Shown: positions 1 through 64,000, numbered from the stretch's first letter. The stretch is 64,000 bases of DNA from Opitutales bacterium (GCA_965226885.1 CBDDEL010000012.1:256001-320000), one strand, 5' to 3'. The notes: generated by a model from the sequence alone, not told the origin. Made by a program: numbers and translations.

Positions 1-234
1 CAATTGCTGGGCTTTGAGGTGCTCTTCATTCGCTTTCCAGTCCCGCATCGATTGCAAATCCTTCCAATAGGAAATCGTTATGCCATTTCCCTCGGCTCCC
101 TTACCCGTCTCCACACCAAGATAGCCCGGCTGTTGGGCCGCCCGGATAAACATGAGCTCGGCCATCTCCTCATAACCCCGATCATCCTGCGAAGGGATGG
201 AGGAAAAAATGACCGCATAATAGGGAGGCTTCAT
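1..234 (-). CDS. Antibiotic biosynthesis monooxygenase (ABM) domain protein, 3' end runs off the window
   Basis: Not in ORF track; my translation from ATG 234: MKPPYYAVIFSS...QQPGYLGVET...GITISYWKDLQSMRDWKANEEHLKAQQL, typical ABM pattern. Confidence 0.8.
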   Translation of the reverse strand, partial: MKPPYYAVIFSSIPSQDDRGYEEMAELMFIRAAQQPGYLGVETGKGAEGNGITISYWKDLQSMRDWKANEEHLKAQQL

Positions 235-252
235 GGCAAGAATAGAAACCAC

Positions 253-974
253 TCACCAGGGAAGTTCCTGGCCGTTCCACTCGTGGAATTTTCCGGTATC
301 CTGAAGGGTTGCCCGGTGGAAGATTTCGATCATTCCGGTGACCACATCCTGCGCTGAGTTGGGGGCTTCATTTCCGCCCATGTCCGTCCGCACCCAGCCG
401 GGGCTTTGCAGCCGGGGCTTTGCAATAGAACAATGATATTGTCTTCCTTAAGCTGAACGGAGAGCATTTCGCCGATCATGTTGAGGGCGGCCTTGCTGGC
501 GTTGTAACAATAGGAACCGGCATCCTTACCCATTTTTTCCCGGTAGGTTATCGAACTGAGCAAGGACGTTATAAATACCGCCAGGGGACGATCCCCTTTT
601 TTTAGAAGCGGCAAAAAAGATCGCGTAACAAGAAGGGGCCCGGCGGCATTGATGCGATAAGATTCGGCCATGTTATCCAATGTCGTATCCTCGATCCCGG
701 CCCAATCCCCCACCCCGGCATTGTTGATCAGGAGATCGATGGCATCAAATCGATGCGCCACCTCATCAGCCACCTGAGTAATGCATTCCTCGTTGGAAAC
801 ATCCAGACTATGAATGCTCAATCTCTCGCCGCCATTGGATTTTAGCCCTTGCAACGACTCTGCTTGAGAGGGATTTCGGCTTGTGGCGATAACGCGATGG
901 CCGGAATCCAGGTATTGGCGTGTAAATTCGAGGCCCAGCCCGCGGTTGGCTCCGGTTATGAGAATCGATTTCAT
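253..974 (-). pseudogene. SDR-family oxidoreductase (C-factor/CsgA-like), frameshifted by a 14-nt tandem duplication
   Basis: TGANRGLG, NNAG and YNASK motifs; removing one CAGCCGGGGCTTTG copy (395-422) restores PGWVRTDMGG...GKFHEWNGQELPW* ending at 253. Confidence 0.88.
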
Positions 975-2178
975 AATTTATATTATTTAATTGGATTGGT
1001 TAGAACAGGCTCTCCAGGCATAGTTGCAAGGCGCCCTGCTTCCACCCATTTGACATGGGCCAGGTACTCCTGTCGTTGACGGGTGAATGTTTGAACAAAC
1101 CGAAAAGGCTGGACGGAAGATCGCCCGGATACCAGTGGAACCACCAGTTGAACAAATCCGTTTGGCCGCGGGCAGCTAATAAGGGCAGCAGGGCGTCGCA
1201 GACAAGCGTATCAAGCCGCGAGCCGCCAATATTATTTCCCAGTATTTTTTCGGAAAGTTGCCCTTTCAGTTGTTTCATGCGGGCGGTGCGCCGAAAATCC
1301 GCTGTTGAGGAAAGACGCCCGGTCGATGTTTTCAAATCATGGCTCCATTCCAGAAGCGCCTCCGGCCATCGAAGATTATGGTCCAAAACCCGCATGTATT
1401 GTTCGAGCCGGTTTCGCGGGTGATTGGCCGGCCGAAGCCCGATCAGCTTCCAATCGCTCCTGGCCTCTTCGAACAAGGCATTCGCGGATTTGCCTAAGGC
1501 CGCCATTTCAGCCAGAGGATCTTTTTGGGCCAGACGGAGCATGGGTAGCCGATTTCGTTTATAGCCAAGCGTTTCCAGGGCCAGGCTGTGGCAGGAGCCG
1601 GACCATCCCTTCTCGTCCAAAAGCCGAACCCGGGAATCCACTTTGCATTGCCAGCGCAGACGGGATTTGCCGATCAAATACTCCCTACGCCCGTCCACGG
1701 ATTTTTCCAACAGGGCCTCGAAACAGCTTAGTTTGTCCCGGTTTTCTAGAGCCAGAAGCGCTTCTTCGAGGGCATATTCCTCAAGGTCTTGCTGCAAATA
1801 AGGGAGCAGCACCAAAGTGTGGGGTTCTTTGCCGCTTGAGGTTATAGTTCTGGGTTCCGCGGGACCCGGCTCGAACAAAACCACGTGAAGAATAACGGAA
1901 TCAAAGTTGAGATTGGTGTCGTGACAGTGGTTTTTCCAGTCTCGTTGATGAAAATGCACCTCGACATCGCCCCGCAGGCGATGGCCATCGATTTCGATCG
2001 AACAATCCTTGAAATCGGGTCCCTCCACCTGGTTCCACCTTCCGGGATGGTGTATTTTAAGAGGTTCCTTATCCAGGGTGTTTAAGTAGCTTTGGCTGAA
2101 ATCTCCACGCAACCAGATTTGTTGAACCAGTTTCTCGGAAATTGCGACAGGACCGTAAAGACCCTGAATTTCCTCTAG

Positions 2179-3693
2179 CCCGGATATTTCATGAAGGGTA
2201 AAGTTTGGCTCGTTATTGCTATTGGAGATGGATTTCTTTGTATTTTGGGCGGATCGTCTTGATTTTGAGGTGTTTTTAGGGTGTAGAGACACTTCCCCCT
2301 TTCCCCCATTGGTTCGGTAGCGCCGGGGGCAGCGCCAATGCGCCCTTTAGGTTGGCACCAACCGGCGGGCCGCATGGTTGAAAAGACTGGCCCATGGATA
2401 ACTTTCACTTAGATGAAAGTGAATCGTTCGGGTGTTGCGCACGATTACCGCTCCGATCTTGATTAATTTTAGCCGTAGACTGTGGCATTGGAGCCGCGCC
2501 CACTTCGTCCCTTTTAATGCGAACCGGCGCAAGGCTTCCATCAAGGTGTAGGCCAGCCCCGACAAGAGCAATCGCCACTGGTTGGCCCACCATTTATGCG
2601 CGCTGGTGCGTTCGCTGAACAATTGCATCTGTTCCTTGATCCGGTTCTCCATCTCACCGCGGCCACAGTATACTTTGTCGTAAAGCTCTTGGGGATCGCC
2701 CTGCAGGTTCGTCACCACGAAGCGCGGGTTGGACCCCTGTGCGGTGTGTTCGGCTTTGTGGATGATAAGGCGTTGGCGCCGCCACGATTTTGCCCCATAC
2801 TCGAAGTGCTGAAACAGCCGTTGCTTTTTGCCGCTACCCTCGAACCATTGTTTGGCTTGCTCCTGCAACTGCCGGGCCGCTTGCTGCAAGCGTGCATGGC
2901 GGGCCGTTCCCACTATAAAATAAACCTCGTTGCGCTCGCACCACGAGAGAATCCGATCCCGGCAGAATCCGCTGTCGGCACGCCAAATAATCCGCGTATG
3001 GGGCCAGCTTTGGCGAATCCGTTTAACCAGCAATTTGAGGATGGCCCCGGCATGCTTGCTCGCATCGATCTTGCTGGGCCGCAGGTAGGCCACCAGAAGC
3101 TGATCGCCGCAAAAAACATACAGCGGCAAAAAACAGTAATGATCATAATAACCGTGGAAAAAACGTCCCTCCTGGAGCCCGTGCACCGGATTGTCGGTGG
3201 CGTCAAAGTCCAGGATGATCTCTTCGGGTTCCTCGGCAAAGGATCCGATGAACTGTTCGACCAGCAACTCGTTCAGGGCAAAGGCTGCCCGCCGATCCTG
3301 CCCGTTTTCAAAACGACACAAAGTCGGCGCGCTGGCCAACGCTTCAGTGCGCCCCGTTACCGTTTGCAACAAAGGATCGCGGCGCAGGGTGTCAAAGTCG
3401 TTCAAATCCTCATGGCGCACTTTGCCCTTCTGCCGTTTGTCTACTAATTGCCGGGCCGCTTGCTCGGTCAAGCCCAACCGCCGATCCACTTCCCGGATCA
3501 AAAGCAGCCCGGCATCCGAAGTAACCTCACCGCCCTTAAAATCAACCCGCACACGGCGGCCTTTTACCCTTGTCAACTGTAGTTCTAATTGTTTACTTTT
3601 TGTCATCGCTGATATTGCTTTAATGTTTAATCTATCCTGCTGTATATCAGCAGATAAGCATATCAGCGATACTTTTTTTATGAAATTTCCGGG
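2179..3693 (-). mobile_element. IS1380-family element, copy 1 (1515 bp)
   Basis: TIRs CCCGGATATTTCATGAA / CCCGGAAATTTCATAAA; 4-bp TSD CTAG (2175-2178, 3694-3697). Confidence 0.95.
2347..3606 (-). CDS. IS1380 transposase with a 17-codon in-frame deletion
   Basis: DFDATD, RADSGF, RGEMENRIKE motifs; lacks MLAMIRQRVYGLVAGYE present in copy 2. Confidence 0.9.
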   Translation of the reverse strand: MTKSKQLELQLTRVKGRRVRVDFKGGEVTSDAGLLLIREVDRRLGLTEQAARQLVDKRQKGKVRHEDLNDFDTLRRDPLLQTVTGRTEALASAPTLCRFENGQDRRAAFALNELLVEQFIGSFAEEPEEIILDFDATDNPVHGLQEGRFFHGYYDHYCFLPLYVFCGDQLLVAYLRPSKIDASKHAGAILKLLVKRIRQSWPHTRIIWRADSGFCRDRILSWCERNEVYFIVGTARHARLQQAARQLQEQAKQWFEGSGKKQRLFQHFEYGAKSWRRQRLIIHKAEHTAQGSNPRFVVTNLQGDPQELYDKVYCGRGEMENRIKEQMQLFSERTSAHKWWANQWRLLLSGLAYTLMEALRRFALKGTKWARLQCHSLRLKLIKIGAVIVRNTRTIHFHLSESYPWASLFNHAARRLVPT

Positions 3694-3714
3694 CTAGGGC
3701 ATTCTCTTTCACGT

Positions 3715-4191
3715 TTATGGATTCGGCCAGCGCCACTCTTTTTCTGTGATCTGGCTCCGGCGTTTCAGTTTTTCGCTTTGTCGAATCTCGCAGGAATGGA
3801 TCCAGTCGGCCAATTGGCGAAACCCAATGGTGAGAGCACCGGCCGCTCCGGTGGATTGCCTGATCATATTGTCTCCGGATGCCACTATGATTTTTTGCGG
3901 ATTTGAGGAACTGCGCACCAATTGCTCTATAACGGCATCAGCCGTCATGTTGGAGGGTGAATAAAGAAAAGAAAATGTCAACTGGCCGGAGGGCCGCTCG
4001 ATGGAAATATCCTCCCCCTTTCCATCGAAAACCAAGGTCATGCGAACACCCTCGAAGTCGTGAATAATCCGCACCAGCGAGGCCAACTGCTGGCGGGCCG
4101 CCGCGGTGCCGCTGCTGAGAGCCTCACGGGATTCGGGAAAGGCATGGACCATGTTGTAGCCGTCGATGATCAAATGCTGGCAATCCGCCAT
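3715..4191 (-). CDS. NYN-domain (YacP-like) RNase
   Basis: IIDGYN, LVFDG, TADAVIE, VASGD motifs; ATG at 4191 is the likely start. Confidence 0.88.
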   Translation of the reverse strand: MADCQHLIIDGYNMVHAFPESREALSSGTAAARQQLASLVRIIHDFEGVRMTLVFDGKGEDISIERPSGQLTFSFLYSPSNMTADAVIEQLVRSSSNPQKIIVASGDNMIRQSTGAAGALTIGFRQLADWIHSCEIRQSEKLKRRSQITEKEWRWPNP

Positions 4192-4328
4192 AACCGGATA
4201 TTGCAAAGGCGGAATCTGCAGCGGGCAAGAAGATTCCATAATTCAAACGGCGCCAACCGAATGGAAAAGCATTGATTGTAAGAAATAAGGGGTTTAAACA
4301 AAAGAGACCGCCACAATTTTTAAGAAGT

Positions 4329-5325
4329 ATGAGAGCAATGGTTCTAGAAAAAGCCGGGCAGCCCCTGAAGCTGGTTGATCTGCCCGAACCAGAGCCGAAG
4401 TACGGAGAGGTGATGCTGCGCGTGCAAACCTGCGGCGTGTGCAGGACCGATCTGCATATCGTTGACGGGGATTTGAAAAATCCGGTCCTACCCTTGGTGC
4501 CAGGCCATCAGATTGTGGGATCAGATTGTGGGAATTGTGGAAAAGTTGGGCTATGGCGTGGGACGCTTCGAACTCGGGCAGCGGGTTGGCGTTCCCTGGT
4601 TGGGCAGCACTTGCGGAAATTGCCGGTTTTGCCTGGAGGATCATGAAAATCTGTGCGACTACCCTGTTTTTACCGGATACAACAAAAATGGCGGTTATGC
4701 CGAATATGTCACTGCGGATGAAGATTTTTGCTTCAATCTGCCCGAGGAGATAACCGACATCCAGGCAGCTCCCCTGCTATGCGCCGGTTTGATCGGTTTT
4801 CGCGCTTACCGTATGACCGGGCGGGCGCGGCGTCTCGGGCTTTACGGCTTTGGCGCCGCCGCCCATATCATTGCCCAAATTGCCCATTTCGACGGGCGGA
4901 AGGTATTTGCCTTTACCCGGCCGGGCGATGAGGAAGGCCTCAAGTTTGCCCGCAGGCTGGGGGTTTCCTGGGCGGGCAGCTCGCTTGAGCGGCCTCCCGA
5001 GCCATTGGGGGCGGCCATCATTTTTGCCCCCGTCGGCGATCTCGTGCCGCTTGCCCTGAGAGCAGTGTGCAAAGGCGGAGTGGTCGTTTGCGCGGGCATT
5101 CACATGAGCGACATACCCTCTTTTGCCTACCAGGACCTCTGGCAGGAACGGGTGCTCCGCTCGGTGGCCAACTTAACGCGGCGCGACGGCATTGACTTTC
5201 TCGAACTTGCCCCCAAAGTTCAAGTGCGTTCCCATATAACCGTCTATGAACTTGAGGAAGCCAACCAGGCCCTACAGGACATGCGTGAAGGGGGCTTAAA
5301 AGGAAGCGCTGTCCTAAAAATCTAA
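4329..5325 (+). pseudogene. Zinc-dependent alcohol dehydrogenase, frameshifted by a 13-nt duplication
   Basis: GVCRTDLH..PGHQIVG in the first frame; CGNCRFC, APLLCAG, YGFGAAAH in the second; ATCAGATTGTGGG x2 at 4507-4532. Confidence 0.9.
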
Positions 5326-5427
5326 ATAAGACGACTCGGGCGCCGAGTTCCCGGCAAAGTGGTTTGAAAAGAAGAAACCGCTTTGGCCGCAAGTTATGGA
5401 TCGATCCGGCCCAGGGTTATTTAATTA

Positions 5428-7679
5428 ATGCCACCATTGGAAAATACAGTTAAAAAGAAAGACGCTGCCAACCTTACCACGGCGGAAAGGAGCAAGGCTC
5501 AAAAACATGCCATGCTGGGGCACTTGGTGGGGCCTTTTGCCGGCAATGTGGTGGCGGGGCAGTATATGATGCTCTTCGCCACCGATGTGCTCCAATACAA
5601 TGCGTTGACGATTGCCGCCATTGTCGCTTTTACCCCGCTGATTACCTTCTTCCGCCTTCCCATGATGGGGCCGGTTCGCCAATTCGGCCGCATACGAACT
5701 CTCAAAGTGGGCCGGGCTCTTCAGGTATTGACCATCGTTTTGCTACTCCTGACTCCGGCCAACCTGCTCACCCCACTGATCTACGCTGGCCTCATTTTTT
5801 TGTTTTTGATCTCCAGGGAACTTGGTATCGGCCTGGTGTGGCAATCGTTATTGCGGGATTACACAACAACCGAGGACCGGGGGAAATTTTTCGCCCGCAT
5901 GCGTTTTTCTTTCAACACAACCAACCTTGTATTAAATGGGATCATCATATTTCTGGTTGGAAAATCGGTCACCGAGGGCGTTTACAAGGGCATGCTCCTG
6001 ATCAGCCTGGTCGGGATGCTGAACAGTTTGTTCTGGATCAAGTTTCTACCCGATATCTCAGCACGGAAAAGGAAAACGAAGGCTGATGAAGGCGCCAAAG
6101 GCATTTCCATTCTGAACGTCTTGCGCCACTCCCCATTGATGCGGCTGCCCCTATTGGTTGCCCTGCTGACCACCGCCGCCAGCCTACCTCTGGGCGTCAT
6201 CTACTTCCGACAAATGCTCCATGTGCCAGCCAACCTGGTGGCCTTGTTCATTTTTTTCAGCACAACCGGGAGCGCTCTCTTTTTCTTTTTATGGGGCCGC
6301 CTGGCGGACACCATCGGGTTCCGCCCCATGCTCATCGGGTTGTTATTGCTGACGGCGGTTTCTCTGCCGCTCATCATTTTTGTCCCTCCATTTCCGGAAC
6401 AGGGGCTGGACTGGGGTCAATTGCAGCCGGCCACCATACTGGGCATCGGCGCCCTCCTCTTCCTGGGTTTTTCCAACGGGCTCTGACCTCGGGCATAGGC
6501 ATCGCGGTAGTCTCCATTAAACTGCACCATGTGAGCCAAAAAGACAGCTTCGAGGCCTTGAATGTGCTGGCCGTGATCTCGGCCGGGTTTCAGGCCGTGG
6601 TGGCATTCCTGGCCGGCCTTTTCCTCCAGCATATCGCTATTCCGGCCGGTTCCATGCCCATCGGAGGCGGGCTTTTTTACCTCGATTGGTATAAGGGATT
6701 CGCGGCCATGTTTTCACCAGCCCTGCTTTTCCTCACTATTCCCATAGCGCTTCGGCTGCCCAATGTGCGACCCTGGTTCGGTGTGAGTCATTTTTTCAAC
6801 GCCATTATAAACAGCCCGGCGCGCACTCTAATAGCCATCCGCAACGTTTACGATGAAACTCCCGAAAGGCGCACCAAACTGGCCCACTGGTTCGGCTTGA
6901 ATAGCAATCCGATGTCCATTGAGCCACTTCTCGCCCTATTGAACGATCCCTCTTACGAAGTCCGCACGGAGGCCACCCGAAGCCTTGCCCGCAGTGGTTC
7001 CACCCTGGCCGGAAAGGAGTTGCAAAAAGTATTGCAGGATGAAGAACGCCGGGCGCTCTGGGACCAGGCCGCCTGGGCTCTGGGGGAATTAAAATACCAG
7101 CCCGCTTGCGATTTGCTGGTCGAGCGCCTCTCCCTCGAAACGCCGAACAGGGTACGCATAATGGCGGCCCGGGCTCTGGGAAAACTGGAGGAGAGCGGAA
7201 CCATTTTCCACCTTTTAAAAGCCATGAAGGAGGAGCAATTGCGTTTGACTCTGGTCTCGGCCTGCTGCCTTTCCCTGCTTCACCTTGATGCCAAAGAACA
7301 CGCCGAAGACGTTTTTCGCGCCCTGCTGCGTTTACGCAACCGGGAGGACCGCTATGAGCTGATGAGTGAAATTTGCCCCTGGCTGGATATAACTTCCGGC
7401 TGGCTCCTACATTCCAGCAGCGCCGATTCTTCCTGGCAAAGCCTCAATCAGCAACTGGAGTGGAAATCTGCCTCCTGGCTGGAAAAACGGCAAAAAGTGA
7501 TCGGCGTATTCCAGGAGAAGGATCAAGACAAAATATTCCTGCTGATGGTGGAAGGGTTGAGAAAATTTCCATCCCACGAGGGAATGGTGGAACGCGCTCT
7601 GGCCAAGGTAGGACGCGAAACGGGAGGATGGTCCCATTTATCGGTTTTGGCCACCGCCTGGCTCCTTTTTACCGATTAG
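5428..7679 (+). pseudogene. MFS transporter with C-terminal HEAT repeats, -1 frameshift near 6480
   Basis: Many TM helices, WGRLADTIGFRP motif; HEAT repeats (EVRTEATRSL, AAWALG, AARALG) in the next frame; one G missing from GGG(G)CTCTG restores NGALTSG. Confidence 0.8.
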
Positions 7680-8437
7680 GAACCGAAAACCAATTCCTCG
7701 AGTTGCTCAAAATCATCCACCACCCAATTGGGTTGCAGGTTTGAATTTTGCAAATCCTGGCGGGAGGAAACACCGGTTAAAATGAGCGCTGTGGGCACCC
7801 CTGCATTGTAACCGGCCTTAACGTCGGTTTCGATGCTGTCGCCCACCAGCAGCGCATCCTCAGGAGAAATTTCCAGTTGCTGCAGGGCGATATCGATGAT
7901 GAGTCGTTCCGGTTTCCCGATAATAACCGGTTCCAGTCCTGTGGTGGCGGTCAATGCGGCCAGGATGGCGCCGTTACCCGGAACAAATCCATTTTCGGTG
8001 AAGAGAACCTTGTCGGGGTTGGTTCCGATGAATTGGCCGCCGGCTCTTATGAATTGTGTCGCCTTTGTCAGTTTTTGGTAATCTACGAAAGGATCATAAC
8101 CGACCACGACATAATCCGGCGACTCTTCAGAAGGGGTATGGCCGCCCTCAATCAGGGCCTGGCGAAGAGGCTCTTCCCCGATATAATAAAATTTGCCGGG
8201 AGATAAATGCCGGGCCGCAGCCTGGGCGGATGTAAGCACATCGCCGACTTCGCACTCAATATCCATCTCCCTCAATATCCGGCAAACCGTTTGTGGAGAG
8301 CGATTGGCTCGATTGGTCACAAAAGCGCAGTCGAGGCCCTCTTTGCGAACCCGCTTGATAAAATCGGCCGCCCCCGGAACCTCCTCGGTTCCCCGGTAAA
8401 CCGTTCCGTCCAGATCGAGAAGAATGCTCTTAAACAT
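7676..8437 (-). CDS. HAD-IIA hydrolase (NagD-like)
   Basis: DLDGT, TNPD, GKP, VGDSIETD motifs. Confidence 0.92.
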   Translation of the reverse strand: MFKSILLDLDGTVYRGTEEVPGAADFIKRVRKEGLDCAFVTNRANRSPQTVCRILREMDIECEVGDVLTSAQAAARHLSPGKFYYIGEEPLRQALIEGGHTPSEESPDYVVVGYDPFVDYQKLTKATQFIRAGGQFIGTNPDKVLFTENGFVPGNGAILAALTATTGLEPVIIGKPERLIIDIALQQLEISPEDALLVGDSIETDVKAGYNAGVPTALILTGVSSRQDLQNSNLQPNWVVDDFEQLEELVFGS

Positions 8438-8567
8438 CGAAAAAGTAGTCAGTAGTTAGAAGACAAAAGTCAAGATTCAGGAGGCAGAATCCTGAAAATT
8501 CTTTCCGGCATAGCGCAGTTTAAACCTAAAACCGGCACCTGTTTCTTTTAATCTGCAATCCCTATTG

Positions 8568-9293
8568 TCAATCCATGGCCAGGCCCATATCGGCGTCCTG
8601 CAGTTCATGGGCTGGACCGGATGCTTCCCGTATCCATTCGCTTAGTTGGTTAGGCGAGAGCACGTCCGAGGCCGGTAACTCCTCGACCGACCGGATGCCG
8701 CAGAGTTCGAGGAATTTGTCCGTGGTGCCATACTGCAAGGGACGCCCTGGCAGTTCCGCCCGCCCGGTGACAATTATCAGCTCATGCTCGAGCAAAGTGT
8801 TGAGGGAACTGTCAGAGGATACCCCCCGGATGGATTCTACTTCGGCCCGAGTGATAGGCTGGCGATAGGCTGCAATTGCCAAGGTCTCCATGGAGGCCGG
8901 ACTGAGTTTCAAGGGTCTCGGTTCCTCTCTGAAAAGCCTGACCCAGCCTGAGAAGTCCGGTTGGATGGCAAGGCGATATCCTTTGGGCCCCTGAACGATG
9001 CGAAAAACTTCCTTATTTTCAATCAGTTCACTGGCTATCACATCCATGGCGTCCCGAATCTGGGTTGAAGTGAGCAGGGAGGGAACCTGGTCGATGAGCG
9101 CTTTCATCAGCCCCTGGCCGTTCTCCTCGCTGAGCGACTCTTTGTTTTGCGCCGATTCCTCAACGTCGACGGCCTCTGAACGGGAGGATTTGTCATGATA
9201 GCGGGTAATGACCGCCTGCACATCCTTGATTGAGAGGGGTTCGGATGTCGAAAACAACAACGCCTTGAGGATTTTTTGCAGATTAAATTCCAT
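8568..9293 (-). CDS. scpB: SMC-Scp complex subunit ScpB
   Basis: ETLAIAAYRQPITRAEVESIRGV, GRPLQYGTT. Confidence 0.95.
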   Translation of the reverse strand: MEFNLQKILKALLFSTSEPLSIKDVQAVITRYHDKSSRSEAVDVEESAQNKESLSEENGQGLMKALIDQVPSLLTSTQIRDAMDVIASELIENKEVFRIVQGPKGYRLAIQPDFSGWVRLFREEPRPLKLSPASMETLAIAAYRQPITRAEVESIRGVSSDSSLNTLLEHELIIVTGRAELPGRPLQYGTTDKFLELCGIRSVEELPASDVLSPNQLSEWIREASGPAHELQDADMGLAMD

Positions 9294-9518
9294 GCATGAA
9301 GTCGATTTAAAGAAAATGAAATTCGAATGAAATCGCCCTCATGGTGAAAGATCATTCGATACCGTTTCGTCGCAGTTCTTCGGCCAGGCGATGAAAAGGA
9401 TTGTCATCATGGTTTGATTGATTGAAAAAAGAGTTTCTCAAGAAATTGTCTATTTGCGGCAGTGCAGGCAAGCCCGCATTGAAACACTCTTAATTTTAAC
9501 TCGAAATCAGGAAATTTA

Positions 9519-11213
9519 GTGAATTCAGAAAAAAACGATCCCAGAACCTACTCGGCGGAATTTGTGGACGGTTACGACCGGGCTGGAAACAGGTCTATGC
9601 TCAGAGCGGTTGGCTTTAAAGACGAAGATTTTACCAAACCAATCATCGGGGTGGCCTCCACCTGGAGCATGATTACGCCCTGTAATATGCATATCGACGA
9701 ACTGGCCCGGGAAGCCGGTTCGGGAGTCGATGCGGCGGACGGCAAGTCCATTATTTTTGGAACCATCACGGTTTCCGATGGTATTGCCATGGGCACTTCC
9801 GGCATGCGCTACTCCCTCGTCTCCCGCGAGGTGATTGCCGATTCCATCGAAACGGTGACCGGGGGCGAGGGCTTCGACGGAGTGGTCGCCATCGGAGGGT
9901 GCGATAAAAACATGCCCGGCTGCCTGATGGCCCTGGCCCGCATGAACCGGCCCGGAATCTTTGTTTACGGGGGCACCATACTGCCGGGGATCCACAAGGG
10001 TAAATCTGTCGATATCGTGTCTGTCTTCGAGGCCGTCGGGCAACGCGCCAGCAACAAGATCGACGACGAGGAACTGAAACAGATCGAAACTTGCAGCGTG
10101 CCCGGAGCGGGAGCTTGCGGAGGCATGTACACGGCCAACACCATGGCCTCCGCCATCGAAGCCTTCGGGATGAGCCTGCCCGACAGCTCCGCCCGCACGG
10201 CCATCTCTAAAGACAAAAGGGAAGAGTGCGTGGAGGCCGGAAAAGCGATCGTCAATCTGGTCAATAAGGGCATTTGCCCGCGCGACATTTTGACCAGGGA
10301 AGCATTCGAAAATGCCATTACCGTCGTGATTGCTCTGGGGGGCTCGACCAATGCAGTTCTGCATCTATTAGCCATCGCCGATGCCGCTGAGGTATCGCTG
10401 AGTATAGACGATTTTACCCGCATCGGTAAAAATGTGCCCGTTTTGGCCGACCTTAAGCCAAGCGGCAAATACAACATGTCTCATCTGGTACGGGTCGGCG
10501 GTTTACGGCCGCTCATGAAAACGCTCCTGGACCATGGATTGCTGCATGGGGACTGCTTGACCGTTACCGGAAAAACGCTGCGGGAAAACCTGGAAAATGT
10601 CGGTCCCTACCCCGAGGATCAGGATGTGGTCCATCCATTCGACAAACCGTTGAAACCGGACAGCCATTTGCGCATTCTCTACGGAAACCTGGCTCCGGAG
10701 GGCGCCGTGGCGAAGATTTCCGGGAAGGAAGGACTCAGTTTTACCGGTCGCGCCCTAACTTTCGATTCGGAGGAAAATGCCCGCAAGGCCATTCTGGATG
10801 GAACCGTGCAGGCCGGCCACGTGGTCGTCATCCACTACGAAGGCCCCAAGGGAGGACCCGGCATGAGGGAAATGCTGGCCCCCACCTCCTCTATCATGGG
10901 CCGCGGGCTGGGCGGAGAGGTCGCCCTCATTACGGATGGCCGGTTTTCCGGCGGAAGCCATGGATTCGTCGTGGGGCACATCACCCCCGAAGCCGCTGTG
11001 GGCGGCCCAATCGCTATTGTCGAGGATGGCGACACCATCATCATTGATGCCGAGGCCAACGAATTGAACCTGCACATTTCAGCAGAAGAACTCAAAGAAA
11101 GACTAGCTGCCTGGAAACCCCGTCCGCCAAAATCACGGCGGGGAGTCCTTGCCAAGTACGCCAAATTGGTCAATTCAGCATCTCTGGGCGCCGTTACCGA
11201 CGCCGGGCTTTGA
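9519..11213 (+). CDS. ilvD: Dihydroxy-acid dehydratase
   Basis: [45 protein letters not shown]. Confidence 0.97.
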
Positions 11214-11266
11214 ACAGCCGATTTTCGCGCCTGAATAATCAAGGATATTCGTTTATTTCTTCAAAG

Positions 11267-12856
11267 ATGTCCTGGGATCGATTTAAAAAATACCACTTTG
11301 CTGCCAGGGAATTGGGTTTTTCCCTCGATATCAGCAAAATGAATTTCCCCGATTCGTTTTTTGAATCGATGGCAGGGCGTATGGAATCGGCTTTTGACGA
11401 TATGGAAGCGCTGGAATCTGGAGCCATTGCCAATCCCGATGAAAACCGGATGGTGGGCCATTACTGGCTGCGAGACTCTAGGCGGGCGCCATCAGCCGAA
11501 ATCCGTGAGGCCATTGAGAACGCAATTGAAAAAATTCACCGGTTTTCAGAAGACGTTCACTCGGGAGCCATTACCGGCCAAAACGGCCCTTTCCGCAACC
11601 TGCTGTTGATCGGCATCGGCGGTTCTGCCCTGGGACCCCAGTTTGTCAGTCAAGCCCTCGGCAATCTTTCCCAAGACAGGTTGAAACTTTTTTTCCTCGA
11701 TAACACCGACCCTGATGGTTTTGACAGGATTTTGGGAGAATTGGAGGGACAACTGGGTGAAACCTTGACCGTGGTGGTTTCCAAATCGGGCAGCACAGCG
11801 GAAACCCGCAACGGCATGATCGAGACAAAGCTCGCCTACGAACACGCCGGTCTGGACTTCGGTCGACACGCCGCGGCCATCACAGGGGAGGGCAGTTTAC
11901 TCGACCGGCTGGCCCTCGATAACGGCTGGATCGAGCGTTTTCCACTTTGGGACTGGGTTGGCGGGCGCACTAGCGAAACCGGTCCCGTGGGTCTGCTACC
12001 GGCCGCCATACAGGGAATCGATATAAAAGAATTCCTCAAGGGGGCGGCCAACATGGACAGCTTAACCCGTCGAAAAAAGACCGGTGAGAATCCGGCGGTA
12101 CTACTGGCCCTAATGTGGCATCATGCCACGGATGGCCGAGGGGCCAAGGATATGGTGGTCCTGCCCTACCGCGACCGCCTGGCCCTGTTCCCCAAATACC
12201 TCCAGCAGCTGGTCATGGAATCGCTGGGTAAAGAGAAGGGTTTGCAGGGCAATATCGTCCACCAGGGAATTTCCGTTTACGGCAACAAGGGCTCGACCGA
12301 CCAGCACGCCTATGTGCAGCAGCTTCGGGAGGGAGTGGCCAATTTTTTTGTAATTTTTATCGAGACGCTCAAGGATCGGGATGGAAACTTCCTCGTTGAA
12401 GTCGATCCCGGAAATACTTCCGGCGACTACCTGAATGGGTTTTTCCTCGGCACCAGGGCGGCTTTGCACGAAAACGGGAGGGAGTCCATCACCATAACCC
12501 TGGATGAAATCTCTCCGGCTACGGTTGGGATGCTGATTGCGCTGTTCGAGCGAGCGGTCGGGTATTACGCCGGCCTGGTCGGTGTAAACGCCTATCATCA
12601 GCCCGGAGTCGAAGCCGGGAAGAAAACTGCCGCTTCGTTTCTCCAATTGAGAAAGAATATTCGGGATTTCTTGCGGGAGCGGCCCAACCAAGCCTACACG
12701 GCGGAACAGTTGGCCGACGCCCTCGACCGCACCATGGATACTGAAATTATTTTCAAATTACTCGAACACATGGCCGCCAACCCGGCCGGCGGAGTCGTTA
12801 AACAAGAAAACGAGGTTATTTTTGCCGGCAGTTATAGGTTTGATTCTTCGCCATGA
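11267..12856 (+). CDS. pgi: Glucose-6-phosphate isomerase
   Basis: IGIGGSALGP, SKSGST, WVGGR, QQLVMESLGK, QPGVEAGK; ATG 11267 likely start. Confidence 0.96.
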   Translation: MSWDRFKKYHFAARELGFSLDISKMNFPDSFFESMAGRMESAFDDMEALESGAIANPDENRMVGHYWLRDSRRAPSAEIREAIENAIEKIHRFSEDVHSGAITGQNGPFRNLLLIGIGGSALGPQFVSQALGNLSQDRLKLFFLDNTDPDGFDRILGELEGQLGETLTVVVSKSGSTAETRNGMIETKLAYEHAGLDFGRHAAAITGEGSLLDRLALDNGWIERFPLWDWVGGRTSETGPVGLLPAAIQGIDIKEFLKGAANMDSLTRRKKTGENPAVLLALMWHHATDGRGAKDMVVLPYRDRLALFPKYLQQLVMESLGKEKGLQGNIVHQGISVYGNKGSTDQHAYVQQLREGVANFFVIFIETLKDRDGNFLVEVDPGNTSGDYLNGFFLGTRAALHENGRESITITLDEISPATVGMLIALFERAVGYYAGLVGVNAYHQPGVEAGKKTAASFLQLRKNIRDFLRERPNQAYTAEQLADALDRTMDTEIIFKLLEHMAANPAGGVVKQENEVIFAGSYRFDSSP

Positions 12857-12898
12857 TTGCCCTAAATTAAGGTTCTCATTTAAACTCACCCAATAAAC

Positions 12899-13696
12899 AT
12901 GCCGACTGTTGGAAAAAATCGAATAAATCTAGCATCGATGGCTGCCGCGGCAACTTTTGCCCTCCTTCTGGCCTTTACCCTAAAGGCAAAAAGCCATTTA
13001 TCGCAGGAATTGGCTTCATCGCGGGAATCGACCTACAAAATGAGGATGGGCAATGAAAAAATCCAACAATCCAACACTGCCCTGAACAAGAAAATCGGCT
13101 CCCTGACATCGGAACTGGATTCCTCCGAAGCAAGGTCGGGCGCCCTGCTGCAGGAAAACTTGCAGGGCCGAAAAGAGATTTCCATGCTAACCGAAAGAAT
13201 GGAGGAAATGGAGTTCAATTCCAGGAATCGCGACAACGAATTAGTGGAATTCAAACGCCAATTGGTGGCTTTAAAAACTAATTATTCCGATGCTTCCGAA
13301 CGCTCTTCCAGGAGAAATACAGAGGAGCAGATCTCGGTTCTCAACGATGAAATCATCAAGCTGAAAGCCGATTTATATGCTTACCGGAACCTGTCGGAGG
13401 GATCTTCGTCCGATTATTCCGGCACCACCGGCAAATTGAGCAGAGGAGACCGCCTGCCGGGCTGGATTCTCAGCCTCGGGCCCCGCCATTCGGTGCTGGC
13501 TATCAGTCTGGGCGGCGACCATGGTATTCAAGAAGCCATGAAATTACAGTTGGTCAATGAACTCGGACCCATCGCCCTCATAGAAATCTCCAAAGTCGAA
13601 CCCCAATTCAGCATCGCTCATATCCTTCCGGGTTCCCATCCCGGTTATCCCGATCAAATGGTTGAAAACGAAGAAATTTCATTTATTGTTCAATAG
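12899..13696 (+). CDS. Hypothetical protein (N-terminal hydrophobic segment, coiled coil, C-terminal beta domain)
   Basis: 265-aa ORF co-oriented between pgi and rsmI. Confidence 0.7.
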   Translation: MPTVGKNRINLASMAAAATFALLLAFTLKAKSHLSQELASSRESTYKMRMGNEKIQQSNTALNKKIGSLTSELDSSEARSGALLQENLQGRKEISMLTERMEEMEFNSRNRDNELVEFKRQLVALKTNYSDASERSSRRNTEEQISVLNDEIIKLKADLYAYRNLSEGSSSDYSGTTGKLSRGDRLPGWILSLGPRHSVLAISLGGDHGIQEAMKLQLVNELGPIALIEISKVEPQFSIAHILPGSHPGYPDQMVENEEISFIVQ

Positions 13697-13711
13697 AAAA
13701 CGTAAGTAGCT

Positions 13712-13870
13712 ATGAAAAAATCCATAAACAAACTTGTCGCGTTAATCCTTCTGGCAGTCGGCCCCCTGCTGTTTTTTGCCGGTTGCGAGCAGGATCCGCA
13801 TGAAACAGCGGTGCCCTGGTCGCAACCCGCCGACTGGGAGGGCCAGGTTCCCGGCATGGGGGGACGATAG
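13712..13870 (+). CDS. Small 52-aa predicted lipoprotein
   Basis: Below ORF-track cutoff; MKKSINKLVALILLAVGPLLFFAG|CEQDPHETAVPWSQPADWEGQVPGMGGR*, lipobox FAGC. Confidence 0.75.
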   Translation: MKKSINKLVALILLAVGPLLFFAGCEQDPHETAVPWSQPADWEGQVPGMGGR

Positions 13871-13884
13871 GTCGATCACCCCCA

Positions 13885-14625
13885 GTGCCCAAGCGGAATT
13901 CCACCAGGCCTAAGAGCGATGGCCGCAGCCAGGAGATGGGTTCTGGATGCCTCTATCTGGTAGCCACTCCCATCGGCAATCTGGGCGACATCACAAAAAG
14001 AGCCGAGGAAGCGCTCTCCCAATGCCAATTGCTGGCCTGCGAGGACACCAGAAAAACACGGCAACTCCTTTCCCATTTGGGAATATCCGCGCGCACCACG
14101 GCGCTGCACAATTTTAACGAAAAAACCCGGGCCTCCTCCATCGCCGACCTCGTTGCGGAGGGGCAATCGGTCGCCATCGTCAGCGACGCTGGCACTCCGG
14201 CCATAAGCGATCCAGGTTTCAGGGTGGTGCGGGAATGCCGCCGTCGTAATTTGCCGGTTGTGCCGATCCCCGGCCCGTCGGCGGTGACGGCTGCTTTATC
14301 CGCCTCCGGCCTGCCCAGTGACGGTTTTCTATTCGCCGGATTTCTGCCGCCAAAAAAATCTGCCAGGAGACGGTTTTTCGAGCGCTACCGGGACTTCGAA
14401 TATACCATTGTCCTTTTTGAATCGAAACACCGCATAACCAAACTCCTGGATGATTTGATTGAGGTCCTGGAGGCTGATCGTGTGATTTGCGTGGCTCGGG
14501 AAATCACCAAAATACACGAATCCTTTCACACCGGACCAGCAGAATCGATTCAGAAAGAAGTGCAGTCAAAAAGTTTAAAAGGGGAGTTTGTCGTCCTCAT
14601 CGCCAAATCCGGATTCGTTCTCTGA
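13885..14625 (+). CDS. rsmI: 16S rRNA C1402 2'-O-methyltransferase
   Basis: LYLVATPIGNLGDIT, CEDTR, VSDAGTPAISDPG, AREITKIHE. Confidence 0.95.
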   Translation: MPKRNSTRPKSDGRSQEMGSGCLYLVATPIGNLGDITKRAEEALSQCQLLACEDTRKTRQLLSHLGISARTTALHNFNEKTRASSIADLVAEGQSVAIVSDAGTPAISDPGFRVVRECRRRNLPVVPIPGPSAVTAALSASGLPSDGFLFAGFLPPKKSARRRFFERYRDFEYTIVLFESKHRITKLLDDLIEVLEADRVICVAREITKIHESFHTGPAESIQKEVQSKSLKGEFVVLIAKSGFVL

Positions 14626-14642
14626 ACAAACCAATTCGCGCA

Positions 14643-15593
14643 ATGGCTTGGCAAAAATCAACCGCCGCCATCATCGATGTTGGCAGCAATACCATCAAAC
14701 TGCTGGTCGTCCAATCCGGACCGGAGTTGAATATTCTGGAACAGGCAACCCTCGACACGAGAATCAGCCGGGGAATCGGGGATGAAATTCCCCAACTGCA
14801 AGAAAAAGCAATCACCGAAGGCGCCGAAGCCGTTCAATCGCTGGCCCGGAGAGCTTGCCGGCACAATCCCGACACCGTCATCGCAACGGCCACCAGCGCC
14901 GTCCGCGAAGCGGCCAACGGACAGGATTTCATCCGGGCTATAAAGGAAAAGACCGGCCACCAACTACGAGTCCTGAGCGGTCAGGAAGAAGCCCGCTACA
15001 TCGCTCTGGGAGCCACTCTGGACCCCTCCCTGGGAAACCTGAAAAATTTTCAAATGGTCGATTTGGGAGGCGGCAGCCTGGAACTCATTGATGTAGCCAA
15101 TGGGCAACCGGGACGGACTGCCAGTCTCAAGCTGGGCGCGGTCCGCCTGATGGAGCTCTATATTGGCGATCCCCAAAAACCCTTGGATGAAGCAGCCAAA
15201 AACAATATTAAAAAAGCCGTGCAACGGAAAATTACAGAATCCGGCTTTCGGTTTGCCAAAAATGAAACGCCCCTGGTCGGCTCCGGGGGAGCGTTCTCCT
15301 ATTCCCGGTATTTGCTGGCCCAAAGGGAAGGCATGGAACTCGAAGATTATCCCAACCGATTGCCTGGGCATGAATTGCGAACCCTGTGCGACGAACTTTG
15401 CTCCATGTCCATGAAAGAGCGGCAGTCTCTTCCAGGTTTGCCGGCCTCAAGGGCCGACATCATTCCGGTTGCCCTCTTGACCCTCCTGACCCTTGCTGAT
15501 ATGGCCGAAAAGGACAGCTTTTTACACACTTTCTACAATTTACGCTTCGGGTTGGCCGCGGAATTTTTCAACAAGCTCAGCCTGCAAAGCTGA
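14643..15593 (+). CDS. Ppx/GppA-family phosphatase
   Basis: IDVGSNT, ATSAVREAAN, LSGQEEA, DLGGGSLE. Confidence 0.9.
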   Translation: MAWQKSTAAIIDVGSNTIKLLVVQSGPELNILEQATLDTRISRGIGDEIPQLQEKAITEGAEAVQSLARRACRHNPDTVIATATSAVREAANGQDFIRAIKEKTGHQLRVLSGQEEARYIALGATLDPSLGNLKNFQMVDLGGGSLELIDVANGQPGRTASLKLGAVRLMELYIGDPQKPLDEAAKNNIKKAVQRKITESGFRFAKNETPLVGSGGAFSYSRYLLAQREGMELEDYPNRLPGHELRTLCDELCSMSMKERQSLPGLPASRADIIPVALLTLLTLADMAEKDSFLHTFYNLRFGLAAEFFNKLSLQS

Positions 15594-16526
15594 GAAATCG
15601 TCGGGAAGATCGGCTTCCAGAATGATCGGTCGCTTATCGACCGGATGCTGAAACCCAAGCCTCCGGGCGTGCAGCATGGTCCGTTTGGCCTCAATCGAAT
15701 CGGTTTTGACAGTTTTTCTCCCATAAACTGGATCACCCACCACGGGATGCCCGATATGGGCCAGATGAACGCGGATTTGATGGGTGCGGCCGGTATGGAT
15801 TTTCAACCGAAGAAGGGAATAACTGTGGCTAAAAGCTTCCTCCATTTCCCAATCGGTGCGGGCTGGCCGCCCCCGCGGATTTACGGCCATTTTAACCCGA
15901 TGGACCGGGTGCCGTCCGATGGGCTCGTTAATGGTTCCGCTTTGCAATTCCGGTTTGCTTGTGACCAGGGCCAGGTATTCTTTGTCGATTTTACGCTCCG
16001 CGAATGAGCGGCTCAATTCCATGTAGGCGGCGTCGCTTTTGGCGGCCACCATGACGCCGCTGGTCTCCTTGTCCAGGCGATGCACGATGCCGGGCCGAAG
16101 AGAGCCACCGATGCTGCTTAATTTCTCACCGCAATGGAATAGCAAGGCATGCACCAAGGTGTCGTCCCCGGTCGCATTCCCTGGATGCGTGACCATTCCG
16201 GTAGCCTTGTTTACAACGATGAGGTGATCATCCTCATACAGGATATCCAGAGGTAGTTCGACCCCCCTCAACTCCGTCGGAGCCGCTGCCGGTGGGGTGA
16301 AAGTAATTTTTGCCCCGGCCGATATTTTGTGGTTTTTGCCGATAGCCTCGTCGTCCAGCCAGACGAGTCCGGCATCGAACATGGCTTGCAGCCGGGTCCT
16401 GCTGTATTCGGGGCAAAGGCTGTGTAAAACCTTGTCCGCGCGCGCCTTGTCAATTCCAGGTGGCGCTTCCACGACAATTTCCTCCCCCTCCGGCATGGTG
16501 GCCATCTGCTCTGTTATCAATAACAT
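15540..16526 (-). CDS. RluA/RluD-family pseudouridine synthase
   Basis: S4-like N-terminus, [20 protein letters not shown]; start may be a few codons downstream. Confidence 0.93.
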
Positions 16527-17524
16527 TAATTATTTTCCACAAAGGAATCGATTTGAGCCAGATAGGGGCTCTTTTCCTCGTCATCCATGAGAGCGACCTC
16601 GAAACCGTTTCGGGCGATTTTGGCCAATTCAACTTTGCTGAATAAATCCACCGACAAAGCCTCATACTCATCAATGAGCCGATTCCCAAAGGATAGCGGG
16701 TCGTCCGTGCTGATCGTGCAGCGGACCCCCTGGTCGAATAATTGGCGGATCGGATGCGCTTCCATCGTTTCCACTACATCGAGTTTGACATTGCTGATGG
16801 GGCAGGTGTCGAAAGTGACATTTCGATCCAGCGCCATTTGCACGACCTCGGGATCTTCGATAGCCCGAATACCGTGCTGGACTCTTTTCACCCCTAGCAG
16901 ATCGATGGCGTCGCGCACATACTCGGCGCCCCCGAATTCACCGGCGTGAGCTTTTGTTTCCAGCCCGGCCTCGCGCGCCGCCTGCCACAGACGCTCTTTC
17001 CAGGGCAAAATGGGCATTCTTTCCGGCCCGTGCAAGTCGATCCCGTCGAGCCCCTCCCAGTTCGGGCATTCGTCGAGGATTGGGGCCATCTTCTCGTTGT
17101 ATTGATTGCGCAGCATTCCCATAAAAACGCTTACCTGCAATCCCTCGGGCGCAGCGCTCTTGATCGCGTCCACAACCTCCGGTCCATGCAAATCATGAAG
17201 TTCCACCATTCCCGCATGAAAGCTAAGCTCCAGGTATTTTACATTTTGCTCGACCAGGGCCGGAAATATTTCCTTGGCGGCAATATGATAACGCTCGGGA
17301 GAAATATACCACGCATTGACCATGCCAAGCAGTTCGTCCTCGAAATGCTTAAAAGTGGCAAACTTGAAATCCAGTCCCCAGCCAGCGGGAAGCGATTGAT
17401 ACTGCTCCGGGTCCAGTTCCTGCAAAAGATGAAAAGGGAGCGCCCCCTCAATATGCAAATGAGTCTCCGTCTTCGGCAGCCACTGAATAAAATCAACAAT
17501 TTCCTTATCCTCTTGATAGCCCAT
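16526..17524 (-). CDS. Adenosine/adenine deaminase family protein
   Basis: PKTETHLHIEG, HAGE, RVQHG, CPISN, STDDP. Confidence 0.9.
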   Translation of the reverse strand: MGYQEDKEIVDFIQWLPKTETHLHIEGALPFHLLQELDPEQYQSLPAGWGLDFKFATFKHFEDELLGMVNAWYISPERYHIAAKEIFPALVEQNVKYLELSFHAGMVELHDLHGPEVVDAIKSAAPEGLQVSVFMGMLRNQYNEKMAPILDECPNWEGLDGIDLHGPERMPILPWKERLWQAAREAGLETKAHAGEFGGAEYVRDAIDLLGVKRVQHGIRAIEDPEVVQMALDRNVTFDTCPISNVKLDVVETMEAHPIRQLFDQGVRCTISTDDPLSFGNRLIDEYEALSVDLFSKVELAKIARNGFEVALMDDEEKSPYLAQIDSFVENN

Positions 17525-17972
17525 AATTCTGTCCTAATCCAAATAATCCGTAGTTAAAAAATTCCTGCTTCCCTCATCCAGCATCCTGCATCCAATATCT
17601 ATGTAATCAGTAGTTAATAAATCCAGTATCAAGAATCAAGCATCCATATATTCCGCATTGGCCAACACCATGCTATAAATCCAAAAAAAACGCAATAGAT
17701 AGGTTGGCTGCGTTTGATGCGTTTGAATAAAGTTAAAAAAAACTGCAAAACTCCCAAAAATGCGCCAAAATGTCCCACAAAATCCTCTATCTTTTCTAAA
17801 AACCCGCAAATTTCACAGATAAAAGCAGATAAAGAAAGCATCATGAATCCTGAATCCAGATAAATCCTCTCTTCAATTAAAGGATTACAAACTCACTTGC
17901 AAATTTCGCCAAAAATTTTATCGTACCCAATTTGGGTCTGCGTAGACGCTGCCTACAATATGTAAAGCGGAC

Positions 17973-18869
17973 GTGAAAAACGTGGAACGAACCATGCGAC
18001 GGAACGGCCTATGCTTGCTGATAACGGCAACGACGTTTGTCTTGATATTCTTTGCGTCTGCCTCCACCATCGTGGAACGCCTTTACCTAGATTGGGAAGA
18101 TGAATTCCTCGTCATATCTGGATTTCGATTGGCTGCCCCTATTAAGATCCACTATCTGGAGGCGTTTGTCCGATCTGGCTCGACCAATCAAGACTGGAAT
18201 GAGTCTGTGACACCGCATCGAACGACTTTGATCGCTCGAGCTGAGGATGGGTCCTCGATAATTCTTCGAAGCGAACTCCCGGTCATATCTGAGTCAGGAC
18301 AAGTTTCAACTGACCCACCTGTGATCGTTGAGCATAAGATAACTGCCAGTATAGACGAGGTGAGCTTCTTTGTAACTGCCCGGAATCGAGGTGAGGAGAA
18401 CGTCGATGTCCTTTGGGCTCAGCCGTGCATCAGGGTAGGCGAATTCACAGGTCGCGGTCTCAAATGGTACGAAGAGGATCACTACGTTGACATGTGTTTC
18501 GTTTTTCTGGACGGCAAGTTGACGACCCTGGATAATACACCCCGTTCCTCGGATGGATTCTTAACTCCGGGCCAGGTGTACGCCCCTGATGAGATAAACC
18601 GAGACAATCTCAACCCGAGGCCCCTCAGCCCCGCGATCCCTTCGAATGGCTTGATCGGGTGTTATTCCGCAGACGAGTCGATGTTGGTGGCAACGGCGTG
18701 GCAACCGTATCAGGAGCTGTTTCAAGGGATCGCCACATGTATCCATGCCGACTTTCGGATCGGGGGCCTCGCACCGGGAGAAACCAAGATCATGCGCGGC
18801 AAAATCTACGTTTTGGAAAACGATGCAAAACAGTTATTACAGCGATATCGCCGTGATTTTCGGGAATAG
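17973..18869 (+). CDS. Hypothetical secreted protein, possible gene cassette
   Basis: Signal-peptide-like N-terminus; immediately followed by an attC-like site. Confidence 0.75.
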   Translation: MKNVERTMRRNGLCLLITATTFVLIFFASASTIVERLYLDWEDEFLVISGFRLAAPIKIHYLEAFVRSGSTNQDWNESVTPHRTTLIARAEDGSSIILRSELPVISESGQVSTDPPVIVEHKITASIDEVSFFVTARNRGEENVDVLWAQPCIRVGEFTGRGLKWYEEDHYVDMCFVFLDGKLTTLDNTPRSSDGFLTPGQVYAPDEINRDNLNPRPLSPAIPSNGLIGCYSADESMLVATAWQPYQELFQGIATCIHADFRIGGLAPGETKIMRGKIYVLENDAKQLLQRYRRDFRE

Positions 18870-18883
18870 GAGGATGGAAGAGC

Positions 18884-18945
18884 ACCTATCAGGAGGTTCA
18901 GTGGACAGGGCATATGCGCCGCCTATGAACCGCGATCCGTTAGGC
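18884..18945 (+). other. attC-like integron recombination site (62 bp)
   Basis: R'' ACCTATC (1 mismatch to RYYYAAC), GGTTCA...TGAACC inner inverted pair, R' GTTAGGC matches GTTRRRY. Confidence 0.65.
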
Positions 18946-18971
18946 ATATCTAGTTACAAAAAAAAGCCTTT

Positions 18972-19874
18972 ATGAACAGTAAACCCGGTCCCCGTAAAAC
19001 TCGGGAGTTTAACAATCATCATTTTGACTCCACGATCTGGAATGATTTCAAGTTTCGAGTCGATGACATCGTTATCGCAACTTATGCTAAGTCAGGGACA
19101 ACCTGGATGCAGCAAATCATTGCCCAACTGTTGTTCAATGGCGAAGATGGTTTAGAAGTGGCGGAAATGTCGCCCTGGATGGATCTCCGGGTGCCACCCA
19201 AGGAAGTAAAACTTCCTATTGTTGAAGCACAAACGCACCGGAGATTCATTAAAACACATTTGCCGGTGGATGCATTGGTCTTTTCTGAAAAGGCAAAGTA
19301 CATCTATATCGGCCGGGATGGCCGCGATGTTCTTTGGAGTATGTACAACCATCATGTTACTGCGAATGAGGCCTGGTATGAGGCATTAAATGATACCCCC
19401 GGCAGAGTTGGTCCTCCTATTGAAAAACCGACCTCCTCTATAATGCAGTATTATCATGACTGGCTGGATCGGGATGGCCATCCCTGGTGGCCTTTCTGGG
19501 AAAATGTACGCTCATGGTGGGCTATCAGAAATCTGCCGAATGTCTGTTTTGTGCACTTCTCTAACCTTAAAAGTGACATGCCGGGGGAAATTCGTCGAAT
19601 AGCCGAGTTTCTCGAAATCCCAATTGATGAAACTAAATGGGTGTCCATACTGCTTCACTGCAGTTTTGACTACATGAAAGCAAATGCCACAAAAAGCGTG
19701 CCTCTCGGTGGCGCCTTTTGGGACGGTGGGGCTCAAACATTTATTCACAAAGGTACGAATGGCCGTTGGCGCGATGTTCTCCAAAAGGACGAGTCGTTAA
19801 AGTACGAACAACATGCTGCGAAAGAACTGGAAAATGAATGTGCCCACTGGCTCGCAACAGGCGAAATCTCCTAA
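18972..19874 (+). CDS. Sulfotransferase_1-family (PAPS-dependent) sulfotransferase
   Basis: TYAKSGTTW, FIKTHLP, RDGRDV, KGTNGRW. Confidence 0.92.
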   Translation: MNSKPGPRKTREFNNHHFDSTIWNDFKFRVDDIVIATYAKSGTTWMQQIIAQLLFNGEDGLEVAEMSPWMDLRVPPKEVKLPIVEAQTHRRFIKTHLPVDALVFSEKAKYIYIGRDGRDVLWSMYNHHVTANEAWYEALNDTPGRVGPPIEKPTSSIMQYYHDWLDRDGHPWWPFWENVRSWWAIRNLPNVCFVHFSNLKSDMPGEIRRIAEFLEIPIDETKWVSILLHCSFDYMKANATKSVPLGGAFWDGGAQTFIHKGTNGRWRDVLQKDESLKYEQHAAKELENECAHWLATGEIS

Positions 19875-19896
19875 GAGCAACGTAAATTCCAACAAT

Positions 19897-19945
19897 GCCT
19901 AACGTCGCGCTTGCAGCCGGATGCTTAATCGCGGTTTAAAAACAT
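19897..19945 (+). other. Degenerate/truncated attC-like site
   Basis: GCCTAAC-gtcgcgc-TTGCAGCCG left half 22 nt after the stop codon; no good GTTRRRY right end. Confidence 0.5.
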
Positions 19946-20032
19946 TGGACTGCGCCCCGTTCAGCCCATGAGGTATTCGGGATTCAGCTTTTGCAGGGAT
20001 TTGGGTAGGAAGAGGCCGTCTTTGGGGGTGAA

Positions 20033-20842
20033 TCAAAGGAGTACGGCGATTCGATTGCCGCCACGGTGGTAATGGAGATGGGTGAAGCCTTTTTCCTTGA
20101 GCAGGGGCAGAACGATTTCGAAGAATTGGCCCACGCTTGTGGGGTTGTGGGCGTCGGAGCCGATGGTAAGTTTGACGCCCATATTGGCCGCCCAATCGAG
20201 GATGATCGGATCGGGGTGTACCTGGGCGCAGTCCTTAATGAATCCGCTCGTGTTGATCTCCATGCAGATGTCTGCCTCGATTACGGTTTGCAGAAAACGC
20301 CGGATGCTTTCCTCGTGGTCTGAGGGCTCGAAATTTGAGACCGTTCCATAGATGCGGATAACGTCAGGGTGGGAAATGCTGTTATAACGACCCGTGGCCG
20401 CACCGGCGGCGAGGTCCTCAAAATAGGTTTCCACTTTTTCAAAATCCGTGCGTGCGTTGGCGCCGCGCAGGCGATCCTGGTAACTTGAGGTAAAGTGATG
20501 AAGGGAGCCGAGTATGAAGTCGAATTGGTTGCTTTCGAGGGTTTTGTCCATTTGAGCCATCACCCGTTCGTCGGGAAAAATTTCCGCCTCGATGCCGCAG
20601 AGGACTTCCACCCCCAGCCGTTCTCCAACAATTCGGGCCTTGTCCACCATTTTGTAATACTTTGGCAAATGCTTCTCTTTCATGCGGATTCCGTAGTTTC
20701 CGAATCCGCCCATGTCCATGGGTATATGGCAGGTAAAGGTGACCAGTTGGATACCTTTGCGGGCCGCCCATTGGACATACTCGCCAGTGGAGCCGCCCGC
20801 ATGGCCGCAAAGCCTGGTATGCATGTGACAGTCGAAAATCAT
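20033..20842 (-). CDS. PHP-domain histidinol-phosphatase (HisJ family)
   Basis: DCHMHT-LCGHA, GIEAE, ISHPD, EINTSG, GSDAH. Confidence 0.88.
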   Translation of the reverse strand: MIFDCHMHTRLCGHAGGSTGEYVQWAARKGIQLVTFTCHIPMDMGGFGNYGIRMKEKHLPKYYKMVDKARIVGERLGVEVLCGIEAEIFPDERVMAQMDKTLESNQFDFILGSLHHFTSSYQDRLRGANARTDFEKVETYFEDLAAGAATGRYNSISHPDVIRIYGTVSNFEPSDHEESIRRFLQTVIEADICMEINTSGFIKDCAQVHPDPIILDWAANMGVKLTIGSDAHNPTSVGQFFEIVLPLLKEKGFTHLHYHRGGNRIAVLL

Positions 20843-21477
20843 GGTGCCAGCCTTTCGATTTTCCAGGAACTGTCTTCCTCTAGCGAGTAGAGGAAACGGT
20901 CATGCATCCGATTCTTCCTGCCCTGCCAGAATTCAAACGTGTGCGGGATCACACGGTAGCCTCCCCAAAAGGACGGCAGGGGCACTTCGCCCAGCGAAAA
21001 TTTGCGTTTCATCTCCTCGAATTTCATCTCCATAATACCACGGGTGGAGATAACACTGCTTTGGGCCGAGGCCCAGGCCCCAAGACGGCTTTCGAATGGC
21101 CTGGTGAGGAAATATTTAAGCGATTCGGCGGTGGGAATTTTTTCCGCCAGCCCGGCTATGCGCACCTGCCGATATTGAGCCTGCCAGTATATCAGCAATT
21201 CAACATGAGGATTTTCATCAATCTGGCGGGCCTTGACGCTCTCGTAGTTGGTATAAAATACAAAACCATCTGGGTCGAATTGTTTGAGGAGAACCGTCCT
21301 CACGGTAGGGACGCCCTTGGCCGAAGCGGTGGCCAAACTCATGGCGTGAGCGTCGGGAATTTTCGCATCCCAAGCCTGTGTGAACCAACTTTCGAACTGC
21401 TCCAGGGGATCCTCGCGAAGTTCCTTTCGCTGTAATCCTTCTATTGTAAATTTCCTCTCCGCTTCAGTGATTTCCAT
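20839..21477 (-). CDS. pdxH: Pyridoxamine 5'-phosphate oxidase
   Basis: RTVLLK, FYTNYES-K, EFWQGR-NRMHDR. Confidence 0.95.
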   Translation of the reverse strand: MEITEAERKFTIEGLQRKELREDPLEQFESWFTQAWDAKIPDAHAMSLATASAKGVPTVRTVLLKQFDPDGFVFYTNYESVKARQIDENPHVELLIYWQAQYRQVRIAGLAEKIPTAESLKYFLTRPFESRLGAWASAQSSVISTRGIMEMKFEEMKRKFSLGEVPLPSFWGGYRVIPHTFEFWQGRKNRMHDRFLYSLEEDSSWKIERLAP

Positions 21478-21562
21478 GCTCCAATAAATTGTATTTCACC
21501 AGCGAAAGGCAATGTCTTTCAATAATGGAGTCAGGGTTTCTGCTTTAGATTAACCGGGTCCT

Positions 21563-22738
21563 TCAGGAACCATCGCCCCGGTAGGTGATCCGGTAAATGA
21601 CGTTGGCAAAATCGTCGGACACCAGCATGGAGCCATCGGGCAAAATTTCCACATCGACGGGCCGTCCCCAGGCCTTGTCACCTTGCAGCCAACCCTCGGC
21701 AAAGGTTTCGTAGCTGGCCGCCCGGCCATTTTCCAAAGTCACCACGGATATCCGGTAGCCGATCTTTTCGTCCCTGTTCCAGGAGCCGTGTTCGGCAAAA
21801 AATAGCTGCCCCCGGTAGGGCTCAGGAAACATTTTCCCATTATAAAAACGCACCCCAAGCGCCGCCACATGGGGGTCCAGTTCCTGTTCGGGGAGGGTGA
21901 TATCGAAATTTGCGGCCAGGTGGCCGAATTCTGGGTCGAAGACGTTCTTACTGTGCCGGTAGGGATAACCGAAATGCTGGCCTGATTTGGCTGCTCGGTT
22001 CAATTCATCCGGCGGCACGTCATTGCCGAGGCGGTCCCGGCCATTGTCGGTGAACCACAGATCGCCGGTTTGCGGATGCCAGTCGAATCCGACCGTATTG
22101 CGCACCCCGCGAGCAAAAATCCGCAAATCCGAGCCATCCGCCTTCATGCTCATAATGGTGGCAAAGGGATCGCGCTCATTACAGATATTGCAGGGCGCCC
22201 CCACCGGCACATAGAGCCGCCCATCGGGGCCGAAACGGATGAATTTCCAGCCATGATGCTCCTTGTTGGGAAAGGTATCATTGACGATCTCGAACGGGGG
22301 CGGGTTATGGAGGTCCTTCTCGATCTGGGGAAATTTTATGACCCGGCTGACTTCGGCCACATATAGGTCTCCATTGCGAAAAGCCACCCCATTGGGCAAG
22401 TGCAGTTCCTTGGCCAGGACAATGACTTCATCCGCCTTGTAGTCGTTGTCCTCATCAATCAAGGCATAGACCTGACCTTTGCCGATGCGGCGGGTCCCCA
22501 CATAAAGGACGCCGGAGGGACTTCGAGCCAAGGATCGGGCATTGCGCACGTTATGCGCAAATATTTCGATCTGGAAACCATCCGGCAGCTTGATCTTTTC
22601 CAGAGGAAGGCCTTTGCCGTCCACTTCGGCCACGAGCTGCCCCAGAAACAGCCAACCGACCAGAAAACCCGCCCAAAGCGGCCATTTTCCCAGAGTGGTT
22701 TTGATTTTGAAGAAGGAGTTTCTTTTACCGTATCTCAT
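21563..22738 (-). CDS. PQQ-dependent sugar (glucose/sorbosone) dehydrogenase
   Basis: HHGWKFIRFGPDG, GVRNTVGFDW, EHGSWNR, GRPVDV. Confidence 0.9.
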   Translation of the reverse strand: MRYGKRNSFFKIKTTLGKWPLWAGFLVGWLFLGQLVAEVDGKGLPLEKIKLPDGFQIEIFAHNVRNARSLARSPSGVLYVGTRRIGKGQVYALIDEDNDYKADEVIVLAKELHLPNGVAFRNGDLYVAEVSRVIKFPQIEKDLHNPPPFEIVNDTFPNKEHHGWKFIRFGPDGRLYVPVGAPCNICNERDPFATIMSMKADGSDLRIFARGVRNTVGFDWHPQTGDLWFTDNGRDRLGNDVPPDELNRAAKSGQHFGYPYRHSKNVFDPEFGHLAANFDITLPEQELDPHVAALGVRFYNGKMFPEPYRGQLFFAEHGSWNRDEKIGYRISVVTLENGRAASYETFAEGWLQGDKAWGRPVDVEILPDGSMLVSDDFANVIYRITYRGDGS

Positions 22739-22903
22739 TTGCAAACAGCATAAGTCGTTATTGCCGCCAGCGCAAGTTCTTGCTAAAAATGTCGTCGCAA
22801 AAAATGAAGCGATCTTTGTTTTGCCTCGCACCATCACACATTTTGATTATGAAAACACTACCTAAAGGAACGATGTTGTCAAAATACCGCTCTATTCAAA
22901 ATA

Positions 22904-23498
22904 ATGGATGAAATCCGGCAGCTGGCAGAGACAGCTCAAAAGGGCGATCAGGACGCTTTTGGCGAAATCGTGAGGACGCATTACGATAAGGTTTACGGGC
23001 TTCTTTACCGGATTGTCATGAATGAAAGCGATGCCCGCGACCTGGCCCAGCAAACTTGGGTAAAAGCCTGGAAAAAACTCCCTTCCTTCAAGGGAAAAGC
23101 GGCCTTTACCACCTGGCTCTACCGCATAGCGGTTTTTACCGCATGGGATTTTATACGCAAGAAAAAACGCCGGGCTGAGGTCTCCTTTTTCGAGAATTAT
23201 GAGGAAGGGCAGTCACCGAAACCCATCACCGCCCAGACCTCAAGTGCCACCGAATCTCCGGTCACGGCCCTAGCCCGCAAAGAATTCAAAGAACATTTTC
23301 AAATTGCATTAAACTCACTTTCCGAAAAACAACGCACCGTGCTTATTTTACGGGAAATTGAAGGATTGTCATACAAGGAGATTGCTAATATCATGAAATG
23401 CAGAATCGGAACAGTTATGTCGCGCATCCACCATGCCCATGTCGCGCATCCACCATGCCCGCCAATCGATACAATCAAAAATGGAGGATTTTCGATGA
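22904..23498 (+). CDS. ECF sigma-70 factor; a 22-nt duplication frameshifts its last codons into the downstream gene
   Basis: Region 2 (DARDLAQQTW, FTTWLYRIA) and region 4 (GLSYKEIA..GTVMSR); removing one repeat gives ...RIHHARQSIQSKMEDFR* at 23498. Confidence 0.88.
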
Positions 23499-23950
23499 TT
23501 AAAAAACGAATTTCCCCATCTATTTTTCTCTGTCTGACTTTGTTGCTGGGAATTTCCCTTTGCACCACCCAGGCGGAGGCGGCTAAGGTTTCCCTGCGAG
23601 GCACTATGATATTGGCTTCCAATGAAAAGGGGCTGAATGACGCCAAGGTGAAAAGATTTGCGGGAAAACTGCACCGCCTTTTCAACTTTGCCCATTATCG
23701 CCATTATGGGGAGGGCTCCGCTTCCATCGAAATGCCCGGTGAATCCTCCTTTTCCCTCGGCAGTGGCTTTCGCATGGAGGTCAAAATTTCCCCCGCTCCA
23801 AAAAATAAAATCCGCGCCGGAGTCCGTTGGATGAAAGGGAAAACGACCTTCATCAACACCGTGCTGGTGATGCAAAAAGGGGCTCCTGCCATTTTGGGCG
23901 GCCCCTCACATGAAGGCGGCAACCTCATTGTCATTCTGGAAGCTTACTAG
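23495..23950 (+). CDS. Hypothetical secreted protein
   Basis: ATG overlaps the restored sigma stop (ATGA) with GGAGG upstream; signal peptide MIKKRISPSIFLCLTLLLG..AEA. Confidence 0.8.
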   Translation: MIKKRISPSIFLCLTLLLGISLCTTQAEAAKVSLRGTMILASNEKGLNDAKVKRFAGKLHRLFNFAHYRHYGEGSASIEMPGESSFSLGSGFRMEVKISPAPKNKIRAGVRWMKGKTTFINTVLVMQKGAPAILGGPSHEGGNLIVILEAY

Positions 23951-24223
23951 AACCTATCTCAATTTCGATGATGGTGATGCAGAGAGCAATTATGTGTTTT
24001 GAGCAAGGCGCGTCGGTATGTGCTGGGCCGGAAGCCCTGCCACCCCGACGGAACGCCGCTCAAACTCATAATCGCCTCTGTCCGAAGGATCTGTGCGGCA
24101 CGGTTGCACCTGCGGCGTTGGTTCGCGCCCGAGGGGCTTACAGCCCATCTGGACGCGAAGCCGCCTGGCATCTGCCACCGTGGCGCTACAAACATCATTC
24201 ATCAGCGAATTTGAGATAGGTTC
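23950..24223. mobile_element. MITE-like palindromic element (274 bp), ERIC/RPE-like
   Basis: Imperfect ~25-bp TIRs GAACCTATCTCAATTTCGATGATG / GAACCTATCTCAAATTCGCTGATG, flanked by TA on both sides; two internal hairpins. Confidence 0.8.
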
Positions 24224-24258
24224 TATATAGCCTGTTTTATTCCAAAAAACAGCCGCCA

Positions 24259-24642
24259 ATGATTCGAAAAACCAGACAACACGAGGCTATTCTGTCCGCT
24301 ATTGAGGAAGCAGGCCGGCCCCTGACGGTGGAAGAAATCCATGCCCAGGGCCGGAAAAAATCGCCCCGCCTCGGTCTACGCACGGTGTATCGCCAGATTC
24401 ACGGCATGGTCTCGGAAGGCGTGTTGGTCAGCCTTGACTATCCCGGACAGCCGACCCGCTATGAGCAGGTGGACTGGCGGCGTCATCCGCATTTCATATG
24501 TTCGCGGTGCCGGAAGATGTACGATTTCGATAAGGAAGCCCCGGATGTACCCTATACTCCGCCGCCCGGTTTCACTATTCAGGGAGAAGAAGTCATCTTT
24601 TACGGAACCTGCCCGGATTGTGCCGAAAAGGCTTCCGGGTGA
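24259..24642 (+). CDS. Fur-family transcriptional regulator
   Basis: TRQ..IL, LGLRTVYR, HPHFICSRC, YGTCPDC. Confidence 0.9.
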   Translation: MIRKTRQHEAILSAIEEAGRPLTVEEIHAQGRKKSPRLGLRTVYRQIHGMVSEGVLVSLDYPGQPTRYEQVDWRRHPHFICSRCRKMYDFDKEAPDVPYTPPPGFTIQGEEVIFYGTCPDCAEKASG

Positions 24643-25598
24643 ATGGCCCGGGCGACCTCTTCCAGGGCCTTGACCATGCGGGGGCCGGGAACTTCAAAAT
24701 AATCTTTATAAACCATTGCCACGCGCCCATTGCGCACTGCGCTGATCTGCTTCCAGACCGCATCTTCTTTTAATGCTTGAATAGCCCGGGTGGCGGCCTG
24801 ACGAGCACCAGCGCCCTCCCCCACCGCCACAATGACGACTTGCGGATCGGATTTCAGGAATCCTTCCAGAGATAGCTGAGGCCAGGCCGAGGGCAGACCG
24901 GCGGCTATATTTTCGGCATGGCAAAGTTCGACCAGATCGCCCACCCAGGAACCGCTCCCTGCGCTGTAAAGCTTTTCCAGATCATAGAGCAAAGCCACCC
25001 GTTGTGCCGGTTTGTGGCGTTGAGAATTTATCTTCTCCAGGATTCGGTCCCGCTTTGCCCGTAATTCCCGGATGGCGCGCAATGCCTCTCCCGGTGCCCC
25101 GACCAGCTTTCCCACCGTTCCGATGTCCGCCAGGACTCCCTCCCAATCGGTGTGGGCCAGGGCAACCGCCGTTAATCCGGCCGCTTCCATGCGATCATAA
25201 AGCGAAGCCGGGCTGAGTACCGTGCCGAGCACCAGACCGGAGCGCAATTGCACCATCATTTCCAAGTTCGGGTGGCGCATGTCTCCAATTTTGTAGAGAT
25301 TTACCGCCTCAGGAGGATAACGGTCGAATTTTGTGTTGGCCACCAGGCGTTCCCCTACGCCAATGGCATAAAGGATTTCCGTCACACTGGGGGCCAGGGA
25401 GATGATTCGGCTCGGTTCGTACTTTAAAGTAACCTCCCGCCCATAACCGTCATTAAACGTCATGGGATAAATGCCGTGCCCTCCGGCAGCTGAGGAACGG
25501 GCACTTTTCCGGCTCTTCTCGAATGGCTTGGGTAAAACCATCAGCACGAGACAGCCCAGGAACACCCCTACCAGGTAAATTTTTATTTTCCGATTCAC
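24600..25598 (-). CDS. ABC transporter substrate-binding protein (BtuF/FepB-type)
   Basis: RIISLAPSVTEILYAIG, ISAVRNGRV, PGPR; GTG 25598 likely start. Confidence 0.85.
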   Translation of the reverse strand: MNRKIKIYLVGVFLGCLVLMVLPKPFEKSRKSARSSAAGGHGIYPMTFNDGYGREVTLKYEPSRIISLAPSVTEILYAIGVGERLVANTKFDRYPPEAVNLYKIGDMRHPNLEMMVQLRSGLVLGTVLSPASLYDRMEAAGLTAVALAHTDWEGVLADIGTVGKLVGAPGEALRAIRELRAKRDRILEKINSQRHKPAQRVALLYDLEKLYSAGSGSWVGDLVELCHAENIAAGLPSAWPQLSLEGFLKSDPQVVIVAVGEGAGARQAATRAIQALKEDAVWKQISAVRNGRVAMVYKDYFEVPGPRMVKALEEVARAIHPEAFSAQSGQVP

Positions 25599-25674
25599 AG
25601 ATTCTTCACGCTCAAATCCCACAAAAGAACAGTGTATGCATTCTGTCCAGTCTCGAGAAGACATTCAATCCTTA

Positions 25675-25702
25675 TTGACAATTAATTGCCATAATTTAAA
25701 AT
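25675..25702 (+). promoter_or_regulatory. Sigma-70 promoter with overlapping palindromic operator
   Basis: TTGACA-16 nt-TAAAAT; near-palindrome TGACAATTAATTGCCA (25676-25691). Confidence 0.55.
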
Positions 25703-25765
25703 TCGATGCAGTAGTCATTTTTTTTTGAAAATTCCTAACAAGCTAACACTAAAACCCATAAACAA

Positions 25766-27631
25766 ATGTATAAAAATATTGATCTTAAAAAAATGATTTT
25801 GGCAACGGCGTCGCTACTCGCCATGAAGTTTTCCGTGGCCCAGGAATCAAACCTCGAGCCTTTCGTGGTGGTGGCGACCAGAACGCCTCTTTCCGCAGAC
25901 TGGGTATCCCCTTCGGTTTCCGTAGTGAGCTCCGATCAGTTGGAGCAAAAGCAATGGTTCACAGTCGCCGATGCACTCCAAGGCATGCCCGGAATTTTCC
26001 TCGGCCAAAACGGCCAAACAGGCGCCAACGCATCCCTCTTTACTCGTGGAACGGAAAGCAACCACACTCTTTTTCTCCTCAACGGCAGAAGAATCAATCC
26101 AGGGTTTTCCGGACAGTTCAACCTGACTCAGCTCGGTCTCGATAATGTTGACAGAATCGAAGTGATGCGCGGCGCCTCCACCACCTTGTACGGGTCGGAA
26201 AGCATCGGCGGAGTGGTCGCCATCAACTTGCGGGAATCGTCTCCTGAAGGGTCGGGCGCGGCCTACCGTCTGAGCACGGAAGCGGGTTCTTTCGGGACCT
26301 ACAGGGTAGCCCTGTCTCTGGCTGGAAGTAGCGGAGATTTCAGGTATTCCACGGGTCTGTCCCATTTTGAAACTGAAAACCAGACACCCCACGCCAATTA
26401 CCGGGTCTTCGATTGGGCGCCGAGCATCAGCTATCGCCTCAACGAGCGCATTACCTTCGATTTTCAGGGACTCTACTACCAGTCCTCTAACCAACTCCCC
26501 GGCGCGCGCGTCGATTTCGGCTTTCCCAAAACAGAAGATTTCCAGGATAACTCCTATTGGATGGCCTCTCCCGGAATGCTCCTGAAATTATCCGATTCAC
26601 TCAAGTTCCGCATGTTTTATTCGAGATCGCGGGATAAGCTGAAATCCCTCACCACCGGCTTTTTCACCAGTCTCAACGATTTCGAAGTTTCCACCGATGA
26701 GGCCAGTTTGCAAATCGACTGGCAGGCAAAAGACAGTCTTCTGGCCACTTTCGGCTACACTTATTTGAACAACGATTTTTACCGTCAGGATGTTCAATTC
26801 GGGTCCGTTCTGGTCGATAACAGTTCTAACAGCCAAAGCATCTTCGGGCAAATCCAGTGGCGCTGGAAAGAACGCTTCTTTTTTACAGCCGGAGTGCGCA
26901 GAGACGAATTTTCCGATTTCGGCAGCCCCATCACCTGGAGCGTCTCGGGCGCTTACGACCTCAACGAAACCGGAACCGCCATTTTTCTCAAGTCGGCCAC
27001 CGCCTATGCCCCCCCGCAGGGCAACGACCTCTACGGTCCTTTCGGTAACCCCCTCCTCAATGCCGAAGAAAGCAATTCCTGGGAATTCGGTTTGAGGCAG
27101 TCTCTTTTCGACGAAAAAATATCCCTCGAAGTCCTCTATTTTTACAACGACATCCATCACCGCATTATTTTCGACGCCGTTAGTTTCACCACCAAAAACA
27201 GGGGACGCATCCGCACGGAGGGAGTTGAACTCGCCACCACCTGGAACTGGAATGAAAAGCTCCAGCTCTACGGCAATTTCACTTTCATGAACGCCGAGGA
27301 CCTGACGGCGGGCGAACGGCTCCTGCGGCGGCCACGCTACACATTTACGGGCGGATTTTCGGCTGCACCGACCCAAAGCTTCAATTTCGGATTCGAGGTT
27401 ACCGGGGCGTTGCAAAGAAAAGACCGCTCCTTCCCGCCTAATCCGCCCTACGTCATCGACGTCAATCCGGGCGATTATTACCTAGGGCGTATTTACGCAA
27501 ACTGGCGCATCCACTCGAACCTTTCGCTATTTGCCAGAGTGGAAAACCTCTTCAACGAGCAATACGACTCCATCGCCGACTTCAAAGCCCTCGACCGAGG
27601 ATTCTACGGCGGAGCCACCCTGTCTTTTTAA
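25766..27631 (+). CDS. TonB-dependent receptor (BtuB-like)
   Basis: VVVATR, RGTESNHTL, RIEVMRG-STTLYGSE, RVENLFN, C-terminal Phe. Confidence 0.92.
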   Translation: MYKNIDLKKMILATASLLAMKFSVAQESNLEPFVVVATRTPLSADWVSPSVSVVSSDQLEQKQWFTVADALQGMPGIFLGQNGQTGANASLFTRGTESNHTLFLLNGRRINPGFSGQFNLTQLGLDNVDRIEVMRGASTTLYGSESIGGVVAINLRESSPEGSGAAYRLSTEAGSFGTYRVALSLAGSSGDFRYSTGLSHFETENQTPHANYRVFDWAPSISYRLNERITFDFQGLYYQSSNQLPGARVDFGFPKTEDFQDNSYWMASPGMLLKLSDSLKFRMFYSRSRDKLKSLTTGFFTSLNDFEVSTDEASLQIDWQAKDSLLATFGYTYLNNDFYRQDVQFGSVLVDNSSNSQSIFGQIQWRWKERFFFTAGVRRDEFSDFGSPITWSVSGAYDLNETGTAIFLKSATAYAPPQGNDLYGPFGNPLLNAEESNSWEFGLRQSLFDEKISLEVLYFYNDIHHRIIFDAVSFTTKNRGRIRTEGVELATTWNWNEKLQLYGNFTFMNAEDLTAGERLLRRPRYTFTGGFSAAPTQSFNFGFEVTGALQRKDRSFPPNPPYVIDVNPGDYYLGRIYANWRIHSNLSLFARVENLFNEQYDSIADFKALDRGFYGGATLSF

Positions 27632-27671
27632 ACTGTTATAAATAATCAGGGAGGCCTTTCAAGTTTGGGAA

Positions 27672-29534
27672 TCAGGCACCAAAATTTATCACCATCCGGT
27701 TCGCGATTCGGCGGGTGAACTCATAAAGGTTCTGCTGGGCTTTTTTGACCGCTTCCCGGACGGCTGGATTGTCCACCCGCGACAGTTCCAGTGCCCGGAT
27801 GGCGTAGAGGCCGACAATGAGGTTGCTGTTGTCAATTTCCTTCACGAGCAATGGAGTAGCGTCTTCGTTCTCTGGCAATCCCATCCGGCATAATGAAAGG
27901 GCCGCGGAAATTCGAACGCTCACAGAGGGATCGGAAAGGAGACTCGACAGCCTATCGGCGGCAGCGGGGTTATTGAGTAATCCCAATCCGATTGCAGCCC
28001 AATAGCGAAGTGCAGGCTCCGGCGACTCCACGGCCTTAGTCAACAGATTTTGATTTCCACCATCCATCGCCTCAATGATTGTGATCAGACTATGAATGAG
28101 GTTTTCGCTTTCAGCTTGTTGCAAGACGAAATACTTGTTGCCGTATTTCTTACCCATTTCTTCCAAAATCGGTTCCGGAATAAGGCCCAGGTCGCGGGTT
28201 CGCACCATCCATTGGTAGAGTTCTTTTCGAAGCTCCGTTAGAACTTGCTTATGCTCTGGCTTGTCGGCCAGGTTGACTGTTTCATGCGGGTCTCGTACAA
28301 GGTCGTAGAGTTCTTCTGCGGGCCGCCTGGTGGAAAATATCCGCGCTTGCAACTCGTTGAGTTTCCCTTCCTGGTGAAGCCCTCTCATTGTCTGAGTAAT
28401 TTTCTTGGCGTCCTTGTATTGATTCGGCTGCGCATGGGGCAGATGGGATAGAAAATTGCGGATATATTTGTAACGCTCCGTGCGCACACAACGAATGATG
28501 TCCACTGATTCATCGCACCGGTCTTGGGCGCTTACTATCATGTCGCGCGGTTTATAATTACCGGAGTATAAATCGACACCCTCAAGAAAGCGGGGAATCT
28601 CTATTCCAGCCATGGCCAACGAGGTGGCCGCTATATCTATCTGGAGGACAAGATCTTTTCGAATTTCACCGGATTGCCGCCCATCGGGAAAAAGCACGAT
28701 CAAGGGCACTCGGATACCTTCCTCATAGAGAAATTGTTTGCCCCGCAAATGACTCACGCCGTGATCGGTCAAGAAAAAGACGATCGTATTATCGGCCACA
28801 CCAGCTTCTTCTAAACTTCGCAGAATCTGTCCCGTTTCGAGGTCGGCCTGCACCCATGAGTTCAAGTAATCCGCCCAGTCCTGGCGAAGGTCGGGGTGAT
28901 CGGGATAATATGGCGGCAGTTTAACTTTGGCTGGGTCCGTGGCGTGGTTTTTGGCCTCACGGTTCTTTCCGCCACTCAGCATGACCTGAGCAAAGAATGG
29001 TTTGCTTTTGGGACGGGTGCGCCAATCGGGACCGTCATAGGTTCCATTCGGCCAGATAAAATTGTAATCCGTTTTACCGGGCTCGGCACATTCAGGATCA
29101 CTCCCCAGCGTTACATAATAGCCGGCTTCTTTAAATAGTTGGGGAATCAGCTTGGTCGGCAGGCTGTAACTCTCATAGTAATCAACATTCCCGCCGGCTT
29201 TTCCGCTGTCTGTCTGGCTGCGGTGATTATGGGCGCCGATGGTGGTTTGATACATTCCCGTAATCATTGCCGAGCGACTGGGCGAGCAGACGGGGCAGGT
29301 GACAAATGCCGCCTCGAAACGAACTCCATTTTTTGCCATTGCGTCGAGGTTTGGAGTATTGATCGTTGTCTCTCCATAGCACCCGATATGGGGTGAAGCG
29401 TCTTCCGCCACAATCCAAAGAATATTGGGGCGCTTTTTTGGATCAATGGCCTTGGAAATGCCGGGCAATGTCAGAAGGGAAGCGGTAGCCCCCAATCCCT
29501 TCAAAAATTCCCGGCGGTGCATTCTGATTTTCAT
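27672..29534 (-). CDS. Sulfatase with Tat signal and C-terminal HEAT repeats
   Basis: RREFLK, PNILWI, CSPSRSAMITG, TDHG. Confidence 0.92.
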   Translation of the reverse strand: MKIRMHRREFLKGLGATASLLTLPGISKAIDPKKRPNILWIVAEDASPHIGCYGETTINTPNLDAMAKNGVRFEAAFVTCPVCSPSRSAMITGMYQTTIGAHNHRSQTDSGKAGGNVDYYESYSLPTKLIPQLFKEAGYYVTLGSDPECAEPGKTDYNFIWPNGTYDGPDWRTRPKSKPFFAQVMLSGGKNREAKNHATDPAKVKLPPYYPDHPDLRQDWADYLNSWVQADLETGQILRSLEEAGVADNTIVFFLTDHGVSHLRGKQFLYEEGIRVPLIVLFPDGRQSGEIRKDLVLQIDIAATSLAMAGIEIPRFLEGVDLYSGNYKPRDMIVSAQDRCDESVDIIRCVRTERYKYIRNFLSHLPHAQPNQYKDAKKITQTMRGLHQEGKLNELQARIFSTRRPAEELYDLVRDPHETVNLADKPEHKQVLTELRKELYQWMVRTRDLGLIPEPILEEMGKKYGNKYFVLQQAESENLIHSLITIIEAMDGGNQNLLTKAVESPEPALRYWAAIGLGLLNNPAAADRLSSLLSDPSVSVRISAALSLCRMGLPENEDATPLLVKEIDNSNLIVGLYAIRALELSRVDNPAVREAVKKAQQNLYEFTRRIANRMVINFGA

Positions 29535-29697
29535 AACTGTACAAATACCTATAGATGATCAATTTGCGGGGACTTCAAATAAATAATAATCGGCTTTCCT
29601 AATCTAGTTTTTCAAGTTCCCGGAATACGGCCCGCCTTTGTAGGCGAGCAATTCATGGATATTGACACTCGCTACGATATTCCAAGCCTGATTGGCA

Positions 29698-31161
29698 ATG
29701 AAACCTAATGTGATTCTTATCATGTGCGATGAGTTAAAGGCTGATTGCCTTGGCTGTGCGGGGCATCCTCAAGTGCGCACTCCCCACCTCGACCGGCTGG
29801 CAAAAAATGGAATCTACTTTGAAAATGGCTATTGCGCCTCACCGATGTGTTCACCGGCCAGAGCGAGCTGGCTAACGGGACTTTACCCCCGTGCCCACCA
29901 GCAATTGATTAACTATAGGATAACCCCCGCTTTGAAAGGGCGCCCGGGCACGAGCATGCACGCTGAGTGTACAACGTTGGGAGACGCATTCAACCAAGCG
30001 GGTTATAGCTGTGGGATTGTGGGTCCCTGGCATTTGGGAGACGATGAGCACCCCCAACACGGATTTAACGATTACTGGAAAACGTTTGGATATCAAGGCG
30101 TCGGAAACAGGGATCGGCTTATAGATTATTTTGAAAAAGAGGGAGTGAAAAACCTCTACAAAAAGGGTATCCCGGAAATCACCGACGATGGCGACGGCGA
30201 TTATGTGGCATTCAAATACGGTGTCTATAGCGACCCCATCCAACAACGCACCACCTGGACCGTCGATCGCGGCATTGAATTCTTCGAGCAGGCGGGGGAC
30301 GACAATCGGCCGCAATTCCTCTTTCTCAGCATCAAAGATCCCCACCCGATCATGATTGTGCCGCCGGAAATCGTAACAACCTATCCGCCGGAGGGGATTG
30401 ATCTGGCGGATACCTGGGGCGATTCACTCGAAGGCAAACCAGCCTACCAGCAAAAAGAACTTGGACGTATACCGCAAGGGACAGACCCGGATAAGTTTCG
30501 TAAGATGATAGCGCACTATTTCGCGCTCATCACGCACATTGACGATCAGGTGGGGCGACTGTTAAGCTACCTTGAGAAAACTGAAAAGCTCGACAATACG
30601 CTCATCGCATTCATCAGCGATCACGGCGAAATGCTCGGTGAACATGGCTTCATAGCAAAGCGCGTGCTTTACGAAGCATCGGTAAAAGTGCCCTGCATCC
30701 TATCCTGGCCGACAGCGTTGAGAACCCCCCTTCGAGTCCAAACGCCGCTGGCCGGAGTCGACCTCATGCCGACCCTGCTGGATCTGGCCGGAATACCGCT
30801 CCAATGCCAAGTCGATGGGCGCAGCATTGCCTCTGACCTTTTGAACGCAAGAGAACCACAAGCCAAGCCGATCTTTTCCGAAATCTCAACATGGGGAGCT
30901 CTTAATTGCTCTACCGATAACGAAGAAGAGCTCGCGGCTCAAATAATGGTTAGGGATGGCGCATGGAAATATGTTTGCAACCGATTCGATGCCGATGAAC
31001 TTTACAATCTCGACCGCGATCCTGAAGAGATGCACAATCGCGCCTCGGAAACAGGTCAAATGGAACGTATCGGTGCCATGCGCGACCTAATTTGCGAAAT
31101 GATTCAAGTAACAGGTCCCGGCGCTTACGACTGGTGCAACACTGTTGCCGGTACCACTTGA
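29698..31161 (+). CDS. Sulfatase (choline-sulfatase-like)
   Basis: PNVILIMCDE, CSPARASWLTG, SDHGEMLGEHG. Confidence 0.92.
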   Translation: MKPNVILIMCDELKADCLGCAGHPQVRTPHLDRLAKNGIYFENGYCASPMCSPARASWLTGLYPRAHQQLINYRITPALKGRPGTSMHAECTTLGDAFNQAGYSCGIVGPWHLGDDEHPQHGFNDYWKTFGYQGVGNRDRLIDYFEKEGVKNLYKKGIPEITDDGDGDYVAFKYGVYSDPIQQRTTWTVDRGIEFFEQAGDDNRPQFLFLSIKDPHPIMIVPPEIVTTYPPEGIDLADTWGDSLEGKPAYQQKELGRIPQGTDPDKFRKMIAHYFALITHIDDQVGRLLSYLEKTEKLDNTLIAFISDHGEMLGEHGFIAKRVLYEASVKVPCILSWPTALRTPLRVQTPLAGVDLMPTLLDLAGIPLQCQVDGRSIASDLLNAREPQAKPIFSEISTWGALNCSTDNEEELAAQIMVRDGAWKYVCNRFDADELYNLDRDPEEMHNRASETGQMERIGAMRDLICEMIQVTGPGAYDWCNTVAGTT

Positions 31162-31266
31162 ACGGAAAACCTTATCGGTTGTTGATTTCGGATCCAGGGC
31201 AGAATCGGTGGGTGAATAACATTCTTTGCAAAAGAAAAATCAATCCGCCGCGGGTCCTTTGGGAAG

Positions 31267-32532
31267 TTATTCTAAAACATGGGGGTCGAGCATTTTATCG
31301 ACCCGTATTTTATTGAGCTGAACGAACTTGGGAACCCCATTTTCATAAGGAATATCCATCTCGCCAAAGGTCAGAGGCAAGGCGTACTTGGTGAATTGAT
31401 AATTAAGACTGACACCGTCGTCATTTATCCAGGTGGCGGGAATCATCTTAACCCCATTGGCTACATCTTCAAGGTCGCACAGGCCGGTCTCGCAACTGTA
31501 TTGATCTCCATCCCCACGTATGAGGGTCACCATTTTCTCGGTTTCACCTTGTAAAACGGCCGCCTTTACCGCGGCCTGGCCCACCATAAACGATTCATTG
31601 TTATCCGTTTGCGAGGCGCAATGGGCCGCCGCCCGTTGACTGATGCCTAATTTGGCTACCCGCACTTTGATGCCCAGTTGCTGTTCCGCCATGGTGCGGA
31701 GATATTCTCCGGCGCCTCCCAACTGAGCGTGCCCGAAGGAGTCCGTCTGGGCGCTGGAAGTGGCCAGGTAATTGCCGTCCTGGTCAACGAGGCCCTCACC
31801 AACGACAACAAAACAAAACTTTCTTTTGCTCAGCACACGCTGCACGTCATCGAGGTATTTTTGGGGCGAAAAGGCGACTTCCGGCAGGTATATGAGGTGG
31901 GGCGGGTCGTTGGGGTGCTCCCGGCGTTTGGCCAGCGTGGAGCCGGCCGCGATCCAGCCAGCATTGCGGCCCATAACCTCGAGGATTGATACGAGGTCGC
32001 CCTGTCCCATGCTTTCGTTATCGGCAGCGATTTCTTTAACCGTGGTGGCCACGTATTTGATCACGGAGCCGTAACCGGGGCAGTGGTCGGTGGCCACCAA
32101 GTCGTTGTCGATCGTTTTGGGAATGCCGATTACGCGAAGGCCATAGCCCCGCTCAGCCGCCAATTTGGATATGCGGTCAGCCGTATCCTGGGAGTCATTG
32201 CCGCCGATATAGAAAAAATAGCGAATGTTGTGGGCCTGGAAGACCGCCAGAACGCGATCGAAATCCAGCGCCTTCTTCAGCTTGAACCGGCATGTGCCCA
32301 GGGCCGAAGCGGGCGTATAACGCAATCCTCTGATAGTCTGCTGCGATTCCTCCGCCAGATCGACCAGATCTTCCCTCAATATGCCAAGGATGCCGTTTAA
32401 TCCACCGTAGATTTCCTCAATCTCCTCATGATTGAGCGCTTCCGTGATTACACCTGCCAAACTGGAGTTAATAACCGCGGTGGGTCCACCCGATTGTGCA
32501 ATCAAACAATTACCTATTAGTTCTTCCGCCAT
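31267..32532 (-). CDS. pfkA: 6-phosphofructokinase (PPi/ATP family)
   Basis: QSGGPTAVIN, IGGNDS, PKTIDND, EVMGRNAGW. Confidence 0.9.
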   Translation of the reverse strand: MAEELIGNCLIAQSGGPTAVINSSLAGVITEALNHEEIEEIYGGLNGILGILREDLVDLAEESQQTIRGLRYTPASALGTCRFKLKKALDFDRVLAVFQAHNIRYFFYIGGNDSQDTADRISKLAAERGYGLRVIGIPKTIDNDLVATDHCPGYGSVIKYVATTVKEIAADNESMGQGDLVSILEVMGRNAGWIAAGSTLAKRREHPNDPPHLIYLPEVAFSPQKYLDDVQRVLSKRKFCFVVVGEGLVDQDGNYLATSSAQTDSFGHAQLGGAGEYLRTMAEQQLGIKVRVAKLGISQRAAAHCASQTDNNESFMVGQAAVKAAVLQGETEKMVTLIRGDGDQYSCETGLCDLEDVANGVKMIPATWINDDGVSLNYQFTKYALPLTFGEMDIPYENGVPKFVQLNKIRVDKMLDPHVLE

Positions 32533-32634
32533 TAGCTATGCTTTGTTTATTTAAATTCGAGCAGACACCAGAAATGCAAGGCGGCCATAAAGCAAATTCT
32601 TTTTTTGTAAATATCGCCGTTCCCGTTCTCTTTT

Positions 32635-34059
32635 TTACAGAATATCCCCCGGAACATATTTTAAGGTTTCCGGAAAACGGGTTTTCCAGCAATCCAGCCG
32701 GGAGATAAAGGCATCGACCTGGGACAGGGCTTGTCCAATGAGTTCATCTTCTTGACTGGCAATGACTTTCAATTTCTCAAGAGCAAGTCCCAGACGTCCA
32801 TCCGAAGCCAGTCGGTCAATCAAATTATTCTCTTTGGCCTTGCCGGAACGCAGGTCTCTGACCACAGCCAGGGCATGCTCTTTAATCAGTCTATGCGCGG
32901 TTTCCCTCCCCACCCCGTTCCGCACTGCCTCCGTTAGAATCGCCCCGCAGCTTAGGAAGGGTCCGTAGCGCTCATTTTCCCGCGCCATGGCCTCCGGGTA
33001 AATCTCCATGTTTTGCAGAACGGTGAGAAATGTTTCCAATAATCCGTCGATGACGAAAAAACTGTCCGGCAGGGCCACCCTCCGCACCACCGAGCAGGAG
33101 ACATCGCCCTCGTTCCACTGGCTGCCGCTTAGCTTGGCCGTCATGGCCAAATAGCCCTCCAGCAGAGCGCAAAATCCCACAATCCGCTCACAACTGCGGC
33201 AATTCACCTTATGGGGCATGGCGGTGGAGCCAACTTGTTCGCTGGCAAATCCTTCGCCGGCCAATTCCTGCCCCGCCATCAGCCTCAAGGTGGTGGCGAA
33301 TGCCCCCGGACCGGATGCCAGTTGGTAGAGAGAACTGACCACCTCGAAATCCAGACTACGCGGATATGTTTGGCCGGGCGCGGTTAATAATTTCTCAAAC
33401 CCAAGATGCTCTAAGACTTTGGCTTCCAGCTTTTCCACTTTGGCGGCATCGCCACCGAAAAAAGCGAGTTGGTCCGCCTGAGTCCCCACCGCCCCTTTCA
33501 GTCCCCGCGCCGGGTAATTTTCAATCAAATGGTCCAAACGATTCATTCCCAGCAGCAAATCTTCGCCGAACATAACCAGCCGTCGCCCATAGGTGGTCGA
33601 CTGGGCCGCCACATTGTGGGTCCGGGCCGTCAGGACCAGCCCTTTCCATTCCTCCGCCCGTCCGCAGAGCGCCATCAATGCCGAAACTGCTTTTTGCCGG
33701 ACTAGCTGCATGGCCTCCCGGATTTGCCACTGCTCCACATTTTCCGTCACATCGCGACTGGTCAATCCTCGATGGATATGCTCGTGCCCGGCCAGTGCGC
33801 AAAATTCCTCAATGCGGGCCTTGACGTCATGTTTAAGGAGCCGTTCTCGCCGCCGGATGCTTACCAGGTCGACCCGTTCAAGGACCGCTTCGCAAGCCTC
33901 GATAGCCTCCTGCGGTATATCCAGTCCGAGTTCTTTCTGGGCCTTCAACACGGCCAGCCAAAATTTCCGTTCCCTCACAATTTTGCCCGCCGGGGACCAT
34001 ATTGCGGCCATTTCCGGCGAGGCATAACGGGAAGCCAAAACATTGGGAATCTCTGTCAT
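32635..34059 (-). CDS. purB: Adenylosuccinate lyase
   Basis: LASRYAS, KHDVKA, TSRDV, GSTAMPHKVN. Confidence 0.95.
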   Translation of the reverse strand: MTEIPNVLASRYASPEMAAIWSPAGKIVRERKFWLAVLKAQKELGLDIPQEAIEACEAVLERVDLVSIRRRERLLKHDVKARIEEFCALAGHEHIHRGLTSRDVTENVEQWQIREAMQLVRQKAVSALMALCGRAEEWKGLVLTARTHNVAAQSTTYGRRLVMFGEDLLLGMNRLDHLIENYPARGLKGAVGTQADQLAFFGGDAAKVEKLEAKVLEHLGFEKLLTAPGQTYPRSLDFEVVSSLYQLASGPGAFATTLRLMAGQELAGEGFASEQVGSTAMPHKVNCRSCERIVGFCALLEGYLAMTAKLSGSQWNEGDVSCSVVRRVALPDSFFVIDGLLETFLTVLQNMEIYPEAMARENERYGPFLSCGAILTEAVRNGVGRETAHRLIKEHALAVVRDLRSGKAKENNLIDRLASDGRLGLALEKLKVIASQEDELIGQALSQVDAFISRLDCWKTRFPETLKYVPGDIL

Positions 34060-34240
34060 CGTTGCAATAGCAGTGGTTTATTGCCATACAAGCTATCCCC
34101 CGTCCAGCCTTAACAGCGGTTGGGCAATTCACGATGGATAGATTTCACATTAGGGTCGGATATCGGCAGGATTCCTGGAAGTATCTTTTCGGGCAAAGGT
34201 TGATTGATTGATTTTCGATTTTTGTCTACTGGTGCAAACC

Positions 34241-35233
34241 ATGAGAATAACGAATCACGGTTTAAACCTGGCCATTAGTTGCTCGCTTTTGGTGGCCGGT
34301 CTTGCCCTTGGAGCCGAAACTGAGAATGAAAATAAGGACGAATCCTTTCGTTTTTTCGCGTTTGGCGACATGCCTTATAACTCTGGGGACGAAGAAAAAA
34401 TGATGCGTTTGCTCGACGCCGCGGGGAAGGAGGATTTTCAATTTTTCGTTCATGTGGGGGATGTGAAATCGGGAACCAGTTTTTGTGACGATGCTGCCAT
34501 CCGGCACGCTTTCGATATTTTGCAGGCTCTTCCCGTTCCAGTAGTTTACTCACCGGGCGACAATGAATGGACGGACTGCCATCGCGAGTCCTGCGGCCAG
34601 TACGATCCTCTGGAGCGCTTGGACTTTCTCCGGGAGATCTTTTTTGGGGATAAGACCGCTCTCAAACTCAACCGGCTCAATGCCGTTCATTTGAGTGAGA
34701 GAAAGGAATTCGAGAAATATCCGGAGATTTACCGGTTCACCCGAAACGGCATTCTTTTTGTGGTTCTTCACATAGTTGGCAGCAATAACAACCGGACGCC
34801 GGAACGCCCTTCGACTCTGGCCGAATACGAGGAAAGAAACGCCGCCAATCTTTTCTTCTTAAAACAATCATTCCAGCTGGCCGAAAAAGACAACGTAAAT
34901 GGATTAGTTTTAATTCTTCACGCCAATCCCGGTTTGGAGAACACCGTGTGGAATGAAACCGGCAGTTGGCGGGAAGGCAGCGGTTTTCGAGATTTTTTAG
35001 AATCCTTATACGAACGGCTGGAAAATTTTCGCAAACCGGTCCTTTGCATTCATGGCGATTCGCATTATTTTCGGGTGGATAAACCGTTGTATTACAAAGG
35101 CTCCGGCAGGGTATTCGAGCATTTCACCCGAGCGGAAGTTTTTGGAGAACATAACATCCATGGAGTGGCCGTCACGGTCGATCCAAAGAGCCCCCAGGTC
35201 TTTTCCGTCGATCCTTTCATGTATCGGCCATAG
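34241..35233 (+). CDS. Secreted calcineurin-like metallophosphoesterase
   Basis: FGDMPY, HVGD, PGDNEWTDC, HGDSH; signal peptide. Confidence 0.85.
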   Translation: MRITNHGLNLAISCSLLVAGLALGAETENENKDESFRFFAFGDMPYNSGDEEKMMRLLDAAGKEDFQFFVHVGDVKSGTSFCDDAAIRHAFDILQALPVPVVYSPGDNEWTDCHRESCGQYDPLERLDFLREIFFGDKTALKLNRLNAVHLSERKEFEKYPEIYRFTRNGILFVVLHIVGSNNNRTPERPSTLAEYEERNAANLFFLKQSFQLAEKDNVNGLVLILHANPGLENTVWNETGSWREGSGFRDFLESLYERLENFRKPVLCIHGDSHYFRVDKPLYYKGSGRVFEHFTRAEVFGEHNIHGVAVTVDPKSPQVFSVDPFMYRP

Positions 35234-35307
35234 AATATTTCATCAAGCGTGGAGTCCGAATGGGATAAGGGTGCCTGTAAGCTTTTGAGGTTTGCTGCGA
35301 CTAGGTA

Positions 35308-37161
35308 GAGGCTGTCCCAAAAATATAAAGATTTTATAGTCAACTGGATGACGTTGATAAAAAGAGCCGGAAAGAGCAAGTTTTTGCTCGATCCGGCCAA
35401 AAACGGGTTCTATAAAAGGGTTCTATAATTGAGTTAGCGAAAATCAATATAGCCCTTTCTATGAAAAATATAGCCATCCAATGCCTCCTGCGTCCAGCTT
35501 TAACTGTGGTCGACCGGTGCCTCGATTACGATAACTTCCGCGCCACCATTGATCGAATCGATCGGCTGCTGATCGACTCGGAGGTGGAATCGCAGGCCAT
35601 TGAGCTGGCCTTGGAGGGGTGGCCGCCAATGGGTCTAAAGGCCCGGCGGCAGCGGGCCAGTTTTGCCATCAAGGCACTGCGCATGGATACGCTGGGCCGT
35701 CTGCTCGGAGGGATTTCGTTTCGGCATTTGTCGCGGGCTCTGGGCAGCAGCGATCTGTTGGCCGACTTTTGCCGTGTCCGGCAGATCGATGGCATCAGGG
35801 GCATCTCCAAAAGCACCCTGGAGCGGGCCTCGAAGTTTTTCAGCGAAGAGCAGTTGAGGGCCTTGCACCGGACCTTGACTGAGGTGGTGGGCGATGCCCT
35901 TCTGGCCCGGCAGGTGGGATTGGACAAGCCGATTGACACCACCATTTGCCTGATCGACGGCACCTGTTTGGAGGCTAACATTCATTGGCCGACGGACTGG
36001 GTATTACTCAAGGATGTAGCCGGCACGTTGCTCAAAGCGATCCGGCTGATCCGCGAGAAGGCCGGTGTGCGCCATCGCATGCCGATCGAACCGGAGCCCT
36101 TGGCTCGGCAGATGAATCGGCTGTGCATACAGATGACCCACAGCCGGCGGCGAAAGGACAGCGCGCGGCAGCGCAAGGGTATCTTGAGGCAGATGAAAAA
36201 GCTGCTCAAACGGATCGGGGAGCATGCCCGCAGTCACCGGGAATTATTGCAAGCCTGCTGGGAGCAAAGCGATTACAGCGAAAAACAGGTCCAACAGATC
36301 CTCGCCCGGATGGAGCGCATGAGCGAGCAAATCCCGGTGGTCATCAAACAGGCGCACGAGCGGATCATTGGCGGCCGCCAGGTGAAAAACGCAGAGAAAG
36401 TCTTGAGTGTTTACGAACTCGATGTGCAGGTGATTGTGCGAGGTAAAGCGGGCCAAGAGGTCGAGTTCGGCAACACCCTGTTTTTGGGAGAAAGCGTTGA
36501 AGGGTACCTGCTGGACTGGAAACTCTACGGCAGCCGAACTCCAAGCGAAAATGAACAAATGCAAGAGAGTTTGCAAAGACAGAACCGCTTCAACCTGGAA
36601 GAACCCATAGCGGCCATGTGCGCGGACCGGGGATTTGCCTCCCAGCGGGCCCGCCGGCAGTTAGCCCAGGAGGGAATCTACGACGCGCTCTGTCCACGCG
36701 ATCCGAAGCAGTTGAAAAAACGGATGGAGGAACCACTGTTCAGGCAATTGCAAAAGCGCCGGGCCAGCACCGAAGGGCGGATCGGGGTATTGAAGAATCG
36801 CTGGCAGGCCGGGCGGTTGCGCAGCAAAGGCTTTGCCAACCGCTCGATCAGCGTAGCCTGGTCGGTACTCTCGCACAACCCCTGGTCGGTACTCTCGCAC
36901 AACCTATGGAAAGTAGCCAAGATGCTGGCCCAGCAAGACGAACTAAAAACCAAAGCGGCGGCCTAGAGAGCGGAAAAGCAAGGACAATACTTTTTCACAG
37001 CCGTACTGTCGGCTCATACAAAGAAACCCAGGCAACCGGACCCCAAAACCAGTATCCTAACGTCATAGGAGAGCAAAGTTGATACTCTCCCAAATGCAAA
37101 TACCTCTAAAATGAGCGCCTATCAAAAGCCCTCGCAGAAATCACCCTTTTGGGACAGCCTC
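35308..37161 (+). mobile_element. IS5-like/ISNCY insertion sequence (1854 bp)
   Basis: Perfect 15-bp TIR GAGGCTGTCCCAAAA; 6-bp TSD TAGGTA (35302-35307, 37162-37167). Confidence 0.93.
35461..36966 (+). CDS. DDE transposase with an in-frame 8-aa duplication
   Basis: IDGTCLEANIHWPTD, RGKAGQEVEFG, ADRGF, RASTEGRIG; WSVLSHN occurs twice. Confidence 0.9.
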   Translation: MKNIAIQCLLRPALTVVDRCLDYDNFRATIDRIDRLLIDSEVESQAIELALEGWPPMGLKARRQRASFAIKALRMDTLGRLLGGISFRHLSRALGSSDLLADFCRVRQIDGIRGISKSTLERASKFFSEEQLRALHRTLTEVVGDALLARQVGLDKPIDTTICLIDGTCLEANIHWPTDWVLLKDVAGTLLKAIRLIREKAGVRHRMPIEPEPLARQMNRLCIQMTHSRRRKDSARQRKGILRQMKKLLKRIGEHARSHRELLQACWEQSDYSEKQVQQILARMERMSEQIPVVIKQAHERIIGGRQVKNAEKVLSVYELDVQVIVRGKAGQEVEFGNTLFLGESVEGYLLDWKLYGSRTPSENEQMQESLQRQNRFNLEEPIAAMCADRGFASQRARRQLAQEGIYDALCPRDPKQLKKRMEEPLFRQLQKRRASTEGRIGVLKNRWQAGRLRSKGFANRSISVAWSVLSHNPWSVLSHNLWKVAKMLAQQDELKTKAAA

Positions 37162-37212
37162 TAGGTAAGCAAAAGAGTAATTCAAAAACCATAAAATAGG
37201 AATAAAATCACC

Positions 37213-37554
37213 ATGAGCGGCAATAACACGGTAAATGTGACTGAATCCACTTTCGGCGAGGAAGTTTTGCAATCGAGCAAGCCTGTGCTGGTCGATTTCT
37301 GGGCGGATTGGTGCGGCCCATGCAAAATGATCGCGCCGGTGCTTGAGGAAATTGCCGACGAACACCAAAACTCTGTCAAGATAGCCAAGGTTAATGTGGA
37401 TGAAAACCAAAATTTGGCCAATCAGTTCGGCATCAGCGCTATCCCCACAATGGTGATTTTTGAGGGTGGAAAGGTGACCGGCAAGATTGTCGGATTTTCC
37501 GGCAAAGAAGCACTCCTGAGCAAGCTGGGCCTGACCTCAGATGCTGCTAATTGA
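37213..37554 (+). CDS. trxA: Thioredoxin
   Basis: DFWADWCGPCK. Confidence 0.96.
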   Translation: MSGNNTVNVTESTFGEEVLQSSKPVLVDFWADWCGPCKMIAPVLEEIADEHQNSVKIAKVNVDENQNLANQFGISAIPTMVIFEGGKVTGKIVGFSGKEALLSKLGLTSDAAN

Positions 37555-37619
37555 TCGCGTAGGATCATGGAGAAGATTTGCCGCCAGAGATCGCAACAAC
37601 TTCAGGCTGAAGTTGTAGG

Positions 37620-38480
37620 TTAAATTGTCCGCAGCAATTTGTAAACCTGGACCAGTTCTTCCCGCGCCAGAGGGAGGACTTCGGCCATGTCGTAGTCGCT
37701 CAAACCGATATTTTCCAATACTTCCAGCGGCACTTTCAGGCTTGAATTGCCATTGCCACTCCCGTTCCGGGCTGTCGCGCAGGCCGCCGCGGATATGCTG
37801 GAGCGCAGCAGACAGGCCATCGGGGTGTGTTCGTTCGACGACGATTGCAAGGGATTTAGCTGGTATAGGACCGGCTGGGTCAGTTCGTTGGTAAAATCCC
37901 ATTTTGCAAGCACTTCACCTCCGATTTCGGCATGGTCGGTATCGAATATGTTTCTTTCCCATTGGGCCAATGATATATAATCCTTGTCCACTCCGTAATC
38001 GATTTCGCCTGAATAGACCTCCATAAATTGATTCAAAATCCATTTGCCCACCGAATGCACAAGACCGACCGTGTAGGCGGTATGGCCATCCATGGATGTA
38101 ATGCGGGCGAACCGTTCCATGATGATGGCCGTCAATACAGTGGTGCGCCAAATTTCCTCCGAGGTGAGAGGGTATGCGGACTTGCGGGAATTCATCATGT
38201 CCAGAATAGCAACGATGGCAGCCAGTTTATAGACTTCTCTGGAACCGAGAAGGGAAATAGCCTCCTCGATACTGTCAGTCGGGGTCGGCGTTCCGAAATA
38301 TGCGCTATTGCTCAAACGCATGACCGAGGTGGCCAGGGAGGAATCCACTTTTATAATCGAGGCAATGTCATTGAGGTCCGAATCTTCATCCGCAATGGCC
38401 TGCCGAAGCCGGGCCAGGACATGATGAGATGGGGGCACGGTATTGAACCTGCGTATAAAGTCTTTCAGTTCCTCCTTCAT
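37620..38480 (-). CDS. HDOD-domain protein
   Basis: DSSLATSVMRLSNSAYF, GLVHSVGK, DHAEIGG..W. Confidence 0.88.
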   Translation of the reverse strand: MKEELKDFIRRFNTVPPSHHVLARLRQAIADEDSDLNDIASIIKVDSSLATSVMRLSNSAYFGTPTPTDSIEEAISLLGSREVYKLAAIVAILDMMNSRKSAYPLTSEEIWRTTVLTAIIMERFARITSMDGHTAYTVGLVHSVGKWILNQFMEVYSGEIDYGVDKDYISLAQWERNIFDTDHAEIGGEVLAKWDFTNELTQPVLYQLNPLQSSSNEHTPMACLLRSSISAAACATARNGSGNGNSSLKVPLEVLENIGLSDYDMAEVLPLAREELVQVYKLLRTI

Positions 38481-38637
38481 TTAGGAGACTATATCGGCCT
38501 CTTGAGTCATCTCTAAAATAAATGAAATCCCATTCCATCTGTTTACGCGCAAACCAATTTCGAGCCTAAAATAATAAGGATCAAAGCATTAGGAATCCAT
38601 GAATGATCTGCTCTGCCGCCCCGGGAAATAATCAAGC

Positions 38638-38904
38638 TTAATTTGAATCTTTGCGGAATGATAATTCGGCCTCGGCGGCAAGGAATTTTTGCTCCCATTC
38701 ATCGTTGATATGATCGGTCTGTTGCAAGAGGTAGCGGGCCGCAAACTGCAAATCGGGCGGATATTCGATTCCTAAAAAATCGAGGATGGCAAGGGCGGTT
38801 TCCTCAAATTTCTCAACCAAATCCTCATAGACGACCTTGAAAGGCTCGATTCCTTTTTCAAGGAAAAACCGGTTCCAATATTTTTCGCTCTCGATCGCAA
38901 AATT
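38638..38904 (-). pseudogene. 3' remnant of a Stf0-like sulfotransferase, 5' part lost at IS1
   Basis: W-RFF-EKGIEP--VVYEDL...QQTD-INDEW resembles the Stf0 C-terminus; frame runs into the IS1 end. Confidence 0.6.
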
Positions 38905-39706
38905 GGTAGTGTATAAAAAAAGAATGTTATTTTGTATTTTTAGCTGTACAAATAGCGTTAGGCAGTTTATTCTTAGTGCATGGTTACTAAAATTATTAAT
39001 TGTCGGCACTGTGGAAGTGAAAATATCATTAAATTTGGCAAGACGCCCAACCATAAACAGCGCTACCGCTGCCATGATTGTGGTAAACAAAGCCGCGAAA
39101 ACCCCACAGTGAAATACACCGAAGAGCAAAAAGAAATGATCCTTCGAGTCTATCAGGAACGCAGCAGTCTACGCGGTTTACAGCGCGCCTTCGGGGTGAG
39201 TCCCAACACCGTTTTGAGTTGGTTAAAAAAAACGACAATCGCTGCGACCGCTCAAAAGCACGATTCTTGCGGCCCGCCGCCATGATGTCATTGAACTGGA
39301 CGAACTGTGGTCTTTTGTGGGGCGCAAGAGCGATGCCCAATGGGTTTGGATCGCTCTTTGCCGACGCACCCGTCAAATCCTCTCCTATGCCATTGGGCCT
39401 CGGGATTGGTATCGTTGCCGGGAACTTTACGAGCGTCTGCCACGGGCCTACAAAAGATGTGCCACCTACAGCGACTTTTGGAGCACTTATGATGAAGTCT
39501 TTCCTCATAACCGATCCGTGGGAAAAGAAACCGGTGAAACGGCCCATGTGGAACGATGGAACAATACCCTGCGCCAACGACTGGGTCGTTTCACACGCAA
39601 AACCCTCTCCTTTTCCAAGCTTAAGAGTATGCATGAAACCTGTCTGAGACTTTTCATTCATCAATATAATCAAGAATTAGCCACCATTCCTACTTAATAC
39701 ACTACC
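38905..39706 (+). mobile_element. IS1-family element (802 bp), no TSD
   Basis: TIRs GGTAGTGTAT...ATACACTACC; insA/insB-like ORFs. Confidence 0.92.
38980..39697 (+). CDS. IS1 InsAB transposase, split at an A8 run
   Basis: InsA zinc finger CRHC..CHDC plus HTH; InsB IELDELWSFV, SDFW, HVERWNNTLR. Confidence 0.88.
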
Positions 39707-40740
39707 GATTTCCAGCCGGGGAAATCAGGTATGTCCGTCCCGTCGAAGACATCGTTTTGACCGGAATCGGTAACCGTCACCAAAAAAGAAGTCTCAGCGG
39801 AGAGATTGTGCGTATCGAAGGTGGCGACCGAGATTTCGGCTTGGCCCGTTTGACCGGAAATGAAGTCTAGGCGCAGTTCGCTACCCACAATCGAGACGGT
39901 GAGAAGGTTCTGGTTGTTGTTCGTGAGCTGGAAAGATAAAACCGCCGTCGAATTTTCCACCGTTGGATAAATGTTGATGCTTGAAACGGTAGTGAAAGTG
40001 ACAAAGAATTCCGCAGACAGGGCAACGCCGTTATTAAAATCTTCCACAGAAAAACCGGTCAAAGGCAGCTCGTCGAACGGCGAAGCAAAGGGGAAATCGA
40101 TCAGATTTGCGATCGCGTTGACTACGGTAATGCTGTTTCCGATGATCCGTCCAAAGACGGTAAATCCGCCATTCTGTTCGTCCAGGTTGGCGCTATTATC
40201 GCCCACACTAATAAACCACTGGCTGGTGGCGCTGTCTGGGTTCCCCCCTTGTTTGGCCATGGCGATGGTTCCGACAGTATTCGAGATGCCGGGCTCGTTG
40301 CTAATGGGATCAATCTCTCGAAAGGTATCCAGCAGAAATTCGCCTGTACCCTGAGTGTTGATAAAGCCACCGCTCTGGATGACAAAATTGGGCGGTGATC
40401 GGTGTATAATCGTATTATTGTAATCACCCGCGGTGACCAGATTCAAAAAATTGGCGACCGTTACGGGCCGGTTGTAAGGGGTGTTAGCGTCGAACAACTC
40501 CAGATTGATGATGCCCAAATTGGAGTTGAACTGAACGACTTGACCGAGGACGTTGGTCACCTGGAAGTGGTTCCGCAGGTCAATTGCCAGGGTCGTTGAG
40601 GTGTCGGGGTCAACGAAGTCCTCAATGTCGGTGATGACGGCCGGGCCGGTAAACTCATTGGGCAATGTAATGATTTGCGAAAAGATCTTCGGCAATGGAA
40701 AGGCTATTGCTAGGAATAAAAAAGTAAGGATTAGCTTCAT
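39707..40740 (-). pseudogene. Secreted cyclophilin-type PPIase, C-terminally truncated by IS1
   Basis: TVANFL, HR..NFVIQSGG, GTIAMAK, SATSQWF; last codons and stop come from the IS1 TIR. Confidence 0.8.
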
Positions 40741-40768
40741 TTGGGGTTTTAGCAGCTTCTAAATAAGA

Positions 40769-42280
40769 TTAAGTATAAAGGGGAAGGTAACGTTCCTTGA
40801 GGTATCGGATGAGCCCCTCGGGAGAGAGTTCCTGACCGGTAATCTTGCGGGTTAGTTCCAGGGTATTGTATTGGCGGCCCCGGTAGTGGACATTTTCCCG
40901 CAGCCATTCTAAAAGCCGGCCGAACTCGCCCCTGGCAAAATCTTCCTCAATATCCGGGTAAACTTCCTTAATCCGATGCCAGAGCTGGGCCGCGATCATG
41001 TTGCCAAGGCAATAGCTGGGAAAATACCCGAAAGCGCCACCCGACCAATGGACATCCTGGAGACAGCCTTTGGACATGGTTTTGGGCCTTATGCCGATGA
41101 TTTCTTCCGATGCATTGTTCCAGGCCTCCGGCAGTTCTGCCACCGCCAATTCTCCGCTAAAGAATTTTTTCTCCAACTCAAAACGCAGGATTATGTGCAA
41201 ATTGTAGGTCACTTCATCGGAATCGACCCGAATCGGTATGATGCTCACGGCGTTGATGGCCATGAACAGTTCCTGACTGGAAACATCGGCCAATTGGGCG
41301 GGAAAAGTTTTCCTCAAAACCGGCTCCCAATATTGCCAGAAAGCCTGGCTTCGGCCCACCTGGTTTTCCCACAAACGGCTCTGGGATTCATGCATGGCCA
41401 TGCCCACAGCCTCGCTCAAGCCTGTCCCCAGATGCTCCAGGGGCAAACCCTGCTCATAAAGCCCGTGGCCGGTCTCGTGGATGGCGCTGAATAGGGAATT
41501 GAGGGGGTTGTCGATTTCGTAACGGGTCGTCATGCGTGTATCGGCCCCGTTGCCGGAGCAAAAGGGGTGCACGGAGGTGTCGATGCGCCCGCGGCTGAAA
41601 TCGAAACCGAGTTTGGTCGATATCTGTTTTAACATTTTTTCCTGACCCTCCCGGGAGAATCCTTTGAAAATGGAAGTATCCGGCTTGACCGGGGAATCGA
41701 CAATCCGCTTCACCAATGGCAAAAGATCGATTTTAAGGGAACCGAAGATTTTTTCGACAAAATCGGCCGTCAACCCCGGATCGTGTTTGTCGATATGGTA
41801 ATCGTAAGCCGTTTCCTCTTTGTAGCCGACCCGTTCCGCTTCCACTTTGGCCATTTCCACCTGTTTTTGCAGAAAGGGAGCGAAAAGCTCAAAATCACCT
41901 TTTTGCCTGGCCTCGGCCCAGGCGTGGAAAGCCCGGCTGTTGAGCGCGGATTGCCGGGCCACGAAGGCGGGAGAAAGCTTTACCGCCCGGTCGTAATTAC
42001 GGCGGGCTTCCCGTATAACGGTCAGTTTTTCAATGCCATCGTCATCGACACCTCCGTTCAGGTCCGCTTCCAATTCATCCAGCCAATGGGCCAGCCGCTC
42101 ATGGGTGCACTCACGGTGGACAATTTCCGACAAGGCGGCCATCTCCTCGGCCCGGCGCTCGCTGCTACCCGGCGGCAAGTTGACCTGTTCATCCCATTCC
42201 AGCAATTCGAGAGCCGTTTTGAGCCGATTTATGCGCTGCAAGTCGGAGATCAAATCCTCATAAGCAGTAGTAGGTATCAT
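40769..42280 (-). CDS. M32 carboxypeptidase (Taq type)
   Basis: HPF, HETGH, HESQS, IRVDSDE, GCLQDVHW, GYFPSY. Confidence 0.95.
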   Translation of the reverse strand: MIPTTAYEDLISDLQRINRLKTALELLEWDEQVNLPPGSSERRAEEMAALSEIVHRECTHERLAHWLDELEADLNGGVDDDGIEKLTVIREARRNYDRAVKLSPAFVARQSALNSRAFHAWAEARQKGDFELFAPFLQKQVEMAKVEAERVGYKEETAYDYHIDKHDPGLTADFVEKIFGSLKIDLLPLVKRIVDSPVKPDTSIFKGFSREGQEKMLKQISTKLGFDFSRGRIDTSVHPFCSGNGADTRMTTRYEIDNPLNSLFSAIHETGHGLYEQGLPLEHLGTGLSEAVGMAMHESQSRLWENQVGRSQAFWQYWEPVLRKTFPAQLADVSSQELFMAINAVSIIPIRVDSDEVTYNLHIILRFELEKKFFSGELAVAELPEAWNNASEEIIGIRPKTMSKGCLQDVHWSGGAFGYFPSYCLGNMIAAQLWHRIKEVYPDIEEDFARGEFGRLLEWLRENVHYRGRQYNTLELTRKITGQELSPEGLIRYLKERYLPLYT

Positions 42281-42420
42281 GCCAGCAGTATTTTACGCCT
42301 CGATTATAGGGCAAACCCTAAAAAGACCGGAAAGTTGTCAGAAAACTGCCGGATGCAATTCCCTTTGACTTGGCTGGCGGGGTAGGCATATGTACCACTG
42401 ATTATTAATATTGATTGGTT

Positions 42421-42969
42421 ATGAGCACGGATGCGCCAGGAAATTTGCCGGGAGAGGCCGCGGGGTTGAAATACGCGGTTGTGGCCGCGCGCTTCAATGG
42501 TGAGTTTGCCGATGCTCTGCTCAAAAACGTGGTCGAAAACCTGGAGACGGCGGGCGTTTCCCCGGATGACATCGAATGCATTCGGGTTCCCGGTTCGCAC
42601 GAGATTCCTTTTGCCATTTCCCTGCTGGCGGAAATCGATGAGCACGATTGCCTGATCGCTCTGGGCGTCCTCATCGGTGGAGACACCCAGCACCATGTCA
42701 TAGTGGGGAGCAATTCCGGATTGGAGTTGCAGCGCATCTCCACCGATTGCCAGATGCCGGTCATCAATGGCATCATTGTGGCGGAAAACCGGAAACAGGC
42801 GGCGGCCCGCACCAGCGGCTCAATCAACCGGGGAAGGGAATTTGCCCTGGCTGCGGTTGAAATGGCCTCGTTGAGAAAAAAGTTGGTGGAGCGTTTGAAT
42901 AGTAATGATAGGATGGGAAACGAAATTCCGAAGGCATGGGAAGAGGGCTCCGATATCTGGAAATCCTGA
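42421..42969 (+). CDS. ribH: 6,7-dimethyl-8-ribityllumazine synthase
   Basis: VAARFN, VPGSHEIP, LGVLIGGDTQH. Confidence 0.92.
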   Translation: MSTDAPGNLPGEAAGLKYAVVAARFNGEFADALLKNVVENLETAGVSPDDIECIRVPGSHEIPFAISLLAEIDEHDCLIALGVLIGGDTQHHVIVGSNSGLELQRISTDCQMPVINGIIVAENRKQAAARTSGSINRGREFALAAVEMASLRKKLVERLNSNDRMGNEIPKAWEEGSDIWKS

Positions 42970-42984
42970 CCAAGTAAATTTATC

Positions 42985-43422
42985 GTGAGTACCCGACGGG
43001 ACAACCGGATTGCCGCAATGCAATTCCTTTATATGTGGGATATCAACCCCTCAAGCAGCATTGAGTCGGTTATAGCGCAATTTTTTGGCGACCAGGAAAA
43101 GCCCAGGGATTATTATGTTTTTGCCGAAGAGCTGGTATTGGGAATCCATGAGCACATCGAAGAACTTGACGAGATTATCCGGGAATATGCACAAAACTGG
43201 GACTTTAAACGCATTGCCAAAATCGATCTGGCCATCCTCCGTCTGGCGATTTTCGAAATGCTCCACCGCCATGACGTACCGCCCATTGTATCCATAAACG
43301 AAGCCATCGATTTGAGCAAAATATTCTCCATTGAGGACGCCAAACGCTTCATCAATGGTATTCTCGACCAGTTTATACTGAAACTACATCGTCCTTTGCG
43401 AGAAGCCTCACCTGAGGAATAA
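42985..43422 (+). CDS. nusB: Transcription antitermination factor NusB
   Basis: IDLAILRLA, VSINEAIDL, FINGILD. Confidence 0.95.
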   Translation: MSTRRDNRIAAMQFLYMWDINPSSSIESVIAQFFGDQEKPRDYYVFAEELVLGIHEHIEELDEIIREYAQNWDFKRIAKIDLAILRLAIFEMLHRHDVPPIVSINEAIDLSKIFSIEDAKRFINGILDQFILKLHRPLREASPEE

Positions 43423-43470
43423 CCGCTATTGCTTAGGGTTAATTTTTATTTTTTTAAAAAGGTAGTATTG

Positions 43471-44403
43471 ATGCGCTCCCTATTTTCAAAATTCAAGGAG
43501 GGCCTCAAACGGACGACTCCTACTTTTTATCGGGTTTTCAGTGAAAGCGGAGGGATTTTTGGGAGCAAGACCCTGGACGCCGATTCCCTCAATGAATTGG
43601 AGGAGGCGCTCTACGGAGCGGACTTCGGCGTGGAAACCACGGCGGAAATTCTTGAAGAAATTGGGACTGCCCTGAAAAAAGAGAAGCAACTTCACGGCCT
43701 ACAGGCGGCCCGAATTGGGGCCACCGTTCTTAAACGAAGGATGGAGGGGGCCGAGGGGCGCCTGCCGTCGGCAGAGCATCATCCGGAGGTGATTTGCCTG
43801 GTGGGGGTCAATGGTTCAGGTAAAACCACCACGGCGGCAAAACTGGCCCATTATTTTGCCAAGGAGGGGCGCAGCGCGTTATTGGGGGCTTGCGATACTT
43901 TTCGGGCCGCCGCCAATGAACAGATAAAAATCTGGGCCCAGCGCCTGCATATCGACCTCGTGGCCAGCCATCACGGAGCCGATGCCGGGGCGGTGGCTTT
44001 CGACGCCTATCAGGCGGCGGCCAGCCGCGGGCGGCAAATTCTCATCCTCGACACTGCGGGCCGTCTGCACACCAAGGGCAACCTGATGGAGGAATTGAAA
44101 AAAATTCGCCGAGTCCTGCAAAAATTGAACGGAACCGCCCCGCACCACAGCTGGCTGGTGGTGGACGGCAGCCTGGGGACCAACTCGATCGAACAGGCGC
44201 GGGTCTTTCACCGGGATTTTGGCCTCAGCGGGCTGGTCATTACCAAGCTCGACGGCACCAGCCGCGGCGGCGCCTTGGCCGGAATTTATGGCGAACTCAA
44301 ATTGCCCATCTACTTTGTCGGCCTGGGCGAACAGATGGAGGATCTGGAACCCTTTTCGGTGGACACCTATGCCAAGGCCATTTTTGGTCTGGGGGAAGAA
44401 TGA
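43471..44403 (+). CDS. ftsY: SRP receptor FtsY
   Basis: GVNGSGKTTT, DTFRAAA, DTAGR, TKLDG. Confidence 0.96.
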   Translation: MRSLFSKFKEGLKRTTPTFYRVFSESGGIFGSKTLDADSLNELEEALYGADFGVETTAEILEEIGTALKKEKQLHGLQAARIGATVLKRRMEGAEGRLPSAEHHPEVICLVGVNGSGKTTTAAKLAHYFAKEGRSALLGACDTFRAAANEQIKIWAQRLHIDLVASHHGADAGAVAFDAYQAAASRGRQILILDTAGRLHTKGNLMEELKKIRRVLQKLNGTAPHHSWLVVDGSLGTNSIEQARVFHRDFGLSGLVITKLDGTSRGGALAGIYGELKLPIYFVGLGEQMEDLEPFSVDTYAKAIFGLGEE

Positions 44404-45494
44404 GCGCAATTCTGCAAGTTGAACTGGGCAAAAGAAGTTACCCCATCCATTTCGGCAGCCAAGTGGCCGCTACACTGCGCCGGGATATCGCTTCCCTAAA
44501 AGCGGAAGGCCGGCCGGTTGCCGCCGTCACGGATGAGAACATAAAAAGATGCCAAGGCGCTTATATTGCTGCGCTCGGGCCGGATTTGCCCACAATGGCG
44601 CTGCCGCCGGGTGAAAAGACCAAGTCGTTCGCCCATTTGGAGGAAATCTGCGAATTCCTGGCCCATAAAAAACTCGATCGCGACAGTTGCCTTTTGGCCA
44701 TCGGCGGAGGCGTGGTGGGAGACCTGACCGGTTTCGCGGCAGCCAGTTTTCTGCGCGGTATCGATTATTGCCAGGTACCCACCACTCTACTGGCCATGGT
44801 AGACAGTTCGGTGGGGGGAAAGACGGGAATCAACCTGGCGGCGGGAAAAAACCTGGCCGGGGCCTTTCATCAGCCAAGAGCGGTTTATATTGATACGTTC
44901 TTTCTGGAAACTCTACCCCCGAGGGAGTTTGCGGCCGGAATGGCCGAGATAATCAAAACTGCGCTGCTGGCGGACCATTCACTTTTTGACCAACTACAAT
45001 CAATGGGCAAACTGAATCCGACAAGCCCGCAACTGCCAGGGATCATTCGCCGCTGCTGCGAAATCAAGGCCGGTATCGTGGCGGAAGACGAAGAGGAAAG
45101 AGCCTCCCAAGGTGGTCGCGCCCTTCTCAATTTGGGGCACACCTTTGCCCACGCCATCGAGGCGGTGACCGGCTATGGCAGTTACCTCCACGGGGAAGCG
45201 GTTGGGCTGGGCCTGGTTCTGGCGGCGCGACTTTCGCAAAAACTGGGGCTCCTCAGTGAAAGTGATGTCGCCCATGTCAGGAAGGCGGTGGCTGTCTATG
45301 GTTTACCCATCCAATTGTCCGATCCTCTGCCAGCATCGGCGCTTTGCGAGGCCATGAAACGGGACAAAAAAGTCCGTGGGGGGGAGGTGCGCTTCGTCAT
45401 CCTGTCGAGCCTCGGAAACGCGAAGACCGAAAATGGCATTCCGGAAGAATTGTGGCGTAAATTGTGGATTGAAGCCGGGGCCGATAACCACTAA
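44400..45494 (+). CDS. aroB: 3-dehydroquinate synthase
   Basis: GGGVVGD, PTTLLAMVDSSVGGKT, LNLGHTFAHAIE. Confidence 0.96.
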   Translation: MSAILQVELGKRSYPIHFGSQVAATLRRDIASLKAEGRPVAAVTDENIKRCQGAYIAALGPDLPTMALPPGEKTKSFAHLEEICEFLAHKKLDRDSCLLAIGGGVVGDLTGFAAASFLRGIDYCQVPTTLLAMVDSSVGGKTGINLAAGKNLAGAFHQPRAVYIDTFFLETLPPREFAAGMAEIIKTALLADHSLFDQLQSMGKLNPTSPQLPGIIRRCCEIKAGIVAEDEEERASQGGRALLNLGHTFAHAIEAVTGYGSYLHGEAVGLGLVLAARLSQKLGLLSESDVAHVRKAVAVYGLPIQLSDPLPASALCEAMKRDKKVRGGEVRFVILSSLGNAKTENGIPEELWRKLWIEAGADNH

Positions 45495-45576
45495 ATTAAG
45501 CGCAATTAAATAATTAAATAAACCCGGGGACCGGAAAAGGATTTATTTTTCCCGCTCCCCAGTAAATATCTATTCC

Positions 45577-46191
45577 ATGGCCGGATTTGACGAAAATATT
45601 GTGCGCGAATACTTCGAATTGCACGGATTCCTGGTGCGGCAGTTGCGCAAGTACCAAGTGCAGTCGCGCAAAAAACTGGCCGAGGAAGAGATCGACCTGC
45701 TGGTTTACAACCCGGCTTTTGTAAAAGGCGAGCGCTCCCCCGATTTTCTACTTTTTTCGAGCGAATTGCCATACATTCACCGGGCAGTGGTGGTTGTAAA
45801 GGGCTGGCACTCGACCCTGCGATTCAATCCTTCGACCCTCAAAAGCAGTTCCGAGATTTTCCGCTTCCTGGAGCGAACGGTGTTGAAGCAGGCCGAAAAA
45901 CTGTTTCAGGTGAATCCCGAGGAGTTGGAAAATGTGGCCGAAATGCTCAAGATCCTGGTTTTGCCGGGCTTGCCCACGGCGGAACCGCATCGCTCCGAAA
46001 GTATTCGACTGCTCAAGGAACACGGGGTGGACGGGATTATCTCATTTCGCTCCATGCTACAGGACATTCTAAAAAAAGTGGAGACCAATTTGAACTATTC
46101 AAAATCCGACACCCTGCAAATCCTCCGCATATTAAAAAACTACGATCTGGTAAAAGACCCTCAATTGGAGTTGTTCGACCGTAATCGTTAA
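45577..46191 (+). CDS. Hypothetical protein, possible PD-(D/E)xK nuclease fold
   Basis: E..VREYFE..GF, EIDLLV, VVVVKGW. Confidence 0.65.
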   Translation: MAGFDENIVREYFELHGFLVRQLRKYQVQSRKKLAEEEIDLLVYNPAFVKGERSPDFLLFSSELPYIHRAVVVVKGWHSTLRFNPSTLKSSSEIFRFLERTVLKQAEKLFQVNPEELENVAEMLKILVLPGLPTAEPHRSESIRLLKEHGVDGIISFRSMLQDILKKVETNLNYSKSDTLQILRILKNYDLVKDPQLELFDRNR

Positions 46192-46224
46192 GCCTGGGAA
46201 GGGAAAAACCACTGGCCTGCGTTC

Positions 46225-47172
46225 ATGAAAAAAATTGCTATCACCTGCGGAGATCCCGCCGGCATCGGCCCGGAAGTGATCGCCTCGTGGCTGGATTTAA
46301 ACAAAGGCAGGGACGAGGACAAGACGCCGCAAATGGTCCTGCTGGGGCCCAGTATATGGTTGCAGAATTTGGGTCCTTCACCCACTTTGGAAAAAACGCC
46401 GGTGGGACCGCCCGATTACGAGGCCACTCCGGGCCAACCCGATGTGGATGGAGCGCGGGTTGCTATGGAGGCACTGGAGAAAGCGGCCCAAGGCTGCCGG
46501 GATGGGCGATTCGAGGCAGTGGTAACCGCCCCCACCAGCAAGGAATGGATGAAAAAAGCGGGATTCCAATTCTTAGGACATACTGAATTTTTTGCCGACC
46601 GCTGGGGCGGAGATGCGGTCATGGCATTTGCGGGGGGCAGAATGAAGGTGGTCCTGGCTACGAGGCATATTCCTCTAGGGAAAGTGGTCTCCCATTTAAC
46701 CGAAGACATCCTGAAAAAAACCATGGTGCAGGCGGAGCGGCTGGCCCGCTGCCTAGGTTCGAAATTGCCCAAAATCGGTGTTTGCGGGCTCAATCCCCAC
46801 GCTGGCGAAAACGGAATATTGGGAACCGAGGAACTGGAATTTATCGATCCGGTATTGGCCCGATTGCGCTCACATATTCCAGGACTTTCAGCCTGCCAGC
46901 CAGCCGACACCTTGTTCTGGAGACATCTTGAGGGCGATTTCGATGTCGTTGTCGCCCTTTATCACGACCAGGGATTGGGGCCGCTCAAAGCCGTTGATTT
47001 TCGCGCTGCAGTAAACATTACCCTGGGGCTTCCGTGGATTCGGACGAGCACCTCGCATGGAACCGCATTCCCTATCGCGGGTCGTGGAATAGCGGACCCT
47101 AAAAGTATAGGAAATGCCATCAAAATGGCGCTCAAACTTTCAGGGAGCGGGTATTGCGCCCCCACTACATGA
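46225..47172 (+). CDS. pdxA: 4-hydroxythreonine-4-phosphate dehydrogenase
   Basis: GDPAGIGPE, GHTEF, GLNPHAGE, YHDQG, RTSTSHGTA. Confidence 0.95.
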   Translation: MKKIAITCGDPAGIGPEVIASWLDLNKGRDEDKTPQMVLLGPSIWLQNLGPSPTLEKTPVGPPDYEATPGQPDVDGARVAMEALEKAAQGCRDGRFEAVVTAPTSKEWMKKAGFQFLGHTEFFADRWGGDAVMAFAGGRMKVVLATRHIPLGKVVSHLTEDILKKTMVQAERLARCLGSKLPKIGVCGLNPHAGENGILGTEELEFIDPVLARLRSHIPGLSACQPADTLFWRHLEGDFDVVVALYHDQGLGPLKAVDFRAAVNITLGLPWIRTSTSHGTAFPIAGRGIADPKSIGNAIKMALKLSGSGYCAPTT

Positions 47173-47233
47173 GTTGCAAAGTCATTGCCAAATGTTGAAG
47201 TAGTCGATATATATGCTGGTTTATTAAAAAATT

Positions 47234-47611
47234 ATGACTGAAACGATTTCCATCGACCTTCCCGAAGGCGTCCGCCTGGGCAATGAGAACCTGATCCTGG
47301 TCACGGATCTGGCGGGGAAAAAACTGCTCAACCTGGCCGAGCGGGAAAACCAGGGCAACCTCTTGCGGGTGGCCATTACGGGGGGCGGCTGCAATGGTTT
47401 GTCCTACCGTTTGAAGTTTGTCGAATCGCCCAGGCGGGGAGACATATTGGTGCATTCGAGCGGGGTGCGCATCCTGGTCGATAGCAAAAGCGCTCTCTAT
47501 CTAAAAGGCACGGAACTCGACTACTCCACGCGCCTCATCTCGGGCGGCTTTAAATTTTCAAATCCAAATGCCACAAGCAGCTGTTCCTGTGGAGAAAGCT
47601 TCAGTATTTAA
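47234..47611 (+). CDS. HesB/IscA-family Fe-S assembly protein
   Basis: GGGCNGLSY, NPNA-SSCSCGESF. Confidence 0.93.
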   Translation: MTETISIDLPEGVRLGNENLILVTDLAGKKLLNLAERENQGNLLRVAITGGGCNGLSYRLKFVESPRRGDILVHSSGVRILVDSKSALYLKGTELDYSTRLISGGFKFSNPNATSSCSCGESFSI

Positions 47612-47676
47612 CGATTGCGCTCCCGCCCCTGTCAAAAATGGCATCCCTGTCGTCTGGCTCATAGCGGAAATATCCA

Positions 47677-49172
47677 ATGCTCGGACGTAAAAAGAAATAT
47701 TTGGAAAACCTCAGCTTCGGCATCGATATTTTTGCCGGGACAGTCCTTTTAGGGGTAATATACCTGTTTCTACTTCATTTTGGAGCTGCCTGGGAAACAT
47801 TTCTGTTCACCGTAACCGGGTATCCTTTTTACATCCAGAGCGTTTCCCACCTGGCCGATGAAAAATGGATTTTTCTGGTCATTCTTTTCAATCTATTCGC
47901 CTCGCTTCGGCTCAACCGATATTATCAGGTCAACCTCTTTGCGGATTGGCTGGAAGTGCTCTTTCAGTCCTTTAAAAGCATCGCCATCGGGGTGGGCATG
48001 ATAACGATTTTCTTTTATTTTTTCTCCTACCAAAGTTTCAACCGTTCCCTCCTGTTCGGATTTGCCGGCATTTTTTTTGCCTACCATATACTCAACCTAC
48101 CATATACTCAAGGAACTGGGGTTGCGCCGTTACCTGATCGATTATTACGAGCGGAAACCATTGGAGGCTGTACTGGTCTGCTCCCGTGGGGAATTAAGCG
48201 ATAAATTGACGGAATTCGAGGAACGCCGGCAATCGAGTGTGCTCATAAAAGGAGCCATCCTGATCAGGGATAAAGAAGAGGAAAGCGTGGCCGGGGCCGA
48301 TGCTCCAGTGCCTATTCTGGGTGAGATAGCCGATATTAGCGCCATCCTCTCCCAAGGTCGTTTTGATTTGGTTTTTCTGGTCGCATCAGACCCGCAATGC
48401 GAAAGGAGCATTCTCAGAATGGCCGAAGAGCAAGGAATAGAGGTCTGGTTTTTTACAGATTTCATATCGCCACTACTGGCCCGGCCGGAAGTTGACGAAT
48501 TCGGGGGAAAACCAGTTATCGTTTACCGCACGACTTCCCATTACGAAGGAAAATTGTTGGCCAAAAGGGCTGTCGATATTTTTCTTTCTTGCTTTCTTCT
48601 GATCCTTACCAGTCCGATTTTTCTGATCGTTTCCCTGATCATAAAAATTAAAACGCATGGCCCGGTTTATTATGTGCAGGAACGAACGGGGCTGCGCGGC
48701 CAGGTTTTCAGGATGTTTAAATTCCGCACCATGCTGCCCGGAGCGGAAGAGCAGTTGGAACAGTTGAAAGGCCAAAACGAGATGAAAGGCCCGGTTTTCA
48801 AATCCGCTGAGGACCCACGGATCACTTCGGTCGGAAAATTTCTGCGGCGCTACAGTCTGGATGAGTTGCCGCAGCTCTGCAATGTGCTTAAAGGACAAAT
48901 GAGCCTAGTGGGGCCGCGCCCTCTGCCCGTTTACGAAACGAGGAATTTCGAGGCATTTAAAGACCACCGCCGTTACAGTGTCTTGCCCGGTCTGACTGGT
49001 CTGTGGCAGGTTTCCGGCCGCAGCCAAATAGAGGATTTTTCCGAATGGGTACAACTGGATCGAATGGGTACAACTGGATCTGGAGTACATCGATTCGTGG
49101 AGCCTGTGGCTGGATTTTGTCATCCTGATGCGCACCATTCCGGTAGTATTGCGGGGAGAAGGGGCAACGTAA
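47677..49172 (+). pseudogene. Polyprenyl glycosylphosphotransferase (WcaJ-like) with two frameshifting duplications
   Basis: KFRTM, DELPQL-NVLKG-MSLVGPRP, PGLTGLWQV; removing the 16-nt and 19-nt extra copies yields one 486-aa ORF ending LDLEYIDSWSLWLD...GAT*. Confidence 0.9.
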
Positions 49173-49368
49173 GATTAATCGGAGAAACCGGCGGGCATTT
49201 TCTTGAAAAAAAGGTTGTAATACAACGCGATTAAGGCATTACTGATTGGCTATACTGCATGGTAATGAATGGAAATTTTTGCACTTGGCTCACAATGTTA
49301 CTGAGGAAATTCAAGAGAATTCGCTCGTTCGGAGCGGTTATTTGAATTGAACCGTCGATAATTCCTGG

Positions 49369-49968
49369 ATGGCAAAATTTCCTAGATCGGGCGGCCGATA
49401 TAAGGGCAGACGCCCCTTCAAACAAAGGCTGCGCAAAAATGAGCGTATTCGCGTTCGGGAGGTCAGGCTGATCGGCCCTGATGCCAGGCAGATCGGTATC
49501 GTTCCCACGGTAGACGCCCTCAGGATGGCCAAGCAGTATGGCCTCGACTTGGTGGAAATTTCCCCCACCGCCCGGCCGCCGGTTTGCCGTATTCTCGATT
49601 TCGGGAAATACAAATACGAACAGTCCAAAAAAGGTAAAGACACTAAACCGACGGGCTCTAAAATCAAGGAGGTCAAGCTCAGGGTGCGCATTGAGCAGCA
49701 CGATTATATGGTCAAACTGCGCCGGGCAGAGCAATTTTTGGACAAGGGCTTTAAGGTCAAGCTCACCCTCTCTTTTCGGGGCCGGGAAAATGAGCATAAG
49801 GATCTTGGCTTCGTCGTTATCAACCGAGCGGTGGCCGACCTCAAGCACATAGGGACTCCCGACTCCGAACCCAGGTTGGCCGGGCGGAGCGTAATCCTTA
49901 TAGTAAGTCCTCTTCCTGAGAACAAACGCAAGTTAATATACAACGAACCGCACGAAGAGGTCGAGTAG
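49369..49968 (+). CDS. infC: Translation initiation factor IF-3
   Basis: [37 protein letters not shown], FRGRE. Confidence 0.95.
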   Translation: [199 protein letters not shown]

Positions 49969-49969
49969 G

Positions 49970-51025
49970 GTGTTCCAATTGTGCAGAATATTGGGCCGCA
50001 TCGGGCGGCCTGATTCGTTTGCCCGCCATCTGTCTTCCACTATTCCCACAGTATTCGTTTTAATTTTCCTGGCCGGGTTGGCCGCCCCGTTGGAACAAGT
50101 CCAGGCCAATCTGAAAATGGGCGGCGTGGACTACCTGAGCCTCAAGTCCACGGCAGAGTATTTCGGGATGAAACACACCTGGGCCGTCCGCGGTCAAAAA
50201 CTTGCCCTGAGCAGCGATTGGACGAGGTTGGAATTCGATTCCGACCGGCGCTATTTTCTGATGAACGGAAGAAAGGTTTATCTCGGTTTTGCCATAACCC
50301 GCCATCGCTCCGACCTTTACCTGAGCCGAACCGATTTCGAGAAAACGCTTAAACCCCTATTGACCCCCCAGGCTTTTACGCCTGTGCCCAAGCTGTTTCG
50401 AATCGTTATCGATCCGGGGCATGGCGGGAAAGACCCGGGAACCCAAAACAGCAAAAAGGGATTGAAAGAAAAAACGGTCGTGCTGGATATTTCCAAGAGG
50501 CTGCAAACGATTCTCAAGAAGCAGGGTTACGATGTTATTTTAACCCGCCAGTCCGACCAATTCATCGATTTGGCCCGACGGCCTGCCCTGGCCAATAGCA
50601 AAAAAGCCGACTTATTCATTAGCGTGCATGCCAACGCGGCCGGTTCGTCACAAGTAAAAGGTGTTGAGACTTTTATTTTCACCCTGCAAAATCAACCCTC
50701 AAGCCGCAACTCCGGTCTTCAGACGGCGGACCGCAGGGCTTATCCTGGCAATCGCTACGACCCATGGAACGCCCTCATCGGATTCTATGTCCAACGTCAG
50801 GCAGTGAAAGACCTGATGGCAACGGATCGCGGTTTAAAACGAGCCCGCATGGCGGTACTGAAAACCTTGAATTGCCCCGGCCTGTTGGTGGAAACCGGAT
50901 TTTTTACAAATTCAGCCGAAGCCGGCAAACTACAAACACCGGCCTACCGGCAAAAAATTGCCCAGTCCATTGCCAACGGCATTCTCCAATACCAAAAAAC
51001 CCTCAATCTTTTGCGGGGAAAATAA
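49970..51025 (+). CDS. N-acetylmuramoyl-L-alanine amidase (Amidase_3)
   Basis: IDPGHGGKDPG, FISVHANA, LVETGF. Confidence 0.92.
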   Translation: MFQLCRILGRIGRPDSFARHLSSTIPTVFVLIFLAGLAAPLEQVQANLKMGGVDYLSLKSTAEYFGMKHTWAVRGQKLALSSDWTRLEFDSDRRYFLMNGRKVYLGFAITRHRSDLYLSRTDFEKTLKPLLTPQAFTPVPKLFRIVIDPGHGGKDPGTQNSKKGLKEKTVVLDISKRLQTILKKQGYDVILTRQSDQFIDLARRPALANSKKADLFISVHANAAGSSQVKGVETFIFTLQNQPSSRNSGLQTADRRAYPGNRYDPWNALIGFYVQRQAVKDLMATDRGLKRARMAVLKTLNCPGLLVETGFFTNSAEAGKLQTPAYRQKIAQSIANGILQYQKTLNLLRGK

Positions 51026-51039
51026 CACATTTTGCCTCC

Positions 51040-52654
51040 ATGTGGCGATTTTTGGCCATCATTTGCATTTTAGGTCCAGGCCTTTCAACCGGACTCGCCC
51101 AGGCCCAATCCGCCGCCAGATCGGTTGTGGTGGTGGCCAACCAGACCGACCCGGATACGGTCTCTCTGGCGCGTTACTACATGGAAAAAAGAGGCATTCC
51201 GACGGTCAACCTGATCGAGGTGGAAGCGCCCGCCGAGGACGCCATTGACTGGAAAACTTATATTGACGCTATCCATAACCCGCTTCTGAGAGCTTTGGTC
51301 AAAAACGGCTGGATAGACGCGGTGGCGACAAAATTAAAGGATGACAATGGCCGCCTGCGCTATGGTATCCTTGGGCACTCGATCAGTTATCTGGTTGTTT
51401 GCCGGGGGCTTCCCCTGAAGATTCGAAATGAACCGGCCTGGGTTAATGATTCCATCGATCAAAACCAGGACAGCCGATTCCTGACCAATCGGGGCAGCGT
51501 CGATTCAGAACTGTCCCTGCTGCCGGTCTCCCCCTACCCGATTACCGGCTGGATGCCCAACCCGCTTTTTCTCAAGAAAAAATTTTCGTTTCCAGATGAT
51601 CAAAAGGTATTGAAAGTCTCGCGCCTGGACGGCCCCACTTTATCCAGCGCAAAAGCCTTGGTGGACAATGCCCTGCGAGCGGAAAAGGAAGGTTTGATGG
51701 GGCGCGCTTATATTGACAATGGGGGGTCTCACGAAATTGGCAATGAATGGCTGCGTGATTTGACCTCAGAGCTGGAAAAAACCGGCTTCGACTTGCAAAT
51801 TGAAAATACTCAGCAGGTTTTCGGACCCGAAGCCCGTTTTGATGCGCCAGCCCTTTATTTCGGATGGTACAGCAGAAACATCACCGGGCCCTTCTTAAAC
51901 CCCGGCTTTTACTTTCCGCCGGGGGCGATTGCCGCTCATATCCACAGTTTCTCCGCTTCAACCCTGTCCGATCCGTCGCGCTACTGGTGCGGGCCCCTGG
52001 TCATGCGGGGCGCCACGGCCACATTCGGCAATGTATGGGAACCCTATTTGAGGTTCACCCACCATCCCAACGAATTCTTCAAAGCCCTCCTCGAGGGCCG
52101 GAATCTAGGCGATGCCGCCTACTATGCCCTGCCAGCTCTCAGTTGGCAGGCGGTTCTGATTGGCGATCCCCTTTATCAGACCCTTCAAATTTTCACTCCA
52201 GCGGCAACTGGATAACCTTGATGCCGACAACCTGCCGCTCGGCCAATACGCGGTCATCCGCAAAATGCGGCTCTTGCGGGCGGAAGGCGACTTTGCGGAA
52301 GCTCTTAGCCAAGGGGCCAAAGGGTTTCGCAAAAGCCCCGGACTGGCCCTCGGCCTGGAATTGGGGAAAACCTACCTCGCATCCGGAAAAAAGGCGACGG
52401 CTCTGGATACACTACGCATCGGCGTTTACATCCATCATTTTTCCAACAACGACTGGCTGCCGGCCAAAGAAATTGCCGACCTTCTGGTGCAAAACGGTGA
52501 TGCGGTATCCGGCCTCCAGATTTATAAAAACCTCATTTTAAGCAAAGGATTGCCCAGCCCACTGTTTAAAAAATTCCTCTACGATGGCGCCCAGACGGCA
52601 AAATTAAATGGAGACCTCCTCCTGGCCGCCAAATGGAATGCCCTTCTTAAATGA
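51040..52654 (+). pseudogene. TIGR03790-family protein, +1 frameshift near 52175
   Basis: SVDSEL, SRLDGP, YFGWY, GAIAAHIHSFSA, GNVWEPYL; GDPLY|RPF split by one extra base. Confidence 0.78.
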
Positions 52655-52726
52655 AAGCGTACCCAAACAGGTGGGCTAAATAGAATGGATGGGTGGCGCC
52701 GCTGCCGATCTTGATTGAATATACGC

Positions 52727-53191
52727 TCAGCGTTTGAATCTATTGCTCAAATCCTGTGACAATACAAAATCATTATTGGAGAGTAGGGCGGTTTCATTGA
52801 CGGCGGGGCCAAAAATGTCGAGATGACTGAATTCCCGGGAGGAAATCCGCCCAATAGTTACTGACCCGACATGCGCTTTGAGGTGTACGCGGACGCCAAC
52901 GCAACGCTTTTCGATCCACTCATTCAATGCCTCGCGCATACCGTCCAGAAACGCGACCGGGTTTTGCAATTCCTCCGGATCGAAGATAACGAGTATGGCA
53001 TCGCCCATAAATTTAATAATTTTGCCATTGCCATGAGAAATGATCGCTTCCGCGCAGTCATAAAATTCCTGCATGAACAGAAACAATTCCGATGATGTAA
53101 TTTTTAGCACGATATTTTTGTGAAAACCTGCAATATCAAGAAATACGATGATGTATTCCCCCTGCGCCGGAAGTTTGTCCGGGATTTTCAT
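52727..53191 (-). CDS. Small class III nucleotide-cyclase-like protein
   Basis: VFLDIAGF, IKFMGDAIL, HVG, DIFGPAVN. Confidence 0.78.
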   Translation of the reverse strand: MKIPDKLPAQGEYIIVFLDIAGFHKNIVLKITSSELFLFMQEFYDCAEAIISHGNGKIIKFMGDAILVIFDPEELQNPVAFLDGMREALNEWIEKRCVGVRVHLKAHVGSVTIGRISSREFSHLDIFGPAVNETALLSNNDFVLSQDLSNRFKR

Positions 53192-53334
53192 TAATTATCT
53201 TAAACCCAAAGTTCAGATTACAGGAGCAAAAGCAGGGGCGCTTTCCCGGCTCTTGCCATAATAAGGTAGAATATTCACTCCATTGGAATACGAAATGGCA
53301 ATCTTATTACTTATACAACAAGTACTTACAAAAT

Positions 53335-53408
53335 TGGTGCGGGCACTCGGAATCGAACCGAGGACACCAGCTTGGAAGGCTGGGGTTTTACCGCTAAACT
53401 ATGCCCGC
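53335..53408 (-). tRNA. tRNA-Gly (TCC)
   Basis: GCGGGCATAGTTTAGCGGTAAAA-CCCAGC-CTTCCAA-GCTGG-TGTC-CTCGGTTCGATTCCGAG-TGCCCGC-ACCA cloverleaf with encoded CCA. Confidence 0.96.
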
Positions 53409-53718
53409 TAACTATAACAGGCAGTTTTTTCGGAAAGAATTGAGGGGGTCAAGGTTTTCTTGAAGGCTCTATTTAGATTGACTTAAAAGAGGTGGAAAAA
53501 AGTCTTTTCAACCTGACAATGTCTGCTATGATTTTGTAATCTTCGAGCAAATCATTAAAAACAAGGAAATATCATGGCTTTATTAACATCCGGTGCAGCA
53601 GCATCTGCGGGCGGCGGGAGAGCCGGCGGCGCCAAGAAGCTCACTTTCATGGAAGGGCAGAAACTGGCCAAGCAAAGGGCCTATGAAAAACAGGCTAAGA
53701 AGAAAAAAATAGGTTTAG

Positions 53719-55285
53719 CCCGGATATTTCATGAAGGGTAAAGTTTGGCTCGTTATTGCTATTGGAGATGGATTTCTTTGTATTTTGGGCGGATCGTCTT
53801 GATTTTGAGGTGTTTTTCAGGGTGTAGAGACACTTCCCCCTTTCCCCCATTGGTTCGGTAGCGCCGGGGGCAGCGCCAATGCGCCCTTTAGGTTGGCACC
53901 AACCGGCGGGCCGCATGGTTGAAAAGACTGGCCCATGGATAACTTTCACTTAGATGAAAGTGAATCGTTCGGGTGTTGCGCACGATTACCGCTCCGATCT
54001 TGATTAATTTTAGCCGTAGACTGTGGCATTGGAGCCGCGCCCACTTCGTCCCTTTTAATGCGAACCGGCGCAAGGCTTCCATCAAGGTGTAGGCCAGCCC
54101 CGACAAGAGCAATCGCCACTGGTTGGCCCACCATTTATGCGCGCTGGTGCGTTCGCTGAACAATTGCATCTGTTCCTTGATCCGGTTCTCCATCTCACCG
54201 CGGCCACAGTATACTTTGTCGTAAAGCTCTTGGGGATCGCCCTGCAGGTTCGTCACCACGAAGCGCGGGTTGGACCCCTGTGCGGTGTGTTCGGCTTTGT
54301 GGATGATAAGGCGTTGGCGCCGCCACGATTTTGCCCCATACTCGAAGTGCTGAAACAGCCGTTGCTTTTTGCCGCTACCCTCGAACCATTGTTTGGCTTG
54401 CTCCTGCAACTGCCGGGCCGCTTGCTGCAAGCGTGCATGGCGGGCCGTTCCCACTATAAAATAAACCTCGTTGCGCTCGCACCACGAGAGAATCCGATCC
54501 CGGCAGAATCCGCTGTCGGCACGCCAAATAATCCGCGTATGGGGCCAGCTTTGGCGAATCCGTTTAACCAGCAATTTGAGGATGGCCCCGGCATGCTTGC
54601 TCGCATCGATCTTGCTGGGCCGCAGGTAGGCCACCAGAAGCTGATCGCCGCAAAAAACATACAGCGGCAAAAAACAGTAATGATCATAATAACCGTGGAA
54701 AAAACGTCCCTCCTGGAGCCCGTGCACCGGATTGTCGGTGGCGTCAAAGTCCAGGATGATCTCTTCGGGTTCCTCGGCAAAGGATCCCATGAACTGTTCG
54801 ACCAGCAACTCGTTCAGGGCAAAGGCTGCCCGCCGATCCTGCCCGTTTTCAAAACGACACAAAGTCGGCGCGCTGGCCAACGCTTCAGTGCGCCCCGTTA
54901 CCGTTTGCAACAAAGGATCGCGGCGCAGGGTTTCAAAGTCGTTCAAATCCTCATAGCCCGCCACCAGCCCGTAAACGCGCTGCCGGATCATGGCCAGCAT
55001 CTCATGGCGCACTTTGCCCTTCTGCCGTTTGTCTACTAATTGCCGGGCCGCTTGCTCGGTCAAGCCCAACCGCCGATCCACTTCCCGGATCAAAAGCAGC
55101 CCGGCATCCGAAGTAACCTCACCGCCCTTAAAATCAACCCGCACACGGCGGCCTTTTACCCTTGTCAACTGTAGTTCTAATTGTTTACTTTTTGTCATCG
55201 CTGATATTGCTTTAATGTTTAATCTATCCTGCTGTATATCAGCAGATAAGCATATCAGCGATACTTTTTTTATGAAATTTCCGGG
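53719..55285 (-). mobile_element. IS1380-family element, copy 2 (1567 bp, intact)
   Basis: Same TIRs as copy 1; flanks TTAG/CTAA. Confidence 0.95.
53888..55198 (-). CDS. IS1380 transposase (full length, 436 aa)
   Basis: Continuous ORF with DDE motifs. Confidence 0.95.
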   Translation of the reverse strand: MTKSKQLELQLTRVKGRRVRVDFKGGEVTSDAGLLLIREVDRRLGLTEQAARQLVDKRQKGKVRHEMLAMIRQRVYGLVAGYEDLNDFETLRRDPLLQTVTGRTEALASAPTLCRFENGQDRRAAFALNELLVEQFMGSFAEEPEEIILDFDATDNPVHGLQEGRFFHGYYDHYCFLPLYVFCGDQLLVAYLRPSKIDASKHAGAILKLLVKRIRQSWPHTRIIWRADSGFCRDRILSWCERNEVYFIVGTARHARLQQAARQLQEQAKQWFEGSGKKQRLFQHFEYGAKSWRRQRLIIHKAEHTAQGSNPRFVVTNLQGDPQELYDKVYCGRGEMENRIKEQMQLFSERTSAHKWWANQWRLLLSGLAYTLMEALRRFALKGTKWARLQCHSLRLKLIKIGAVIVRNTRTIHFHLSESYPWASLFNHAARRLVPT

Positions 55286-55580
55286 CTAAACCGTTTACAG
55301 GCACCGTGGTGAGGAGCATCCACGAAAGCGCCTTGCACCCTTTGGGGGGATTGTTTTCATGGGCATAGACGGCCCACACTGGCACGCTCTGCCCGCCCCT
55401 GCACGGGTCCTGCAGGAGGACCTGTTTATAGCGGATCTGCAGGCTGGCCCGTCGCTTTGGCTGTCCGGGTTTTCGAGGTACTTGCACCTGTAGGGTTCCC
55501 GCCACCTCCTCCTTCTGCAGGCTCTCCCAGAGCTTTTCCTGCTCTTCTTTGAGAATGCGATTATGGGTCGCGCGCACTAA
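55286..55580 (-). pseudogene. Internal fragment of an IS4-family (Tn5/IS50-like) transposase
   Basis: LVRATHNR...KRRASLQIRY...VYAHE..PP...WMLLTTVPV. Confidence 0.8.
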
Positions 55581-57143
55581 CCCGGATATTTCATGAAGGG
55601 TAAAGTTTGGCTCGTTATTGCTATTGGAGATGGATTTCTTTGTATTTTGAGCAGATCGTCTTGATTTTTAGGTGTTTTTCAGGGTGTAGAGACACTGCCC
55701 CCTTTCCCCCATTGGTTCGGTAGTGCCGGGGGCAGCACCAATGCACCCTTTAGGTTGGCACCAATCGGCGGGCCGCATGGTTGAAAAGACTGGCCCAAGG
55801 ATAACTCTCACTTAGGTGAAAGTGAATCGTTCGGGTGTTGCGCACGATGACCGCTCCGATCTTGATTAATTTGAGCCGCAGGGTGTGGCATTGGGCCCGC
55901 GCCCACTTCGTCCCTTTTAAGGCTAACCGGCGCATGGCTTCCATCAAGGTGTAGGCCAGCGCCGACAAGAGCAATCGCCACTGATTGGCCCACCATTGAT
56001 GGGCGCTGGTGCGCTCGCTGAACAATTGCATCTGTTCCTTGATTCGGTTCTCCATTTCACCGCGGCCACAGTATACCTTGTCGTAAAGCTCCTGGGGATC
56101 GCCCGGCAGGTTCGTCACCACGAAGCGCGGGTTGGACCCCTGTGCGGTGTGTTCGGCTTTATGGATGACCAACCGCAGCCATCGCCACGAATCGGCAGCA
56201 TAGACGAAGTCCTGGAATAACCGTTGTTTTTTACCCCTTAGTTCGAACCATTCTTTGGCCTGCTTTTGCAACTGCTGGGCGTCTTGCTGCAAGCGTGCAT
56301 TGCGAGCCATCCCCACGATGTAACTAACTTCGTTGCGGTCGCACCAAGAGAGTATCCGGTCTCGACAAAATCCACTGTCGGCGCGCCAAATAATCCGCGT
56401 ACGGGGCCAGCTTTGGCGAATCCGTTTAACCAGCAATTTGAGGATGGCCCCGGCATGCTTGCTGGCATCGATCTTGCTCGGCCGCAGGTAGGCCACCAGC
56501 AGCTGATCACCGCAAAAAACATATAGCGGCAGAAAACAGTAATGATCATAATAACCGTGGAAAAAACGTCCCTCCTGGAGCCCGTGCACCGGATTGTCGG
56601 TGGCGTCAAAGTCCAGGATGATCTCTTCGGGTTCCTCGGCAAAGGAGCCCATGAACTGTTCGACCAACAGCTCGTTTACCGCAAAGGCCGCCCGCCGATC
56701 CTGCCCGTTTTCAAAACGACACAAAGTCGGCGCGCTGGCCAACGTTTCAATGCGCCCCGTTACCGTTTGCAACAATGGCTCGTGGCGCAGGGTATCAAAG
56801 TCGTTCAAATCCTCATAGCCCGCCACCAGCCCGTAAACGCGCTGCCGCAGCATCCCCACTCATGGCGTACTTTGCCCTTCTGCCGTTTGTCCACTAACTG
56901 TCGGGCCGCTCGTTCGGTCAAGCCCAACTGCCGATCCACTTCCCGGATCAAAAGCAGTCCGGCATCCGAAGTAACCTCTCCGCCCTTGAAATCAACCCGC
57001 ACACGGCGGCCTTTTACCCTTGTCAACTGTAGCTTTAATTGTTTACCTTTTGTCATCGCTGATATTGCTTTAATTATTGATCTATCCTGCTGTATATCAG
57101 CAGTTAAGCATATCAACGATACTTTTTTTACGAAATATCCGGG
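55581..57143 (-). mobile_element. IS1380-family element, copy 3 (diverged isoform, 1563 bp, frameshifted transposase)
   Basis: Same TIRs; many substitutions versus copy 2; 4 nt shorter near 56855, splitting the ORF. Confidence 0.93.
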
Positions 57144-58341
57144 TTAGCCGACGTCTGTGTTTTCACACAACAACTCTCCTCCATGTTGGTGGCCGGTCTG
57201 CCTTTGGTGCAAGCTTTGGAAGCGCTCCAGGAACAGACCGAACATCCGGTATTTCAAGTTGTCATACGCGAGGTGAAAGCCGATGTGTCGGGCGGCACCG
57301 CCTTTTCCGATGCGGTGCGGAAATTCCCCAACGCTTTCCCCAATTTGTTCATTTCCATGGTCGAGGCTGGTGAGGCCAGCGGCGGCCTGGCATCCATCCT
57401 GGGCAAAGTGGCCACCTATTTCGAGCAGTCCGTAAAATTGACCAAAAAGGTAAAGGGGGCTATGACCTATCCGGTCGGGGTCATCTGTCTGTCGTGTGCC
57501 CTGGTCAATGTTCTGCTCATCATGGTGATTCCGGTGTTTGCGGATATGTTCTCCGGTTTCGGGGCCGAACTGCCAAAACCAACTCAGTTGCTCATCGACG
57601 CCAGTAATTTTTTGAAACCTTGGCCCGGTATCTGGATATGGCCCCCCAACATCCTTCACATCCTCGCTGGACTGTTTATCGGCTTTAAAATGCTCATGAA
57701 ATTTACCAGCACTCCGAGGGGAAGAGTGATCAAGGACCAGGTGTGGAAGAGTGATCAAGGACCAGGTGTTATTCAGGATACCGGTGGTTGGCAACCTGGT
57801 GCAAAAGACATCGGTTTCCAGGTTTTGCCGCACCTACGCCATCCTTTTGCGCAGTGGCGTGCCCATTCTGCGAAGCCTTGAAATCGTTTCCAATGCCAGT
57901 GGAAATACTTATATCGAAGCGGCCGTGGTCAATATCACCAGGCATGTCAGCCAGGGCGGGCAGTTATCGGAAGTTCTGGCCAACGACCCATTCTTCCCGC
58001 CCATGGTTAAGCACATGGCCAAGGCGGGCGAGTCCACCGGGAATGTCGATGGCATGATGGACAAAATCTCCGACTTTTACGATGCTGAAATCGAGACCAT
58101 TGTGGAGGCGCTCACCTCCCTTATGGAACCGATACTCATTTGCGTTCTGGGAGTTATCATCGGCGGCATCGTCATGGCCATGTTTCTGCCGATCTTCCAA
58201 CTATCCTCCGTTGTGGGCTGATTTTCCATTCCGGAAGGAGCTAGGTGGAGATTTGCCCGAACCAGAAGAACATGGACAAAATACAATCTTGGGGAAATTT
58301 CATAACAAGCGGCTCGCTGGTTTAAGAAATAATAACGCTTT

Positions 58342-59910
58342 ATGGCTTCGGTACTAATAGTTGACGACCTCCCGGCCGTGCACGAGATGTTGGAAGCGGT
58401 TATCAACCCTTGCGGGTTTTTAAGCGCCTTCGCCTTGAACGGCCAAGATGCCCTCAAACGTTATCGGGAAGGCAACATCGATGTCGTCCTGGTCGATATC
58501 GCCATGGAGCCGATGGATGGCATAACCGTTCTCAAGGAGCTCCGCTCCATCGACTCCAATGCCATCGTCATCATGATGACGGGCTACTCCTCGACCGATA
58601 CTGCCATGCAAGCCCTAAAATTCGGTGCTTTCGACTATGTGCAGAAGCCGTTTCGACTGGAGGAGCTGGTCAAAACCCTGCACCGCGCCGTCGATGCCCG
58701 CAAGAAGGGCAAGGGAGCCAAGGTTGCGGCCGTCGAGGAACCCCTGAGAGCGGAAAAGGATGTGGTGGGAGCGCTGGCCGGGGAGAGCGAGGCTATAAAT
58801 GCTGTCAACAAGCTAGTGCAAAAGTTGCTGCGGGCTAAAACTCCGATGCTCATCCAAGGGGAAGTCGGCACCGGCAAGCGGAGCCTGGCTGATCTTGTTC
58901 ATCAGAAAGGCCCGGGTGCAAGAGCACCCTTTATCGGCATAGATTGCCGCCTGGCCGACCCGGAAGAATTGCGAAAAGGATTGGCCAATGGAGACGGCAC
59001 GCCCGGATTTTTGATCCAGAAAGCCCAGGGAGGCACCCTCTTTTTCAACAATATCGACAAGCTGGCCAAGGTTCTACAAGTATCGGGGGGTACTTTTCGA
59101 TTGATTTGCGCGACCGAAGTGCAATTTGAGAGCCGTCTCGAAAAGGGCAACATATCGGATGATTTCTTTTTCAAGATCGCCACCCTGCCCATCACAATGC
59201 CGCCCTTGCGCAATCGACGGGAGGATTTGCCCGTACTCGTAAAAGATATTTTGAAAAGAGCGGAAAATCCTTTTTTCGATACATCGCAAATCGAGTTATC
59301 CCGGGATGCCGAATCCATGATGTATTATTACCCGTGGCCGGGAAACTTGATCGAACTGTCCAATGTTCTGACCTCTGTCGTGGTTGTTTCCCATAACCGG
59401 TTGATCAACGCCAATCAATTGCCGCTACGGTTGAAAGACGCCCGCAAATGGCCCAACTTGAAAACCTTCCTGATGGCCCGGGAAGAAGCCTATATTACCG
59501 AATTGCTGCACTTATGCGACAATGACAAGGAGAAGGCGGCCAAGCTTGCCGGGGTGGCCGATCTTTTCGAGTCCGAGTCCGAGTCCGTGGTCAAAGCGCG
59601 CGAAAAAGTGGAGGAAGCCAGCAGCCAAGATGCCTCCACCGGAAAGACCGAATTATCGGCCGACGCCCAGGAAGCCCTGGAAAAACTGAAGGCCGAACTC
59701 GATTCTCAGGAGGAAGCCATCAAGGAAGCCAAAGCCATGTTCATCGAGCGGGAAGAATTTCTCGAAACGAGCGAAAACACTCTTTTTGAAAAAGTGATGG
59801 CCCAGCAAGAGCGGGAAACCGAACTTGAACAATTGTCGGAAGATCTGGACCAGCGGGAGCAAAAACTGAATGAACGAGAAAAAGCGCTCGAGGCCAGCGC
59901 CGGGGGCTGA
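58342..59910 (+). CDS. NtrC/PilR-like response regulator with degenerate sigma54-activator domain and acidic coiled-coil tail
   Basis: REC domain (DD..D..MTG..KP), GEVGTGK Walker A, YPWPGN; no GAFTGA. Confidence 0.85.
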   Translation: MASVLIVDDLPAVHEMLEAVINPCGFLSAFALNGQDALKRYREGNIDVVLVDIAMEPMDGITVLKELRSIDSNAIVIMMTGYSSTDTAMQALKFGAFDYVQKPFRLEELVKTLHRAVDARKKGKGAKVAAVEEPLRAEKDVVGALAGESEAINAVNKLVQKLLRAKTPMLIQGEVGTGKRSLADLVHQKGPGARAPFIGIDCRLADPEELRKGLANGDGTPGFLIQKAQGGTLFFNNIDKLAKVLQVSGGTFRLICATEVQFESRLEKGNISDDFFFKIATLPITMPPLRNRREDLPVLVKDILKRAENPFFDTSQIELSRDAESMMYYYPWPGNLIELSNVLTSVVVVSHNRLINANQLPLRLKDARKWPNLKTFLMAREEAYITELLHLCDNDKEKAAKLAGVADLFESESESVVKAREKVEEASSQDASTGKTELSADAQEALEKLKAELDSQEEAIKEAKAMFIEREEFLETSENTLFEKVMAQQERETELEQLSEDLDQREQKLNEREKALEASAGG

Positions 59911-59953
59911 TCCCAAACTGCGGCTTATCCGAGTTTTTCAGTACCCTGTCAGC

Positions 59954-61443
59954 TTAGCTGAATTTTCCGGCGCCGGCCAGGACGCCCATAGCCACATATA
60001 TCAACCCAACCAGGAGCATAAGTGCGGTCCATAGAAGGCCTCTTCTGTAGGCCTTCGGAATGTGTTTTCCGGCCAGATAGGCATAGGCCATGATGAGGAT
60101 TCCGACCAGGGGAGCATCCAGATTCCGACCAGGGGAGCATCCAGAATACCGGCCGTCAGGACCAGGGTCGTCGGCTCCGGCACCATGGTGTAAACGACCC
60201 AGGAACCACCCATCATGAAGGTGATTAAAATGGTGTTCCAAATGTTTTTGGGAACCTTTGCCGTCATCTTCGGGGCAAACATTTGGAACGGCTGGGTGTA
60301 CATGCGGGCAGCCCCGTCGAAAACGGAGATGGCGGTGCTGATGATGGCCGCCCAGGTGCCCAGATAAAACACTCCCCGGGCCCAGCCGCCCCACACCTCG
60401 GTCATCATAAGACTCAGCTCCATGGTCAGATTCGGGCCGGTCAGATTGACTCCCGCCGGGCGCAATATGCCGACTCCCAAAATAAAAGTGGAGGCGCATA
60501 CCAAACCACCCAGAAGATAAGTTATAAAAATATTGATCCGATTTACCCGCAGCCATCCGCGCATTCGGTTTATTTCCTCCTCCGATTCCGGTTCCATTTC
60601 TTCTCTGGAAGGTGGGAGCCCCTTCTCTCGACGGTATTTATACAAGCCCATATGCCTTTCCTCTGCCCAGGCGCTGTAGCGAACGGTCCCCGAACCTGCC
60701 ATGATGAACCCTGCTAAGGCGACAATCATGAGAAGACCGCCCGAACCGGTTTCGCCAGAAGGTATCCTGGGCACCAATCCCAAGGCCAGGTCGCCCGCAA
60801 TGGTGGGCAGAACGAGGGCGGCGCAAGCTACCAGGCAAACCGTAAAAACGATGGTCAGGACGGTGTTGATCCTTTCCGCCGTACGATAACCGCCGATGGT
60901 GAGAAGGAACCAGACCAGGACAAAATTAAGACCTGTCCAGGCAACGCTTTGGAGGAGTTTTTCGCTCTCAGCATGGTCGCTAGGTTGAAATGAAAGAACC
61001 GCCCAGGATGGAGGCAAAAGCCAGTTCGGCAGGGGCCCAAAAATATTGTAACAAACCAGACCGGCAATGGCCACAATACTTCCGCGCAAAACAAAATCTT
61101 TTACCACGTTGACGGCATACCATACCCATGGAATCCAACTCAGCCGAGGACCCGCACCCAAACAGATTTCGAGAAAGTTCTTTCCCGTCACCAAGGAGAC
61201 GCGGCCAATAGCTTCATTCCAAAAGGCCTTGGAAACCACGGTAAAAATAATCACCCAAAAAAGCACGGCCCCATACCGAGCCCCGGCCACCGGTCCGGTA
61301 AGCAGTTCCCCGCTGCCGATGGCTTCGCCCAGAAGCATCAGCATCGGCCCAATCCAGGCCACAGCTTTAAACGCTTCCCGCGGTACAGCCGCCACCCGTG
61401 CCGCCACCCGTGAAGATGAAAAAGATGTCACGGCCTTCTCCAT
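59954..61443 (-). pseudogene. Nramp-superfamily (YcsG-like) transporter, frameshifted near the 3' end by a 23-nt duplication
   Basis: GP......IGSGEL...P..GARYG; many TMs; removing one copy gives one ORF ending at 59954. Confidence 0.82.
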
Positions 61444-61598
61444 AGCATATTAAACGCTATGGAGAAAAGACATTTTCACATACCATGACAGTAAAGCAAC
61501 GGCCAGTTCGTGCGGAACAATACTGTAGACACGGATCGATTCGCGGGAATGGGTTTTCCCTTGAAATTTCAGATCATAAACCCTTGTAGTTCAGTCTG

Positions 61599-62834
61599 CT
61601 ATTGAACGAGGGGATTTTCCGAGCAGTAAATTTCCGGGTAAGCGGCGTAGAAAGCGGCGCATTTAACGAGGTGTTCGATAGGTACCCGGTCGTTGACGGT
61701 GTGGGCCACTTCTTCTTCAGCGGGACCAAAACCGACGCAGGGTATGCCGAATATCCCGGCTATAGCTACCCCGTTGGTGCTGAATGTCCAGCGGCTAACA
61801 GTGGGCTCCTCGTTGAACAAGCGTCTATAAGTATCGGAGGCGGCCTGCACGTGAGGATCGCTTTGGGGGAAAAGCCAGGTAGGGAAATAGCATTCGGTTT
61901 CGTAAACCAGGCCAGTCCAGCTTGGCTTGGCGTAGTTGTTCAATTTCACCTCGGCCCCCTCCACCCCGGCGAGGGCAATGGCCTGGCGGACTTCCTCCAA
62001 GGCGCTTTCCTTGGTTTCACCCTCGGTCACTCGGCGATCGAGGTGGATATAAGCCTGGTTGGGAACGGCGCACAGGCTGGGGGTTTGGCAATCCACATAG
62101 GAAACGGTGATGGTTCCTTTGCCCAGGAATTCGTTCTTCGTCAGGGTGTCGTTGAGCTTTTCGATTTGGGAGACAATTTTGGCGATTTTGTAAACGGCGT
62201 TATCTCCCTTGTGGGGCATTGACCCGTGGGCCGAACGGCCGTAAACGGTGACCCCGATTTCCATTCTCCCCCGGTGGCCGCGCAGGATTTTGGTGTTGGT
62301 GGAATCGGTCACAACCACGCATTCGGGGCGGATTTTGCCTTCATTGACGATGTATTGCCAACAGAGTCCGTCACAATCCTCCTCCTGCACTGTGAATACT
62401 ACCAGAAGGGTCCATTGATCGTTTTTGAGGCCAAGATCTTTGATGATTTTTCCCGCATAAACCATGGACGGGACGGCGCCTTCCTGGTCTCCCGCTCCGC
62501 GCCCGTAAACGAAACCATCCTCGACTTTTCCCTCGAATGGATCGTGCTGCCACTCGTCGGGATTTCCCACTCCAACGGTGTCGACATGGGCATCGACGGC
62601 GATTAGGCGCGAACCTGTGCCCACTTGCCCGAAAAGGTTGCCCATAGGATCGGTCCAGATTCGGTCGAACGCCCCGGTGTTTTCCATTTCCTGCCGGATG
62701 CGGGCGATCACCTTTTCCTCGTTGGAGCTGGTGGAAGGTATGGCAACCAAATCCCGTAAAAAGGAAACCATCTGTGGTTCGTAATGTTTGGCTTGGGCCG
62801 TAATTTTTTCGTAATTCAGAGTTGTTTCATTCAT
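61599..62834 (-). CDS. ygeY: YgeY-family M20 hydrolase (selenium/molybdenum-hydroxylase-linked)
   Basis: DAHVDTVGVG, GRGAGDQEG, TVQEEDCDGLCWQY, RGHRGRMEI, WTFSTNGV. Confidence 0.85.
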   Translation of the reverse strand: MNETTLNYEKITAQAKHYEPQMVSFLRDLVAIPSTSSNEEKVIARIRQEMENTGAFDRIWTDPMGNLFGQVGTGSRLIAVDAHVDTVGVGNPDEWQHDPFEGKVEDGFVYGRGAGDQEGAVPSMVYAGKIIKDLGLKNDQWTLLVVFTVQEEDCDGLCWQYIVNEGKIRPECVVVTDSTNTKILRGHRGRMEIGVTVYGRSAHGSMPHKGDNAVYKIAKIVSQIEKLNDTLTKNEFLGKGTITVSYVDCQTPSLCAVPNQAYIHLDRRVTEGETKESALEEVRQAIALAGVEGAEVKLNNYAKPSWTGLVYETECYFPTWLFPQSDPHVQAASDTYRRLFNEEPTVSRWTFSTNGVAIAGIFGIPCVGFGPAEEEVAHTVNDRVPIEHLVKCAAFYAAYPEIYCSENPLVQ

Positions 62835-62922
62835 AGTTGTTCTGTCCAGTAAAATTGAGGTTGTGGAAGCTGGCCCGGGCCAGCTTCCATAAAAGCGAAA
62901 ACACGGCTCGAAACCGAGGCTC

Positions 62923-64000
62923 CTACCGCAACACGTTTTTCTCCATCAATGGCAAGCTGTTGCGCGGTTTTTGGTCGAATTGGCAGAGGGCGTTGGCTAC
63001 CGCCCCGGCCGTCGGTACAAGGCCGATTTCGCCTACTCCCTTGGCCCCGTAAGGCCCGTGCGGATCGGCCACTTCGACGCCTTTGACCACCGTTCGCGGC
63101 ATGAACTGCGGCTTGAGAACTCCGCAATCGACAAAACGAGTTGATTTTAGAAAGCCGTTTTCCATGGGCAAATCCTCGGTCAGGGCATAACCGAGGCCCA
63201 TGTGAATGGCCCCTTCGATTTGGCCTTCAAAGAGGACCGGGTTCATGATTTTGCCGGCGTCGTGGGCTGCGTAAACGGTGTCGATCTTGCCATTCTCATC
63301 GAGGGTCACGACCTGGGTGGCGTAACCGTAGGAATAATGGGTAACCTCCTCGCCTTTCTCATTGAGAATGCCCGGTTTGGTGGTCCAATCGCAAATCCAT
63401 TTACCGCGGTAGGATTTGCCCGACAATTCGGCCAGGGAATGAGTTGCGAGGTCTTTATTCAGCTCGATGCAGGCATTGATAACGGAATTGCCGATGAGGG
63501 AGGTGGCGCGGGAGGCGGTCGTCATCCCACAGAGTGTTTCCTGGGCCGTATCGACGTAAACATCGATGATGTCCGGGTTGAGGCCCGTTTCTTCACAGAG
63601 GGTCTGAATGGCCATATTGTGCGCCCCCTGCCCCATTTCCGTCCATCCGTGGTAAATCACCACACTGTTCCCTGAAACGATGTCGATCTTGCATTCGCCG
63701 GTATCGGGCATGCCATTGCCCACGCCGGTGTTTTTGATGCCGCAGGCGATTCCGGCGTATTTGGCGGCGTAAAATTCGTCCTTCACGGCGAGAAGGGTTT
63801 CGCGCAGACCGCAGCCGCTTTCGATTTTTTGACCCGTGGCGGTGTAGGAGCCATTGCGGATGCAATTGTCGTAACGGAACTGCCAGCGGTCGAAACCGCC
63901 CTGGGCACATAATTCGTCGATGCAGCGCTCCATGGCGAAAGCCACCTGATTGACTCCGAAACCACGAAAAGCGCCGCAGGGGATATTGTTGGTGTAAACG
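62923..64000 (-). CDS. Xanthine dehydrogenase-family molybdopterin subunit (Se-dependent type), 5' part off the window
   Basis: GAFRGFG-NQ, KNTGVGNG, EMGQG, GMTTASR, EGQIEG, GAKGVGE. Confidence 0.88.
   Translation of the reverse strand, partial: VYTNNIPCGAFRGFGVNQVAFAMERCIDELCAQGGFDRWQFRYDNCIRNGSYTATGQKIESGCGLRETLLAVKDEFYAAKYAGIACGIKNTGVGNGMPDTGECKIDIVSGNSVVIYHGWTEMGQGAHNMAIQTLCEETGLNPDIIDVYVDTAQETLCGMTTASRATSLIGNSVINACIELNKDLATHSLAELSGKSYRGKWICDWTTKPGILNEKGEEVTHYSYGYATQVVTLDENGKIDTVYAAHDAGKIMNPVLFEGQIEGAIHMGLGYALTEDLPMENGFLKSTRFVDCGVLKPQFMPRTVVKGVEVADPHGPYGAKGVGEIGLVPTAGAVANALCQFDQKPRNSLPLMEKNVLR

What the first reader, a model, noticed from the sequence alone, without database searches (positions are those of the whole stretch)
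395..61411. Nine perfect 12-25-nt tandem duplications with almost no junction microhomology, all in dispensable genes
Seen: exact head-to-tail duplications at 395-422 (14 nt, SDR), 4507-4532 (13, ADH), 23417-23460 (22, ECF sigma), 36857-36904 (24, transposase), 48080-48111 (16) and 49042-49079 (19, both WcaJ-like), 57720-57769 (25, pilC), 60098-60143 (23) and 61388-61411 (12, both Nramp). The units share no obvious sequence motif, each occurs exactly twice, junction microhomology is 0-2 nt, and seven shift the frame. I saw none in core genes (pgi, ilvD, purB, pfk, ftsY, nusB, infC, scpB, aroB, ribH). Three genes carry two lesions, as expected for real mutations accumulating in dead genes rather than random errors. 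Knowledge: replication slippage normally uses pre-existing direct repeats. Inference: these look like fill-in and ligation of staggered cuts 12-25 nt apart. Candidates are footprints of an element with long variable TSDs (as known for IS1549/IS1630/IS1634), paired-nick repair by end joining, or an undescribed mutator. Because such duplications can revert precisely, they could also act as ON/OFF switches.
Basis: partly seen in the sequence, partly recalled or inferred. Interest (0 to 1): 0.85.

Follow-up and report, generated by a model that had tools for sequence, protein, structure and literature searches.

The report
Topoisomerase-marked short tandem duplications, genome-wide
A transposon-laden marine Opitutales bacterium is really accumulating hundreds of small head-to-tail duplications that need no pre-existing repeat, and their breakpoints carry a one-strand sequence mark that points to a DNA-nicking topoisomerase as the cause.

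Summary
All nine duplications are exact. They belong to 446 such events (unit 12 nt or more) across the 5.48-Mb genome, where under 0.5 are expected by chance. This scan had already flagged the same phenomenon on two other windows of this genome.

They are real mutations. Independently built contigs from three studies carry them, and one run lacks the 48080 copy. Six of the nine are single-copy in relatives. They are 3.5-fold depleted in conserved genes.

New here: the breakpoints carry a motif, 5'-C(-5)-W-W-W-N|, on one strand only, at both ends of the duplicated unit. This resembles a type IA topoisomerase cleavage preference. The genome's only type IA enzyme is a topoisomerase III.

The evidence does not support end joining, since no Ku or LigD was found. 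Transposon footprints, slippage and assembly artefact are also not supported.

The sister species G004 has the duplications too, but its motif is weaker. Eight other relatives sampled have almost none. Why only this clade is affected is unresolved.

Verdict: a natural counterpart of the laboratory E. coli topA duplication mutator. The topoisomerase III mechanism is inferred, not demonstrated.

The parts
395..422 (.). 14-nt exact tandem duplication (microhomology 2 nt) in the SDR gene 330-974 (-); shifts the frame
   Evidence: Single copy in G004.
4507..4532 (.). 13-nt exact tandem duplication (microhomology 1 nt). It splits a zinc-type alcohol dehydrogenase gene into ORF pieces 4272-4646 and 4513-5325 (+).
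   Evidence: Single copy in G004, G003 and G001.
23417..23460 (.). 22-nt exact tandem duplication (microhomology 0) in region 4 of an ECF sigma factor gene (ORF 22904-23950 +); shifts the frame. The left flank reads CAGTT, so C is at -5.
   Evidence: Single copy in G004, G003, G002 and G001.
36857..36904 (.). 24-nt in-frame exact tandem duplication (microhomology 0) inside a copy of the ~1.82-kb IS family (window 35299-37175). C is at -5 on the left and G at +5 on the right.
   Evidence: The 501-aa ORF has no Pfam hit. The same unit occurs twice in the genome.
48080..48111 (.). 16-nt exact tandem duplication (microhomology 0, no C(-5) motif at either end) in the WcaJ-like sugar transferase gene (47677-49234 +); shifts the frame
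   Evidence: Single copy in G004, G003, G002 and G001. In run X23 a contig lacks one copy (16 nt left out, depth 2.8 of 2.8), while X18 and X20 keep it.
49042..49079 (.). 19-nt exact tandem duplication (microhomology 1 nt) in the same WcaJ-like gene; shifts the frame
   Evidence: Single copy in G004, G003, G002 and G001.
57720..57769 (.). 25-nt exact tandem duplication (microhomology 0). It splits pilC into two T2SSF halves (57183-57881 and 57751-58221 +). The left flank reads CGAGG, so C is at -5.
   Evidence: Single-copy in the alignment to L006 (one 25-nt gap); the L002-L005 alignments break at the duplication. Present with 0 differences in the X18 contig (5414 nt) and the X22 contig (4108 nt).
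60098..60143 (.). 23-nt exact tandem duplication (microhomology 2 nt) near the 3' end of an Nramp gene (60001-61443 -); shifts the frame
   Evidence: Present in contigs of X18, X22 and X20. The whole gene (about 59926-61607) is missing in G004 and in a second strain in X20.
61388..61411 (.). 12-nt in-frame exact tandem duplication (microhomology 1 nt) near the 5' end of the same Nramp gene
   Evidence: Present in contigs of X18 and X20.
53714..57148 (.). Two adjacent copies (53714-55290 and 55576-57148) of the ~1.57-kb DDE (DDE_Tnp_1_4) IS family, about 316 matches genome-wide. They are context only. Their short or absent target duplications argue against the IS-footprint idea.
   Evidence: Word depth is 1800-2600 against a baseline of 5.5 in X18, and strains in X20 and X23 lack the insert.

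Best explanation
The duplications are genuine recent mutations from one strand-specific process that operates genome-wide in this Opitutales lineage. The most likely initiator is the cell's only type IA topoisomerase, a topoisomerase III.

Proposed steps; all are inferred, and only the sequence signature is shown:
1. The enzyme nicks one strand just 3' of a C-W-W-W-N site. It stays covalently bound to the 5' phosphate.
2. Before resealing, a polymerase extends the free 3'-OH by about 6-50 nt and displaces the enzyme-bound strand.
3. The enzyme reseals when the new 3' end again offers a C at -5. That strand now carries an extra copy of the stretch between the two sites.
4. The next replication round fixes a perfect tandem duplication with no microhomology.

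Selection then removes most hits in conserved genes. The survivors sit in accessory genes, pseudogenes, IS copies and spacers. One question remains open: whether the rate is raised in this clade, or merely unmasked by relaxed selection.
For: REAL MUTATIONS
- Logan contigs of runs from three studies reproduce the window. X18 has a 5414-nt contig covering 57121-62000 with 0 differences (three duplications). X22 has a 4108-nt contig with 0 differences (two). X20 has a 2191-nt contig with 1 difference (two). X23 lacks one copy at 48080.
- Six of 9 window sites are single-copy in relatives.

GENOME-WIDE AND REPEAT-INDEPENDENT
- 446 events. Microhomology counts are 0:249, 1:107, 2:55 and 3:15, against chance shares of 0.56, 0.28, 0.105 and 0.035.

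SELECTION
- 12 events in 372 kb of genes conserved with relatives, against 42.3 expected (p=4e-8).
- Multiples of three: 134 of 334 in unique DNA (p=0.0055), against 13 of 46 in IS copies.

POLARISED SPECTRUM in 710 IS copies (1.018 Mb)
- Private events: 349 substitutions, 90 insertions and 25 deletions.
- 76 of the 90 insertions are exact tandem duplications; 46 of these are 4 nt or longer. Only 13 deletions are 4 nt or longer.
- The 21 distinct deletions of 4 nt or more mostly have 3-10 nt of microhomology, so they come from a different mechanism.

MOTIF, from 323 events with unit 10 nt or more and zero microhomology
- The outer side has C at -5 in 48% (background 26%) and A/T at -4 to -2 in about 70%.
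- Only offset 5 shows the C excess. 3229 local pseudo-sites give 25.7%.
- The two ends are negatively associated: both 50, left only 103, right only 109, neither 61; odds ratio 0.27, p=2e-8.
- In the 212 events that can be oriented, the far end has C at -5 on the SAME strand in 53% (p=2e-18), followed by A-rich -4 and -3.
- The motif holds in unique DNA, in repeats and in three length classes.

ENZYME
- There is one PF01131 match in the genome.
- It scores 1072 bits on the topoisomerase III equivalog NF006032 (cut-off 1058). It scores 237 on topA_bact (cut-off 456).
- It aligns to E. coli Topo III structures at 293 bits, against 124 for Topo I.

LITERATURE (passages read)
- Type IA enzymes attach to the 5' end. 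They prefer a C four nucleotides upstream (Topo I, reverse gyrase), or CANNN| for human Topo III.
- E. coli topA R168C gives de novo tandem duplications of 2-19 bp that are independent of repeats.

SISTER SPECIES G004
- 58 events in 1.19 Mb with chance-level microhomology.
- Most events are private to one lineage. 25 G000 events and 26 G004 events are single-copy in the other genome; 3 and 2 are shared.
Against: - The cleavage preference of this enzyme is untested. The one bacterial Topo III cited (E. coli) is reported as CTT|, and CANNN| is the human enzyme.
- The motif is low in information. 61 of 323 events have no C(-5) at either end.
- The replicate in G004 is weak. Outer C(-5) is 23 of 62 (p=0.03) and far-end C(-5) is 7 of 13 (p=0.03). 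There is no negative association between ends (5/5/8/13).
- The same topoisomerase III is present in 61 of 61 genomes of the order. Yet relatives G001, G002, G003, G005, G006, G008, G017 and G019 hold only 4 events in 916 kb.
- The enzyme of G000 and G004 is not unusually diverged: 3 deviations each in 259 conserved columns. The only shared change at a near-invariant site is A33T, where G002 has S.
- No bias towards the coding or the template strand (54 against 50).
- Replication-strand bias could not be tested because GC skew is scrambled.
- Interior CWW sites are not depleted (124 against 131 expected), so extension does not simply stop at the first site.
- No polymerase is identified. The Pol I polymerase domain was not found.
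Confidence: 0.55

Rival explanations
1. The same one-strand nick, extend and reseal logic applies, but the nick comes from another enzyme with a C-W-W-W-N preference. Candidates are an unrecognised nickase, an HUH-type or relaxase-like protein, primase-linked events, or an intrinsic property of the replisome in a cell without Pol I polymerase.
For: - The motif identifies a preference, not a protein.
- Pol I polymerase (PF00476) was not found; only a standalone 5' nuclease of about 290 aa remains.
- RNase HI was not found.
- Two abundant IS families (about 0.8 and 1.8 kb) have ORFs with no Pfam hit.
- All relatives share the topoisomerase III without sharing the phenotype.
Against: - Loss of Pol I polymerase is shared by G001, G002, G017 and G019, which have almost no duplications.
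- The four IS families that could be named are DDE types (IS3, DDE_Tnp_1_4, IS21, IS630), not HUH. The two unnamed families have terminal inverted repeats.
- From my own knowledge, a fixed upstream C at 4-5 nt with no other specificity is the classic type IA signature, whereas primase recognition lies within 1-3 nt of the start. The type IA part is supported by the passages.
Confidence: 0.2
2. One reading: two nicks 12-25 nt apart on opposite strands give a staggered break. The break is filled in and ligated by end joining, or the duplications are leftover target-site duplications of an excised element.
For: - Chance-level junction microhomology is what blunt joining would give.
- The genome is 30.5% IS sequence.
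- Paired nicks produce tandem duplications in plants. This is cited within PMC6954433 (passage); I did not read the paper itself.
Against: - No Ku (PF02735) and no ATP-dependent ligase domain (PF01068) were found.
- The motif lies on the same strand at both ends, and the opposite-strand motifs are negatively associated.
- Flank repeats of 444 IS copies are 2-8 nt, at chance level, with one of 20 nt.
- Duplication lengths decline smoothly from about 6 to 50 nt, with no peak at a fixed stagger.
- Duplications also hit IS copies themselves, at 112 of 446.
Confidence: 0.03
3. Ordinary replication slippage or microhomology-mediated tandem duplication between short direct repeats.
For: This is the textbook source of short duplications. 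Deletions in the same IS copies do show 3-10 nt of microhomology.
Against: - The microhomology distribution of the duplications equals chance: 249 of 446 have none.
- The breakpoints carry a position-specific motif that is absent from local pseudo-sites.
- The insertion-to-deletion ratio for events of 4 nt or more is 46 to 13 or higher. In Burkholderia symbiont pseudogenes the counts were 396 deletions and 300 insertions, with few above 15 nt (passages).
Confidence: 0.03
4. An assembly, polishing or sequencing artefact.
For: The genome is a 17-contig draft. The best-holding run may be the sample the assembly came from, and all laid runs are contigs rather than raw reads.
Against: - Contigs built by a different assembler, from runs of three studies under three organism labels, carry the junctions. 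One run carries the unduplicated allele at 48080.
- Events are 3.5-fold depleted in conserved genes and enriched for multiples of three only in unique DNA.
- Events carry a biological-looking breakpoint motif.
- A separately assembled sister species shows the same class.
Confidence: 0.02

Closest known systems
E. coli topoisomerase I (topA) R168C mutator (Bachar et al., Nucleic Acids Res 2020, PMC6954433; abstract and passages read)
   Same: - Head-to-tail duplications arise de novo, independently of existing repeats.
- A type IA topoisomerase is implicated.
- The events break genes and can create new tandem repeats.
   Different: - That case is a laboratory point mutant of TopA, with 2-19 bp units, and the authors found no motif.
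- This case is a natural lineage with no TopA at all. Its only type IA enzyme is a topoisomerase III whose R168-equivalent arginine is conserved.
- Units here run from about 6 to 50 nt.
- A one-strand C(-5) motif marks both ends.
- I could not re-examine their event list; the supplement yielded no readable text.
Topoisomerase II-driven de novo duplications (yeast top2-FY,RG and top2-K720N, human TOP2A-K743N; review PMC11477040, passages read)
   Same: Topoisomerase cleavage is converted into small duplications where no repeat existed before.
   Different: - Those events are 2-4 (rarely 5) nt long, set by the 4-nt stagger, and they need NHEJ (LIG4, POL4, TDP1).
- Here the units are far longer and variable, no Ku or LigD was found, and the signature is single-stranded.
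Microhomology-mediated tandem duplication (Rad27/FEN1-linked; PMC13167724 and a 2026 bioRxiv preprint, seen as search listings only)
   Same: Short tandem duplications, depleted from coding regions by purifying selection and able to seed tandem repeats.
   Different: Those events are defined by flanking microhomology. Here microhomology is at chance level. A standalone 5' flap nuclease gene is present as one open frame.
Indel spectra of pseudogenes in genome-eroding symbionts (Ca. Burkholderia leaf-nodule symbionts, PMC6054270, passages read)
   Same: A host-restricted, IS-rich, pseudogene-rich genome in which about half of insertions create direct repeats.
   Different: - There, deletions outnumber insertions (396 against 300) and few indels exceed 15 nt.
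- Here, among events of 4 nt or more in neutral IS copies, tandem duplications outnumber deletions by at least 46 to 13 and reach 32 nt and beyond.

Membership tests
Type IA topoisomerase duplication mutator (E. coli topA R168C type) | Tandem duplications independent of pre-existing repeats | tested here: met
   Microhomology counts 0:249, 1:107, 2:55 and 3:15 of 446 match chance.
Type IA topoisomerase duplication mutator (E. coli topA R168C type) | Caused by a substitution at the cytosine-pocket arginine (R168) of TopA | tested here: not met
   No TopA-class enzyme: topA_bact scores 237 bits against a cut-off of 456. The aligned arginine is conserved in G000 and in relatives. Clade-specific changes are only conservative ones.
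Type IA topoisomerase duplication mutator (E. coli topA R168C type) | Unit length 2-19 bp | tested here: inconclusive
   The ranges overlap, but events here are longer. Private duplications of 4 nt or more in IS copies have a median of 10 nt and reach 32 nt. Genome-wide units reach 53 nt.
Type IA topoisomerase duplication mutator (E. coli topA R168C type) | Breakpoints at type IA cleavage sites (an upstream C at a fixed offset on the nicked strand) | tested here: met
   C at -5 in 48% of outer ends, against 25.7% at pseudo-sites. The same-strand far end has it in 53%. The offset matches CANNN| (human Topo III) and not CNNN| (Topo I). The enzyme's own preference is untested.
DNA topoisomerase III (the enzyme) | Scores above the curated cut-off of an NCBIfam topoisomerase III equivalog | tested here: met
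   NF006032 scores 1072.2 bits against a cut-off of 1058. The best solved relatives are E. coli Topo III structures.
NHEJ fill-in of staggered breaks | Ku and LigD (or another ATP-dependent ligase) present | tested here: not met
   PF02735 and PF01068 gave 0 matches in G000, which is 96.3% complete; the control genomes did match.
Transposon target-site-duplication footprints | A resident element whose insertions carry 8-50-bp target duplications | tested here: not met
   444 isolated copies of six IS families have flank repeats of 2-8 nt, which is chance level for a scan with +-6 nt shifts; one case had 20 nt.
Microhomology-mediated tandem duplication / slippage | Unit flanked by a short direct repeat before the event | tested here: not met
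   See the microhomology distribution. Deletions in the same IS copies do have 3-10 nt of microhomology.
Assembly or sequencing artefact | Junctions absent from independent read sets and random with respect to gene constraint | tested here: not met
   The junctions are in contigs of X18, X20 and X22. Conserved genes hold 12 events against 42.3 expected. Raw-read allele frequencies could not be measured.

The most novel reading that the evidence does not exclude
A wild-type topoisomerase III, acting as the only type IA enzyme of the cell, is itself a mutagen through a cleave, extend and religate cycle. This cycle writes a copy of the DNA lying between two of its own recognition sites. In this Opitutales clade it would be the dominant source of indels, at about one duplication of 4 nt or more per 7.6 substitutions in neutral DNA. 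It would make the genome insertion-biased and supply de novo tandem repeats. Because such duplications can be lost precisely, they would turn over faster than point mutations accumulate, acting as a genome-wide pool of reversible gene knock-outs.
Probability: 0.3. Interest if true: 0.9.

Novelty: new variant of a known kind. Interest (0 to 1): 0.8.

Why it matters
How tandem repeats arise from non-repeated DNA is still an open question. The authors of the only bacterial model, E. coli topA R168C, say the mechanism is unknown, and they found no motif.

This lineage offers hundreds of natural events with base-pair breakpoints. Those breakpoints reveal a strand-specific, two-site signature. That turns a vague link to topoisomerases into a concrete biochemical model that can be tested directly.

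The case also shows a bacterial genome whose small-indel spectrum is insertion-biased, contrary to the usual deletion bias.

Finally, it shows that gene loss in a transposon-laden genome that appears to be host-associated can be driven by a second process besides IS insertion.

Tried and rejected
- Ku/LigD end joining: no match.
- Loss of Pol I polymerase as the cause: PF00476 was not found in G000. It was also not found in G001-G004 or in most of the order, including G001, G002, G017 and G019, which lack duplications.
- topA-like active-site mutation: not found.
- Repair-gene differences between the duplication-rich pair (G000, G004) and G001, G002 and G006:
  - RecQ-like, PolB-like, two DinB and RecJ are intact in all five, except that no PolB-like match was found in G006.
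  - RNase HI is absent in all five.
  - RNase_T-type exonucleases are present in all five.
  - xseA is broken only in G000 and intact in G004. The literature says ExoVII does not act on trapped type IA enzymes.
- IS footprints: rejected.
- Transcription-strand bias: none, 54 against 50.
- Replication-strand bias: not testable, because GC skew is scrambled.
- 'Extension stops at the first available site': rejected, since interior sites are not depleted.
- Rfam on the 280-nt repeat: no match.
- Supplement of PMC6954433: no readable text, so the E. coli events could not be checked for an upstream C.
The G004 motif test therefore stays underpowered.
- Technical failures: one search timed out, and searches failed on script errors. 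All were rerun in corrected form.

Full report
THE OBSERVATION
All nine duplications are exact two-copy head-to-tail repeats at the stated coordinates. Junction microhomology is 0-2 nt, and seven shift the frame. Pfam confirms the gene labels: SDR, ADH, ECF sigma, a WcaJ-like sugar transferase, pilC split into its two T2SSF halves, and Nramp.

The window lies at G000:C12:256001-320000 in a 5.48-Mb, 17-contig genome with no N. Genome-wide I found 446 exact two-copy duplications with units of 12 nt or more. That is 8.1 per 100 kb, on every contig above 10.4 kb, against an iid expectation below 0.5. Their microhomology distribution (0:249, 1:107, 2:55, 3:15) matches chance (0.56, 0.28, 0.105, 0.035). 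Two earlier reports of this scan describe the same phenomenon on other windows of this genome. They named the E. coli topA R168C mutator as the closest known case.

REAL OR ARTEFACT
Six runs hold at least half of the sampled words of the stretch; they come from three studies under three coded organism labels. I laid Logan contigs of four of them:
- X18: a 5414-nt contig covers 57121-62000 with 0 differences, so it carries three duplications.
- X22: a 4108-nt contig covers 57121-61228 with 0 differences, so it carries two.
- X20: a 2191-nt contig covers 59721-61911 with 1 difference, so it carries two.
- X23: one contig lacks one copy at 48080 (16 nt left out, depth 2.8 of 2.8), while X18 and X20 keep it.

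One of these runs may be the source of the assembly, and contigs cannot give allele frequencies.

Independent support comes from relatives. Sites 395, 4507, 23417, 48080, 49042 and 57720 are single-copy in every relative that has the orthologous site. Site 36857 lies inside an IS copy. Sites 60098 and 61388 lie in an Nramp gene that G004 and a second strain lack altogether.

SELECTION
After one copy is removed in silico, 278 of 446 events lie in an open frame of at least 150 codons. For 1500 random positions the share is 86.8%. In 325 G000 regions orthologous to ORFs of relatives (372 kb), I found 12 events with units of 10 nt or more. The unique-genome density predicts 42.3 (p=4e-8). Multiples of three are enriched in unique DNA (134 of 334, p=0.0055) but not in IS copies (13 of 46). 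It is what purifying selection on real mutations would produce.

A POLARISED MUTATION SPECTRUM
Repeats with at least three copies at 97% identity or more make up 30.5% of the genome. There are six main IS families. Four could be named: IS3, DDE_Tnp_1_4, IS21 and IS630. The other two have no Pfam hit.

Duplications hit IS copies individually. 112 of 446 lie in repeats, and there are 418 distinct units.

I aligned 710 full-length copies (1.018 Mb) to their family consensus and counted private events:
- 349 substitutions, 90 insertions and 25 deletions.
- 76 of the 90 insertions are exact tandem duplications: 21 of 1 nt, 6 of 2 nt, 3 of 3 nt, and 46 of 4 nt or more.
- Several of the other 14 insertions are multi-copy or imperfect duplications.
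- Only 13 deletions are 4 nt or longer.

The 21 distinct deletions of 4 nt or more mostly carry 3-10 nt of junction microhomology. Deletions therefore look like slippage, and duplications do not. The spectrum is insertion-biased, with about one duplication of 4 nt or more per 7.6 substitutions. In Burkholderia symbiont pseudogenes, by contrast, deletions outnumber insertions and few indels exceed 15 nt (passages).

AGE AND LINEAGE
Perfect duplications with units of 15-40 nt number 310. Those with exactly one interior mismatch number 23. The events are therefore very young or short-lived.

The sister species G004 (about 89% nucleotide identity) has 58 events in 1.19 Mb, or 4.9 per 100 kb, with chance-level microhomology.

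Events are mostly private to one lineage:
- Of 38 G000 events with an orthologous site in the G004 sample, 25 are single-copy there, 3 are shared and 10 have another length. A further 231 had no orthologous site in the sample.
- Of 35 G004 events with a site in G000, 26 are single-copy, 2 are shared and 7 have another length. A further 23 had no site.

Other relatives have almost none:
- G001: 1 in 100 kb
- G002: 0 in 80 kb
- G003: 1 in 116 kb
- G005: 0 in 200 kb
- G006: 0 in 60 kb
- G008: 1 in 200 kb
- G017: 0 in 80 kb
- G019: 1 in 80 kb

Because these relatives are gene-dense and presumably under stronger selection, this contrast does not by itself prove a higher mutation rate in the G000 and G004 clade.

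THE BREAKPOINT MOTIF (NEW HERE)
I used the 323 events with units of 10 nt or more and zero microhomology, where breakpoints are unambiguous. The base five positions outside the unit is C in 48% of ends, against a background of 26%. It is followed by A/T at -4, -3 and -2 in about 70% each. The commonest words at -5 to -2 are CAAT, CAAA and CTAT. The right end shows the mirror image. Only offset 5 shows the C excess, and 3229 pseudo-sites placed 150-1000 bp away give 25.7%.

The two ends are negatively associated: both 50, left only 103, right only 109, neither 61 (odds ratio 0.27, p=2e-8). This fits one initiating end per event, with C present at about 76% of initiating ends by my arithmetic from that table.

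I oriented the 212 events that have exactly one outer C. In these, the far end carries C at -5 on the same strand, inside the unit, in 53% (p=2e-18), followed by A-rich -4 and -3. So the duplicated unit is the stretch between two like sites on one strand.

The pattern holds in unique DNA (n=245), in repeats (n=78) and in three length classes. Among the four unambiguous window events, three (23417, 36857 and 57720) have the C and one (48080) does not.

G004 shows the same tendency only weakly. Outer C(-5) is 23 of 62 (p=0.03) and far-end C is 7 of 13 (p=0.03). There is no negative association between the ends.

WHICH ENZYME
Type IA topoisomerases nick one strand and bind covalently to the 5' end. 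They prefer a C at a fixed upstream offset. The reported preferences are CNNN| for bacterial Topo I and reverse gyrase, CANNN| for human Topo III and CTT| for E. coli Topo III (passages).

G000 has a single PF01131 match. It is a topoisomerase III, scoring 1072 bits on NF006032 (cut-off 1058). On topA_bact it scores 237 bits against a cut-off of 456. Its best solved relatives are E. coli Topo III structures. The same enzyme occurs in 61 of 61 sampled genomes of the order.

A cleave, extend and religate cycle would explain:
- the absence of microhomology;
- the same-strand motif at both ends, because the enzyme must bind the 3'-OH strand both to cleave and to reseal;
- the excess of duplications over deletions;
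- the smooth length decline.

None of these steps has been shown.

WHAT DOES NOT EXPLAIN IT
- No Ku and no ATP-dependent ligase domain was found.
- The Pol I polymerase domain was not found, and only a standalone 5' nuclease remains. This is also true of relatives that lack duplications.
- The enzyme's R168-equivalent arginine is conserved. G000 and G004 show only 3 deviations each in 259 conserved columns. The one shared change at a near-invariant site is A33T, next to the TOPRIM glutamate, and G000 alone also has A29T. This is a lead, not evidence.
- RecQ-like, PolB-like, DinB and RecJ genes are intact in both groups, although no PolB-like match was found in G006. RNase HI was not found in any of the five genomes searched.
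- xseA is broken by an IS and a frameshift in G000 only. ExoVII is reported not to act on trapped type IA enzymes.
- IS flank repeats are short.
- There is no transcription-strand bias.
- Replication bias is untestable.

TAXON AND SETTING
Record titles of the nearest relatives of the topoisomerase name Opitutales, Opitutaceae and Verrucomicrobiota. This agrees with the earlier notes.

The holding runs carry organism labels rather than metagenome labels, and each has 7-12 million contigs. Together with the IS load and the pseudogenes, this suggests a host-associated bacterium. That is an inference.

VERDICT
- The closest known system is the E. coli topA R168C mutator. Membership fails on the defining mutation, because the enzyme here is a different one with no R168-type change, but the working principle appears the same.
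- The literature searches I ran turned up no natural lineage with such a signature. They also turned up no breakpoint motif for type IA-linked duplications.

Noticed in passing
G000:C8:33990-34862 (outside the window); whole genome: The Pol I polymerase domain (PF00476) was not found in G000, in G001-G004 or in most of 30 relatives. Full-length PolA (about 920-957 aa) was found only in G005, G007, G008 and G025. G000 keeps a standalone 5' nuclease of about 290 aa that matches the N-terminus of PolA models.
   Followed up: partly
G000:C16:753030-755564 (outside the window): The only type IA topoisomerase is a topoisomerase III. No TopA-class enzyme was found. The same enzyme is present in 61 of 61 sampled genomes of the order. 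RNase HI (PF00075) was not found in the five genomes searched.
   Followed up: partly
whole genome; window 2175-3697, 35299-37175, 53714-55290, 55576-57148: 30.5% of the genome is made of repeats with at least three copies at 97% identity or more. There are six main IS families. The 1.57-kb DDE family gives about 316 matches, and its word depth in run X18 is 300-470 times the single-copy baseline. The copy at 2175-3697 is absent from G004.
   Followed up: partly
G000:C11:253518-256467 (outside the window): xseA (exonuclease VII large subunit) is a pseudogene in G000. It carries an IS insertion at 254524-256106 plus a frameshift and a TAG. It is intact in G004, G001, G002 and G006.
   Followed up: yes
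window 23948-24226: A repeat of about 280 nt has dozens of copies at 85-92% identity in every genome of the genus: 55-65 matches in G001-G003, 29 in G004, but only about 9 in G000. It has no Rfam match.
   Followed up: partly
window 59926-61607: The Nramp gene that carries two duplications is absent from G004, where only about 120 nt lie between its neighbours. It is also absent from a second, roughly 90-95%-identical strain present in run X20.
   Followed up: partly
window ~48195 (G004:C26:57571-59573): The G004 ortholog of the WcaJ-like transferase is interrupted by an insertion of about 2 kb. The gene is therefore broken independently in both species.
   Followed up: no
window 45504-45521 and 59568-59587: Short repeat arrays (8 nt x 2.2 copies and 6 nt x 3.3 copies) are one unit shorter in some runs: 45504 in X23, and 59568 in X20 and X23. 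Copy number at small tandem repeats therefore varies between strains.
   Followed up: no
G000 versus G004, genome-wide: A few perfect duplications are shared by G000 and G004 despite about 11% divergence: 3 of 38 G000 events and 2 of 35 G004 events that have an orthologous site. These could be retained, recurrent or converted.
   Followed up: no
IS copies genome-wide: Some insertions in IS copies are two or three extra copies of an 11-30-nt unit. New duplications therefore seem to expand further into short arrays.
   Followed up: no
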